From contig OY740814.1 in NCBI GenBank assembly GCA_963514005.1, positions 18,228,001 to 18,292,000 of the forward strand: 64,000 nt of DNA, in the 5' to 3' direction. This DNA comes from Raja brachyura. Its lineage: Eukaryota. The notes below the pieces were generated by a model. That model was not told the DNA's origin. It saw nothing but the letters and a program-made list of their open reading frames with translations, and did no database searches. Made by a program: the position numbers and the translations under genes. Below, piece by piece: positions 1 through 64,000 of this stretch. How positions within the stretch are numbered: the stretch's first letter is position 1; each line of letters begins with the position of its first letter.

Positions 1-1982
1 TTGATTAAATGGTGAAACGCCACGGGAAAACTGGCAAGGTGCTCAATCCGCAGACACTATTCATTGAAAACAAGATGAATGATTAAAAAATCAAAACTGC
101 AAACACTGGAATTGTGTGAAAATGTTGGAAATATACAGTTGGCCCATCAGCAATTGCAGGGAGAAATGATGTGTTATCATTTTAGAGCGAAATATGTTTT
201 TATCATGTTTGTTTTTATCATGTTTCTGATAAAATGTCTCCATAAAAACATCAACCCATCTTCTCACATGATGTTGACTGACTCCTTGCAGAGGATGATG
301 GTTCTTAATTGATCATTAGTTTTTTATATTCACATGTCTACAGCCTATTGCCACAGAATAATTGTTCATATTTCCTTACTGTTGCTTACAATAAATAATC
401 AAAAAATACACAGGTGATTTCAACTTCTTTCCAGTTAAAATCAGATGGCTTTGGAGAAATTTATGCCCTTAGTGGTCATGACACACTTTGAGATGCTGAA
501 AGAGCTTGGTGCCATATAAATACATTTTCTTTTAATGCTCTATTATGTAAGTGGTAAATAAAAGAAAAAACATAATTAATTTACTTTTTGTGGTTTTAAA
601 GCGACCTTAAAGTCATGTATATGAATTTATATTTAGAGATATTAAGTTCTGTGATATTTTAATACTATACTGTGTATTCCATACACAGAATAGTATTTTT
701 AGTTCTGATTATCATTTTTGCACTTAAACTGACAGGTACTAAGACCTGGCGAAGTTCTGAATGACGTGGTAGGTTTTCCAAATGCAGCTTTGCTTTTTTA
801 ATGCTATCAACAAGCTTCCTGTTTGTCCCTCTGCTGCCATCTTTGTTTATCTCTCTTTCAGTGACCAAGTGTGATGCTCTGGGCACTTCTGAATATTTGC
901 TCCTTATCTGTCTGTTGTTTTGGATTGCTCATTTGACAGAAGACATTGAACCTGGTTTATGGCAAAATGGTGGGGGAATTAATGATATCAAAAATTATAG
1001 GGTCAAATTATTATGGGAATATTCAGGAATACAGATTTTGATAATGAGAGACTAAATAATTGTACTAACTTTGGCGAAAATATGAAAACACCACTTTAAT
1101 AAAAAAAGTGATATTTTCGCAAAGTTAAACGTGGTGCACTCATTGTGCTCTTTATTTTCTGGGTATAGGTTTAGTCACCAACACAAATAGAAAAATACTT
1201 TAACCAAATTGGAAATTCGATTTTGAACCTAATTCACCCACTATATCTGTAAAATGAACATGTTACTTAAATACTTACTCAACAAGGATAAATTAAAACT
1301 CGAGTGCAATATTGGCACATCCATCACACACAGATTTAAAAATAACTTGAACTGCTCCATTAACTCCATCCAAGTCAGTATATAAAGTGTGATCATTCTT
1401 AAGGGGTTGGAGATGTGATTTCTGTGACACTCAATTTTGCATGTACTAACAGGTGCAAATTAAACTGTCTTTCTAAACATAACTAATTATTTTCATGTTT
1501 AAGAATGTTACAAACTGAAACAATCCTGTTGAATTTCAACTCTTTTGTCCCACTGCAGAAAGGCTTACAAAATTCTGAAGCAGGAGTGTGTATCAAATTT
1601 TTTTTTTCCTGGAAATGAGATTGTTTTGAGGACAAAATCAGTAAAGGGTTATGATTGTTTGCCAATCCATACATTTGTTAATTCTGTATTTTAATTTCCC
1701 CCCCAAAAGTTTGTTAAATTGAAACAAAATTAGCATTGTAATTGCCATCACTTTATCAGAGGTTGTGCCTTGTTAGAATCTGAACAACTGCATAACCAGT
1801 CACTTGCCCTGCATTCACGCATGCAAGAAATGAAGTTCTACCTCAATAGCTTAATCAGTTCTTAATCAGAGTGCTAAAGTGATGATGGTTACCTGAAACA
1901 ATACTTTTATAAAATAAAACTATTATATGTAATTTCCTAGAAATTTAACACATTCATGTTTCATGTGTATCCTGCCTGAGAG

Positions 1983-3763
1983 TTCAACATGCAGGTAGAC
2001 TGGGAAAATCAGGTTGGTACTGGACCCCAAGAAAGGGACTTTGTAGAGTGCCTTTGTGATGGATTCTTAGAGCAGCTTGTATTGGAGCCCACCAGGGAGA
2101 AAGCAATTCTGGATTTAGTGTTATATAATGAACCGGATTTGATAAAGGAACTTGAGGTTAATGAGCCATTAGGAGGTAGTGACCATAATATGGTCAGGTT
2201 TAATCTACAATTGGAGAGGGAGAAGGGTAGATTGGAGGTGTCAATGTTACAGTTGAATAAAGGGGACAATGGGGCCCTGGGGGAGGAGCTGGTCAAAATT
2301 GACTGGAAAGAAACCCTAGCAGGGATGACAGTAGAACAACAATGGCAGGTATTTCTAGGAATAATACAGAAGGTGCAGGATCAGTTCATTCCTAGGAGGA
2401 AGAAAGATTCCAAGGGGCGTAAGGGGCAACCATGGCTGACACGGGACGTCAGGGACAGTATAACAATAAAAGAGAAGTACAACATAGCAAAGATGAGCGT
2501 GAAGCAAGAGGATTGGGTAATGTTTAAAGATAAAACAAAAGATAATTAAAAATACAATACGGGGAGAAAAGATGAGGTACAAAGGTAAGCTGGCCATGAA
2601 TAGAAAGGAGCATGTATGTAAAAGCTTCTTTAGGTATGTGAAGAGGAAAAAATTAGTTAAGACCAAAGTTGGACCCTTGAAGACCGAAAAATGTGAATTT
2701 ATTATGGGGAACAAGGAAATAGCAGATGAGTTGAACAGGTACTTTGGATCCGTCTTCACTAAGGAGGACACAAACAATCTTCCTGATATAGTAGTGGCCA
2801 GAGGATCTGGGGTGAAGGAGGAACTGAAATCCACATTAGGCAGGAAATGGTGTTAGGTAGACTTGATGGGACTGAAGGCTGATAAATCTCCAGGGCTTGA
2901 TGGTCTGTATCCCAGGGTACTTAAGGAAGTGGCTCCAGAATTCGGGGATGCAATGGTGAACATTTTCCAATGTTCTATAGATTCAGGATCAGTTCCTGTG
3001 GATTGGAGGGTAGCTAATGTTATCCCACTTTTTAAGAAAGGCGGGAGAGAGAAAACAGGGAATTATAGACCAGTTAGCCTGATATCGGTGGTGGGGAAGA
3101 TGTTGGAGTCAATTATAAAAGATGAAATAGCCGCACATTTAGATAGCAGTAACAGGATCGGTCTGAGTCAGCATGGATTTACAAAGGGGAAATCATGCTT
3201 GACTAATCTTCTGGAATTTTTTTGAGGATTAACTAGGAAAATGGACAAGGGAGAGCCAGTGGATGCAGTGTACCTGGACTTTCAGAAGGCATTTGATAAG
3301 GTCCTACATAGGAGATTAGTGTGCAAAATTAGGGCACATGGTATTGGGGGTAGAGTGCTGACATGGATAGAAAACTGGCTGACAGACAGGAAAGAGTAGG
3401 GATTAACAGGTCCCTTTCAGAATGTCAGGCAGTGACTAGTGGGGTACCGCAAGGCTCGGTGCTGGGACGATTTACAATATACATCAATTATTTGGATGAA
3501 GGGATTCAAAGTAACATTGGCAAATTTGCAGATGACACAAAGCTGGGTGGCAGTGTGAACTGTGAGGAGGATGCTATGAGAATGCAGGGTGACTTGGACA
3601 GGTTGGGGGAATGGGCAGATGCATGGCAGATGAAGTTTAATGTGGATAAATGTGAGGTTATCCACTTTGGTATAAAAAACAGGAAGGCAGATTACTATCT
3701 AAATGGTGTCAAGTTGGGAAAAGGGGAGATTCAATGGGATCTGGGGGTCCTTGTTCATCAGTT
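1983..3763 (+). mobile_element. CR1-clade LINE ORF2 internal fragment (end of endonuclease plus RT), frameshifted
   Basis: ORFs 1989-2549 (LEQLVLEPTREKAILDLVL, GGSDHNMV), 2572-2856, 2863-3225 (KSPGLDG, WRVANVIPLFKKG, NYRPVSL, QHGFTKGKSCLTNLLEFF) and 3363-3779 (GVPQGSVLG, FADDTKLGG, WQMKFNVDKCEVIHFG) carry canonical CR1 ORF2 motifs split by frameshifts. Both the 5' end and the 3' UTR are missing. Confidence 0.95.
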
Positions 3764-4157
3764 CTCAAGTCACAGCTAACGAAACAGCCACGCATCCTTC
3801 CAATGGGTTACAATTACAATCGTATAAATTGCTATAGCGAATTCTTGCGCCAGTATAAATGTGAAATTGGTAGTTACTTCAAAACTACAATTAAAATTAA
3901 TCTCAAATTCAAAAGTTAAAGTAATCATGCTGTGTGTACCAAAGATTTACCGGTTCAATTTGAAAGTGTGAATATGATGATAGTGGGCCTCTTTTAAACT
4001 GCACATCCTTCAATTAACACCTTTTTTTGTGCAATGAGAGGGATAGTATGCTCCCCATGATTCCTGCACACATTTATAGTTCTGTTCTATAAAACAACTG
4101 TGGAGATTATTAACAGACATTATTAACAGCATGATAATTAACAGACAGGTCCAGAAG

Positions 4158-4207
4158 AAAACACAAAGTGCGGAAGTAATTCAGCAGGGCAGGCAGCATC
4201 TCTGGAC
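4158..4207 (-). mobile_element. Short remnant of the Penelope-associated terminal module
   Basis: aaaacacaaagtgcggaagtaattcagcagggcaggcagcatctctgga is the reverse complement of the module seen at 13378 and elsewhere. Confidence 0.6.
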
Positions 4208-5436
4208 ATTGGTCATATTGGTCATATATTCAATAGTGCCCTATTTTTATTGGAGGGCACATCAGTTATGCTGGGGTTTTGTTTTGGACATGTCAATCAA
4301 TTTATCAAATTTGTGAGTACTTTCCTATGGTTTGAGGAGTCATGGCTGCACAATGGAGGGACCAGGAGGAGAAAAAGAATAAGGTACTGAGAGGTGGGTG
4401 GACTTTTATGGAAAACACTAAAAATGACTATAATCTGAACTGGCAATCTGTACAATCAGCATGTCAGAATGAAGGAGTTATGTGTAAAGAAACTTGGACC
4501 ACAGCATGCTGGTAACACTCTGTACATAAAATATTGGTCTGGATCAATTTAAACATCCAGCAATGTTTAGATAGAAAATGTACAGTTAAAATAAATTGGA
4601 GTTGTGATAAGTAGAATATTGCAGTTTGATTAGGTCAGGCTGGGACACAGCTTCTCCTGGCCTGGTTAATACAGCTTTTCTGAAATATTAGTGAAAATTC
4701 AAAGGGAATTCAATCTTAAAGGAAGGTTATGTAAAGGAGAGCTGTTATCTAATATTTCCAACTGGCAGCTCTCTTCTGTACTTGAAAAGAGGGGGAGCGA
4801 AAAGTAAAACTATACAGCTGTACTTAATTATTAGAAGGAATCAATTATAGTATTTCAACATTGTCAGATTCAAGAGAAACATTGGCATTATGCATTGTGT
4901 TATTACATAATGTCATGAAAAATAATTATACCACATTACAGTTGTAATTTGACGGTTTTTAATTATCACTGTGCTTTGGGTTGGAGAAATAGGTGCTGAG
5001 TAAATCCCCTATCTTATGGCATTTATTTAACTATTTTCATACATAAAGATGACATTACAGTCATATTGATATGTTTTTGATTTGTGTATTGGTTGGCAGC
5101 AAAATAACCTTTTTATGAAAAACCATTAGGAGATGAAGATTTTTTTTTATCAATGTCCTTTCATCCTATGGACATAAATTTAAATCTAGTGAACGAAATG
5201 CTAAAAATTTCCACCTGTAGAAACAAGGAACAAGGTGCTGGTTTACAAAAAAAAAATGCTGGACAGCCAACATCTCTGGAGAACATGGATTGATGACGTT
5301 TTGGGTCTGGATTCTTCAGACTGATTGTGCGGTGGGGGGGGGGGGGGAGGAGAAGAGAACTGGAAGAGATGGGGGGCAGGACAATGTGTGGAAGATAATA
5401 GGTGAACACATGAGACCAGGTTTCTTGAAAGGCAGA

Positions 5437-5663
5437 TGACTGTGGGTGCTGTCTGTACAGCGTTTGTTTGTTCTCCCTGTAAACGCGTGGGTTTTCTCTG
5501 GGCGCTTCAGTTTCCTCCCACTTTACAAAGAGAAGCAGGTTTGTAGGTTAATTGGTTTCTTGTCCCTAGTGTGTAGGATAGATCTAGTGTATGGGTGATT
5601 ATTGGTCGGCGCGGACTCGATGAGCTGAAGGGCCTATTTCCACGTTATATCTTTAAACTAAAC
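5437..5663 (+). mobile_element. V-SINE (HE1-like), 5'-truncated, nested in the Penelope element
   Basis: V-domain-like gttctccctgtaaacgcgtgggttttctctgggcgcttcagtttcctccca, followed by a CR1-type tail gctgaagggcctatttccacgttatatctttaaactaaac. Confidence 0.8.
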
Positions 5664-6137
5664 AGAAGGTGTGAGACAAAACGATTGAAGAGTTACGAAT
5701 TGTGAAGCCAGTGGAAGGAATGTAGGTAGGGGAGAAGTAGATGCGAGTCCAGGTACGGCACAGGGGAGGAGGGATATAAAGGGGTTGAGGGGAGAAAGGG
5801 GAGAGAGAGTGTGGGAGGTTGTTAGAGGCTATCTAAAATTGGAGAATTCAATGTTCGTACTGTTGGATTATAAACAACCTAAGCCAAACCTGAAGTGCTG
5901 TTTCTCCAATTTGTATGTGGCCTCACGCTGGCAGTGGAGGAATCCCAGGGCAGAAAGGTCTGTATTGGAATGAGAAAGGGAGTAAAAATGGTTAGCAACC
6001 GGCAGATGCAGTAGGCCTTGGCAGACTTAGCGTAAGTGTTTGGCACATTTGCGCTTGGTCTCACCAATGTACAGGAGACAAAATCAAAAACACTGGATGC
6101 AGTGAATGAGATTAGAAGTGTTAAATGTGCACCTCTG

Positions 6138-6192
6138 TCTCACCTGGAAGGACTGCTGGGGTCAGTATCTCACCTGGAAGGACTGCTGGGGT
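6138..6192. repeat. Tandem duplication, 30-bp period
   Basis: tctcacctggaaggactgctggggt occurs at 6138-6162 and 6168-6192. Confidence 0.9.
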
Positions 6193-6839
6193 TCCTGGGT
6201 GGAGGGAAGGAGGAGGTATAGAGACATGTGTTACAACTACTGCGGTTGCAGGGGGAAAGTACCTGGGTGGGGTGGTTTAGCCAGGGAGTGAATCAGTGAG
6301 TTGCAGAGAGAGCAGAAGCTGCAGAGGGCAGAAACGTGTGGAGATGGGAAGATCACGTTGGAGGTGATGGAATTATCAAAGGATGATGTCTTGCAAATGG
6401 AGGTTGATGGGGTGAAATGTGAGGACCAGGGGAACTCTCCTTGTTCTGTCTGTGGGGAGGGGGACCGAGAACAGAAATATGGGAAATAGTGGAGACCCAG
6501 GCGAGTGATCCATCTACGACAGGAAGGGGGAAAACACATTTACTAAAGAAAGAGGACATCTTGGATGTCCTAGAAGGGAACTCCTAATCTTGAATGCAAA
6601 TGGAGTGGAAACAGGAATTGAGAGTAGAGAATAGCATCTTTGCAAGAGGTAAGGTGGGAGGAAGTATAGTTCAGATAACAGGGATTCAGTTGGTTTATAG
6701 TATATGTCAGTCAATGGTCTGTCCTCTGTGATGAAGACAGAGAGATCACCTGTTGGTTTGAAAAGTGCAATATGAAATCAATCAGGCAAACTTCAATATG
6801 GATCCTATTACATATTAAAGACCATGAGGACAGAAGAAA

Positions 6840-7320
6840 CCATAAGAAACAGAAGGAGTAGGCCTTTCAGCCATCTCATGCCTGCACCATCATAGATTTA
6901 GATCATGGCTGATCTTTTCCTCAGCACCACTTAAGTGTGCTAACTGCATATTACTTGAATCTAAAAATCCAAAAATCTATTAATCTCTGCCTTTACAAAA
7001 AAAATAAGTTCTTCTTCCCATTCGGATACACAATTCTAAAAGTCTCACTGCCCTCTGAGTGAAGTTGCTTTTGTTTGCTGTCTTGAACAACTAACACTTT
7101 GTTTTGAGTGTGATTCAATGTTGAAGACGTTCAGCCAGTGGAAGCATCTTCCCTGCTTCTACACTGCATAAGTATTTTGTATGGTTCAAGATCACCTCTT
7201 ATTTTTCTGATCTCAAGAGTTTAGGCACATTGCGCTTAATCTCTATTCATGTGACAAACTTGCCATTTTAGGAGTCAATCTAGTGAACATTTGCTGCACT
7301 CCCTCTACCACCAGAATATT
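6840..7320 (-). mobile_element. Old CR1 LINE 3' end
   Basis: cataagaaacagaaggagtaggcc...atcatggctgatc is the reverse complement of a CR1 3' UTR; degenerate ORF2 C-terminal sequence follows. Confidence 0.65.
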
Positions 7321-7461
7321 CTTTGCTGAGCAGAGAGAGTTTGGGTCTAGTGTACTTTTTAATCTCTTTACTTCTCTTCCCCTCACACTCCTAACCCTAG
7401 AGTTATTATAGTATTTTTTGTTGCACTCTACTTATCTAGTAAAATACTATTAAAAATCCAT

Positions 7462-7728
7462 ACCTTCAGAATGGAGCTGAGAAGGAAATTCTTTAGTCAG
7501 ACGGTGGTGAATCTGTGGAACGCGTTGCCACAGATAGTTGTGGAGGCTGAGACGTTGGATATTGTTAAAGCAGAGATTGATAGGTTGGTGATTAGTAAGG
7601 GAGTCAAAGGTTACAGGGAGAAGGCCGAAGAATAGGGTTTGGAGGGAAAAATTGGTCATGATCGAATGGCGGAACTGACTCAAACAGGCCGAATAGCCTA
7701 CTTCTGCTACTATGTCTTATGATCTTAT
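7462..7728 (+). mobile_element. CR1 LINE 3' end (5'-truncated)
   Basis: ttctttagtcagacggtggtgaatctgtggaacgcgttgccacag (FFSQTVVNLWNALP), then a 3' UTR ending in tatgtcttatgatcttat. Confidence 0.85.
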
Positions 7729-7889
7729 TGTAAATACATAATTCTTTAATTAGGGAAAACACACTATAAAATATTCCAGGTGCCATCACTCGTAGGCCTT
7801 ATATATTTTCTGTAAGATTTAATTACTCTTGTACTCGAGCAAGAAAACCCAATAAGCAGATCTAGAAAGGTTAGTAATCAAATGTGTTT

Positions 7890-8720
7890 TAATGCAGAAA
7901 AATGGAAGTGGTAAAGGGAACAAAGGAATGTCTGTGATATAGAGTTAGACCAGGGAGTGGTAGTGGTGCCAGTTGAGGGCATGCGATGAAGACTTGTAAC
8001 TGATTTTACTGGAAGGTAAGTAAATAGAAGGAGATAAATGAGAAAGTTGGATGGGTTTACCGGCACTGTGTGATACAAAACACTGCGGTTCCTGGAAATC
8101 TGAAATAAAAGAAAATGCTGCAAATATACTCAGCAGCATAATGAATGAAGATAGATAAATTGAGTTGATAGCCTTTTATCAGTCTGATCTAGTCCGAAGA
8201 AGGGTCCCAATCCAAAACGTCACCTACCCATGTTCTCCAGAAATGCCGCCTAACTTGCTGAGTTGCTCCAGCACTCCAGTAACTCAGCACTGAGCTACTC
8301 TGCAGTCCCTTGTAACATCTGCAGCCCCTTGTTTCAACTTCTAAATCTTGGGCTCAGAACTAACACAAACTGAAAAGGCTGGTTATTTAAATTGAAATGG
8401 TTGAATTCATTGTTGAGTTGTGAAGGCTGTAGTCTGATTAGTCAGGTGTTATTCAAAGGTTTGCACTGCACTTCATTGGAACTTCATATCAAAGACCAAC
8501 AGCAGTGAAGTCAAAATGGACTGTTAAGGTGATAGGCAATTCAAGACAGAGTCATCCTTGTGGGCTGACTGGTGCTCTGCAAAGCAGCCACCTACCTGGT
8601 ATATCCAGTGCAGAAGGAGGTATATTGAGAGCATCCAATGCAGTGCATTAAACTGGAAAACTTAAAAGTAAATTGCTGCTTCGCCTTGAAGGGACCTTTG
8701 GGGTTCCTTGATGGTTCTGC
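7890..8720. mobile_element. Degraded Penelope-like fragments in both orientations
   Basis: Plus-strand module at about 8190-8340 (ccgaagaagggtcccaatccaaaacgtc...gagttgctccagcac). Minus-strand GPFKAKQQFTFKFSSLMHCIGCS near 8630-8700 resembles the start of a GIY-YIG domain. Confidence 0.55.
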
Positions 8721-9719
8721 TCAGTACCTTTTTTCTGTTAGGTGAAGCAGCTGCCACACAATTATAGGCTTATGACAGACTGAGACCAAGAAGACATCTT
8801 GCCTTGGCATCTCTGCCATTGGGGACCACATTTCCTCCACTAAATGTAACCCTGGATTCAAATCACAGAGGTCAGACCCAAATGTTGTCAGGTCTATCAT
8901 TGTAGTCCAGTCAGGATTCCAAAAACCAGATGCATTACACTCCTGTAATAGCAAGAGCGTTACTGGATTCAGTATTGGATATGTTGTTGGGTAGCACAGA
9001 GCAGGCTTTTCCATGCTGGGCCAGAGGATATTTGATGCACACACTGCATACCTGAAATAGGAAAATCCACTCCCCAGTGCAGACATCCCTTGCCTTGGTA
9101 AGCAGAAAATGTCATCCACAAAAAAATATATATAATTTCCCTAGTATTCAGTAGGAACTGACATAGTTTGGAATTCAACCAATTCATTGGGGAAGAATGT
9201 ATGTGAAGATTCCAATTAAGAAAATTCTGCTTTGAAAATTCTGTCCATGTTGGGAGGGAGAAGATTGGTCAATTTATTTGCAATTTGTGCTTGTGTTCAG
9301 TGGGTATCAAATAACTGGTACATTTTGTGTTTTGAAACATCTTTTAATCTGAGACAAACTAGATTTGAATTCCAGGGAAACAAATGCAGCATTTAATCTT
9401 GGATTTGTACCAGAACCAGAGAATGTTATTTATATCGGATGGGGTGTAAACAGCACTGTAACTGTATTATGCTTTCTTTCTCTCTCACTTGTATAACCTG
9501 GAGGGTACTAAAAAGTGTTTTGCAAAATTAACATTCTGCTGACTTTCCCCTATAAATGAGAAGAATAGCTATTAACATTTGTGTATTTTCATTATGTAAA
9601 TGGTGTTAACACATGCCCACAAATTGCCACCAGCTATGCAATAATTTTCTCTCAGTGATCGTAATGTGTCCAAGTGAGTCATTTTGATTATGACATGCTA
9701 ATTACATATTGCCTTTCAG

Positions 9720-9746
9720 ATTCAGAAAAACCAGGGATCTTTAATG
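9720..9746 (+). CDS. MAP2K5: MAP2K5 (MEK5) coding micro-exon, 27 nt, IQKNQGSLM
   Basis: Acceptor gcctttcag|, donor |gtaagg, branch-like tgctaat at 9696-9702, phase 0/0. The peptide matches the vertebrate MEK5 kinase C-lobe IQKNQGSLM as recalled. Confidence 0.95.
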
Positions 9747-10066
9747 GTAAGGTTTTATGAGTTTGCAGAGAAAAAAAATTCACTTTTTTTTCCTGCTGGC
9801 TGCCTTTTTGCATGCTTGAGTGCTTTACTTTAAACTTAGTAAATTGCATTTTTGTTACAACAAGCACTAAAGTGCCTGTAGTAGATTAGGTATCATTAGA
9901 AATAATAGAACATCTAGGGTGTCAATGTTTTTATAAGACTTTCATGCTGTTGATTAATCTTGCAACATTTTACTGCATTAATGATTTTCTCAGTCTACTG
10001 TAAAAGACTGCATGTAGCCTAATACTTCTCTCTATTTAACCCCCTCCCCCTACCTTGCCTTTGCAG

Positions 10067-10099
10067 CCACTACAGTTATTGCAGTGCATCGTTGATGAG
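10067..10099 (+). CDS. MAP2K5: MAP2K5 coding micro-exon, 33 nt, PLQLLQCIVDE
   Basis: Pyrimidine tract plus ttgcag| acceptor, |gtgagt donor, phase 0/0. The peptide matches MEK5 PLQLLQCIVDE. Confidence 0.96.
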
Positions 10100-10379
10100 G
10101 TGAGTCACCGTCTTATGTGCTTTCTCGTCTAAAGTCATTCTTAATGGCCTGGAAAGTTTTATTTATATAATATACACATTTTTCCTTAATGAAGCTCTTT
10201 GCTCAGAATAGTCTCTTAAGCCCTGCCACCCAGCACAACCCCTTAGTCAACAGACCTAGCCAGGCCAGTCTTCTACAGAGCTCAAGCTTGACCTTATCCT
10301 TGTACACCATTCAGGCACTGTACAGGAACTAGGTAGAGCCATGGCTCGAATTGCTGAATAATTACCTTTAGACTAACCT

Positions 10380-11600
10380 GAGCAGGAGACTTCCCAAGAG
10401 GCGCAGCTCATTTAATGGCTCTAAAACTCAATCTAGAGGATGTCAGTGGTCATGCTTGATTATTTGCCGTGGTATTTTATGAAAGCAATAAAAAAGCTTG
10501 CGACTGAGGGGGGAAAAAACAGAGAAACGTTGACTAATTTCAAGGTTTTTTTTCCCTCTGAATCGGGTCCCTTTGGTGTGACAGGTATTGTGACAGTTTC
10601 ATGCTGCCTTGCCTTAGTTATTTCAGCAGTATGAATGAGTACTGCTGTGCTCCCTCAGCTTATAATTGACAAGAGACCAGAGATAGCCCCTAAACGGTGA
10701 CGGAGCTCCACTGTTCTCAAACTGACATTTTGTGTTAATAAATAGCTTATATTAATGAATTTCTATCTTTTTTTGAGGGGGGAGGGGTTCCGACACAAAC
10801 GTGATGAGATTTTTTTTTGCTTAGCCCCATCTCCCTCCTCCCTTTGCCTCTTTATGACCACTGAGGCCCTAGATTCTTGATTGTTTGATTATTTTTATCC
10901 AGATTTTTCACAAACTGCAACTGTGCTCACCCTGAGGCAATAGAATATTGATTACACTGTAAAATAACAAAATTTGCACACAGGCTATAAGAGATCATCA
11001 GGGAGATTTTTTTTTTACCACCTCCTCCCCCCAGCCTTTTCCTGTGGTCTCTCTCGGTATACACATTAAGTGTGTTTGTTGCTTCTGTGCCTTTTTCTTT
11101 ATGCCTGAGCACTTTGCTGACATGTGCTAATAACCAAATGCCAAGAGAGAGTCCAGTTGGTGTTACCACACACTAAACATACTGAACTTGTCCTTTAGCT
11201 CATAGATTGCAGGTAATTAATAATTAAACTGTTTCAGTTGTAATGGGTTGACCTCCATGAACTGTTCATTACTCACATGGCAAAGGCATCACTCAAAGTA
11301 TTTTTTTCATTGCCCTTCCCTGTACCCTAGCTGCATATGTAGAATTCAGTAGGCCACCTAAATTTAAGCTGACCAAGTACTTGCTTAAGCCACTGCAAAT
11401 TGAAGCTTTCGGTAATGTGTGTTTTGTGCTCTGAGAAAGGGAACAATGTTTGCATCCTCTGTGTGCATTTTGTTCAAATAAAAAAAATACATGGAGGCTA
11501 TTAATCGTGTGACAATTCAACATCAGTGGCCTTATTCAAGTGTGACTTTTTGGCACCATGCTCACGTGGGCTTAACCATGTGTGAAGAAATATCTTTCCT
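10380..11600. promoter_or_regulatory. Candidate conserved non-coding element / enhancer block
   Basis: No recognisable TE, several retained CpGs, paired TGACAG sites at 10579 and 10591, and a TAAT cluster (gtaattaataattaaac near 11213). Conservation is inferred, not measured. Confidence 0.45.
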
Positions 11601-12049
11601 CTTATAGCCTAACAATTCCCCAACATACTATTTCAAAATCTCCTGAATCCCGTTTTTTCCAGGTTCATACTCAGAATTATCTTCAATAAATAATATTTAT
11701 TGCTTGATAAACCAATTATTTGTTTAGGATGTGCCTGTCATATTGTCATCAAATTGTGGAAAATAGATTTGTACCCCTCGTCTATTGTAGATCAAAAATA
11801 AAGCAAACTAATAATACATGAACTCTTAATGAAATATATTGGTATTGAATTGATGCCTGGGAATATAATTCTCCTCAGTTCCTTTCCTCTATGTTTTAAT
11901 CTGTGTAAAATAAGCAGCAAATAATTAAATTTCAGATAAATAAATTGTTATGTACAAATGTTCTACTCATAACATTATTGTCTTGGACATCAGTAAATTG
12001 ATTGATTCCTAAAATTGTGTGGATGAAGACTTTGTCAAATTGCTCACAT

Positions 12050-12290
12050 TGACATCAAGGATTGAAAGGTTATGGGTTCAAACTCCACTGCAAGACATGA
12101 GTAGATTAAGCTGTGCCCCACTCTTCTGTAAAGTACTGAGAGTAACTGCATTGTCAGTTGTGTTCCTTGGGCTGCACCATTAAACCAACGCCATCAAAGT
12201 CTGTTCTTCTGACCCAGAAGGAAAATAAGAGCTGTGTCCAGATCAACATTCTTTTCTCAAATGAGAAAGAAATATTTTCTCTTTGTTCAT
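12050..12290 (+). mobile_element. Ancient Deu-SINE (SacSINE1/AmnSINE1-like) relic
   Basis: ggttatgggttcaaactccact...gtactgagagtaactgcattgtcag...ttaaacc resembles the 5' part and Deu domain of shark Deu-SINEs. Confidence 0.55.
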
Positions 12291-13377
12291 TTTTTTAATT
12301 CACACACGGAAGATATTGGTGTCACTGAAAAGGTCTACATTCATTGTTCAATCCAAGATGATAGTAACTTCTTAAAATGATACAGTCTGTGTTGAACGTA
12401 CTCAGTGTTTCTGCATCAGACATTCTTGGACTTCGACCCAGCATTGATGAAGGGCAAAAGATTTCCAAATCAGACATGACTGATTAGACAACATGGAAGT
12501 GGTGGTATTCCCGCATGCCCGGTTCCCTTGCCCTTGTAAGTAATAGAGGTTGCAGGCTAAGGAGGTGTTGCTGCAGTGTAGTTTGCAAATTACTGCAGCC
12601 ACAGCACACCGATGATGGAGAAAATTATTATATACGTTGGTGGATGGTTAGTATTGGAGTAGTCTTTCTTGTACTAGATGCAGCCTAGCTTTGAGAGTAT
12701 AAATGCAGCATATATATATGATGGAATATCGATAATATTCCATCATACTCCTGATTTACGCTTTGTAATGGGTAACAGGACTTTGTGGATTCATGAGGTA
12801 AGTCACCCATTGAAGAATGACCTCTTGTGGAGCCACTTGTGGAGCCATTTACGTGACTGGTGCAGTCATGTTTCCACTTGTGTTGATGGTGATGAATTTG
12901 TCAATGAGAATATTATTGAAAGTCAATGAAGGATGGTTAGGCATCTACATAATGGAGTTGATCATTGCCTGGAACTTCATCCATTCTGGCATTACAGAGG
13001 AGTGAAATTTAATTTCCTCTTATTCCATCCCTGAATGTTATCCATCCTTATTGTATGTGGGTAGGTACTGCTTACTTATCTGAATAGTTACAGATAGTAT
13101 TGAAGCCTGTTGATTCATCAGTTAAAGTCCACTTCTGTGACAATGAATGAAAGGCCATTGATTAAGCAACTGAGAACCATCAAAATTGGTATTTTGCCCT
13201 GAGGAACCTGTGCAAAAATGCTTACGACTGAATTGACCTCCGCAACCATACACCATATGCTAGGTGCAGATTCAACCAGTAGAGCGTTGTTCTACGATCT
13301 GCAATTGCTTCAGTTGTAACAGGGATCTTTGATGCCAATTTTGATCATACACTGCCTCAATGTCAAGATCACTATCA

Positions 13378-13473
13378 GTCTGAAGAAGGGTCTCGACCCG
13401 AAACGTCACTCATTCCTTCTCTCCAGAGATGCTGCCTGTCCCGCTGAGTTACTCCAGCATTTTGTGACTACCC
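13378..13473 (+). mobile_element. Short Penelope-derived insertion with 15-bp TSD
   Basis: Flanked by tcaagatcactatca (13363-13377) and tcaagattactatca (13474-13488). Confidence 0.9.
13380..13407 (+). ncRNA. Minimal type I hammerhead ribozyme motif (PLE type)
   Basis: CTGAAGA-A-GGGTC(TC)GACCC-GAAA-CG-TC: conserved core, 5-bp stem II, palindromic ACGT in place of helix III, GUC cleavage triplet, and a short stem I (agt/act). Confidence 0.75.
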
Positions 13474-14108
13474 TCAAGATTACTATCATTGTCCTGATTT
13501 GGACAAAGGCGATATTGAAGTGCTGGCAGGATTTAACTTGAGCGATATGTGTAGTGCCTGTTGGTGGATTATCGCAGCTTGAGGGCACTAACGTATTGCT
13601 TGTATGATCACTTGGGTTTTTCTGCTTTTGCTATATCATGTATATGTATTCCATTTTCGCACTCTCCACGGATCGCCACTCATTTTCAGACAGATGTGGC
13701 GTGTGGCTGCTCCTTACACGTTCTTCTACATTTCTCATTGAAAAAGAATTAACTTGTAGGGTTAATGCAGGTGAAACAGGGGAAGGGTATGCTGCACCAT
13801 AAATATATAATCTGTGCTTGGATACAAGTCTACTGCATTTGAAGGTCAAAGCACTCATGGAAACCCAATATTGAACACTTGGAATTGTTCTGATTCTTAG
13901 TTATAATGGTGGAAGTGTCACATAGCGCAGTAGAAGGTGATCATAGCTTGAAGACAAGACTTGATCTCCAAATGAACTAAGCAATGGTTCTTCATAGCAC
14001 AACCAGAAATCGATGAATAACCAGATCAATAGAATATTTTTCTCTGCTGTTGGTTCTCTCCCCACCTGCCTTAAGCCCACTCTGACAGTGATACACGTCA
14101 TTGTCAGA

Positions 14109-14150
14109 GTCTAGCACCAAGAGTGATTGAAATCACTCTTGGTGCTAGAC
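14109..14150. repeat. Perfect 20-bp inverted repeat with 2-nt spacer
   Basis: gtctagcaccaagagtgatt-ga-aatcactcttggtgctagac. Confidence 0.95.
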
Positions 14151-15639
14151 ATATAAGTCGTCATTCAAAATGTTGTGCCCTCGGTGGTTCTTCCATATCA
14201 AGGTCAGCGTGGACTATGGTGATTTATCAGATGTAGGTGCAAACAAAAGAAAGTTTCCTGACCTAAGGCCTTGTGCCTTGTGATTTAATGTAGAGGGCTC
14301 CCAATACCACTCCCCTTTGACCATAACACTGTGTCACACCACTGAAAGGTCTATCTTCCCAGTGAAACAGGTCATACTTAGAGGATGGATGTATCCAGGA
14401 CATTGAAAAATATGATTTTCTGAATTTGACTTGTCAAACTATTGCTTGACTGATCATTGGATAGCAGTAGTAATTTTGTTCTATGATGCTAGTGATAAAA
14501 AGCCTTGTTGGATTGAATGGATAGGTTGTGTGTCTGTTGAATCCAAATCCACTACTTGTGTTGATGTTAAACATTTCTTTCAGTTTCAATGTTATTATTA
14601 TTTACAATGTGTTGTGTTTAAATGGTTATTTGATGCATCTACATAGTTAATTTCAAAGCAATTCATTGTATTTTACGCACTTTGGGACATTCTCTGTGCA
14701 ATAATAAGGCACTAAATAAATGAAGGATTATTTTATAGCTACAGTATTCATTTTTTGCTCTTCAGCTATTCCTTTCATTCCTACTGGTTTGTCAGTAAGG
14801 AATGCTCATTTTTAGAAATGCCTTTTAAAATAATCTATGTATGTAAATAAAATAACAAATGATGAATTTTAATTAATGCCTCAGTAATGGGGTCCATGCC
14901 AGTCATTAACTCCTCAAGCTTCACTCGTACTAACTGCTTTTATATTGCCCTTGATTTAATTGGGATTTAAGAGGATCATTGTTCATGAGCTTCTTCCTGG
15001 TGTTTACACTACTGAATCATTCCTCTATATAAGTAATAGGTTACAGAGCAGTCTGTTGAAAGGATAAAATCCTATTTTATTTTGTAGTTTAAACATTGGG
15101 AGTTGACTCGCAAAAACCACTGTCCTAAAATCTTAAGTTAAACAAGACATGTTTAAAGTTGTGCTTAAATTTATGTTCAGGGAAACATTTGGTCAAGATA
15201 CAGTCCTTTGATTCACTGGCAGGCTTTCACTTAACCCAAGCTTACATTACAGTGTTCTGTGTATTATGCTAGATATTTTTCTGAATTATATTAAATTGCA
15301 AAGTACTGCTAAATTCTGTAAATATCCTATTATTTTTCTTTTACCTTTAAATATTACATATAAGCAGTCCAAATCTGTTTTCCCTTACTACTATGCGCTG
15401 ATTATTTTTTTAGCTGCAGACTCCAGAATATGCAGATTCTTGTGTCTCAAATTATTTCTGTTTATTTTGAAGAACAAATAAGTTAAAAATTCACAATTTG
15501 CTTTGCCACCCCCACCCCCCCCGTATAATAAGTGTACATATGAAATAATAGATAAAAGTAATAATCCTGACCTACCTGCTTAAAAGTTTCTAAAAATACG
15601 TACCTACTGAAACTACACATGCATCAAAAATTATCAATA

Positions 15640-16900
15640 AGAATATTAATTGGCCATATTTATACCCTTTTAATTAATTCTGGCAGCTGCTATTACTTGT
15701 TCAACCCGGGTCCATGATTGTTTGTGTCTAGTAATGGAAAAAAATTAAATAACCTAACCATTAAAAATTAATAATAATTTCAGGGGCTACAAATACAGCC
15801 CGAGAAGTAGAAGGCAATGGCATTATGACCTCAGTCAAACTGTTGGAGATGTTCCCAGTTCCAAATGTAATTCCTAGTATAAGATTATAACTCGCTTTAA
15901 AAATTGCCACTATGATCCTCATAGCCAAATGAACTCTTATTCACTAATTTTCCATACCTCTGTCTCCTGTTAATTTATTTATCTGATTTGATAGTATTTC
16001 CAGCAGCCTCTTGTATAAATGGGAGAGAAAGCTCAGATGAGAGATCTACTTAATTTTCTCCCTTGTAATTACTGATCTCATTTTTCTGATAATTTGAAGT
16101 TGTAATTGGCTACGGCAATTACATGTATATTTACTAATCACATTTGAAGCTCTGATTGTATCTATTTGCTGCCATTGATAATAAAGCAGGCAAATTGCAG
16201 AGGTGTTCTTTCTCTTTTTTCTCATCACTTAAAAGCTTCCTGAACCCTTCCACCCCCCACCATCCTGCATACTTTTATTTTTATTTTTTTGCCGTAATGA
16301 ATACATGCATGCATTTGACACAGTTATATAGTAGAGAAATTGTTTGGCTCCAACCAAATGCTACACACATTGAGTTTTGCCTGAAGCATTGAAAGGTTGT
16401 ATGTAATGATATATTGCTCATCCAAATGGCTGAAGCAGTCCAAAGCACTGTGAGATTAAAATAAGTCATCTCTTTGTTAATTTAAATAGGTGCATGTATC
16501 ATACTTTGCAAGGTAGTTTTAACAGGGATGTCACGGAGAATGCAGCCAAAAGGTATTTTTAATGGAAAAATGAGAACAGATGAAAATGCAGTCACTTCCA
16601 GCTGCCTTTTATATTCTCCTCTTCTTTAGCAATTGCAAATTTGATAAGGCAGCCATTAAACTCCCGCGGATCTTAATTTTAAGAAATTTCTGCGCATAAT
16701 TCTGTAAGATTTGACGCTTTTTGAAATTGCAAAGGAATTGCATCTGAGGGTTTTTGATATGTACTGGGAACTGCAATCAGCTTGCTGCCTTCAAATTGCT
16801 GCTCTGCAATAACTGTTTACTGATAATTGTAATGGTAATCTTTTTTATTGTTTCCTGAGTTTATGCAGTAAACCATTTGTGTGCCAAAAAATGATTATTT
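15640..16900. promoter_or_regulatory. Candidate conserved non-coding element cluster
   Basis: TE-free, dense in TAAT/TAATT and ATTGAT-like motifs, with retained CpGs (ctcccgcgga, tgcgcata, tgacgc). Conservation is inferred. Confidence 0.45.
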
Positions 16901-17375
16901 TAGAGGTATTTCCAATATTCTGAAAAACATGATGTACATTAATGATTGGTACTAGTCACAATTAAGTCTTAAAACTCTGAAGTTATGTGTAAAGTTTAAA
17001 AAAAATAGCCTCCCTCTTTTGGACAGATCATTTCAATTCCTATGATTGATGTGTATTTTAATTATATATTTTTGATTCTACTTGAAGAAATTTAAAGCAA
17101 ATGCTTCTAAATTTAAATATCAAAATAATTAAATTTTGATGATTATATGAAATAAGAACTGATTATTTTCTAACAATAATTACTTAGAGGAACAAAGCTA
17201 GAGTCATTTAAAAGAAAAATTGACCGACATTTAAGATATTGAGGTTGGGATAAAAGATGGATAATTTAATTAATCAGAAAAATTGCATGTCAAATAACAA
17301 TTTTTACGTTTAATAATTCTTTATCGCCCTCCTTTCCTCATTCATATATATATTCTTTGTCTTGCTACTTCCCAG

Positions 17376-17437
17376 GATCCACCAGTCCTTCCGGTTGGAG
17401 AGTTTTCTGAGTCATTTGTACATTTCATCACTCAGTG
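17376..17437 (+). CDS. MAP2K5: MAP2K5 coding exon, 62 nt, DPPVLPVGEFSESFVHFITQ(C)
   Basis: Acceptor ctacttcccag|, donor |gtaagc, phase 0/2. Matches MEK5 DSPVLPVGEFSEPFVHFITQC. Confidence 0.96.
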
Positions 17438-19316
17438 GTAAGCTCAGTTTGCAAACATGCCATCCCCTCAGTGTAAATGATACATTCCATTAGCTCTCAG
17501 ACTCCAGGAGACCTTATGGTATTCCTGCTCCTTTCCATAGACTGGGAGGGACTATGGGCCGTGAGCAGATGAATAGCAGAAAATAAAATGAATGCTGTTG
17601 CATAAATTCCGTGAATATTATTACATGGAAGGTCATATAACATTGTAACATGGAGCAGCTTCTGAAATTATCAGATGTCACATAAAAGTTTTACAGAGAG
17701 GAAGAAGGGGTAACTGGTGTGAAATGTTCACAGATGTCACAGCTGAAATCTAAATGATGGTGGGTAATAGCTTTGTTTTCCCTGGAGAAGCAGCTACTTT
17801 GGAATCATAGATTAGGACTGTTACCAAGCAAGTCTTTAGACAGCTTGAATTGCTTGCTAATGGGTGCATTATTCCAGAGGTGCATATGTTTGTTTATGGA
17901 GACAGCAAATTGTCCTCTGTGATAGTTAATGGTTTATAACTATGCTTCTTGTTTAGTACTCGAGTCTGTTAATTTTTCGAGTGTCATCCTTTATTAGCAT
18001 AAGATGTTATGGGAATACATTGCCTCAAATGACAGTTGCACTTCATAGAAAATAGCCCGTGTATCATAAGTGCATGAAATCATGTTATGATGAAAAAATA
18101 AACTTTTGATTGATTTTTTTACCAAATAGTGTACAGTTTTGCTGAAGGGATTTTTGTGCGTAATTTAGATTTTTAATCATTCAGTTATTTTCTGCTAAGT
18201 GGCTACCGATATTATCCATTTCCCATCAGATTTAAAAAATAAACAAATACAGTATTGAGAAACAAGCCCAGATAGTCTGTTCTTTTACACCTCCCAGCCC
18301 TCTCGTAAAGAGCAAGTACATGAAATAAATGTAATTAAAGCAGATGGTAGTAATAGTGATATCACAGCTGTCATCTTTTTGCCTGTGTCTCTAAACTAAA
18401 ATGTTATAATTTAAGTAAATGTTATTTTTTATAACATTAAAAGAAAATTTTGGAATTGTTTAGTAATGCGCAGAAAATGTTCCAATATATTGCATATCTA
18501 ATTTTTGAAGCGTTTGGAGGGGCAACGTGAGTATTCAGGAATTGTAGAAATAGAACTGTGTTTTCCTTAAACCTCTTGGGATGGCTGCGGTATTTTGCCA
18601 TTCTTTCAGAAATTATGCAATGTAATACCGGAATTATTGATTTAGTTGCAAGTATATGCCAGCAAATGCAAAGTTATTTCATTCCCATCCAGTTCTATTA
18701 TTTCACTGTTCTGTTTTCAAACGACATAATTCACTTTTTTTTTTTTAAGATAACTTCCCTCTCCAAGTCTACATGGATATATACCCCATCCAGTGTTGAC
18801 TGTGCCATATAGACTCAACTTTCAGGATTGATCATAATGTGGTGATCTTGACAGGGGCAGCAGTGAGAGCATGACAGTTGGTTCCTGTGTCCCCAGGCTA
18901 AGGAAGAGGGAAACAAAATGGTGCTTGGGTTCCTAGTTCTAATTGCCTTACACTGACCTCTCTCTAAATGTGGTTGTGTAAACATAAGATGAAGATGGAG
19001 TTGGCCTCCTCTGCCTTGTCCCCATGGTCAATTAGCCCACCAGCGTGTGTTTGTGTGTGAAGAATTGACCATTAAGATATGTTCTAGAGTCCAGCTGGCA
19101 TCTGTTGAATCATCTTTGCACTGTTTATTTTCTCTTTTGCGCTACCTGATGTACTGATGACTGGTATAATTTGCCTGAATAGCATGCAAAACCAGCTTTT
19201 TCAATGTATCTCGGTTCACATATAATAAACTTACAGCAATATCAACCTTCAACAGGGGTGTTGGGGGGAGGAAAATGGGTTTTATTTGCAATATACCTTC
19301 AAACTAGAAGTGCAAC

Positions 19317-20313
19317 ATAGAAAATTGGCTTTATGGAAGGAAGCAGATGGTGATGTAGAAGGTTGATTCTCAGACTGGAGGTCTGTGTGGTGTGCTTCAA
19401 GGTTCGGTGCTGGACCCGTTACTGTTTGTCATCTTTGTTAATGATTTGGATGAGAATGTACATGGCAAGATTAGCAAGTTTGCAGATGATACAAAAGTGG
19501 GTGATAATGCAGATAGTGAAGATGGTAGTGACGAATTGCAGCAGGATCTTGATCGGTTGGCCAGGTGGACTGAGGAATGGTTGATGGAATTTAATACAGA
19601 GAGATGTGAGGTGTTGCATTTTGGGAAGTCTATCATGGGCAGGGCCTACACAGTGGTAGGGCTTTCGGGAGTGTTAAAGAGCAGAGGGACCTAGGAGTGC
19701 ATGTACATAGTTCCTTGAAGGTGGAGTTGCAGGTAGATAGGGTGGCACATTGGCCTTCATAAGTCAGAGTTTTTAGTGTAGAAGTTGGGAGGACATGTTG
19801 CAATAATGTAAGATGTTGGTGAGGCCGCATTTAGAGTATTGTGTTCAGTTCTGGGCACCATGTTATAGGAAAGATGTTTTCAAGCTGGTAAGGGTCCAGA
19901 GAAGATTTATGAGGATGTTGCCAGGACTTGAGGAACTGAGCTATAGGGAGAGGTTGAGTAGACTGGGACTATTCCTTGGAATGCAGGAAGATGGGTGATC
20001 TTATAGAGGTGTAAAAAATCATGAGAGAAATAGATTGGGTAGATGCACAAAGTCTCTTGTCCAGAGTAGGGGAATCGAGGACCAGTGGACAAAGGTTTAA
20101 GTTGAAGGGGAAAATATTTCATAGGAATCTGAGGGGTAAATAAGAGGCAGGGACTATCGCAACATTTAATAAATAATTAGATAGGTACATAGGTAGCATG
20201 GGTTTGGAGGGATATGGGCCAAAAGCAGGCCGTGGGACTAGTGTAGCTGGGACCAGTTGGCGAATGTGGGCAAATTGGGCCGAAGGGCCTGTTTCCATCA
20301 TGTATGACTCTAT
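19317..20313 (+). mobile_element. CR1 LINE 3' half (RT C-terminal part plus 3' UTR)
   Basis: ORF 19392-19694 (QGSVLDPLLF, FADDTKVG, WLMEFNTERCEVLHFG), ORF 19813-19998 ([15 protein letters not shown]), and tail gggccgaagggcctgtttccatcatgtatgactctata. Confidence 0.93.
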
Positions 20314-20344
20314 ACCCTGCAGATGGGAAAATATTTCTCATAAA

Positions 20345-20433
20345 CACTAAAGATCACAAAGTAACTCAGTGGGTCACCTGAATCTCTGCAGAACATGGAT
20401 AGGTGACATTTCGGGTCGGGACCCTTCTTCAGT
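20345..20433 (-). mobile_element. Penelope terminal module with hammerhead core (20405-20432)
   Basis: The reverse complement reads ctgaagaagggtcccgacccgaaatgtc. Confidence 0.75.
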
Positions 20434-20889
20434 AATAAACACTGTTGCTAAGAATATGGTGCTTCTCATCTCCCTTCTTAATCAATAAGGAGAAAGATTG
20501 TATTAAATTATTTTTTGTCTCGCCTGTTGATGAATTCATGATCTTGGCCATGTGGCTGGAGCGGTATAAGTGAATGGGTAGGGGGTGGGATGTGGAGGGG
20601 AATCTGAGATTACAATATGGAAGATTGCTATTTCAAACCTGGTGGCTAGCCAAATGCCGCACTGAAAGAGTGCAGGGATCTGTCAAATGATCAGAATTGT
20701 GCAGTGAAGAGGTTGTTTATAAGTAAGTGTTGCTTCTGGCCAATATATTTCTCTTTATCCCAAATTAGTTTTTCATATAAGTAAATTGACGACTGAGGGA
20801 AATGTGTGGCATTTTCATCAAGCTTACTATTGAGCAGCCTATTCACAAGTCTTGAAAAATTCCCTAAATTTTGTACCAATTCAGTGGTT

Positions 20890-21090
20890 ACTTTTTTATT
20901 ATTGTCATAGGTACCGAGATACAGTGAAAAATGTTCTTTTGTGCGCTATGCAGGCAAATCATATATAAATGAGTACATGAGGTAATGAGAAAATAAAAAG
21001 AGTGCCAAACATGATGTTACAGCTATAAGAAAATTGCAGATAAAAAAGGTGCAAGGGCCGCAACAGGGTCGAGTGGAAGATTGGGAATTG
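20890..21090 (-). mobile_element. Rex-Babar-like LINE 3' end
   Basis: tttattattgtcataggtaccgagatacagtgaaaa resembles the tail attached to the RT at 33732-34100. Confidence 0.55.
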
Positions 21091-21944
21091 ACTGTCCTGG
21101 TTTCTGCGGTCACCACCCTAATTTTTTTTTAACTGTATGCTTTTCCCTCCCTCCCAATTTTCTCTGGAAGTTTCAATCTTGCTGTGGGTGGCCAAAAGCT
21201 TTCTGTGAATCCTCCATATGTCTGGAAACTGAGTCTTGACAAATTGTTCTGCTCTCACTCGCGTTCTAACATTGAGCACAAAAACACATGCCCACCCTTA
21301 TCATTAGTCAGCTAACAGCACAATCCTACAATCAAAGTAGAGTCATTCTGTAAGACCACCCAAGCCATTGAGAATACTCATGTTTATAATAATGCAGAGA
21401 TTTTAAAACAAAACCTGCATTTGTAGAAGAAAACTTGGAAATTGTATTTTTTTAAGCCATCCATCATTGAGACATTCCATTAACTGATTCGACACATGCT
21501 CTCCTTACTTGTTCCAGAAAATAATTAAACAAAATTGTAGTGTAACAAAAATAATAAAGTTCAAGATCATAGAAGTTTGCCAAGCATTTCAGTTCCCCAT
21601 CATAACCAATTGATTTCAAGGAAGAATATAAAAATAAAAAACAAAATTATGTTGGCCTTCTGGTGTACCTCCTGGAGCTGATTTTGAAGATACACTGACG
21701 GTTGCCTATCCATCCTGCAGCTATTTATAAAGATGCTTTGATACGAATTTATGTGCTGCATGAGGGATCTAAATAGGTAGAATTTTAAACTTGGGTTATG
21801 TTTTTAATCTCTTCATAATTTGTTAAGAGATGGTTCAGTACTCCTGAAGGTGTTGCAGTACAAAGGAGCTACTTTTCCATTGTAGACAGCATCCAGCATT
21901 TTCAGAGGAGCTGCAAGGAACCGCATATGCTAGAGTTCTTAGCA

Positions 21945-22060
21945 ACACATTGAGGAACTCAGTGGGCCAGGCAGCTTCTGCAGAGAAATGGACACATGAT
22001 GTTTCAGGTTGGGACCATTCTTCATCTGAAATGTCATCTGTCCATTCCCACCACAGATGA
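21945..22060. mobile_element. Degenerate fold-back Penelope terminal module
   Basis: Minus-strand arm gaggaactcagtgggccaggcagc...tcttcatctg joined to plus-strand ctgaaatgtcatctgtccattcc. Confidence 0.55.
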
Positions 22061-22423
22061 CAACCAAATTTGTGTTTTGATCAAGTGGTGTGTTTGTTTT
22101 GGAACAAAATACCAAAGACCATTGGTTGGTTGGTATGAAAGTGAAAAACTTCACTAGTAATAACTGTAACAATTACATGTTTTTAATTAATGGGTTAAGA
22201 AGCAGCAACTGTAATTCTGGTTTTGAGTTGAGATAATTAAATGCTATCCCTGGATACCAAAAATGGATCTCAACAAGATATTTACAAAAGAGATTTGGAA
22301 GTTACATTTTACATATATCCAAAAATCATGTTGATCAATAAACTGTATTTTATCTTTAAAATTGTGAATGTCATTGATAATTCACGTAGATTGTGAAATA
22401 ATGGTTGTGTTTATTTACCATAG

Positions 22424-22469
22424 CATGAGGAAGTTACCGACTGAAAGGCCTGCCCCAGAAGAGCTCATG
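22424..22469 (+). CDS. MAP2K5: MAP2K5 coding exon, 46 nt, (C)MRKLPTERPAPEELM
   Basis: Acceptor tttaccatag|, donor |gtaagt, phase 2/0, completing the TG+C Cys codon. Matches MEK5 subdomain XI MRKQPKERPAPEELM. Confidence 0.96.
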
Positions 22470-23053
22470 GTAAGTCACACTTACGTCATATAATTTGATG
22501 TACACGTAACATTGTCACATTTCATTGACCTAAGAGAAGCTTAGATTAATAGTAGCTTACTATCAAATCCTCTCAGGATTCAACATTTTATTTGAAAACT
22601 CATTAAATAATCTAACTCCATATATTCATACTTTACATACATTTTCCTACCTGAAACATGATGCAAAATGTAAGACAAATGTCTTTCTTTGAGTATATTT
22701 TTACTGATTTGAAGCAGTATATGTGCAAAATAGCAGAATAGTGCAAGATTGTAGTGTAAATCTGAGTAGTGCAAAAGAATACCTAAGTTCAGGTGGAGAA
22801 AGATATTAAGGTATTCAAACATTTGATGGAATGTTACTTTTCACTTGGGACATGTGAACAAAATTAGGTGTTACTTTGGAGTTGTACTGTTGACAGTTTG
22901 ATCCAAAATGTTGAATTATGTTTCCACAAGCCAGATAAGAGCTCAGTTTCATCTACAACACAATGAGAGAGTGTGCGGAAGTCGTTAAAGAAAGCTCAGA
23001 CATCTTGTTTGTGAGCATTAGATCCAACAAGTCTCTCCCTTTTCAAATAGGTA

Positions 23054-24396
23054 CATAATGTTTGGGACAAAGATCCATCATTTATTTATTTTCCTCTGTA
23101 CTTCACAATTTGAGATATGTAATAGAAAAAAAATCACATGTGGTTAAAGTGCACATTGTCAGATTTTATGTTGGGACACAGCAATATTATGTAAATGAAA
23201 GTAGTCATGTTTAGTATTTGTTGCATATCCTTTGCATGCAATGACTGCTTGAAGTCTGCAACTCATGGACCAGGTGCTGGATGTTTTCTCTGGTGATGTT
23301 CTGCCAGGCCTGTATTGCAGCCATCTTTAGCTTATGCTTGTTTTTAGGGACTAGTCCCCTTCAGTTTTCTCTTCAGCATATCAAAGGCATGCTCAATTCG
23401 GTTCAGATCGGGTGATTGTCTTGGCCACTCAAGGATTGACCATTTTGTTAGCTTTGAAAAACTCTGTTGTTGCTTTAGCAGTATGTTTGGGATCACTGTC
23501 TTGCTGTAGAATGAACCACCAGCCAATGAGTTTTGATGCATTTGTGTGAACATGAGCAGATAGGATGTGTCTATATATTTCAGAATTCAATACGCTACCA
23601 TCATCAGCAGTTGTATCATCAATGAAGATAAGTGAGCCAGTACCTTCAGCAGCCATACATGCCCAGGCCATAACACCCCTACCACCGTGTTTCACAGATG
23701 AGGTGGTATGCTTTGGATCTTGGGCAGTTCCTTCTCTCCTCCATACCTTGCTCTTGCCATCACTCTGATATAAGTTAATCATCATCTCATCTGTCCACAA
23801 GACCTTTCCCCAGAACTGTGGTTGCTCTTCAAAGTACTTCTTGGCAAACTGTAACCCGGGCATCCAATTTATGCGGCGAACCAATGGTTTGAATCTTGCA
23901 CTGTAGCCTATTTCTGGTCACAAAGTCTTCTGCAGACAGTGGTCATTGACAAATCGACACCTGGCTCCTCAAGAGTGTTTCTGATCTGTTGGACAGGTGT
24001 TTGGGTTTTTTTATTTATTATAGAGAGAATTCTTCTGTCATCAGCTGTGGAGGTCTTCCTTGGCCTGCCAGTCCCTTTGCGATTAGTCAGCTATCTTTCT
24101 TCATAATGATGTTCCAAACAGTTGATTTGGGTAAGCCTAAGGTTTGGCCGATATCTCCACAGTTTTACTCTTGTTTCTCAGTCTCATAATGGCTTCTTTA
24201 ACTTTCATTGGCACAACTTTGATTTTCATGTTGATAAACAGCAATAAAGGTTTCTAAAGGTGATGGAAAGACTGGAGGAAAGACTATGTGCTAAGAGCTC
24301 TCCTGTACCTGCATTAAGGCGGCAATTAAACACACCTGAGCAATTACAAACGCCTGTGAAGCCATGTGTCCCAAACATTATGGTGCCCTGAAATGG
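23054..24396 (-). mobile_element. Tc1-family DNA transposon with decayed DD(34)E-type transposase (remnant CDS about 24229 to 23211)
   Basis: Minus-strand motifs KVLWTDE, KHGGRGVMAWACM, FILQQDSDPKH and WPRQSPDLNRIEH; N-terminus MKIKVVPMKVKEAIMRL at 24229. The inverted motif cataatgtttgggaca (23054) pairs with tgtcccaaacattatg (about 24367). The termini appear truncated. Confidence 0.92.
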
Positions 24397-25479
24397 TACC
24401 CCAATTGTACCCTAATTGCTGCCCCAAGATTTGTGAAGCTAATTCTTTTGGTCACTGCTGTCTTTATAACAATAGTTGGAAGGTGCTGGTAAAGTCTAGT
24501 CTGGTGTACCTGATATATTTCTGAGCCTTCGTCCATTATTCATTCTGTTCATTCAGAAATATGTCTGGCCATTTTTCAATCTATATTGCACAGCACATCT
24601 TGAAAAGTTTGTTGCCATTATGCCTTTGGATGTTGTGCCTATGCTTTTTGATTACTTTTTGCTTTCTTCATTTTTTGTTTACCTGGCCTCTGTCCAGGAT
24701 CCATAATCTTTGTTAATAGTAAAATGTTAGCGAGAGCAAGAATAATGTTTTATTTTTTGAATTGCAGCTGCATGCAAACCTGTTCTGCCTCAAGTCAAAA
24801 ACAAATCAAAGCATTTATAATCATAAACTCAATCCAATCCATCGAGTACATTCAGTTGTTTAAAAATATATAGCAAACTTCACTGAAATGTTTGAAAATA
24901 ATTTATTTAAACTTCAAAAAATAAAAAGCCTTCAAAATAATATTAACAGCATTTTCAGTGTCTTTTCTACAATTAAGTTGATTCAAAAGGTTATATATAA
25001 CACAGGGAACCAAAGTTGCACTCTACAGCGACACTGTTCATTGTTGTGGCAAGAATATGAAATGTTCCCTGTGACATGGGTAAAGGAGCTGCATGCAGCA
25101 CACCAGGAGTGCAGGGTGGCAAAGTTGACATTTCCTCGGGAATTGGCCATTCATCCTAGTTTTTATAAGTTTACTCATTGGTCTTGATTTTTGATTGAAC
25201 TACAGGGTGGCAGATTTACACCACATCAAATACCACTGAATGCATAGTCACTAAAATACAATAACTCTGCCCACAAATAACCAGAATGCTGTCCTTCATT
25301 CTCTCAGAAATTTGAACACAAAATTCACAAGTATGTGAATGAACACAATATTTTTTAAGTGTTTTGAGGATTTAGTGTCATCTGCTTGTGAAATTATTCA
25401 AAAAAACAAGCTTTTCGTAGAGCCTTTTAATAAATACAACATAACGAGTGCACTTTTTCCATGAGTATTCATTGGGTCT

Positions 25480-25800
25480 TTGAGAGATGCAGCATGGAAA
25501 CAGACTCTTCCTGACTCATTCCACTGAGTCCATGCTGACATTGGTCACTATTCCTACATTCATCCTTTTTTAAAATTCTCCTTATGATCTTATCAACACC
25601 CTGAGACAATTTACAGTCACTAATTAACTTCTCAATTCACACATTTTTGGGATGTAGAAGGAAACTGGAGACAAAGAGACAAAAAGACAAAGCCGACACA
25701 TTAACAGGGAGAACATGCAAACTCCACACAAACAACACTGTGGTCAGGATTAAACCTGGTTTTCCGGCACTCTGAGCCGGTAGCTGTGCCATGGTGCTGT
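25480..25800 (-). mobile_element. V-SINE
   Basis: gggagaacatgcaaactccacaca and ggaaactggag are the V-domain reverse complement; the tail is near 25480. Confidence 0.75.
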
Positions 25801-25949
25801 CTTCTAACACCATGTAAAATCTAAATATTACACCGGATTTGACAAGCATCTTTCTTTTAGGATCCTGTGAGATTTCTAAATCGAAAAGAATATTTTACAA
25901 AGCAAAGAACTCCACGTTTTTATAAGCTGTTCATTTTGAAGATAGATTC

Positions 25950-26800
25950 AAGAGTAACTGTTAAAGAATTGGAGTCTGGAGGGCTTTCAGGGAGCTGCTG
26001 TCAGCTTTGAAACAGCGTTCACTGATTGTAAATGACATCTAGCAAGGGGGAGGAAAGCAGCCAGAGAATAATTCCCAATAGGTCATTTATTCAGCACTGT
26101 TTGTTGATTTGACAATGAACAAGCTGTTAAGAATATCTGTGGCATCCAACAGAACTAGTAAATAATAATTATACTGTGCCTCTCCTCACTTTATCTCCTG
26201 TTGTTATTTTGTTAGACTCATTTATACTGTTTCTTCACTGGGGCAGCTGAAGCTGCTATTGTATTAAGCACTTTTGTTTTAAAGTCATTCTTTGTAATCA
26301 AGCGGCAGGCAGCCATTATAATTCAAAAACAACTAGTTCTGACCATCTTAAGTGGCAACATTCTGTGAGTTTGTTAATTACATTTCTGCAGTAAAGCCCC
26401 CTTTTTCAGCATAGATGCAGTCTTTACAACGGGAGATGGAGCATAAATATAAATCAGACCTCTTAAGTGCTAAGCAATTTTGTTCATTTGGTGAAATGAA
26501 ACTTGGAAGCATTTTTTGCACCTCCTGAAATAGATTAAATCAATCCTCAAAAACCCACTATTGTCATACAATTGAAGCACGTTTGTTCTTCAGTGGGAGT
26601 TGATAATTAATCTGAATTTGGAACTTTGCCTTCAGGGGAGAAGGTTACCATTAGAGCTTGAAATTTTGGAAGCGGCTTAGGCTTAAATAGGCTATAAAAT
26701 ACATCATATTTAACAAAAAATGGAAGCCACATTGTGGTGGAGAACTTTAAAACTGATTTCAATGGGTGCAGTTTACAGGTAGCTTCTGACTTTGTTGAGG
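25950..26800. promoter_or_regulatory. Candidate conserved non-coding block
   Basis: TE-free, with homeodomain-like and E-box motifs (taatcaagcggcaggcagccattataattc, cagctg). Inferred. Confidence 0.3.
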
Positions 26801-27764
26801 TCTGATCTGAGCCAATAACTTCAATTTATAAGCTTAGTTTTTTTTTTCTTGGGATGTGGACAAAGTTTGCCTTATTGGTGCAGAAAAGTGACAGGTTATC
26901 ATCTCATCCATCAATTGTGTGAACTGTTGAGGATTTCATAGGCCTGTTCAGAGGGTATTGATAATTAGTTCCAACGAGAAACCAGCATCACATCTGGAAT
27001 AGATTAGCTAGCATGATGGGTCTCCTCCTAAGGTATTAGTGAATCAGCTGGGTTTTGAGACACATAATTTTCTTTGTTTGAACAAATTTACTGAATTCAG
27101 TTCACAACTCCCTCGGAAAGGATTGCAAACATTTTAGTTTGTTAGTTTAGCGCCATGACTACTCACTACAACATTTCAGGAAAGCATTTGCTAAAGATTA
27201 GAAGTGTTATTATTAGAATCGTGTGATTTTGAAGTTTATCATTCTTCATATAGTTGAATGAAGATGTAGACTGGATACAAATAATGCAAAACGCCTCTCC
27301 CAAAGGTCCAGTAATAGGTTCACTGACCCAAACAGACCAGGAGGTTTCAAATGGCTTGCTTTGAATTACCCTGCTGTCAGCTTGGCTGGTTGTAAGAATA
27401 CTATGTTTGGCCTCTGTGCCTTTCAATATATAGGGGCAGTGAAAGGGATTCTCACTCCTAATTGCAGCCGAGTCATCTCTGCCAGTTAATACAGAGAGAT
27501 GTGATGCTCTGTGCAATTAAATATCCATGCCACACTTGTTATTTGGGCTCTAATATGATCACTCAGTAAAGGACATGGAAGACTGCTTGTACCCAAGTAT
27601 AACCAGCAAAAGAGTTTTTTACAGATATTCATATTTTTCAATTCATGTAAATATGGCTTCAACAGGCTGGTGATGTCACTTTAAAGTATACAAGTAATTT
27701 CACAGCATTTTAATTGTTGCCGTTCTTCACACACAGCGGAAAATCATGGTAAGATATACAAGTA

Positions 27765-27960
27765 GAATACAATGTGCAGGAGAAACTCAGTGGGTCAGAC
27801 AGCATCTGTGGAGGAAATGAACAGATGGTGTTTCAGGCCACATCTGCATATGGATCTGACCTGAAATGTTGTCTGTCCATTCCTTCCACCGGACCCACTG
27901 CCTTCCTCCAGCACTTTTGCATTTTGCTCAAGATTCCAGCATCTGTTGTTCCTTTTGTCT
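27765..27960. mobile_element. Degenerate fold-back Penelope terminal module
   Basis: ggagaaactcagtgggtcagacagcatctgtgg (minus arm) followed by ctgaaatgttgtctgtccattcc...ctccagcacttttg...cagcatctgttgttcc (plus arm). Confidence 0.6.
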
Positions 27961-28639
27961 CCCTAATATATACCTTTGACTGTTCACTAGCCTTTAATAT
28001 CGTTTTTCAATTGGCACCGTCTCCACATCCCATCCTGTCTTGAATTCCACCAAATCGCAGATCTTCATCAGCTAAACTATCGTGTACTTGGTGACTTGCA
28101 CATAAATATTCATTCTGAACTCAATACATCAGACACTCAGGTATTTTTATTGTATTTTCTAAAAGCTCTCAGAAACTGACTGCTATTTAATGAATCTGTT
28201 CACAAAACAGAATTAGGTCACAGGGAAAGCCTACATCTTATGTTTGGATCAATGTGTCAGCTAATACTTTATCACAGACATTTGATTATCTCACGCTGAT
28301 TCAATTCCTATTTTGCTGGGTGCAGTTGTGCTGCAACAGAATACTCACTGCATTCATATTAAAAACATAGACCAGTCTATCTGTATGTAAATGTAAGAAA
28401 CCACAGCTCGATGAGGTTGGTTTGTGGATTGTGGGTTGGTTTACTATTAATATATTAATTTGCTTATCCTAAATAATGGCCCAAAAGTAAACTATGCTCC
28501 TTAAAAAACATGTGAATATGTTTTATGAGAATTGGCACATTTAATGCATCATCTGAACTATTCCGATCTTTATTGGCTGAAGAATTAGTATGAATTACAT
28601 GCATTTGATGAAACTATCTGTTCCCTGATATATGTGCAA

Positions 28640-29165
28640 AATGAAACATGATGCCAAAATAAACTAATTCCTGCACATGATCCATATCCCTCCATTCTCT
28701 GCATGTTCACATGCTTATTTAAAAGCCACTATTGTCCCAGAATCCATAAACACAGACCTTTCTAAGCACCTACCACTTTCTGTATTTAAAAAAAAAACAC
28801 TATTAATCCATCCATCTTAAAAATGTAGCCCTTCTCATCTTAAAGCTACTTTGTCTATTTGACATTTTCATGATTTGTAAAAAGATTCTGACTCTCTCAT
28901 CATTTTATTCTGCCCTCAGCCGCCAGAGAAAACTATCCAATTTTGTCTAACCTCTCCTTGCTAATGTCCTCTAATCCAGGTAGCAGCCTGGTAAATCTCT
29001 TCTGCATCCTCTCCAAATCTTCCACGTCCTTCCTATAATGGAGCAACAAGAACTACACACTAGTCCAAATGCGGCCTAACTAAAATTTTAGAAGCTGGCA
29101 CAAGACTTCCTGACTGTTAAGCTCAATGCCTTGGGCAATTAATGCAAACATACCTTTCTTTACTA
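28640..29165 (-). mobile_element. CR1 LINE 3' region, degraded
   Basis: gatccatatccctccattc, and aagaactacacactagtccaaatgcggcctaac (reverse complement of an LVRPHLxxCVxF-like motif). Confidence 0.75.
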
Positions 29166-29174
29166 TTCAACGTG

Positions 29175-29725
29175 TATTGGTATTGGTTTATTATCATCAT
29201 GCGACATACAGTGAGAATCCTTTAGTTGTGTGCGCTCAGGCAAATCTACCATACACGAGTACAACAGGTAATACAATAGCGAAAATACACGAAGTGCAGA
29301 ATATAGTGTTACTGCTCCAGAGAAATGCAGATAAAAAAAGTACAAGGTCTGCAATAAGATAGATTAGAAGGTCAGGAATGTATCCCCAGCATATGAGAGG
29401 CTCAATCAAGAGTCTGATAATAGCAGAGAAGAAGGTTTCAAACTATTATATCTTCTGCCCAACGGGAGTGGAGAACTGAGAGAATTGCCGGGGTGTGAGT
29501 GGTCCTTGATTATGTTGGCTGTTTTCCAAAGGCATCGTGAAATAGAGATGGAGTTATTGGGTGGAGAATGGTGGTTTGTTTGATGGACTAGGCTGTGTTC
29601 ACAACTCTCTGTAATTTCTTGTGGTCTTGGGCAGAGCTGCTGCCATCCTAAGCTATGATGCATCAGAATAGGATGGTTTCTCTGGTGAATGTATACAAAT
29701 TGGCAAGACTCATGACAGACATGCT
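29175..29725 (-). mobile_element. Rex-Babar-like LINE 3' end
   Basis: Tail tttattatcatcatgcgacatacagtgag; ORF 29406-29834 contains KTANIIKDHSHPGNSLSSPLPLGRRYNSL, a Rex1-type C-terminus. Confidence 0.75.
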
Positions 29726-29784
29726 GAATGTCCCATGTTGCAACTCGGGGGGCTAATGACCTGGATGCCAAGACCCCTCTGTAC

Positions 29785-30264
29785 ATCAACCTGATCTCCC
29801 AGTTGCTAAGCAGTTTAATTCTCCCCATTCCCACACAGACCTTTCTGTTCTAGGTCTCCTCCATTGTCAGAGTGAGGCTAAATGCAAATTGGAGCAACAG
29901 CATCTCATAATTTGCTTGGGCAGCTTACAGCCCAGTGGTATGGAGATTGATTTCTTTAACTTCAGATAGCCCTGGTTTTCCCTCTCTCTACCCCTGGCTA
30001 CTCGTTTTCATCCAAAAAGCAGCTAGCAATGGCCAGTTTCCTTTATCATTGTTACTTTTTTGCATATCTTTCATTCATTTGTCTTTATCTCTCTACATCA
30101 TCGTCTATACCTCTCGTATCCCTTATCCCTAACCAGTCTGAAGAAGGGTCTCGACCCAAAATGTCACCCATTCCTTCTCTCCAGAGATGTTGCCTGCCCC
30201 GCTGAGTTACTCCAGCTTTTTGTGTGTTATCTTCGGTTTAAACCAGCATCTGCAGTTCCTTCCT
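29785..30264 (+). mobile_element. Penelope-like element 3' end (GIY-YIG C-terminus plus terminal module)
   Basis: Reads PDLPVAKQFNSPHSHTDLSVLGLLHCQSEAKCKLEQQHLIICLGSLQPSGMEIDFFNFR*. The hammerhead-like motif at 30138 has GAAA changed to AAAA. Confidence 0.88.
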
Positions 30265-31000
30265 AAGAATCCTTTCCAATAGCTTCACTACCACTGATGT
30301 GATGCTCACCAGTCTATAATTTCCTGCATTATCCCTGCTGCCCTTCTCAAACAAAGAATTACCATTAGCTACTCTCCAGACCTCCGGGACCTTTACTGTG
30401 ACTGGAGGGAATGCAAAGGACTTTGTCAATGCCTCAGAAATTTCCTCTCTTGTCCCTGTCAATAACCTGGCCTAGATCCATCAGGGTTTGGAGATTAAGT
30501 CCCTGTCCCACTTAGGAGACCTAAACCGCAACTTCTGGTGACCTTGCCCACACCCAATGTTTCCATGAGGTCACCGGAGGTTTTGGTCACTCTCACTAAT
30601 GGTCGAAAGTGGTTTCCGTGTGGTCAAGGCTTCATCTAGGTTGCTGCTATTGTTTCATCATGATTATAACTGGACTCGACTAAAAATAGGTTGCTGTTTT
30701 AAAAATCGATAATTTTTTGGTCGCAGGTCTTATCGAAGCCAATTTTCTTCATAGGCGAGGAAGGTCTTCAACATATGCATGGGAGGTTGTAGGAGGTTGC
30801 AGGTCATCTCGACCTTGATTTTTTTTTGGGGTGGCGGGCAAGGTCACCAGCGGTTGCTGTTTAGGTCTCCCAAGTGGGACAGGGGCTCCTTCAAGAGACC
30901 CAAAGCCATTACCTTCTTGGTCTCAAAATATCCAAGCCTACCCCATACTGATCTCATTATCCCTTATGAGCTTCTCCTTCGTGAATATCGATGCACAGCA
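30265..31000 (-). mobile_element. CR1 ORF2 fragment interrupted by a MITE
   Basis: ORF 30238-30462: VPEVWRVAN...FEKGSRDNAGNYRLVSITSVVVKLLERIL. CR1-like sequence resumes after 30888. Confidence 0.75.
30498..30887. mobile_element. Non-autonomous DNA transposon (MITE) with about 60-bp imperfect TIRs, possibly PIF/Harbinger
   Basis: Left end agtccctgtcccacttaggagacctaaaccgcaacttctggtgaccttgccc; right end gggcaaggtcaccagcggttgctgtttaggtctcccaagtgggacaggggct. No transposase is present. Confidence 0.85.
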
Positions 31001-32939
31001 CTTGTTAGTACCTTATATTAACTTGTAATTGCAACTTTCATTTAGGATCTTCAAGAAAATTTGTCACACTTTATGTGTGAGATGGTTATATTGGGGAATG
31101 GTTCACATCTAATCACTGACCACCTATAACAAAACAATAATGTAAAGCATGCTCCTCCATTACAATGGCATGAGGAATAAAAGGTTTCTATGGATTTCTC
31201 TAAAATCTGGGCTCACTCATTAAAGAGCATTTGATGTTTTGCCAAGTTTTTATCCAATAAGTTATGAACTGTTTCCCAGTGAGAATGTGTTGACATCTTA
31301 GGAAAACAGATTTAAGGTGTTAGGCATTGATATGACACAAAGAAACATTTATTATTGTTGTGACCTAGAGTCCACTTCCTGAATGGATGGTGAGAGAAGT
31401 ATTAAGTAGTACGTTAAAAGGGAATCAATTACAGTGCTATGGGAACCAGGGAAAATTGATGATTGGAAAAGCTGTTTCCAAGAATATCACAGCTATGATA
31501 GGATGAATGCATGACGTGGTCTATGTTGGTATGAGACCCCATCCAATATGTTTCAGCCTCAGTCTCAGAAGAGCGCTCTGTGTATTGGTCTTTTCCCTTT
31601 CTGACAAGCTCTCCCTTTCTAAGTTTACCAGTTTATCTCTAGGAGCTTGATTGAGTCTACCCAAAACAGAAAATGCAAAGATTATAAAGCATCAATCAAC
31701 ATCTTTTAAAGATAAAAGATTTGTTATTTCAATTTGGTTTACTTTATGATTCACGTGCAAAAATGGATGCATCACTGAACAGTGTTGAGGGCAGGAGAAC
31801 TGTGGAGACGTGTCCTGTGATTAAATTTGCTCAAATGCATTTGTAAGTTCAAACAGAGTTTGCGATCTGTGTCAGAACAGTATTTGAATCTAGGCACCAG
31901 AATTGAAATGACTGTATCTAATTATATTTACCACCAGAATACGCAGGCTTTAAGTGAAAACTGTCAGGGTTAATACTGTTGATTGCAAAATTGAGAATTA
32001 GCAATGTTCAGGTAATTGAGCAGTTTGGGGGGAAAAAAAGTAAATCTTTGTCATCACATATCTCCCTTTGGTCACATTTAAATATTCCACACTTCTATCT
32101 ATTTATGATCTTGCTTCTTATGCACCAGAAATGACTCGATCTCTAGTGTGTTGGAAGAACTAATGGTTGGCTTCAATCATACTAACAGTGAGGTGGGAAT
32201 CCTTTTGCAAACATAGCTATGTAAACACATTGAAATATTAATTTGAAAAAAATGGTAAATTGTGTTTCAACTTTCATAAAGCGAATGCTGAAGTAATTAA
32301 TTTCCAAAGTACGTGGCAAAAACAAAAAAGTAGCAGTTAGTATAAAGTTACAATTTAATTTCACTAATGAGGCCTACACTGGTGGAATGAATGTTGTCGG
32401 TATGCTTTTATTGGGAAATAAACAAGTGACTTTCTTGCCCTTTGGAGGGTTAATGAAACAGGGCCAATTTATTGCTTTTAAGGGTATGGCCCCATTCAAT
32501 GTTGGTCAGACTGTACAGGAAAAGCATTTGTTGGCCAAGGATCACAGGTTTGGGGTGAGAAAGATTCAGCAGGGTAGATTTACTTACCCTGAGGGCAGGA
32601 TGGATAACAGTGGTGGTGCTAGTATCACATTTTGCACTAGAATCAAGGACAGGGCCAGAACATAAAGATTTATAAAGTCCAATTCACTACATGGATTATC
32701 AGAATGGCTACAGGGCAGCTGTAAAAATCATCAATTAAGAGGTCATTGCTTTAGTTTGCTTGAGTAAACAGCTTTGACGTGCAATAAAGTGAATGTGCCT
32801 GGTGACTGCACAGAAGCATAACACTGTATTCAATGGGTCACGTAATGTGTTCCTTAACACCACCTATAGTCACAATACCATTGCAGTGTTGCATCCACAA
32901 ACTACTTTAAAAAGTATCTGCTTTTAGTATTTTCAGTGT

Positions 32940-33152
32940 GTAAGAAGGAACTGCAGATGCTGGTTTAAACCGAAGATAGACACAAAAAGCTGCAGTAACT
33001 CAGCGGGACAGGCAGCATCTCTGGAGAGAAGGAATGGGTGACGTTTCGGGTCGAGACCCTTCTTCAGAGGTCTCGACCCGAAACGTCACCCATTCCTTCT
33101 CTCCAGAGATGCCGCCTGTCCCACTGAGTTACTCCAACTTTTTTGTGTGTAT
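32940..33152. mobile_element. Fold-back (inverted pair) Penelope terminal-module insertion with 18-bp TSD
   Basis: TSD ttttagtattttcagtgt at 32922-32939 and 33153-33170. The two arms are reverse complements meeting at about 33068. Confidence 0.93.
33040..33067 (-). ncRNA. Minimal hammerhead ribozyme motif, intact core
   Basis: The reverse complement is ctgaagaagggtctcgacccgaaacgtc. Confidence 0.7.
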
Positions 33153-33229
33153 TTTTAGTATTTTCAGTGTCTGTTAGCATGCATATTGGATAGGAAAGGC
33201 CATTTGTGCCGCCACATTGTGGATTAGGT

Positions 33230-34155
33230 GTAGATTTAGGTTGATTATTGTCACGTGTACCTATTTGCATGCTAAACAAAGAGATTAGATATACCTTATG
33301 TAAATCCAAATACAATACATAGAAAGAAGAGGAAGATATAGAATATAGTTCTCAGCATCGTAGCGTATCAGTTCTACCGACAAAGTCCAATGTCCACAAT
33401 GGGGTAGAGGTGAATCAGACCGTACCCTGTCATAAGCCATTCAGAAGCCATTCACGGAGCAGGGAGAAAAAAGAATGTGGGGTGGGAAAATACTTTAATT
33501 ATGTTGGCTGCTTTTCTGAGCAGTGTGAAGTGGGAATAGCGTCAATGGTGGGAACTCCAGTCTGTGTGATGGACTAGTTCACAACTACAATTCTGTGTAA
33601 TTTCTTGCAGTCTTGGGCCGAGTGATTCTCAAAACAAGCTGTGATGGTATCCATCCTGTGCTGCGTCTGTTGAACTGATAACAGTCATTAGAGACATGCC
33701 GAATTTCCTCAGTCTCCTCAGGAAGTAGAGCCTAGTGTACCTTCTTGGCTGATACATCAATAGAGTGAGTCCACAACACATTGTTGGTAATAATTACGTC
33801 AAGGAACATGAAGCTCTCAACCATTTTCACTTCATCAACGTCGATGCTGATTGGAGCATGTGCTCCATCATGTTTCTTGAAGTCGATAACTAGCTCCTTC
33901 GTCTTGCTGACATTGAGGGAGAGATTGTTGTACTGACACCATGCTATTAAGTTATCTACCTCCTTGCTGTACTCCATCTCTCTATTGTTTGTGATCTGGC
34001 CCACCACAGGGTTGTCATCTGCAAATTTGTTGATGGAGTTAGAGGTGAATTTGGCCATGCAGTCATGAGTGTATAAGGAGTGTAGTTGGGGACTGAGCAC
34101 GCATCCTTGCGGGGCTCCGATGTTGAGAATTTTTGTGGAGGAGGTGTTGTCACCT
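33230..34155 (-). mobile_element. Rex1/Babar-type non-LTR retrotransposon, 3' part
   Basis: ORF 33732-34100: LSPQLHSLYTHDCMAK...KFADD..VVGQIT...WCQYNNLSLNVSKTKELVIDF. The tail is near 33240. Confidence 0.85.
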
Positions 34156-34499
34156 TGCCTCTGAAGGGTTAGAAGGTGAAACTATTTGGTTAGAACCCAG
34201 GAAGAGGGGGATTGAAATGAGCATGTGGTGGGTTTCATGGCAGTGCTATCGGGCTGAGGAGGAATAGAGATCACAGTCAATGAGGTGATGGTGAAAAGTT
34301 GCAGAGAAAACATTAGAAGGACACGGGAAAAGGACAGGGATAATATCGCAAATATGAAAGGTGAAAACTACAAGCCCCTTAAGATTAAAAAATATACTGC
34401 GCTGCCATTATATAGATCATCAAGTCCTATATTTGGTAAGGTTTGTACCTATTTTGCTTCTCAGGCCTAGTGTGCTAGCAATTTTTGTTCTGTGAGTTC

Positions 34500-34890
34500 T
34501 TAAGACTGATGAAGGACCTGGGGATCAGCGGACAAGCCCTATGCCAGGCCATCAAAGAAACATCACGGGTGGCAGAGCGGAGTAGCCAGTGGCTGTGGCT
34601 GAAGAGGAAAGACCCCATTTGGTCTCCCAAATAACCGACTAGACAGATGCAGAGGCGGGTGGTTCTGTGACGCCAGAATGCACCCCTGAGCCTACTGGAG
34701 ACGTCGTGGGTTCAATCAGCAAAACGTCGATGAAAGTAGGTACCCACTTGATAACCCCAATGACGTGTCTGCCTGGCCTTTCTCAACATCGGAGGAGCAT
34801 AGGTGAGTGCAGAAGGCTCCCATCACCATCGGGAGTAAATTGATATTTGGCACTTTGGACTTTTAACATCTAGTCCTGTGTATTTGTAAA
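34500..34890 (+). mobile_element. 3' end of a HERO-like (R2-group, RLE) non-LTR retrotransposon
   Basis: 34503-34634 reads RLMKDLGISGQALCQAIKETSRVAERSSQWLWLKRKDPIWSPK*, resembling the HERO C-terminus. A CpG-retaining 3' UTR follows. Confidence 0.6.
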
Positions 34891-34958
34891 CAATAGACAA
34901 AGGATTCCAATTTAAACATTTATTCCGGTCTCGGATGTGCCAAAAAAGGGGAATTTAT

Positions 34959-35087
34959 TCTGAAGAAGGGTGCCAACCCAAAACATCAGTCATACGTTCT
35001 CCAGAGATGCTGCCTGACCCACTGAGTTACTCCGGCACTTTGTGTTTTTTAGTTTGTAAACTAGCATTTGCTGTTCCTTGTTTCTAC
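34959..35087 (+). mobile_element. Penelope terminal module (degenerate hammerhead)
   Basis: ctgaagaagggtgccaacccaaaacatc...gagatgctgcctgacccactgagttactcc...ttccttgtttctac. Confidence 0.85.
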
Positions 35088-36397
35088 CAAGCACGATAAT
35101 TATCCTTAGTCTCAAGCTGGGGAGGGAAAGAATCATGTAGGGTTTCTATACCTGATTCTTGTAAAATAAATATCTCATGCAAAGCACATCTTTTTTTGTA
35201 AACCAGCATCTGCTGTTCCTTATATCCAGCCAAATTTCTTTGTTGTTCACCTCCTTACAAATATTTAGATCATCATTATTGTGAAGTTAGAATGCAAAGT
35301 TTGGGCAATAGAATCAATTATTTGAAATGGAGTAGAATTTTTCAATATTTGGTATTAAATTGTGGCTCCTGGTCTTTCCGAAGGAATGAACACAACATTT
35401 CTTATTCAATGTAAATAGATTTTATAATTTCTCAGCTATATTATGTCAATAAATATCATTAGAAACGTGATCCGCTTCAGTTCAGTTCCATGTACTAGGC
35501 CGCAAACTCAAGTACATTTTCAACATTGGCACTTGCTCCTATATGTTTAGAGCAACTTATCATTTTCTCTGAGTTGCAGCACTTCATTTTGGTCAGGTAC
35601 CTTTGCACCACCTTTTTCCCTTTTGGCTGCATTAAACTGAAACCTAATCTTTACCATAATTGTAATCCCAGTCTCATTCCTTGGTTCCAATAGTTGACGT
35701 TCATTTCTGCCTTGAGGCTTAAGCTACAATTCTGGACTTTGTCTTTTTTTAAAGGACAGTATCCCTTATGTTTAACCTACTAGGCTGTATTTCAAGATTA
35801 CAACAAATCAAGGCTCCATAGCATTCTGTTTATTCACAATCCCTGTCAGATGAAACATGGATTGTTTCTTGAAAATAATATGGCTTAGGTTGGATCGTTA
35901 TTTCAAGTTATAAACTTGTGGATTGAAATGGCAGGAGATTCTACATCCCAAAATGATTTCCTGGCAGAGGCATGAAATAAATATGCAGATTCTGCTGTTA
36001 TTTATGAATAGGAACATCCTATTTGGTCAGCCACAACATTGTTAGAATCTAATGTATTATTTCTGCAAATACTGAACAGTCCACGATGAAAACATAAAGA
36101 AACCACAGAGGCTGGAAATCTACTGGAGGAACTCAGCAGGTTGCACAGAACCTGTTTCGGGGGGGCGGGGGGGGATAAGAATTGTTGACACTTCTAGTCA
36201 AAACCCTGCGTCGTAGACCTGAATCGCCTACATTTCCTTTCCCCCCCAATAAGGTGCTGCTCAACCAATTGTCTGACGGTCCATGATGAGTCGTAGTAAC
36301 TATTCTAGAAACTCATAAATTCCACAGTGAAGCTCAGTGATTATATGCTAAAGAGTGCTTAAGAGTTAACCAAATGTTCTTTCTGCTATTTTATACA

Positions 36398-36830
36398 GAC
36401 TTGGATTGTTTTCTCTGGAACACGTGAGGTTGCAGGCAGACCTGATAGAAGTATGTAAAATTATGGGAGGTATAAATAATAAGGTAGACAGTCTGAATCA
36501 TTTTCCCAGAATGTAAAAATCAAATACTGGAGGGCATAGCTTTAAGGTGAGAGGTTTAAAGGGTATGCATGGGGCACGATTTGTTGCACACAGGATGGTG
36601 AGAGCCTGAAACTCACTGTCAGTGGTTGGCAGTGCCAGCGGGTGATGGTTGAAGCAGATATGTTTGTGGCATTCAAAAAACATCTGGATAGGCATATGGA
36701 TCTGCAGGGAATGGAGGAATATGGGTTATGTGCAGGTTGAAAAGTGATGGTTTTGGCATCAGGTTCAGCACAGATATTCTTGGCCAAAGGACCTGTTCTT
36801 GTGCTGTACTGTTCTATGTTCTATGTTCTA
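36398..36830 (+). mobile_element. CR1 LINE 3' end with (ttctatg)n tail
   Basis: gacctgatagaagtatgtaaaattatg (DLIEVCKIM), ending tgtactgttctatgttctatgttcta. Confidence 0.85.
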
Positions 36831-37574
36831 TATTTGTTCTGTGTTATCAGAAATATAATCCATTTTATAACTGATTTTTCTGCTGAGGACATTCAGGTGA
36901 ACACTGTGCATTCATACTCTTGTACATAACTATGTTTTTAGGGGTCCTGCTTCATATTTAGCCATCTGTTTTCCAGCAGCTTTCTCCCCTTACCGTCCTG
37001 AAAATAATAGTTCATTCTTGGGTATCCATTTAAAGATCAATCTGGCCACTGATGCTGGCAGTCAAACCAAAAAATCATAGCTGAGTTTGAAGCTATGCTG
37101 ACCATAGTTTGTGTCTGGACAGAGATCAGTCACGTAAACCAGACTGATATGTTTTTCACTCACTTCTTTCATATCCAAATAAATCCAAAACACATGAGAG
37201 TTGCATCTATCATTGTAGCAATATTGACTTTACCTGATGCAACACTAGTTAGTAATGAAATCTATGATCTTGTACTAGCAAAATAAGACAGTGGAATCTG
37301 TCCCTCTCTGGACTTAGTGTCAGATTCCTTCTAAGAAATAATTTGGACCAAGTTTCAAGCTTTAACACTTTAGTAAAGAAACATTACGTGTCTTCCTTGT
37401 TGATGTGAAGATTAACTTTATTGTTTCATGCTATTAGACCTTAATTTCACTGATCTGCATGCAAGGATGGTTTTTTTTAAAAGAAGGATAATTATGCTCT
37501 CCAACTTTGGGCAAATGAATTATATTGTTCTTGGATAAGTAAAAGGTCAATTTTATTTAAGTTGCACACTCCTA

Positions 37575-38570
37575 GAGACACAGCATGGGAAGGCCCTTCA
37601 GTCCATGCTGTTTGAGGTGTCTTTCCAAGCCAGCCCTATGTTTGACCCGTATCCCCAATGTCTTTACAAACCATGTACCCATTCAAATGTCTTAAACATT
37701 GTAACTATACCCGTCTCTACTGCCTTCTCAGGTATCTCAATGCATGTACCCACCACCCTTCACGTGAAAAACTCATCTGTCAGGCCCCTTTTTCTTCTCT
37801 TATCTTAAATCCATGTCCTCCAGTTCTAAACTCCCCTACCCTGGGGAAAGCACAGTGACCATCCACTTCGTCAAAGCCCATCATGATTCAATAAACTTCT
37901 ATAAGGGTATCCCTCAGCCTCCTATACTCTAGAGAAAAACACATCCCACCTATCCAGACTCTCTTCATAACTCAGTCCTCCAGTCCTAATGACATCCTTG
38001 TGAATCTTTTTTGCACCGTTTCCAGCTAATGACATCCTTCCTACAGATGGGCGACTGGAACTGTGCACAATACTCCAGATTTGATCTCACCAACAAATTA
38101 TACAGTTGCAACATGATGTCCCAATTCCTGTACTCAATGCCACGACCACTGAAGGCAAGTATGCTAGATGCCGTCTTCATCAACCTATCTACCTGTGTTT
38201 CCAGTTTCAGGGAACAATGCATCTGTAATCCTAGGTCTCTCTGTTCGATAACATTCCAGGGCTCTGCCATTTACGATGTAAGTCCTGCTCTGATTTAACA
38301 TACCAAAAGCAATACCTCGTACGTGTCCGAGTTGTATTCAATCTCCATTCCTTGGCCCATTTCCCCAGTTCATCGAGATCCTGTTGTAAACCTTCTTCAC
38401 CAATAACTGCACCACAAAATCTGGTGTCATCGCAAACGTACTAACCATGCCGAGCACATCTTCTTCCAAATCGTTACCAGAGATCAGCACCATTCCCTAT
38501 TGTGCAGAAGCTTCCAATCTGAATAACAACCATACTCTACCACCCTCTGATCCCTTCCACCAAGCCACAT
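37575..38570 (-). mobile_element. CR1 LINE 3' part
   Basis: ORF 37986-38270: EQRDLGL..H.SLK...LYNLLVRSNLEYCAQFQSP. A reverse-complement FADDT-like sequence lies near 38425. Confidence 0.88.
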
Positions 38571-38689
38571 GACCTGAATTGGACTTTTAAATCACATACA
38601 CTCTCTTCAAAATTGCACAAAAATGATATTAAAAAACAATAATTCCATCAACATTTTTATTTGGTTCCTCAAAGTTGAAGACGACATAC

Positions 38690-39015
38690 AAAACTGAGAT
38701 AGTTCATCAATGCAAATGGTACTGCCATGTAGATGAGATATAAAACTGGACTCTGCCTGCCCTTCCACTTAAATCCCTTTATTTCATTTATGAACCAACA
38801 GGAGAGTTCTCTCAATTCCTGATCAATATTTATCCCCTCAGCCAATGTTGCAGAGAAATTGACTGCCTGACCACTTATCTAGACAGTTGCAAGATCTTGC
38901 TGTGATTAAATAAAAAGCTGATAGTTCATTGCATTACAACGGATTATATTTCAAAACTATCTAATGTGTTGCACTTTGGGAGTATCCTGAAGTTTTGAAA
39001 GATGTTTTTTAAAAG
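38690..39015 (+). mobile_element. Ancient Deu-SINE-like relic
   Basis: ggagagttctc...caatatttatcccctcagccaa...gatcttgctgtg...cattacaac...gcactttgggagtatcctga follows the SacSINE1/AmnSINE1 Deu domain and tail as recalled. Confidence 0.6.
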
Positions 39016-40384
39016 TTGCAAACTGAAGTTCGATTAATTTCTCTAATTTTAGCAGCATTTTTCAAAACTAAGTTGCCTCCAAATTCTTCATTCTATACTG
39101 CAGAAGAACCACTTAGCATATAATTGTCAAGGCCTACACACAAATCGAATCATTGCCTTCAAATCATTCTGGAATGCAAATTGCATGCCACCAAATACAT
39201 TTTGCATTCCCTTATATTTGCACAAGTCTGGCGTAATTTGCATATATTACAATAAAATTGTTATAAGAATACCTAGCTTGAACCTAAGCTGATTCTGTTT
39301 TTTTGGCTCATTTTAGTTTTTTGGCCCATATTTTTTTTAGTATTAAGCATAATTTCCTGTTTCTAAACTTGAAGAAGATGATTTGAGATAGAAAACCTAT
39401 CAAATTGTCAAAACCATGGTGATAACCCTTTCAAATGAGTTTAGGGTAGACAACCCAATGTTCTATTTCCCAGTGTAATCTGAGCTATACAGTTCAAGAT
39501 TTCCCTGGTTTGACATCTGGTCTGTGTTCAAGTTAACTGATCCCAATTGAACAACACTTTGCCTCAATTATTTGTCGAGTAGACTGGATAAATCAGGCAT
39601 TGACTCTGCTTCTAATTGCAACCATTAACCTTCGGGGAGAAGTATACCTAGGATATCAAGTGAGATCCGGATTAGTTATGTTTCCTCTCCTAGACAGATT
39701 CAGCCAACACAATTCCGACATAAACATTAAAAAGTTGTGATTCTCGCAGGCTGTTAATGTCTTTAAAACTGTTGCACTACAAGCGACAATAAATACGGAA
39801 AGAGGGGAAAAAAACAGATACCAAAAAAAGATCTTTACTTGATTAAAGTCCACTTAAGCTGTAACAGTTGAAAATTACAATCTGCATGCCATCATTTTTG
39901 TGAGAGAGGTTACAAAATAGCTAATCCCTGCTCTTAAATCTAGCGTTTAAGCTTGAGATTGTAACCTTTTAAGACTTGGTGATCATTTGGGGATGAATTT
40001 GTTAAGAAGGAATGTGGCAACACTTCATTTTTCAAGTATGGTGTCATTTTTATTATAGACTTTCTCTTCCATATGTTTTTAATCTTATCCAGGAACACTT
40101 TAGTGTTATTAAAAACATATTGTGCCAAATTACATCTTGCACTTTCAAAATTATACTTCCAAAAGAGGTGTTTTTTCTCTGTTTGTTGTTACGGTTTGAT
40201 TTTGCTTTGGGTGGGTTAGGCCGTCACGAAAGGAGGATAAAAACCTTACTTTACCTTTGGGGTGGGACTGTGGGTTTTTATATGTCTTTTATATTTGAAA
40301 TAAATCATTGAATCCGAGAAATTTAGAGCAGTGTATGAACATTTAACCCATCGTACCCACAGCAACTGAGAAAGGCTTTGGCAT

Positions 40385-40770
40385 TGCATTGGTTTATTAT
40401 TGTCATGTATACCAAGGTGCAGTGAAAAGCCTTTGCTTGTGTCCTAACCAGCTAAATCAGATAAGTACAACCCAAGCCATTACAGATAGTGTAAAGAGAA
40501 AGATACCACAGTGCAGAATATTGTCTCACTTCATTGCAGTGTTGCCGTTACAGAGGAAAAATGTTGCCTCCACAATAAAAGTAGGTTGGAAGATCGGAGC
40601 TACCCCCTAACTGGTCAGTACTGTGAGAGCAGAGAGGAAGAAACTGTTTCTGAGTCTGGTGGTTTGTGCTTTCGAACTTTTATACCTTCTACCCAACGAG
40701 AGAGGGGAAAAGAAGGAAAGACCATAGAGAACAGTGCCCTTGATTAAGATGGTTTCTTTCTTGAGGCAGC
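40385..40770 (-). mobile_element. Rex-Babar-like LINE 3' end
   Basis: ggtttattattgtcatgtataccaaggtgcagtgaaaagc tail, plus gaagaaactgtttctgagtctggtgg. Confidence 0.7.
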
Positions 40771-40789
40771 AGTGTAGATTACCTTAGAT

Positions 40790-40860
40790 TTATTTTAGAC
40801 TTTAGAGATACAGCGCGGAAACAGGCCCTTCGGCCCACGAAGTCCGCTCTGACCAGTGAC
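40790..40860 (-). mobile_element. V-SINE/CR1 3' tail fragment
   Basis: tttagagatacagcgcggaaacaggcccttcggcccac. Confidence 0.7.
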
Positions 40861-41852
40861 CTGTTTGTGTACAAAGGATGTAGCTTTTGAAGTTGTAAGT
40901 GTCGATGGAGATGTGCCAAGTTTCCTTAGTCTCTTGAGAAAGTAGAGACGTTAGTGTTATGATCTTTATTTTTTCTCCTTTGAATCCATTTGCCAACCCT
41001 GTTTTAGCTTTTACCCTGTCTTTTCTCCAAATCAGACCACTTAGTAATTCTTTTCCTCCAAATTAAGAACTTTTATTGCTGGGATGTCTTTTCCTTTACA
41101 TAATTGTAACTGAATTATGATGGCTACCACCAAAGATTCTGCCCAATGTGATTTTAGCAACATCAAGTACTTTTCCAAGTAGTTTTCAAAGGGGATAAAG
41201 GTTTATGCATCCACCTATGTGTTTTGTTTCAAGCAGCAGTTTCAACCCACTTTTGCTGATTCCTATTCCACCCTTGTAAATTTGGCCCTACCTCAAATAG
41301 GACATTTTACTCCTGGTTTACCCTGGTTTCTTTTTTAATACCTGCCCTAGACCTATCTGAATTGTGATTAATATCACCAAAATGCTGTCCCACCAATAGC
41401 TTTCCACCTGCTCAGCATCAATCAAATACAATATCCAAAATCATCTCCCGGCTTGCAGGATTTGCTAAATGTTGGCGAAGGAACGTATTCAATGCCCTCT
41501 GTATTTTTAAAGGATTATGCCTCATGGTTAATATTAAGGTGGCTTAAATCCCCTAATACTAATGCCCTATTAATTCCCACATATTAGAAAACTGCAGCAT
41601 ATTTATTCTTCTATCCCCTCAGTCTGCAAATGTTTTGATGTCTACTGATGTCCCATCAGTGTAATTGCTCATCTTTGTTCTTCAGTTCAACTGCGTGGCT
41701 TCAATCAGAGATGAAAGCGCAGTCGTATTTCTAATATTGCCAATATAATCCATTTATACTGATTGCATCAGCTATTTTCTTACCTGTAAACTGAACCAGC
41801 TTACTATTTACCTCTTTCTTCATCCTACAACTGTACTGTTTTTTGTTCTGTT

Positions 41853-41946
41853 GTCCGAAGAAGGGTCTGGACCCGAAACATCACCCATTCCTTCTCTCCA
41901 GAGATGCTGCCTGTCGTACTGAGTTACTTGGGCTTTTTGTGTCTAC
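41853..41946 (+). mobile_element. Penelope terminal module (core changed CTGA to CCGA)
   Basis: gtccgaagaagggtctggacccgaaacatcacccattccttctctccagagatgctgcc. Confidence 0.85.
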
Positions 41947-42339
41947 TGTTTTTTTTTAAACAACTATTGTGATCAGTATTTTTCATAATCCCTTTTCTCA
42001 TTTGAAAATCTTGTAAGCATGAATATTCTTCCACAATTCCACACTTTAAGCCATGTTTCCGAAATACTGGTAAACCATGATTCCTTGTGTTTACTGTGCT
42101 CTCAGTTGATTCACTAAATCCGCCTCATTCACTAAATTCAAAATGCAAAGTGCTAGAGTAACTCAGTGGGTCAGGCAGCATGTGTAGGAGTGTAGGAGTG
42201 GATTGGCCCTGTTTCTGGTCTTCATATTGAGGAGGCTGCAGTTATTTTCCTTACCCTGTTGCCCAAGCTCTAAAACATATATTTTCCTCCAATGAAGCCT
42301 TTTCTCAATTTACCTTTCACTTTTTATTTGACACCTTCA

Positions 42340-43400
42340 CTTTCTCTCTGTGTTTCTACACTAAGTATTTGACAGAGCAGCAGTCATTCGATGAAAGCCT
42401 TTTAGCACCTTCCTTGTCACTGTCCGCTAGTGCTGATTGTGCCTAGCTGCTCATGGACTAAAACAATGTTTGGCTTCAATAATTCTAAGAGGCCATCCCC
42501 TCAAATGAAAACCTGTTGAGAATTAGAAAGCGCTTTAGATGTGAATTGAGTGTTAAGTATTAGTGAGATGGAGATTATGGCCTCAGGGATGCTCAGAGAT
42601 AAACAACCGCAATTAGGGAGGAAGCTGATCGAGTAAACAAATTCATACCAAAACAGATGCTTTAATCATTTTCAGAATTGATTCGTAGGAACCAAAAAAA
42701 TCGATTTTTGTCTTGTTTAGCTGGTCAAACCCCTGTGACAACTGAGAGATTAAATATTTCATTGAGACTCCTTTGGTTATTTTCCTGCCCGACACAGTAG
42801 GTTAACTGTCTTAAAGCAGTCGCAAGGCCGGTGTTTGTTCAGTATTCATATGGAGGAACTAATTGTCCATGTAGCACTCTTGTGTTCAAATGAGTTTGAC
42901 AAGAATTTCAATTCATTTCAATCAACTTAGACCCAGGCAGATTGCGCTGGTCGCTAATATTAATTTTTCCCTTGCAACATGGACTTCATAAATGTGCTAA
43001 TGTGCTCACTCGCCAACCAAGCCATTCAGGCTCTTCTGTACAAATTCTAAGCATATAATCAATAATAAAAAAAGATTAGACGAACTGTGAAATCTGTATT
43101 TCATTCAAATACATGTCTGTGTCAATGAATGCGACGGAAAATAATTTCTCTTACTATTGAACAGGGGATTAATTAACAAGGTACTTAATTGGTGATGTAG
43201 TTGAACCAGTAAACTTGTTTAACACCTTTTTAACGGTTTAAGTTGCCTGTGTGCTTTATTGAAGCCAGAGAAAGTGTCAGGCTAATGGCTTTTATATTGG
43301 TACTGTTTTTTTTCCTGACCCACATCAGCTTCAAGATGAAATAATTAACATGCAAATGTAGGTGGGCATCTCTTTAACAATGACCTATTGTTAAAATGTC
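42340..43400. promoter_or_regulatory. Candidate conserved non-coding block
   Basis: TE-free with many retained CpGs and TAAT/TAATT motifs (ctaattgtcc, gctaatattaatt, gattaattaac). Inferred. Confidence 0.35.
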
Positions 43401-45120
43401 AATGCAGTTCTGAGGATGTACATTTGTTTTCAGCAGAATAACCCTAAATCTGTCTTTTATATATTCTACTGCAATATCCGTGTTACTTCCCCTAATGAGG
43501 TCTTGCCCAAAAGTACTCTGTAATTGCTTTGGACTCTTTTTAATTTTCAAACTTATAATCATAAGTAGAGTTATTTAAAATTGCTTATATTAATTTTAGT
43601 GAAAAACTATTACTGGCTGAGACCAATTAAGAATTGCTATAATATCCCCAGTCAAGTAATTTTATTGTTATACTTGCGGAGAGTATCATGACGCTGATGT
43701 ACTTCAACGCTTGTTGTATGCTGTGGGGTATATTAAATGAAATGAGAACATTGATTTAAATATTAAATTAAATGAGATAATGATCTAAAACTAAGTCTAA
43801 TGGTATTATTTGTCACGTTTATTTAAGCCTTTATTTGTACACATCTGTTGGGATAGTCTAGAAATTATCCTTGCTATCTTCATAAAAATTCATACCCTAC
43901 TACAAAGGTGATTTTTTTAATAGACTTCATAAATATAACAATACCTTTTCAGTAAGCAAACTACATTCCCTTTCTCTTCTCCCAGATAACTAGTTTTAAG
44001 GCAAGGTCTCATGGGAGCACAGTTTTCAAGATGGAATTTGCACAGTAAATGAACAGCAATCTTAGGATTCATTCTTGCAGTTAGAGCACCTATATCTCAC
44101 ACGACTGCCACCATGCAATGGCCACAGTGTGAATACAGCCAGGAAGCATCAGACCCCAATCACCTTATACATCTGTGCACTTGAGTAGAATTGTGGTACA
44201 ACAAATCTTCATGCCTCAAGGCAATGTTATTGAAAGGAGAGTAGAAATACATGATCGTAAACTGTGCTGGTGTCACACCAGTACTAACAGTGTGAATATG
44301 CTATTAAATTCTCAGCACCTAAATTAAGTCTTCCATTTAAACATGTTAATGAAATATGATTAAAAGAAAAAAAATCTAACGTGTATGATCAGGTTTTGCC
44401 TTTACCAGTAATTGCTTTGGCATAAATATTAGTTTGGGGAGAAGACCTTGATATATGCTCCGTCTTTCATTTTTGGTGGTAATTATCACCGTCTTAGGCT
44501 GCCTTACCAGATGAAGGAAATGACACAAATAAACTTTGTTTTCATCCTACTCCCAATTTAATGGTATAATTTTGAAATAAAGTAAATAAACTAACATTAA
44601 TTCTGAAGATGAATTGCTTGCAGTTGTATCTGGATTAAATCCACAGGGAGAATTATTGAAATTAATTTTCAGAATAAGCATACCTAATATTGTGGTCACT
44701 GGACTTTTTATGGAATATTACAAGGTCTCCCTTGATATTGTCTGCCGCAAAATTGTTTCTGTTTATCCACTGAGCTGGAACTATATTCAACCAGGCTTGG
44801 CCCTTGAAGACCATTGTAGGAAAGTAAAACTAGGCAGATCTAAATAATTATATTAACTCCAATTAGAGAGCAATGTAAAATTCCAGATAAAATCAGAAGA
44901 ATTCAACATAATGTTTGTGAATTTTATTTTCTTTCTGAAGTCATTTTACAATTGTTTCCTTCTTCCATAGTTTGCATACAAGTGTTGTTAGACAAATCAC
45001 GTATTGTGTTGCAATGATGCAAATAATGCACACTCTCAAAGCACTTTTGCTAGTTAACAGAATAGGTAGCTCGACTAATATCATCAGTATTTCATCCTAG
45101 ATTAATTCAGCTCAAAATAC

Positions 45121-45237
45121 ACGAAGATAGACACAAAATGCTGGAGTAACTCAGCGGGACAGGCAGCATCTGTGGAGCGAAGGAGTGAGTGACGTTTCGG
45201 ATGAGACGTCTGAAGAAGGGTCTCGACCCGAAACGTT
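45121..45237. mobile_element. Minus-strand Penelope module fused to a plus-strand hammerhead motif (45210-45237)
   Basis: gaagatagacacaaaatgctggagtaactcagcggg...gacgtttcgg, then ctgaagaagggtctcgacccgaaacgtt. Confidence 0.85.
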
Positions 45238-45249
45238 CATTTATAACTC

Positions 45250-45386
45250 ATGGGCAGGTGCATGGATAGGAAAGATTTAGAGGCATATGGGCCAATCTCG
45301 GGCCAGTGGGACTAGTGTAGATGGGGATCTTGGTCAGAATGGGCAAGTTGGGCCGAAAGGCCTGTTTCCATTCTGCATGACTCTGT
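45250..45386 (+). mobile_element. CR1 3' UTR tail
   Basis: catggataggaaagatttagaggcatatgggcc...gggccgaagggcctgtttccattctgcatgactctgta. Confidence 0.8.
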
Positions 45387-45967
45387 ACCACAAGTACCCA
45401 ACAGGTTTTTCTGTTGTTGGGCATTCCATTTTTCAAGTAAACTAAAGTGCAGCAACTTCATGTGCCAACATTAACTTTCATGGATACCTTTGTGACATTG
45501 TCACAGCATAGCTACTACCTCAGAGATAAATTACTGGAGATGGCCATATTTTTCAAAATTACAATATCATAGACATCTCTTTTCTGAATTCATTGGAGAA
45601 ATACGTTAGGCAGACAGTTCATATCTTTACACCCTCCATTTCTATCAAAGATTTCTGTAAAAAAAAACATTGAGACATAGTTTATAAATAAAGGAACAGC
45701 CTAAAAGATTTCAACTGCGCATTGCAATATAATTACTAATACAATTTCATATTACTTTTTTTCCTTTCTCTATCTTGGGTACATGTTTGATCAAGATCTG
45801 TCACATTATCCAGTGAAGAGCCTGCCTATCTGTTTCCAGTATTCTCCTGAATAAGGTGAATATGCTCTGGCCATTTGTAACTTGCACATGCTTAGTGGGT
45901 GAGGACGAGACTGGCTGTGATGCTGCTCGTGAAGGAACACCACAAAACACACTAATATTCGAGAAGG

Positions 45968-46100
45968 AGTCTGAAGAAGGGCCCTGACCCAAAACATCAC
46001 CTATCTATGTTCTTCAGAGATGCTGCCTGACCTGCTGAATTACTCCAGCACTTTGTCCTCTTGCGTATTAACCAGCATCTGCAGTTCTTTGTTCCTACAT
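45968..46100 (+). mobile_element. Penelope terminal module (degenerate hammerhead)
   Basis: agtctgaagaagggccctgacccaaaacatc...accagcatctgcagttcttt. Confidence 0.85.
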
Positions 46101-46279
46101 TCCCAAATATATCAATGTGTACTATCTGTTGGAGAGGCAGACCCACACTGACTACATAACCAATAAACAATGTTCAGTGGAGGGGTGTTGGAAAATAAGT
46201 CTGCTGTGGGTAAAAAGGAGGGGGTGGGGGGGGAGGTTGGTGGTTGATGTCATTGATCAATAAAGTGGTGGTATGGACA

Positions 46280-46460
46280 ATTTGGTGGACATTGGACTTT
46301 GTCTGTGATACTGATGCACTACAATGCTGAGAACTATGTTCTGCACTCTGAATCTCCCCCTTTGCTCTACCTGCGCTTGAGTTTGATTTGATTGTATTTT
46401 ATAAATGGGATATCTGATTTGTTTGGATAGCATGTAAAACAAAGTTTATCACTGCACTTC
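46280..46460 (+). mobile_element. Rex-Babar-like LINE 3' tail
   Basis: Reverse complement of the tail at 33240-33400 (ggacattggactttgtc...ctacaatgctgagaactat). Confidence 0.7.
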
Positions 46461-46894
46461 ATTGTTAAAATGAAGGGGGCTGAGGGTTTGGCGCAGACTT
46501 GCGGAGTATGGTCCCTTGGGAAGACCGGGGGGGGGGGAGCTACATAATTTGGAGATGGGGGAGTTTTTCATGCAGCACTGAGCTCACTAGGTTTACATAC
46601 CCAAATGAGACCATTTGCTGTGCTGGGCCAACATAGTCTAATATCCGTGCAAAGTTCCAGAGGGAGCGCTGATTAAGGAATGACATCTATCTGGCTTGTG
46701 AGAATTGCCTCGATGAATTTCCAGGGTCATTCAGAATAGCCTAAATAAAGACAATAATCTTTTTCACATACATTTCAATCATATTGCATTGAAATCAACA
46801 ATTCAAAGCAATCAAATTTTGAGCCAGAGGTATCGAGCCATGCAGCCCTTCCAGCATTGATTCCCACTCGGTGCTAAGTGGGGAGTGCTCCAGG

Positions 46895-47025
46895 AGTCTG
46901 AAGAAGGGTCCCGACAGGAAACGTCACCTATCCATGTTCTCCACAGATGCTGCTTGACCTGCTGAGTGACTCCAGCACTTTGTGTCTTTTTTTGTAAACC
47001 AGCTTCTACAATTCCTTTTTTCTAC
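46895..47025 (+). mobile_element. Penelope terminal module sharing its 3' flank with the copy at 34959
   Basis: agtctgaagaagggtcccgacaggaaacgtc...ttcctttttctac, followed by 53 nt matching 35088-35140. Confidence 0.85.
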
Positions 47026-48454
47026 CAAGCACTATAATTATCCTTAGTCATTAGCTGAGGAGGGAAAGAATCATGCAGATGGACTTAGTCAAAAGAGTTA
47101 CCTGTGCAGTCCCAAAGCTGTTTCATGCAATCAGGCAGGACTACATTTTTATTTGAGAATGGCCACTTGAATTACACTGAACATGCGTCAATACTTTCAA
47201 TGCAGCAAAACCATGATCAAAAGAAAATAATTTTTACTATGAAGGGAAAGAATTTGAGGAATTTATAGAGGATGAGAAAACGGAGGTCACCATCAAATTT
47301 ATGAGAAACATTGGCTGGCTCAGAGCATAGAATGTAATGGCAATCGATGCTTGCCTTCTCTTCCCTATTTGTGGAGTGTAACCTTGTCCTGACCCAGATA
47401 TTTCAATGTATGTCACTTTATTTGTATGCTTTCTGGAGTACAAATCCATGCAGAGAAATTGAAGTGGTTGAGGGACATGGCTTTAAAATATAGCTCATTC
47501 AGTTCAGGGCCATTCCTACCAGATCTGAGTTATATACAGTATGTGTGTACACTGTAGTTTATGGCAATATTTTCATTTCACAATTGTTCAAATGAGAAAA
47601 TAGTCAAAATCAGTGTAAAACAGGTATAAATATCTCAGCATTATTTTCAGAAGATCTATTATATGTTTGTCCCCGGCCACCCAGCTTTTTAAATATCTGA
47701 ATGGCCCGGATTGGGTGCTGTTAGCCTTGAAGTTTAACCTCTATTAGAAAACACTGTGGGCTGCCAGTAGCTGAAGATTACCCTTTCTCAACAAAATGAG
47801 AACTGACAAGTTGATTTTAAGAGGCTGGTTTGTCACTGTTTACCTAATTTTCAAAGTTGACACAGAAAATTAGTCTGGCTGGCACTCACTCCGTGGCCTG
47901 CTTTCCAGTCCATTGACTCTGCCTCTTCCTGATGACCTCTTCTCATTCAGCGAGTGCATGTCCACGGAGCATCAGAACATTTTGTTTTACCAAATTCACC
48001 TGATTTTCGCATGTTTTCCTGATGCTCAAATAGATTCACATTCATGTTATGTTGTTCATTGTTTTGGATGTATCTACTATGGTGTTTGGTGTCAAATACC
48101 ATAAATTAGAAAATGCTGAGCCTGAAATATTTAATATCACATCACTGTATGAATGACATTGTATGAAATTCTACCAGCTGTTGCATGCTTATCAGCATTT
48201 ATGGAAGGTTTAAATGACACAGGGGCATGTAAATTTCAATGACCCCCCTCGAGTCCCTGTGTGCCTTGTTTAAAAACAGTTTGTAGTTCAGTATGTTGTG
48301 AGGGATAGAAGATTTGGACGCAGAAGTGAGTATCTGGAAATGGAGTTGCACAAAAAAGAGAGACTCAGGGAAGTGAGAGAGAGCAAATTGGTGGTCGTAC
48401 ATTCAGTCACAGCTAGTTCAGCTTGTTCAGGATTACATATAAACATATATGCTG

Positions 48455-48830
48455 AACATATAAAATTATAAAAGGACTGGACAAGCTAGATGCAGGAAAA
48501 ATGTTCCCAATGTTGAGAGGTCCAGAACCAGGGGCTACTGTCTTAGAATAACGGGGAGGTCATTTAAGACTGAGGTGAGAAAAAAACGTTTCAACCCAGA
48601 GAGTTGTGAATTTATAGAATTCCCTGCCACAGAGGGCAGTGGAGGCCAAGTCCCTGAATGGATTTAAGAGAGAGTTAGATAGAGCTCTAGGGGCTAGTGG
48701 AGTCAAGGGATATGGGGAGAAGGCAGGCATGGGTTATTGATAGGGGACGATCAGCCATGATCACAATGAATGGCGGTGCTGGCTCGAAGGGCCAAATGGC
48801 CTCCCCTGCACCTATTTTCTATGTTTCTAT
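48455..48830 (+). mobile_element. Relatively young CR1 LINE 3' end
   Basis: aaacgtttcaacccagagagttgtgaatttatagaattccctgccacag...ctcgaagggccaaatggcct...tttctatgtttctatg. Confidence 0.9.
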
Positions 48831-49029
48831 GCTGTTCTAAGTAACAATTACTGTGTTGCTGCATGGGTTAACTTGCCCGTATTGTTTCCCACATAACCTT
48901 TTATGAATATTGTTGTATAATGATCCATATTAAGAGTCAAGTTTACTCACTTGTAAGCATGCTCGCTAAACCAAGATTTGAAGAAAAGGTCAGCTTGTAC
49001 TATTTAGTTGTATTTACTTCATGCTTTTC

Positions 49030-49900
49030 ATTCCTCGGCTGAGGCTCTGCACCGCTGGAGAGAATTAAAGCAATTTAATTTTGCGACTAGTGCCAGGGTT
49101 CTCACGCTATCAAACCTAACTGATTTGCATTTACCCACAGTCTTCAGCTGAGACCTCTTAGAGGTTTCTTCTGCAGACCAACTCCTCCAGGGTTTGAAGA
49201 AACTAGTCAAATTTCTCACAAGCATCAGCGGACATAATTGCTACATTTTTTACCGTGGTTTTATAGAGCGCTATCATGATTGGAAAATCCAAGATAAGAT
49301 TTGTATTCTTGTTTAGTGCAGGTGTTGAAATATTTGCATTCACTCTGTGGGTTATTATGCATAGAAAACGGCTGCTCTTGATATCAGAGTTACTCAGTAC
49401 TGTTACTGTAATTGCAAGAAAAGAACTAATTGTTTTTATCTTGCGGCTGTCTGCATTACCGTATAAATTGAAGGTAAATTAAGGGACAATTACTCTCATT
49501 ATGTACCGTCTGCCCTGCTCTCCCTATTGAGGTGAGATTAAAAACATTCGCTTCCAAAAGCTGACTTAGCTGGGCGACATTTAAAGTTTTAATTTTCCTT
49601 CTCTATGGAGCACTGGCCATTACAGGTTTGTACACTCAGTGGGAAGCAGTTGAGTTGAACTCAACCAGCAAACCTGTCACTGAGTGGCATCATAGGGAGT
49701 AATGGTCACCAACTTTTTAAACTGAATGCCAATCAAGAAATTTCAAAGTCAAGAAACTTAAGTACCACCCGGTGTGCACAGCAGTCCTGGAAGTTTCCTG
49801 GCTCAATTGCCAAGCAGTTTCATTTCCTGTGGAGTCATTCATTGGTAGCCCTCCAGCAGCCCACTTTAAGTATATTTTTGTTTGTCTTCTTTTGTTTCCT
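49030..49900. promoter_or_regulatory. Candidate conserved non-coding block
   Basis: TE-free, CpG-retaining, with homeodomain-like sites (gaattaaagcaatttaatt, cataattg, ctaattg). Inferred. Confidence 0.35.
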
Positions 49901-50607
49901 TATTCTGTGGTAACCTCTTAATTGTTTTCTTCTTTCATTTAATTGGCTTTAGTACTTCTTAATTTGTTAATATTATTCATCCACAAAAAAACTATATTAA
50001 TTGTATTTACAACATTTGTCTCAATCCGTGTTTTGAGTGGATCTTTGAGTATATGAAGAGTGTATTGATGCAGGTTTGAATCCAACACACTGTGCGTGAC
50101 GGCAGTAATTAAACTATCACTGTCTACTTTAGAAACTGCAATTTAAGGAATGTGTTGTTTCAACTCCACCTCACAGTATGTCCTCGTCCAAACAATAATG
50201 GATCATCTCCAAAAAATAGATATGCTAAAAGTGGCACTACCTGGCAGGCTGTGCAATTAATGGTCTCCTTTAACCATTAGTAGTTACTGATTCGAACTCA
50301 GGTAGCAGCAGATTGTATGAGAAAGGTCATCTAGAATACAGTAAATCTGTGCCATCTTATCCAGTATTTGTACCACTTTACGTGCTGGTGATTTAATGAT
50401 TCAATTAAACTGGCACTCAGTGAGATTCTGAATGTGCTGCTCAGTATGAAAGATTATAAATAGTTCACCATACACCATGCATCACTGTGAATTCATTTTG
50501 TTAAAGGTTTACAGATGCTGTTCTGTGTTACCCCAACATGAATCAAAATTTATAAATTGGCATATTTGGTGGAAAAAAATTGAAATCTAAATTCTATCTA
50601 AAATAGC

Positions 50608-51020
50608 ATGTAGAAAACACAAAGTGCTGGAGTAACTCAGCAGGTCAGGCAGCATCTCAGGGGAACATGGATAGCTAAATTTTCGGGATGAGACCATTTG
50701 CAGACTGATTGTTAGGGGTGGAAGGGGGGTGAAGAAAGTAGAAAGAGAGGAAGGGCAGGAAAAGGCCAGACAGGGATTAGATTGACACAGGCGAGGAGGG
50801 TTTTTTGACAGGTAGATAGTTGAACAAAAACCAGAGATGAAAAGAATAGAAGGCGTGAGGCAAAGGGATTGAAGAGTTGCAAATTGTGAAGCTAGAGGAA
50901 GGAATGGAGGGGGAGGTGAGAAATGGGTGCGAGTCCAGGTGAGGCCCAGGAAAGTGGGGGAAAGAAGGGGTGGGTAAATTGTGGGAGAAGGGGAGGGTTA
51001 TGCATGTTTTCAAGTTACTT
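50608..51020 (-). mobile_element. Penelope-like 3' non-coding region and terminal module
   Basis: tgtagaaaacacaaagtgctggagtaactcagcaggtcaggcagcatc...; colinear with 5216-5830. Confidence 0.8.
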
Positions 51021-53005
51021 CTTTCGGGTATAATCCATTACTATGGATTCTGTAAAATGTGCTTGGAAGGTGTACATGATAAGCATCAGAATGCCAGTTC
51101 ATCCTGGACCTCTTTTTAATAATGCAATGGCTAGCTGTTTCCTTGACACTCCATTCCCAAAGTATTGGAAGCTTTGAGTCCAGAGAGCAAGTTCCATTAT
51201 AAACCTGAAATAGTTTTGCTGATTTCATCTGATGTATAGTTCATAGCAAAACTAGTCCTGTACGTTTGTTTTTCTAAAGCTAGAGCTGTTAAGAAATGGA
51301 AAGTCTTGGAATTATCTATTAATATCTCGGGAACATTTCAAAGTATTCCACCTAAATATAGTACTTATAAAATGAAGAATTAATAATGCAGGAAATGTGT
51401 TCAAAGAGGTGCATAATTTAGGGAGCATTCACCAACATTTACCAAAGGGAATGTGACAATGTTACAGGTAAAAGAGGGGTCATTTTTTATGGTCTTTCCC
51501 AATCAGCGGCTTGTAATCATGGGTGGACCATTAGAGAAAGTCAAAGTAGATAATGGAAGCGTCACCTCGCGATCAGGAGCAGACTAATGACTGTTTTGAG
51601 TCATAGCCAGCAAAACAAGAATAGCAATATGGGTGTACCTACGGTCTAATAGAAATGGCAGGTCATGTTTAACTAAATTGGAAGACATGATTTGGTAAAG
51701 TCAATTAAGTTATTTTCAAGGATAACTCTTTCTCATAGTATAGAACAAGATGGGAAGATGGTATTATTTGATCTCTGTTGTAATACTGGTTGCCCTGTGT
51801 CCCTGCTATATTAGAAATGGGAAAACAGCAAGAATGTTTGATAGTTAGCTGACGACCCACAATATCTGGATACATCTGTTCTGACATTTGGAATGATTCC
51901 CATGCATGTAGAGCCAGTTGGGTCTAATTTCTAGCAGTGGAACACTGTTTACTTTTGCAAAATCACAAATAAATGATTTGTTAGTGGAAACTTAACTTTG
52001 TGCATTTTTAAATCCATCAGTGAATGAAGATAAGAGGTTCATTCCCTCGCTCATTAGTGATTTTTGAGCCCAATCCTATTCATAAAAATGAGAAAAGTTA
52101 AACAGCAATTCTATTTTTGCCCCTCTAGACAGGGTGTTATTTTACAGCTAAGTGGTTTGTTGTGTGCCAAGTGGTCAAAGGAATTTCTCTAGTACTGACA
52201 AAATAAAGATTGTTTGAGATTATCTAGTAAAATTTAGTAAATAGAACAACTTTTCACCCCAAATTTCTCATGGCCTCATCACCAGGAGTTATCTCTTTGC
52301 TGAGCCTAGCCGTAAAGTAACACCTGAAATAGGGAGCTGCAGATTGATTAGATCTTTGGGACAGGCTCCTGTCTAATCCTGGGTGTTCTTTGAAAAGCTT
52401 CCTCAAACCTTCTCTCCTTGTTTAAGAAGTACAAATAGGCATCTTCTTAACTCCAGCTTCCCCACTTTCCAGGTGACTCCTTGTTGACCACTTTATTTAA
52501 ACACAGCACGTTACAGCCACTTTAGGTTCAGCTGTGTGCAACAGTGTTTACTTCTCCACATACGGCCATTCAACACAACAGTGTGCAAAAAGCTTGAATC
52601 CTTTGAGTCAGGAAATGTAAGTAAAAGTTTCTGTAGTGTGTAATAGCAGGTAATTTCAGCAATGATGTGTTCCTGCTGTGGATCTACACTTAATGTGAGC
52701 TAGGTCGCAGATAGGTCCCTTAATATTAGAGAGCTGTTCTGGGACCCGTACTCCTGTCAAACAAGGCTTCATGCCAGGGGTGCACATTGCTGAATCAGGA
52801 TGTTACACTACAGGGAATGCCTGTGTGTATGCTACCTTCTGTGGTCACTTCTGAAAGAGAATGTCCATGCGGAAAAACCCGAGAAACATAATTGAATCCC
52901 AATAGTTATTGGTTTTATTCTTCAACGTATTTTTGCTTCACTTGCAAAATAAAATCAGCTTTGTTATATTCTATTTAATTTTTTTTCCACAACCTTTCTT
53001 TGCAG

Positions 53006-53110
53006 GTTCATCCATTTGTTGTGCACTACAACGACAAGAACGCTGAGGTGGTTTCCATGTGGGTCTGCAGGATGCTTGAAGAAAGACGCTCACAACAGGG
53101 GATCCAGTAA
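53006..53110 (+). CDS. MAP2K5: MAP2K5 terminal coding exon, VHPFVVHYNDKNAEVVSMWVCRMLEERRSQQGIQ*
   Basis: Acceptor cctttctttgcag|, phase 0, stop TAA at 53108-53110. Matches the MEK5 C-terminus GHPFIVQFNDGNAAVVSMWVCRALEERRSQQG. Confidence 0.96.
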   Translation, partial: VHPFVVHYNDKNAEVVSMWVCRMLEERRSQQGIQ

Positions 53111-54010
53111 CCAACCTCAACACCAGTGGCGTTAGACAAAAGAATATTATCGAGACAATAAAATCTCAACAGAGCAAGCCATTTTATTTCCCCCCCCTCT
53201 CCAGTATTGCCAAATCAATGTGGCAGAGTGTTGCATGACCACAGCATGCCTTACATTATCTCTCGTCTGAGCAGACGACATCTGTAACTGTCCTCTGACT
53301 TGGCAGGTGGTCTCAATTACTGCCATCATGACATGATCTATAGATAGTCCATGAGAAGGGTTAGATCACAGGGGGTCCTCGCATTTCAACCAGCAGAGCC
53401 CAGGAGGTTCACATCTAATTCACTGCACCGTTCATGTGTGCCTGTTTGTCCTTTGTAAATTCAGACACATTCTGCCTGCTCTTATTAGACTGATAATATT
53501 GCTGTTTGAGAGAGTGATCCTATTATTGGACCTGAAGTTATCCTGATATGGAAAACAAGACGAGCACCTCTCACTCTCCAACATTGGGCAACAGTTAGAA
53601 ATTTGGATGCTCGCTTATTTCTTGCAATTGCTTCAAAGCATTTTGAATGCCAACATATTGGGCCTTAAATTTGTTTTCTTTTGACATTTATTTTAAATAA
53701 TATGATACAATTTATAACACATCCAAAACAATGGTATGCAATTATGGTGTATGATTTTTAAAATGTGGATTTTAGATAAAATATGCACATTCTGTACAGT
53801 TTTATATTGATGAAATCAGTCGGTGTATCACTATCATTTGGCTGTGCATTGCACTTTGTCATCAGATTATTTTGTGCAGTCACACATTATACATTTTTCT
53901 TCTGAAGTTGCATATTTTATTCAGTAGTGAACATTTTCTGTTGATTTTCCAAACTTTAAATAAAATTTTAAACCCAGTAATGTATATCAATACCATATTC
54001 TTGATTAAAG
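53111..54010 (+). other. MAP2K5: Probable MAP2K5 3' UTR with candidate poly(A) signals
   Basis: TE-free stretch after the stop, with AATAAA at 53157-53162 and 53959-53964 and ATTAAA at 54004-54009. The site actually used is unknown. Confidence 0.5.
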
Positions 54011-54334
54011 TGAGCTGTAAGTTGCTGTTCCCTCAAGACAGCTGCAAAATGTGCTTTTACATAAAGGAATCTGTGATGTGTTGGCCAGAATGGCTCCATG
54101 GTAAATCAAAAAGAAAGAAAACTATTTCCATGTTCATTTGTGACATTTTCATCTTTGCATCTGTTTGCTTTGAATGCAAACCCTTTGAACAAGGAAATTA
54201 GCATTTATTGCAGCACATCAGAAAGGAATAATGTTATAGGTGATTGATTTTTTATCAAACATTTCTATTCATAATCAGAAATGTTAACTCTTGTTTCTGT
54301 TTACACATAGCTGCCTGTTCTGCTGAGTATTTAT

Positions 54335-54890
54335 ACCTTTGTAAGCCTAACTTCTTGCGATCTGTGTACAAGGAAGTCCAGTTTGTTCTGAACACCATCA
54401 CTCTCACCTATTAGAAAATAATCCAGTTTCTCTTTTTTTTCTATCAAAATACATGTCTGCACATTTGTCCACATTATATACCAGTGGCCACATCTTCAGC
54501 CATTCCCTTAATCTTTCTTTACAGTGCCGATGTTTCTCTGCATCCTCCTCAACCAGCTTTGCAACATGCGCAAACCTGGATACCCTTCACTCGATTCCAT
54601 GGTCCATTGACTTAGATTGCAAGCAGCCGGAGCCAAAGCAAAACAAAGCCTCCCAAAACAAATCTGATCCATTAATTTCTACTCATTGTTTTCTGCCCAT
54701 TAATCAATTCTCAATCTAGGTAAGTATTTTGCCTCTGGTATGTACAGTCACGTTTTGTTTAATTATTTCTTGTCTGGCATCTTATTGAAGGGCTTCTGAA
54801 TGCACAAACATACCACATCAACAAGTTTACCCTTGTCTATTCTGCTAGTTAGAACCTACAAAAACTCTTCATAGATTTGTTAAATATGCA
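54335..54890 (-). mobile_element. Old CR1 RT fragment
   Basis: ggcatcttattgaagggcttctgaatgcac is the reverse complement of a FQKxFxK-like RT motif; highly decayed. Confidence 0.5.
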
Positions 54891-55730
54891 CCTGCACTGG
54901 CAAATATGTCTATTTAATCAATCATTCAAAAGATAGCACCTCCATCTTTGCAATATTTATTTAGTATTACACGAAAGAGTAAACATAGCTATCTCCTCCT
55001 TCGTGGCTTGTTCCCAAACCACCAAGCTCACTTCTAGTGAAACCAGTTTCCACTATAAAGGCAACATGTAGTATGTGTTTCAATCAGACCCAGATAAAAC
55101 TTATGTTAATGAAATGTAAATCTCACAGCTTGATCATACTTACTGGAAGTAAAATTTAAAAGGTTAGCATCTTAAGTAATTACCATAATCATCTATATTT
55201 CTAGGAACTAAGATCTAAGATCATTAAGTGAACCAAGATTGGAACATTGGAAATTAGATCTTATTTCTCAACTTATAAATTTGGACTCAAACTAGTTACT
55301 GGAGCATCTCTATGAGTGTTGCTATATTAGCAGTCTACTAAATAATGACTGATGTGTAAGATTGAGATTTAGTCTCTTGGTACGTTTCTGTCTATGTTTA
55401 GGTAGAAGGAGTTTTTTATGAAAGGAACATATTCAAGGTGTTTTCCTGGGTTCCTTTTGGTTGCCCTGCTGCAAAAAATTGGGTGATCACTTTTTCTTCC
55501 AAATAATGATAAACAGATCCCTCTCAGTTGATTTTCTTCAAGTCGTTTTGAGTGAGAGCCTCTTGGCTAGCGCAACTCAAGCTAGATTGATGGTCACACT
55601 GTGCATCACTCCAAATGGGTTCCCCAATGCTCATGAGTCTTGTGATGACTGCTGTCGAAAATGACCTCAGCAATTGTGTGCATACATCCCATTCTACTTT
55701 ACGATCCAAGTGAAATCAAGTAAATAGATG

Positions 55731-55934
55731 GTAGACAAAAATGCTGGAGAAACTCAGCGGGTGAGGCAGCATCTATGGAGCGAAGGAAATAGGCAACGTT
55801 TCGGGTCGAAATCCTTCTTCAGACCCAAAACGTTGCCTATTTCATTCGCTCCATAGATGCTGCCTCACCCGCTGAGTTTCTCCAGCATTTTTGTGTACCT
55901 TCGATTTTCCAGCACCTGCAGTTCCTTCTTAAAC
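55731..55934. mobile_element. Fold-back Penelope terminal-module insertion with 16-bp TSD
   Basis: TSD atcaagtaaatagatg at 55715-55730 and 55935-55950. Inverted arms meet at about 55822. Confidence 0.93.
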
Positions 55935-56856
55935 ATCAAGTAAATAGATGTTTGTCCCTTATGGAGTAGAGACTTCCACACTACAGACCAACACGTTACC
56001 CATCCTTTTTCTCCAGAGATGCTGCCTGACCTGCTCTCTGGCATCTTAATGAAGGGCTCCAGCAGTTTGTGTCTATCTTTTACACACTACAGAATGCAAG
56101 TATAGAAGCAGGTTGTCTTCACACCACATTTTAAGATACACTTTAGTTCAAAGTTGTAATGTGATATTATCATTGAAACACATTGATAGTATTTGCCCAA
56201 TAATAAATCCTTGACAACATTTAGCAAGAAACTCCAAGGCTACATATAAAGATTAAATGTATTATTGTTATGTTAGATTTCAGTTGCATACCCCTTTTGA
56301 TCTTGATAAACTGTTCAGATTGTATCCAGAAGTGCTAAAATTCCTAAAATTTGAACAGGCGAAACTGGACAATATATAAACAGCACAGTATCCCCAGTCT
56401 CCAAACAGGTAATGCTCCTGCAATGGCATATTCAGATACTTAATCTGACATGCTCTTGATCTTGGCAAAGGTGATATGTTACTATATTTTAACCTGAAAT
56501 GTTTCATTTTAATCTCATGAAATGCTCACAAAAATTACATGTTTAGATGATTATATCCCACAGCATAATTTGCATCCCAGGTGAAAATGATCCAGAAACA
56601 TCCTCCATTAGTGTCTTTGTGTGCATTGCTAGGGGATATCTGCTCTGCCCCATCTCAGAAAATGCCAGCTACATTTGATTGTGAGTGACCCACTGTCAAA
56701 TCTAATGTGATTATTATGCGTGTTTTCATTATGCATGGCATTGGGTCATTTCAGTGCATAAATTGAATACATTAGCATACTGGACACTTTCAAATAATTT
56801 GTTTGGGATTGAAAGACCATATTCAGTGTTACAGACATTTGAAGATGAGTGAATAT

Positions 56857-57095
56857 TTAGTTTTAGTTTAGTTTTAGAGATACAGCTTGGAAACAGGTCC
56901 ACACCGACCAATGATCACCCATTCACACTAATTCAATGTTATCCCACTTTAACATCCATTCCCTTCACACAAAGAGCAATTTACACAGGCCAGTTAACCG
57001 ACGAACCCACAGGTCTTTGGAATGTGGGTGGAAACCAAACACCCGGAGGTCAAAGGGAGAATGTACAAGCTCCCTCATTGCGCCACCATGCTGCA
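56857..57095 (-). mobile_element. V-SINE, internally deleted
   Basis: (tttagt)n tail with agagatacagcttggaaacagg, and V-domain reverse complement gggagaatgtacaagctcc. Confidence 0.75.
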
Positions 57096-58644
57096 CTACA
57101 TTTTTGGGTATCAAAAAATACTTCCCTTTAAAGATGTGTTAAATTCTGCAAAGAAACCGATCTGCCCTCAAGATTAAGAGGGCAGTGCAAACAAATCGGA
57201 GGTTTCTCTGACGCCATGATTTCTTCCACTTTGGCATTGTTCTTCATTGTGAGGCAAGAGGTTATACATTGTTCTGCAACAACTAAGAGCTTCCATCCTA
57301 AATTGCAATGGGAGTCCAAGAGTGCAGAGCACTCACTTTGAACATGTGACTGAACCGTACATTTCTCGATTTGCAATGTGTGTTTTTTTTGGTTTCTTAT
57401 GCACATCTTAATAATTAGTTAACATCCACTGTTGAGTGACCCTTTTGGTTTATTGCACAGTTAATACAGCTGTTCTGGTCTTCAGCAGCTAAGGACCTAA
57501 CACGTGCAATCATGATGAAATCATTTAACAGGGCTCAATTCCGCTTCCTATTCTTAATTCTACACGAAAGTTAGCTTTACGAAAGGACTATTCAATGCAA
57601 TTTGATAGAAGAAGAATCTTATCATTTTTGCCAGGCGAATGATAATTCATGTCACCGCTTTATACATCTACATACATAGAAGAAAGCTTTTGCCAGACAT
57701 TGACACAAAAGTGTTTTTTTCTTTTTGCACAGTGTGATTAGTCTGAGCAAGCACAGGAAAACTAAGTTTAAAAAGAGAAATTAATCACCATCCCAGTTTA
57801 TTAGATTGCATTGTGCTATAGGGATGTGATTTCTTTGCAGCTGTAACTAAGTACATTTTAATTTTAGCACTAATGCAAAACAGTCTCTCTTTTGAACCAA
57901 TGCTAAATTTGTAATGTGAATCGAGAGCCAGACCCTGAAACCACGGAGAGTTTAAATCCAATACAGTGTGAAACCGGGTGTAAAAAGTGCCTTGGGGAGG
58001 TCCCTTGATCGTCCTGAACACTTTAGACTCACCTGCAATTAATTAAAAAGTTTAAAGAGTCAAAACATTTAAAATGTAACCACTGGGAGAAGTTTTGCAC
58101 CTGGTGCATGTATTGTTTGAAGCTGTGTACGTAGTGTAAGTGGCAGTGGGAACTGGAGCTGTAACCTATACTAGGCTTGAATGGCATGTGAAATCTTTAA
58201 TGCTTTACACCTAGGAGTTTTACCTATTAGTCTGTGTAAGTCTGAAGGAAACCTACATTGGATATTGGATGTAATGATAAGATACATGGATAGAAATCAT
58301 GATGTGTCATAAATGGCAGTGCCCCCCTGTTCTAGATTCTCCCACAAGAGGAAACAGCCCCTCCTCTTTCACCCATCAAAACTCACCAGGTTCCTGCATG
58401 TGCCAATCAAGCTTCCACTCGCTCTTCTCAATTCCAGCCTATATAAAACTAACCCCTAACCCAACGTTTCCTCGTAAGACAACCCACCCATTGTAGGTAT
58501 CAGTGTGGTTTGGACAGGATCGATTCCTCGTAAAATAACTTGGCAGCACGTGACCCAGGGTCATATCTGAGAAGCGGAGGTCATGGCAAGACTATGAAGA
58601 AAGCAAGTGCATTTAAGGAGTTTCAAAACCCGAGAGAGTCATAC

Positions 58645-58980
58645 AAAGATACAGCACAGAAACTGGCCCATCAACCCACCACGTTTGCGCAATCCATCAA
58701 ACACCCATCTCTACTAATCCTACGTAAATCCTATCTTTTTTTATTATCAACTTTTTCAGATTCTACCACTCAATTTCACAATAGAGGTTAATTGACAGTG
58801 GCTGATAATGACCAAACTGCACGACTTAGGAATGTGGTTGGAAACCGGAGCACCAAGCGGAAACCCATGCAATCACAGGAAAAACGTGCAAACCACATGC
58901 AGACAGCATCCATGCACAGGATTGAACCAGGGTCTCCAGTGCTGCAAGGTAGAGGCTCTACCAGCTACACCACCGCGTCA
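58645..58980 (-). mobile_element. V-SINE
   Basis: ggaaaccggagcaccaagcggaaacccatgcaatcacaggaaaaacgtgcaaaccacatgcagacagca...caggattgaaccagggtct (V domain plus tRNA-derived head). Confidence 0.8.
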
Positions 58981-59667
58981 CTCAAAAAGCACATATCATA
59001 CCTGGCACATGCAGATGACCAAGCTTTTACTGCACCTGTGAACAGCTTCAGGTTGATCCTGGCTTGTATTAGAAATGGATGTCAATGATGATCAAACAAA
59101 TTACTAACATTCCACATGCAACAACTCACTCACCCCACAAGAAATGCCATTTGAACAAACTACCAGAGGATAAGGGAGAGTAATTTAGAATTTACAGACA
59201 AATCGCTGGCATATATATAGATGGTTTTTTTCTCAAGACCATTTGAATATTGACATTTTCTCATTACTTTAATAGTAGAGGCACAAAATGATACAAAAAG
59301 TACAATACTGATTGCAGAACCCTAAGGTTTTACATCATCTGATGATGGCTACTACCAGATCAGCCATAATCCTATTAAATGGCAGAGTAAGCTCAAGTGA
59401 CCATGTGGTGTACTCTTGTTCCTATCATCAGATGGCGGGCTTTCGGTGTTGATTGCTTCTCTTCAGCAGTGAATAATATATTAGTTCACAGAGTACTGTA
59501 TACAATTCAACCCTCTACGCCACATAAAAGGAATTTGAGCATGGGAAACAATGCAAAAAGGATTTAAAGGTAAAACAAATTCACACCACAATCAAGTGGT
59601 GAAGCTATCAGGAAATATTTAGCAAGCTAGCACTTTTTTCTTGAAAAGAGAATTAATTTCAGTAATA

Positions 59668-60060
59668 TTTAAGAAAGAACTGCAGATGCTGGAAAAATCG
59701 AAGATAGACAACAATGCTGGAGAAACTCAGTGGGTAAGGCAGCATCTATGGAGAGAAGGAATATTTATTTCTGTCCTGGGCCTCTGCCATAGCCAGAGTA
59801 AGGCCCAGTGCAAATTGGAGGAACAGCACCTCATATTCACTTGGGTAGTTTACATCCCAGCGGTATGAACATTGACTTCTCCAATTTCAGATAGTCCTCG
59901 CTTTCTCCTTCCCCTCCCCTTCGCAGCTCTGCCGAAGCCTGCTGTCTCCGTCTCTTCCTTTCCTTTTCCCCGCCCCTCCCCCCCCGACATTAGTCTGAAG
60001 TAAACGTCGCCTATTCTCTCCATAGATGCTGTCTCACCAACTGAGTTTCTCCAGCATTTT
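59668..60060. mobile_element. Penelope 3' fragment (+) preceded by an inverted terminal module (-)
   Basis: Minus arm 59668-59760, then plus-strand ISVLGLCHSQSKAQCKLEEQHLIF (GIY-YIG end) and a module whose stem II is deleted (ctgaagtaaacgtc). Confidence 0.82.
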
Positions 60061-60379
60061 TAATTACAGTAACATGTTCAATACGGACCCATCACCTCAC
60101 CTGAGTTCCAGGCTCAGCACCAGACCCATAACCTCCACGATGTAGACTCTGAGAGCACGTGGCCTGACTCTGCTGGGTCCTATTGCTCCCCCCCCCCCCC
60201 CCAACAGGGGACCATAGCAGTGATTGATCCTCCCATTCCCCCCTCTTTAAACCAGGTTCCCCTGACCACACCCCACCCGTACAATAGACCTCACGCCCCC
60301 TCCTCTTTGACTACCCAGCACCCCCCACCCCCCCAACCAGATCTTGCCTCAGCCTTTGTCCACTCCCCGGCCCCCCTCT

Positions 60380-61538
60380 GACCCCAACCTTGCCATGTCT
60401 TCACCATTCTCCCTGACCTCCCCCTTTCTGATAAGGCACGGTCTGTCCTCAACAGAGGCCTCACCTTCGTTCCCCTCTGCCCCCACCTCAACGAGTTCCG
60501 GGTCCGCCACAACGTAGAGCTTTTCTTCCGTCGCCTCCGCCTTCGTGCCTTTTTCTATGGGAAGGTCCTCACCACCCAGTGATGACCCATTCTCCCATCT
60601 TCCCCCTCCTCTTGGACTCCCAAGAATGGCCTTCTACCCTCTCTAGACCTCTTTATTTCTAACTGTCTGTGTGACATCAACAGTCTCAACTTTTCCACTC
60701 CCCATACCTATACGGCTTTTCCACCCCACATACGCCTCCGCTCAGCATCCCTGACATAATCAAACCTGCTGACAAGGGAGGTGCCGTGGTAGTCTGGCGC
60801 GTTGACCTCTACCGGGCTGAGGCCAGGTGACAACTCAAAGACACCACCTCCTACTTATCCTTGGACCATGATCCCACAGATGAGCACCAGGCCTTAATCT
60901 CAAACACCATTACAGATTTCATCACTTCTGTCTGTCTGCCTTCCATAGCCTTCAACCTTATCGTTTCCCAGCCCCGCACAGCCCATTTTTACCTTCTCCC
61001 CAAAATCCACAAACACAACGGCCCTGCAAGACTGATTGTTTCTGCCTGCTCCTGTCCCACTGACCTGAGCAGGCAGAAACAGCCCAGTGGTGTGAATATT
61101 GATTTTTCTCGCTTCAGGTAGCCCCGGCATTCCCCCTCTCTCCATCTTCCCAATAACCCTCTTTCGCTAAACCCCTCCCTTCACCACCTCCAATTTAAAT
61201 TCCAGTTGGAATATTTTGGAGGACCAAGTAACCAAGAACCAAGAATCCCTCCCCCACCCAAGTCACACTAGCTTCTCATTTTCACCCTACAAACAGCTAA
61301 CAATGGCTTGTTTCCTTTATCATCGATACTTTTTTGCATATCTTTCATTCATTGTTCTTTATCCCTCCACATCACCGTCTATATCTCTCGTTTCCCTTAT
61401 CCCAACCGTCTGAAGAAGGGTCTCAACCCGAAACGTCACCCATTCCTCCTCTCCAGAGATGCTGCCTGTCCCGCTGAGTTACTCCAGCTTTTTGTGTGTA
61501 TCTTTGGTTTAAACCAGCATCTGCAGTTCCTTCTTACA
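60380..61538 (+). mobile_element. Internally deleted Penelope-like element (N-terminal/early RT joined to ORF end and terminal module)
   Basis: LSDKARSVLNRGLTFVP...FFRRLRLRAFF; IIKPADKGGAVVVW; FYLLPKIHK..PARLIVSACSCPT joined directly to QPSGVNIDFSRFR*. Confidence 0.9.
61410..61437 (+). ncRNA. Minimal hammerhead ribozyme motif, intact core
   Basis: CTGAAGA-A-GGGT(CTCA)ACCC-GAAA-CG-TC in the 3' module of the Penelope element. Confidence 0.7.
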
Positions 61539-61884
61539 TAATAGGTTCAATATGTTAGACTTAAAGAAACTGCTTCACTTGTTGGTGAGGTCAGAACAAA
61601 GGGAAAATAGGTAGGAGTGATTAAAAGGATTTAGACGGAGTTTGTTCAATCACAGTTTACAAATGTACTGAACTAAGTGGTTAAACTAAAATGTATTATT
61701 ACATTTAAAGGTCATCCTGATGCAAGCTTGAGGTGTGAAGGGAAAGCAAAGCAGTGGGGGAAGTTAGGAAAAGTGGGGAAAGACTTGTCTGAAGATTAAA
61801 CACCATTATTGATCCATTTGGCCAATTCCAAATTGCAGATTCCATGCAAGCTACATAGACAATTTGATTTATTATAGATTCAAA

Positions 61885-62080
61885 GAACATAAAAATGTAC
61901 AGCCCAAGAACAGGCCATTCAACCCAGAATGTGTATGCCAAACACGATGCCTAAACCAACTCTTATCTGCCTGCACATAATCCATATCTTTCCATCCCCT
62001 GCATATCCTTGTCCTTATGCAAAACTCTCTTAAATGCCACTATCATAACTGCTTCAACCACCACCCCCAGCAGAGCCAGG
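61885..62080 (-). mobile_element. CR1 3' end
   Basis: gaacataaaaatgtacagcccaagaacaggccattcaaccc...tccatatctttccatcccctgc. Confidence 0.75.
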
Positions 62081-62374
62081 CACTCCCCCCCCCCCCCCCC
62101 CATTCAAACGAGTGCAGTAATCTTACACCATGCAAGTTATTTATTTATGACAGGCTAATTTCTATATTTTAAATCATTTTAAAATGCCCATTACCAGTGG
62201 CCAGCATGTACTGTGGTTTGGTATTTATCTCAAAGGATAATCACCTTGCAGATGAATTTCTAAGAATATTCAAAATGTTTATATCTGGTAATTTAGAAAC
62301 GAGAGAGATTCTGCTCACTTCCCATTTCTCTCTGTGGTACGCTTTGCTTTATTGAGAACAGTAAAAAAATCAAA

Positions 62375-63240
62375 GATTCCAATAAGATCTAGACGAACTG
62401 GGCAGGTGGGTCAAGGAATGACAAATGGAATTTAACTTAGACAAATGCAAATTTGCATTTTTGGTCATTAAAACCAGGGAAGGGCTTACACACAAAAATG
62501 GCAGGGCCCTGGAGAGTTTTGTGGAACAGAGACTCCCTGAAAGTAGTGACACGGGTAGACCTGGTGTGGGAGAAGTTTGGCAAACTCTATGCTTCATCAG
62601 TCAGAACATTAAGTACAAGAGTTGAGATGTCATGAGACCATACTTGAGGAATTGTGTTCAGTTCTGGTCACCCCGATATAAGAAGGATTTCATTAAGCTG
62701 GAAAGGATGCAGAATAGATTCACTCGGGACTGGCGGACATGAGTTAAATGGAATGACTGGATAGATAGGGTATTTTTTCCCTGAAGCTGAGCGCTGATCT
62801 TATAGAGGTGTATAAAATAATGAGGGCCCTGGATAAGATCAATAGTCACTATCTTTTTCCAGGGGAGGAAAGTATAAAATTGGAGATTTACGGTGAGATT
62901 TAAAGAGGACCTGAGTGGCAACTTTTTCACACACAATGCAATGGATATGTGGAAAGAGCTGCCAGAGTACACTATTGAGGCAGGTACAATTACAACATTT
63001 AAAATACATTTGGACTGGTACATGGATATAAAAGCCTCATAGGGATATGGGTCTAACATAGATATATGGGGTCTGAAGACGGGTCTCGACCCGAAACGTT
63101 GCCTATCTCCTTCGCTCCTTAGATGCTGCTGCACCCGCTGAGTTTCTCCAGCTTTTTGTGTACCATAGGTATATGGGGATTAGTTCAAATAATCAACTTG
63201 GTCGACATGGCCTGTTTCCATGCATAATAACTCTATGCCT
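62375..63240 (+). mobile_element. CR1 LINE 3' part with a nested Penelope module
   Basis: MEFNLDKC, gaattgtgttcagttctggtcaccc (CVQFWSP), DLIEVYKIM, and a 3' UTR ending cctgtttccatgcataataactctatg. Confidence 0.85.
63072..63163 (+). mobile_element. Short Penelope-derived insertion with 15-bp TSD and hammerhead core
   Basis: TSD catagatatatgggg (63057-63071) and cataggtatatgggg (63164-63178); motif ctgaagacgggtctcgacccgaaacgtt at 63073-63100. Confidence 0.9.
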
Positions 63241-63289
63241 ACATGACTTTCATTAATATGCCTCAATGTGCCCAAGTGCCAAAACCACA

Positions 63290-63690
63290 AGAAGGCACAG
63301 AATGTTGGAGTAGCTCAGCAGATGTAGCTTCAGTCTGAAACATCACCTCCCCATGTTCTCCTGAGATGTTGCCTGATCCGCTGAACGACCCCAGCACTCT
63401 TCTTTTATCAACCAGCATCTGCAGTTCCTTGTTTCTGCATTCTACCAAAACCACAATGTGATTTTATTGTATGAGAAGAGTTTTGCTTTGGATCTCATTT
63501 GCACAATATTATACTGTGAATATTTAAACACAAAGAAAACATGACAGTAAATATTGAAATAATTGGATAATTGATATTTTTGCTAACTGAAAGCAATATT
63601 GAGTTACTCCAGCACTTTGTGTCTTTTTCTGTACTCCAGAGCTGCGGTCTGACCCACTGAATTACTCCAGACTTTGTGTGGTTTTTTTTG
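63290..63690. mobile_element. Further degenerate Penelope terminal-module fragments
   Basis: Fragments at about 63290-63435 (fold-back) and 63600-63690 (two tandem gagttactccagcactttgtgt-like units). Confidence 0.65.
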
Positions 63691-64000
63691 CAATTGAAAA
63701 CATCTTGGTATTAACATGGCCCTTCAGCCTCTCCTGATTGTTGAATTCCTTTGCACTAGGTGTTTTCCAGAGTACCATCGTGGTATCAAGTGTGTCCCAT
63801 GCCTCCACTATCTTCTGGAAACCTATAAACAGATCTCATAAAATATTTACCATTCACATATCGCAAGGTTCAAATATTCAGATGACAAAATGAAAGGAAA
63901 TGAAGTAAATGTTGACTTTCCGTGATACTGTGAAATGCACATTGTCAAATCTGCCACCAATTGCGCATTTCACCTGACTTACATTTCCTTTGAACAAGAA

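Follow-up and report, generated by a model that had tools for sequence, protein, structure and literature searches.

At a probability of about 70%, we read the short repeats of this skate DNA as end pieces of a 4-kb Penelope-like element (PLE) with a minimal hammerhead in its terminal repeat, with the uncut start of a capped RNA as their likely template, and the copies within MAP2K5 as probably inert passengers. This explanation draws on an intact element found elsewhere in the genome, a common 5′ edge, two preferred 3′ ends, target-site duplications, and inverted pairs.

The window comprises 64,000 nt of Raja brachyura (assembly GCA_963514005.1, contig OY740814.1, forward-strand positions 18,228,001 to 18,292,000). 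With a module profile, 34 fragments are detected here and none in the reversed window, so that the repeated motif of the original prediction is real and about twice as frequent as its list of some 15 copies. The hammerhead motif forms the initial 31 nt of a 93- to 133-nt module (Table 1). Searched with a hammerhead descriptor that admits an extra nucleotide after A9, six of the 34 fragments pass, with C3 at 13380, 45210, 61410, and 63073 on the plus strand and at 33067 and 20432 on the minus strand. These are the same six copies that had been named as intact—the earlier minus-strand coordinates mark the 3′ end—and all nine copies named as decayed are recovered by the profile. An Rfam search of the window returned six matches at E ≤ 5, none of them a hammerhead; three weak Rfam miRNA-family matches coincide with inverted module pairs.

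Table 1. Module copies, PLE remnants, and host exons in the 64,000-nt window
Position	Strand	Feature	Details
5216..6747	-	Old PLE remnant	Pieces of RT thumb and GIY-YIG at 5835-6747; decayed module 5322-5216
8191..8317	+	Decayed module	From module profile
10067-10099, 17376-17437, 22424-22469, 53006-53110	+	Last four MAP2K5-like coding exons	Last one ends in stop
13377..13472	+	Module, +1 to ~+96	Intact core; 3-bp helix I; target-site duplication of 14-15 bp; sense, MAP2K5 intron
20344..20432	-	Module from ~+4	Retains catalytic core; AUGU for palindrome; no helix I (0 bp)
21913-22059 and 27756-27957	.	Two old inverted pairs	Absent from original prediction
29784..30269	+	5′-truncated PLE	GIY-YIG end, stop 29967-29969; 165-nt UTR; module 30135-30269 with tail
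30135-30269	+	Module	G12 and C15.2 mutated
32938..33161	.	Head-to-head inverted pair	Minus arm +3 to +133, intact core 33067-33040; plus arm +13 to +98 without tail; predicted single long hairpin, -160.7 kcal/mol; flank duplicated
34959..35088	+	Decayed module with tail	From module profile
41853..41963	+	Decayed module	From module profile; 14-bp duplication
45120..45237	.	Inverted pair	Minus arm +14 to +100; plus arm +2 to ~+32, intact core 45210; sense, MAP2K5 intron
45968-46099 and 46895-47025	+	Two decayed older-subfamily modules	Both begin at +1 behind a G
50615..50706	-	Decayed module behind pyrimidine-rich UTR	Absent from original prediction
55732..55933	.	Inverted pair	Minus arm +2 to +95; plus arm +19 to +132; stem II damaged; ~16-bp duplicated flank; past MAP2K5 stop
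59668..60060	.	Inverted module, GIY-YIG end, and module with stem II deleted	Stop 59892-59894; 97-nt UTR to module at 59992
60319..61541	+	Internally deleted PLE	Remnant of RT N terminus, 59-79% identical to aa 472-706 of intact frame; GIY-YIG end with stop at 61119-61121; 285-nt UTR; module 61407-61541
61407-61541	+	Module	Intact core and tail
63070..63171	+	Young-subfamily module, +2 to +93	97.8% identical to intact element; core intact; helix I 4 bp, supplied by target site; 14-15-bp duplication
63288..63682	.	Old inverted pair 63288-63438 and two more fragments	From module profile

An intact PLE is found at a locus outside the window (L074), where modules at 2984 and 6966 place one hammerhead in each terminal repeat. 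Between the repeats lies a frame of 1,203 codons with a reverse transcriptase (RT) plus, at the C terminus, a GIY-YIG domain; a further locus, L076, has the same layout. The Pfam matches of the frame are both weak and below the curated cut-offs (RVT_1, E = 5e-4; GIY-YIG, E = 2e-3), and a PDB sequence search with it gave no hits. DKG, YIDD, and YIG motifs are visible in the translation, a C-x4-C-x2-C linker precedes the GIY-YIG domain, and the first in-frame ATG lies at +167. The PLE remnants of the window match this protein, copies range from less than 100 nt to 4 kb, and pseudo-LTRs, inverted truncated copies, and a tail of the 30–40-bp class—all traits of EN+ PLEs—are present. The family is young, with intact frames. 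Hence, the short repeats are terminal-repeat pieces of an autonomous 4-kb PLE, and the distinct ribozyme-bearing short element that had been proposed falls away. The link to PLEs had been drawn from modules directly behind GIY-YIG ends at 30138 and 61410; it is in fact direct, as the full-length element has the motif in both repeats, and the association at these two positions stands as well, with a UTR rather than immediate adjacency between stop and module (Table 1).

By its sequence, the motif has the published layout of the minimal type I hammerheads of PLEs, extra nucleotide included. Such minimal hammerheads (min-HHR) were described by Cervera and De la Pena in 2014 in the pseudo-LTRs of metazoan PLEs (PMC4209133); the type is thus known already, and the skate family is a further member of it. 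Shared with min-HHR are the CUGANGA core, one unpaired base before G10.1, the G10.1–C11.1 pair, GAAA, and ACGU for helix III, as are the single copy per terminal repeat and the mostly solo copies genome-wide (PMC4209133). The closest published row by eye is Neptune of Acropora digitifera, which also bears a 4-bp GGG-led stem II, a tetraloop, and CGUC, and the supplement searched holds no shark, skate, Callorhinchus, or Leucoraja row (PMC4209133). The assignment made in the original prediction is hence borne out by core, extra base, palindrome, and PLE location. Six window copies carry the catalytic core CUGANGA...GAAA...UH. The extra base between A9 and G10.1, a listed trait of minimal PLE ribozymes (PMC4209133), is used in 19 of 20 descriptor hits from 380 kb. 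At 10.1–11.1, G–C is the commonest pair (144 of 235 copies), and the ACGU palindrome at 15.1–16.1 in place of helix III occurs in 12 of the 20 sampled descriptor hits and in five of the six window cores, the copy at 20432 on the minus strand reading AUGU instead. Stem II is present as had been noted, but the 2-nt loop assigned to it is too short for stem closure; hence, the stem is better read as 4 bp with a YNCG tetraloop.

Helix I is short. Of 46 palindromic-core copies, 31 have a helix I of 2 bp and only three one of at least 3 bp. It has a predicted probability of about zero, and lies, with its 2 bp and an A·C mismatch, at the low end of the published 2–5 bp range, in which most min-HHR rows have 3–5 bp and few have 2 (PMC4209133). 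Conceivably, the motif persists chiefly because it serves as core promoter or protein-binding sequence at the RNA start, its cleavage lost. The short helix I and the near-zero weight of the predicted hammerhead fold fit this, as does the internal promoter of Penelope with its ACGT-containing downstream element (PMC2377424). No two-sided compensatory stem change between the subfamilies was found, and the constraint on +1 to +31 is borderline (1/31 differences vs 12/60 between two consensus lines, p = 0.054). A candidate older subfamily with a two-sided stem change was dropped, being one copy in 815 and no cluster. On the other side, catalytic bases, stem II, and palindrome all persist in the 12 clusters, which diverge by 7–27%, and both subfamily changes at paired positions preserve pairing (one-sided, U–A to U·G). 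Published 2-bp helix I rows exist for Drosophila, Culex, and Oikopleura (PMC4209133), and an anole ribozyme is likewise inactive before protein addition (PMC11167929). We therefore regard a pure promoter or binding role as improbable.

The very high copy number foreseen for the motif is confirmed by 69,281 exact core matches genome-wide, against none for a control; the min-HHR descriptor gave ~4,000 for coelacanth and ~9,000 for Xenopus (PMC4209133), although the measures are not the same. The genome has ~46 module fragments per 100 kb, and the family, with about a million copies, makes up ~4% of it. Decay of the copies is free and hits CpG sites first. From position-picked DNA totalling 980 kb, 207 core-bearing copies were classified: 76 adjoin flank directly, 84 adjoin an inverted partner, and 47 retain UTR. 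Copies end mainly at two sites ~38 nt apart, with 49 of 112 3′ ends at +90–99 and 31 of 112 at +130–134, in agreement with the 30–40-bp tail that two RT start sites define in PAc, an Anolis carolinensis Poseidon element (Frangieh et al. 2024, PMC11167929). The skate ends at +93–99 and +132 both lie before the frame, since its first ATG is at +167, whereas the PAc frame begins in stem II and its RT starts fall inside the frame (PMC11167929).

At the other end, most copies start at the first bases of the motif. A duplication was detected in only 22 of 112 flank copies, and in 17 of these 22 it abuts or overlaps +1 to +3; a strict finder scored 28 of 174 copies, with 9 of 300 shuffled pairs scored as background, and many duplications are therefore missed. 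Genome-wide, the base before +1 is G in 5,244 copies and A or T in 6,376, compared with 466 and 1,672 before +5 (odds ratio 2.95; the two tests differ in their mismatch rules). Among 50 flank-joined copies with AGT intact, the preceding base is G in 13, A or T in 10, and C in 27, and 46 inverted-pair copies have no G excess. For 25 copies with G, six duplications were found, four of which leave exactly one G outside. With only 21 copies, six of them with G, a first test was not significant; the later ones were positive. Untemplated cap-derived G is known for L1 and SVA (PMC3287187), and the ~3-fold excess of added G at the 5′ edge points to an RNA that starts there with a cap. However, the bases ahead of +3 resemble a splice acceptor as well (pyrimidine tract plus CAG), as in Drosophila Penelope. 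Completion of helix I by splicing, in which an upstream exon would give the missing 5′ strand, is unsupported: the short copies have no common sequence before about -1, and none of the 15 joints listed of 106 is a GT..AG joint.

Were the RNA cut before insertion, copies might start at +32. Young-subfamily starts number 160 at +32 (the cut site), 75 at +33, and 164 at +35, and older-subfamily starts 656 at +32 and 517 at +33; neither subfamily has a clear peak at the cleavage site, and the insertion templates were hence probably mostly uncut. In the 25 older-subfamily loci inspected, most +32 hits are internal deletions or inverted junctions. After sorting of the sampled loci, 9 of 30 starts at +32, 2 of 20 at +33, and 5 of 30 at +35 are flank-joined, and a small cut-derived copy class may exist.

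Under the PLE-end explanation, transcription would start at about the A three bases ahead of the core, so that the RNA would open with the 31-nt hammerhead. The RT-endonuclease would begin copying inside the RNA at ~+93–99 or ~+132. On the upstream repeat, ~100–130 nt of copying would take it off the RNA's 5′ end—sometimes with a cap G added—and leave short copies; longer truncated copies would come from starts in the downstream repeat, and inverted pairs from two RT starts. With a 2-bp helix I, the ribozyme would need dimerization or a helping protein to cut, in the RNA of master elements, and cleavage would be dispensable for insertion. The same holds for PAc in vitro, where uncut RNA is the main insertion template and the hammerhead is dispensable (PMC11167929). 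The skate copies would thereby map the probable RNA start, the copying start, and a mostly uncut template, consistent with that in vitro study of the anole PLE (PMC11167929).

The short module could instead have become independent, as a SINE- or retrozyme-like non-autonomous element whose own copies are transcribed and which PLE protein mobilizes in trans. Non-LTR retrozymes are, like the skate copies, non-coding, equipped with a type I hammerhead, and kin of PLE terminal repeats (PMC7229834 and preprint 10.64898/2026.07.22.740005). The preprint derives animal retrozymes from PLE terminal repeats and places retrozymes in one chondrichthyan genome. Of the 207 core-bearing copies, 160 lack UTR, the short copies have duplications of their own and a fixed 5′ edge, and an internal promoter could sit in solo modules. 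Against this stand the close match between the repeat of the intact element and the young solo copy at 63070 (Table 1), and the 3′ ends, both of which are the same as in long copies. Moreover, retrozymes are defined as tandem units with a hammerhead in each, whereas the skate copies are dispersed, solo or head-to-head, ~100–130 nt long, and end at the PLE tail sites. No head-to-tail array of at least two complete-hammerhead units occurs among the 34 window fragments, same-strand intact cores in sampled DNA are spaced by 204 to 6,950 nt, and tandem arrangement in the sampled loci is confined to short stutters. We consider such an element unlikely, if somewhat less so than the promoter role.

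As for the host gene, which we take to be MAP2K5 from the original prediction and from sequence motifs, the exon positions on the plus strand confirm that the copies at 13380 and 45210 are sense and intronic; the modules at 55795, 59995, 61410, and 63073 lie past the stop codon. It is very improbable that such sense intronic copies cut host pre-mRNAs and alter their processing. In favor are the intact core and 3-bp helix I of the copy at 13380, and ~69,000 intact cores genome-wide imply that some lie in pairs: two same-strand intact cores occur in 6 of 98 sampled stretches. However, the only other sense core in the gene is 32 kb off and incomplete, core-intact copies within the gene number two sense and two antisense, and the copies decay freely. 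Published minimal hammerheads had no activity as monomers and low activity as dimers (PMC4209133), and eight of nine Xenopus dimers were without cleavage (10.64898/2026.07.22.740005). Neither copy makes a good ribozyme candidate: at 45210, helix I is absent (0 bp) and the core is predicted to pair with its own upstream inverted arm in a hairpin, and 13380 lacks a nearby partner; helix I has a predicted probability of ~0 in both. Helix I and folding hence revealed no relevance to MAP2K5 at either site, and at the genomic density given above both the motif and its presence in introns are ordinary.

Returning to the PLE itself, in Neptune-type EN+ PLEs, RT and endonuclease are joined by a CX2-5CxxC linker (Craig et al. 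2021, PMC8557442), a pattern that the skate linker matches. This linker also occurs in Nematis (PMC8557442), and by linker alone the skate PLE fits either clade. Compared with Neptune-type elements, the skate frame is long and has a proline-rich insert, and no microsatellite targeting is seen in the skate duplications listed. Parts of the PLE are present in 24 sequencing runs, as assembled contigs; the RNA status of the best five is a guess.

The role of PLE hammerheads has been stated as an open question (PMC8557442). A tentative and rather doubtful answer is that the hammerhead, as the first 31 nt of a capped PLE RNA, acts as a self-decapping switch. It would be held off by the 2-bp helix I and by core pairing with the tail at which copying begins, and fire only with PLE protein or a second RNA, limiting translation or transposition. 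If so, about a million copies would show where, in vivo, the RNA is capped and at which two sites the RT starts. Many PLE hammerheads in the literature have TCAG- or TTAG-like bases just ahead of them, which suggests that such a layout may be general.

The hammerhead-like motif described in the original prediction recurs in the window at the places named for it, and a hammerhead descriptor passes six window copies, exactly those that had been called core-intact. A profile built from six window copies detects 34 fragments of a ~132-nt module across the window, whereas the reversed window gives none; no Rfam model matches. The very high copy number that had been claimed is borne out genome-wide: a 28-position core pattern gives 69,281 matches in 2.70 Gb (0 when read backwards), and the 449 module fragments in 98 position-picked 10-kb stretches scale to 1.06–1.42 million fragments, or 4.3% of bases. 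Judged by this sample, the module density of the window is therefore ordinary for the Raja brachyura genome. Both the kind of element and the ribozyme are already known. Retrozymes are reported from one chondrichthyan genome (excerpt of preprint 10.64898/2026.07.22.740005). Literature listings showed no account of this module family, nor of a Penelope-like element (PLE) whose capped RNA begins with a hammerhead.

The window's RT remnant, used as a query, located copies whose open frames reach 1,226 codons at most. The complete PLE L074, elsewhere in the genome, is a unit of 3,982 bp with one module on each side of a 1,203-codon RT/GIY-YIG frame—arranged as in PLEs of the Neptune or Nematis type (PMC8557442)—which secures the proposed tie of the module to PLEs. 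At four loci in the window the module is still preceded by coding remnants, which match the L074 protein at 34–79% and are separated from the module by 97–500 nt of non-coding sequence. By eye, an upstream ATG at +55 of L074 (+1 being the A three bases before the hammerhead core) opens a ~41-codon frame (L074:3038-3163) running across the main ATG (+167) in a different reading frame. Many older-subfamily long copies (L002-L015) are homologous up to ~700–740 bp from the 3′ end, where homology stops, possibly marking a second preferred 5′ edge.

Coordinates of features in the window and in L074; the four open reading frames listed last are, we presume, like CR1/L2-type LINE proteins and a Tc1-type transposase
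Location	Feature	Remark
10067–53110	last four MAP2K5 coding exons	+ strand
13380; 45210	core-intact modules in MAP2K5	sense
20432; 33067	core-intact modules in MAP2K5	antisense
32938–33161	inverted pair	predicted hairpin, 80–90 bp, −160.7 kcal/mol
55732–55933	inverted pair	predicted hairpin, 80–90 bp, −150.0 kcal/mol
53157; 53959; 56202	AATAAA hexamers	downstream of MAP2K5 stop
L074:2984; L074:6966	first and second module	
L074:3114–6725	1,203-codon frame	
1980–3779; 19359–19694; 33732–34181; 23429–23917	open reading frames	

Among 207 core-bearing sampled copies, 47 have the UTR between PLE frame and module, 84 are joined to an inverted partner, and 76 to unrelated flank. Among the 103 well-preserved copies of an earlier sample, 50 begin between 0 and +4 and 2 at +32/+33, a count that takes in some copies whose UTR was absent from the reference set. 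Target-site duplications of 9–16 bp were found for 22 of the 112 flank-joined copies and in 17 cases abut +1 to +3; the 5′ edge therefore dates from insertion. In 71 of 75 long copies, +1 is preceded by C. Among copies with another base at this place G is over-represented, being counted 5,244 times genome-wide vs 6,376 for A+T, compared with 466 vs 1,672 before +5 (odds ratio 2.95). This G excess is confined to flank-joined copies and absent in inverted pairs, the UTR is retained in 0 of 25 copies with the G, and a lone G precedes +1 at stutter junctions too, in an independent run.

An added G in L1 and SVA insertions was attributed to the cap (excerpt of PMC3287187), and PLE promoters were located in the terminal repeat (PMC2377424, PMC3846280). 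Because of these precedents and the G excess, we infer that a capped RNA would start at about +1. The sequence upstream of +1 resembles a splice acceptor, which counts against such a start. In Figure S3 of PMC4209133, many PLE hammerhead rows (e.g., Xenopus 1, Takifugu, Nasonia, Ixodes 2) have by eye TCAG-, TTAG- or TCA-like bases right before helix I, which may be read as initiator or as splice acceptor.

If RNA templates had been cleaved, copies starting at +32 would be expected. The young subfamily has 160 starts at +32, 75 at +33 (by a stricter pattern) and 164 at +35, and the older subfamily 656 at +32 vs 517 at +33; among sorted fetched loci, flank-joined starts make up 9/30 at +32, 2/20 at +33 and 5/30 at +35. 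These counts show no clear peak at the cut site, a small excess at +32 being possible, and thousands of copies start at +1, all spanning the cut site.

The motif spans +1 to +34, with a predicted cut after +31, and has every trait of PLE minimal hammerheads listed in PMC4209133 and its supplement file 2, including the extra base after A9. Stem II has 4 bp and a YNCG loop. The weak point of the predicted hammerhead is helix I, formed by U+3 (opposite A or G at +32) and G+2 (opposite C+33) and followed by an A·C mismatch; the helix is 2 bp in 31 of 46 palindromic-core copies and longer in 3. As to the preferential conservation looked for in the original prediction, core and stem II are steady over 12 clusters (7–27% divergence), with +1 to +31 changing almost only in the loop and +32 to +50 varying, but the formal test of constraint is borderline (p = 0.054) and no two-sided compensatory stem change was found across the clusters. 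Another conserved stretch lies farther downstream in the module. Conservation of +1 to +31 fits a ribozyme without telling it apart from a promoter. In the young subfamily (L074:2984-3115), a predicted fold pairs core +5 to +14 with the tail's pyrimidine end (~+120 to +131); if formed, it would hide the catalytic core and bring the RT start beside the 5′ end. In older subfamilies this complementarity is weaker, and it may reflect chance pairing of purines with pyrimidines.

At the other edge, the 3′ ends of flank-joined copies cluster at +90–99 (49/112) and +130–134 (31/112); among the window's inverted pairs, the one at 33 kb and the one at 55.8 kb each combine an arm of either class. The segment between the two sites is the PLE tail; an anole PLE likewise has its tail between two internal RT start sites (excerpt of PMC11167929). 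Short head-to-tail stutters of module parts occur at loci L246-L248 and L088:7033-7299 and in sequencing run X19, some joined via a lone G before +1. The modules at 34959-35140 and 46895-47078 share ~50 nt past the tail (83% over 98 nt), which suggests a composite repeat or local duplication. With 84 of the 207 sampled cores in inverted pairs, abundant double-stranded RNA is to be expected from the genome, and editing sites or small RNAs might arise from it.

For the MAP2K5-like host gene, the original prediction had sense copies at 13380 and 45210 transcribed within the pre-mRNA. Both are indeed sense and core-intact inside the gene, but no line of evidence suggests an effect on MAP2K5. The 45210 copy ends at ~+32 and lacks helix I, and folding predicts pairing with its own upstream inverted arm; the 13380 copy has a helix I of 3 bp with a predicted probability of ~0 and no partner nearby. 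These folds are weak evidence, since the programs leave hammerhead tertiary contacts unscored. Among published minimal hammerheads, monomers were inactive and dimers weak (PMC4209133), and no cleavage was seen for 8 of 9 dimers from Xenopus (preprint 10.64898/2026.07.22.740005, in excerpt). If the AATAAA at 56202 were used, the 55.8-kb hairpin would lie within the MAP2K5 3′ UTR.
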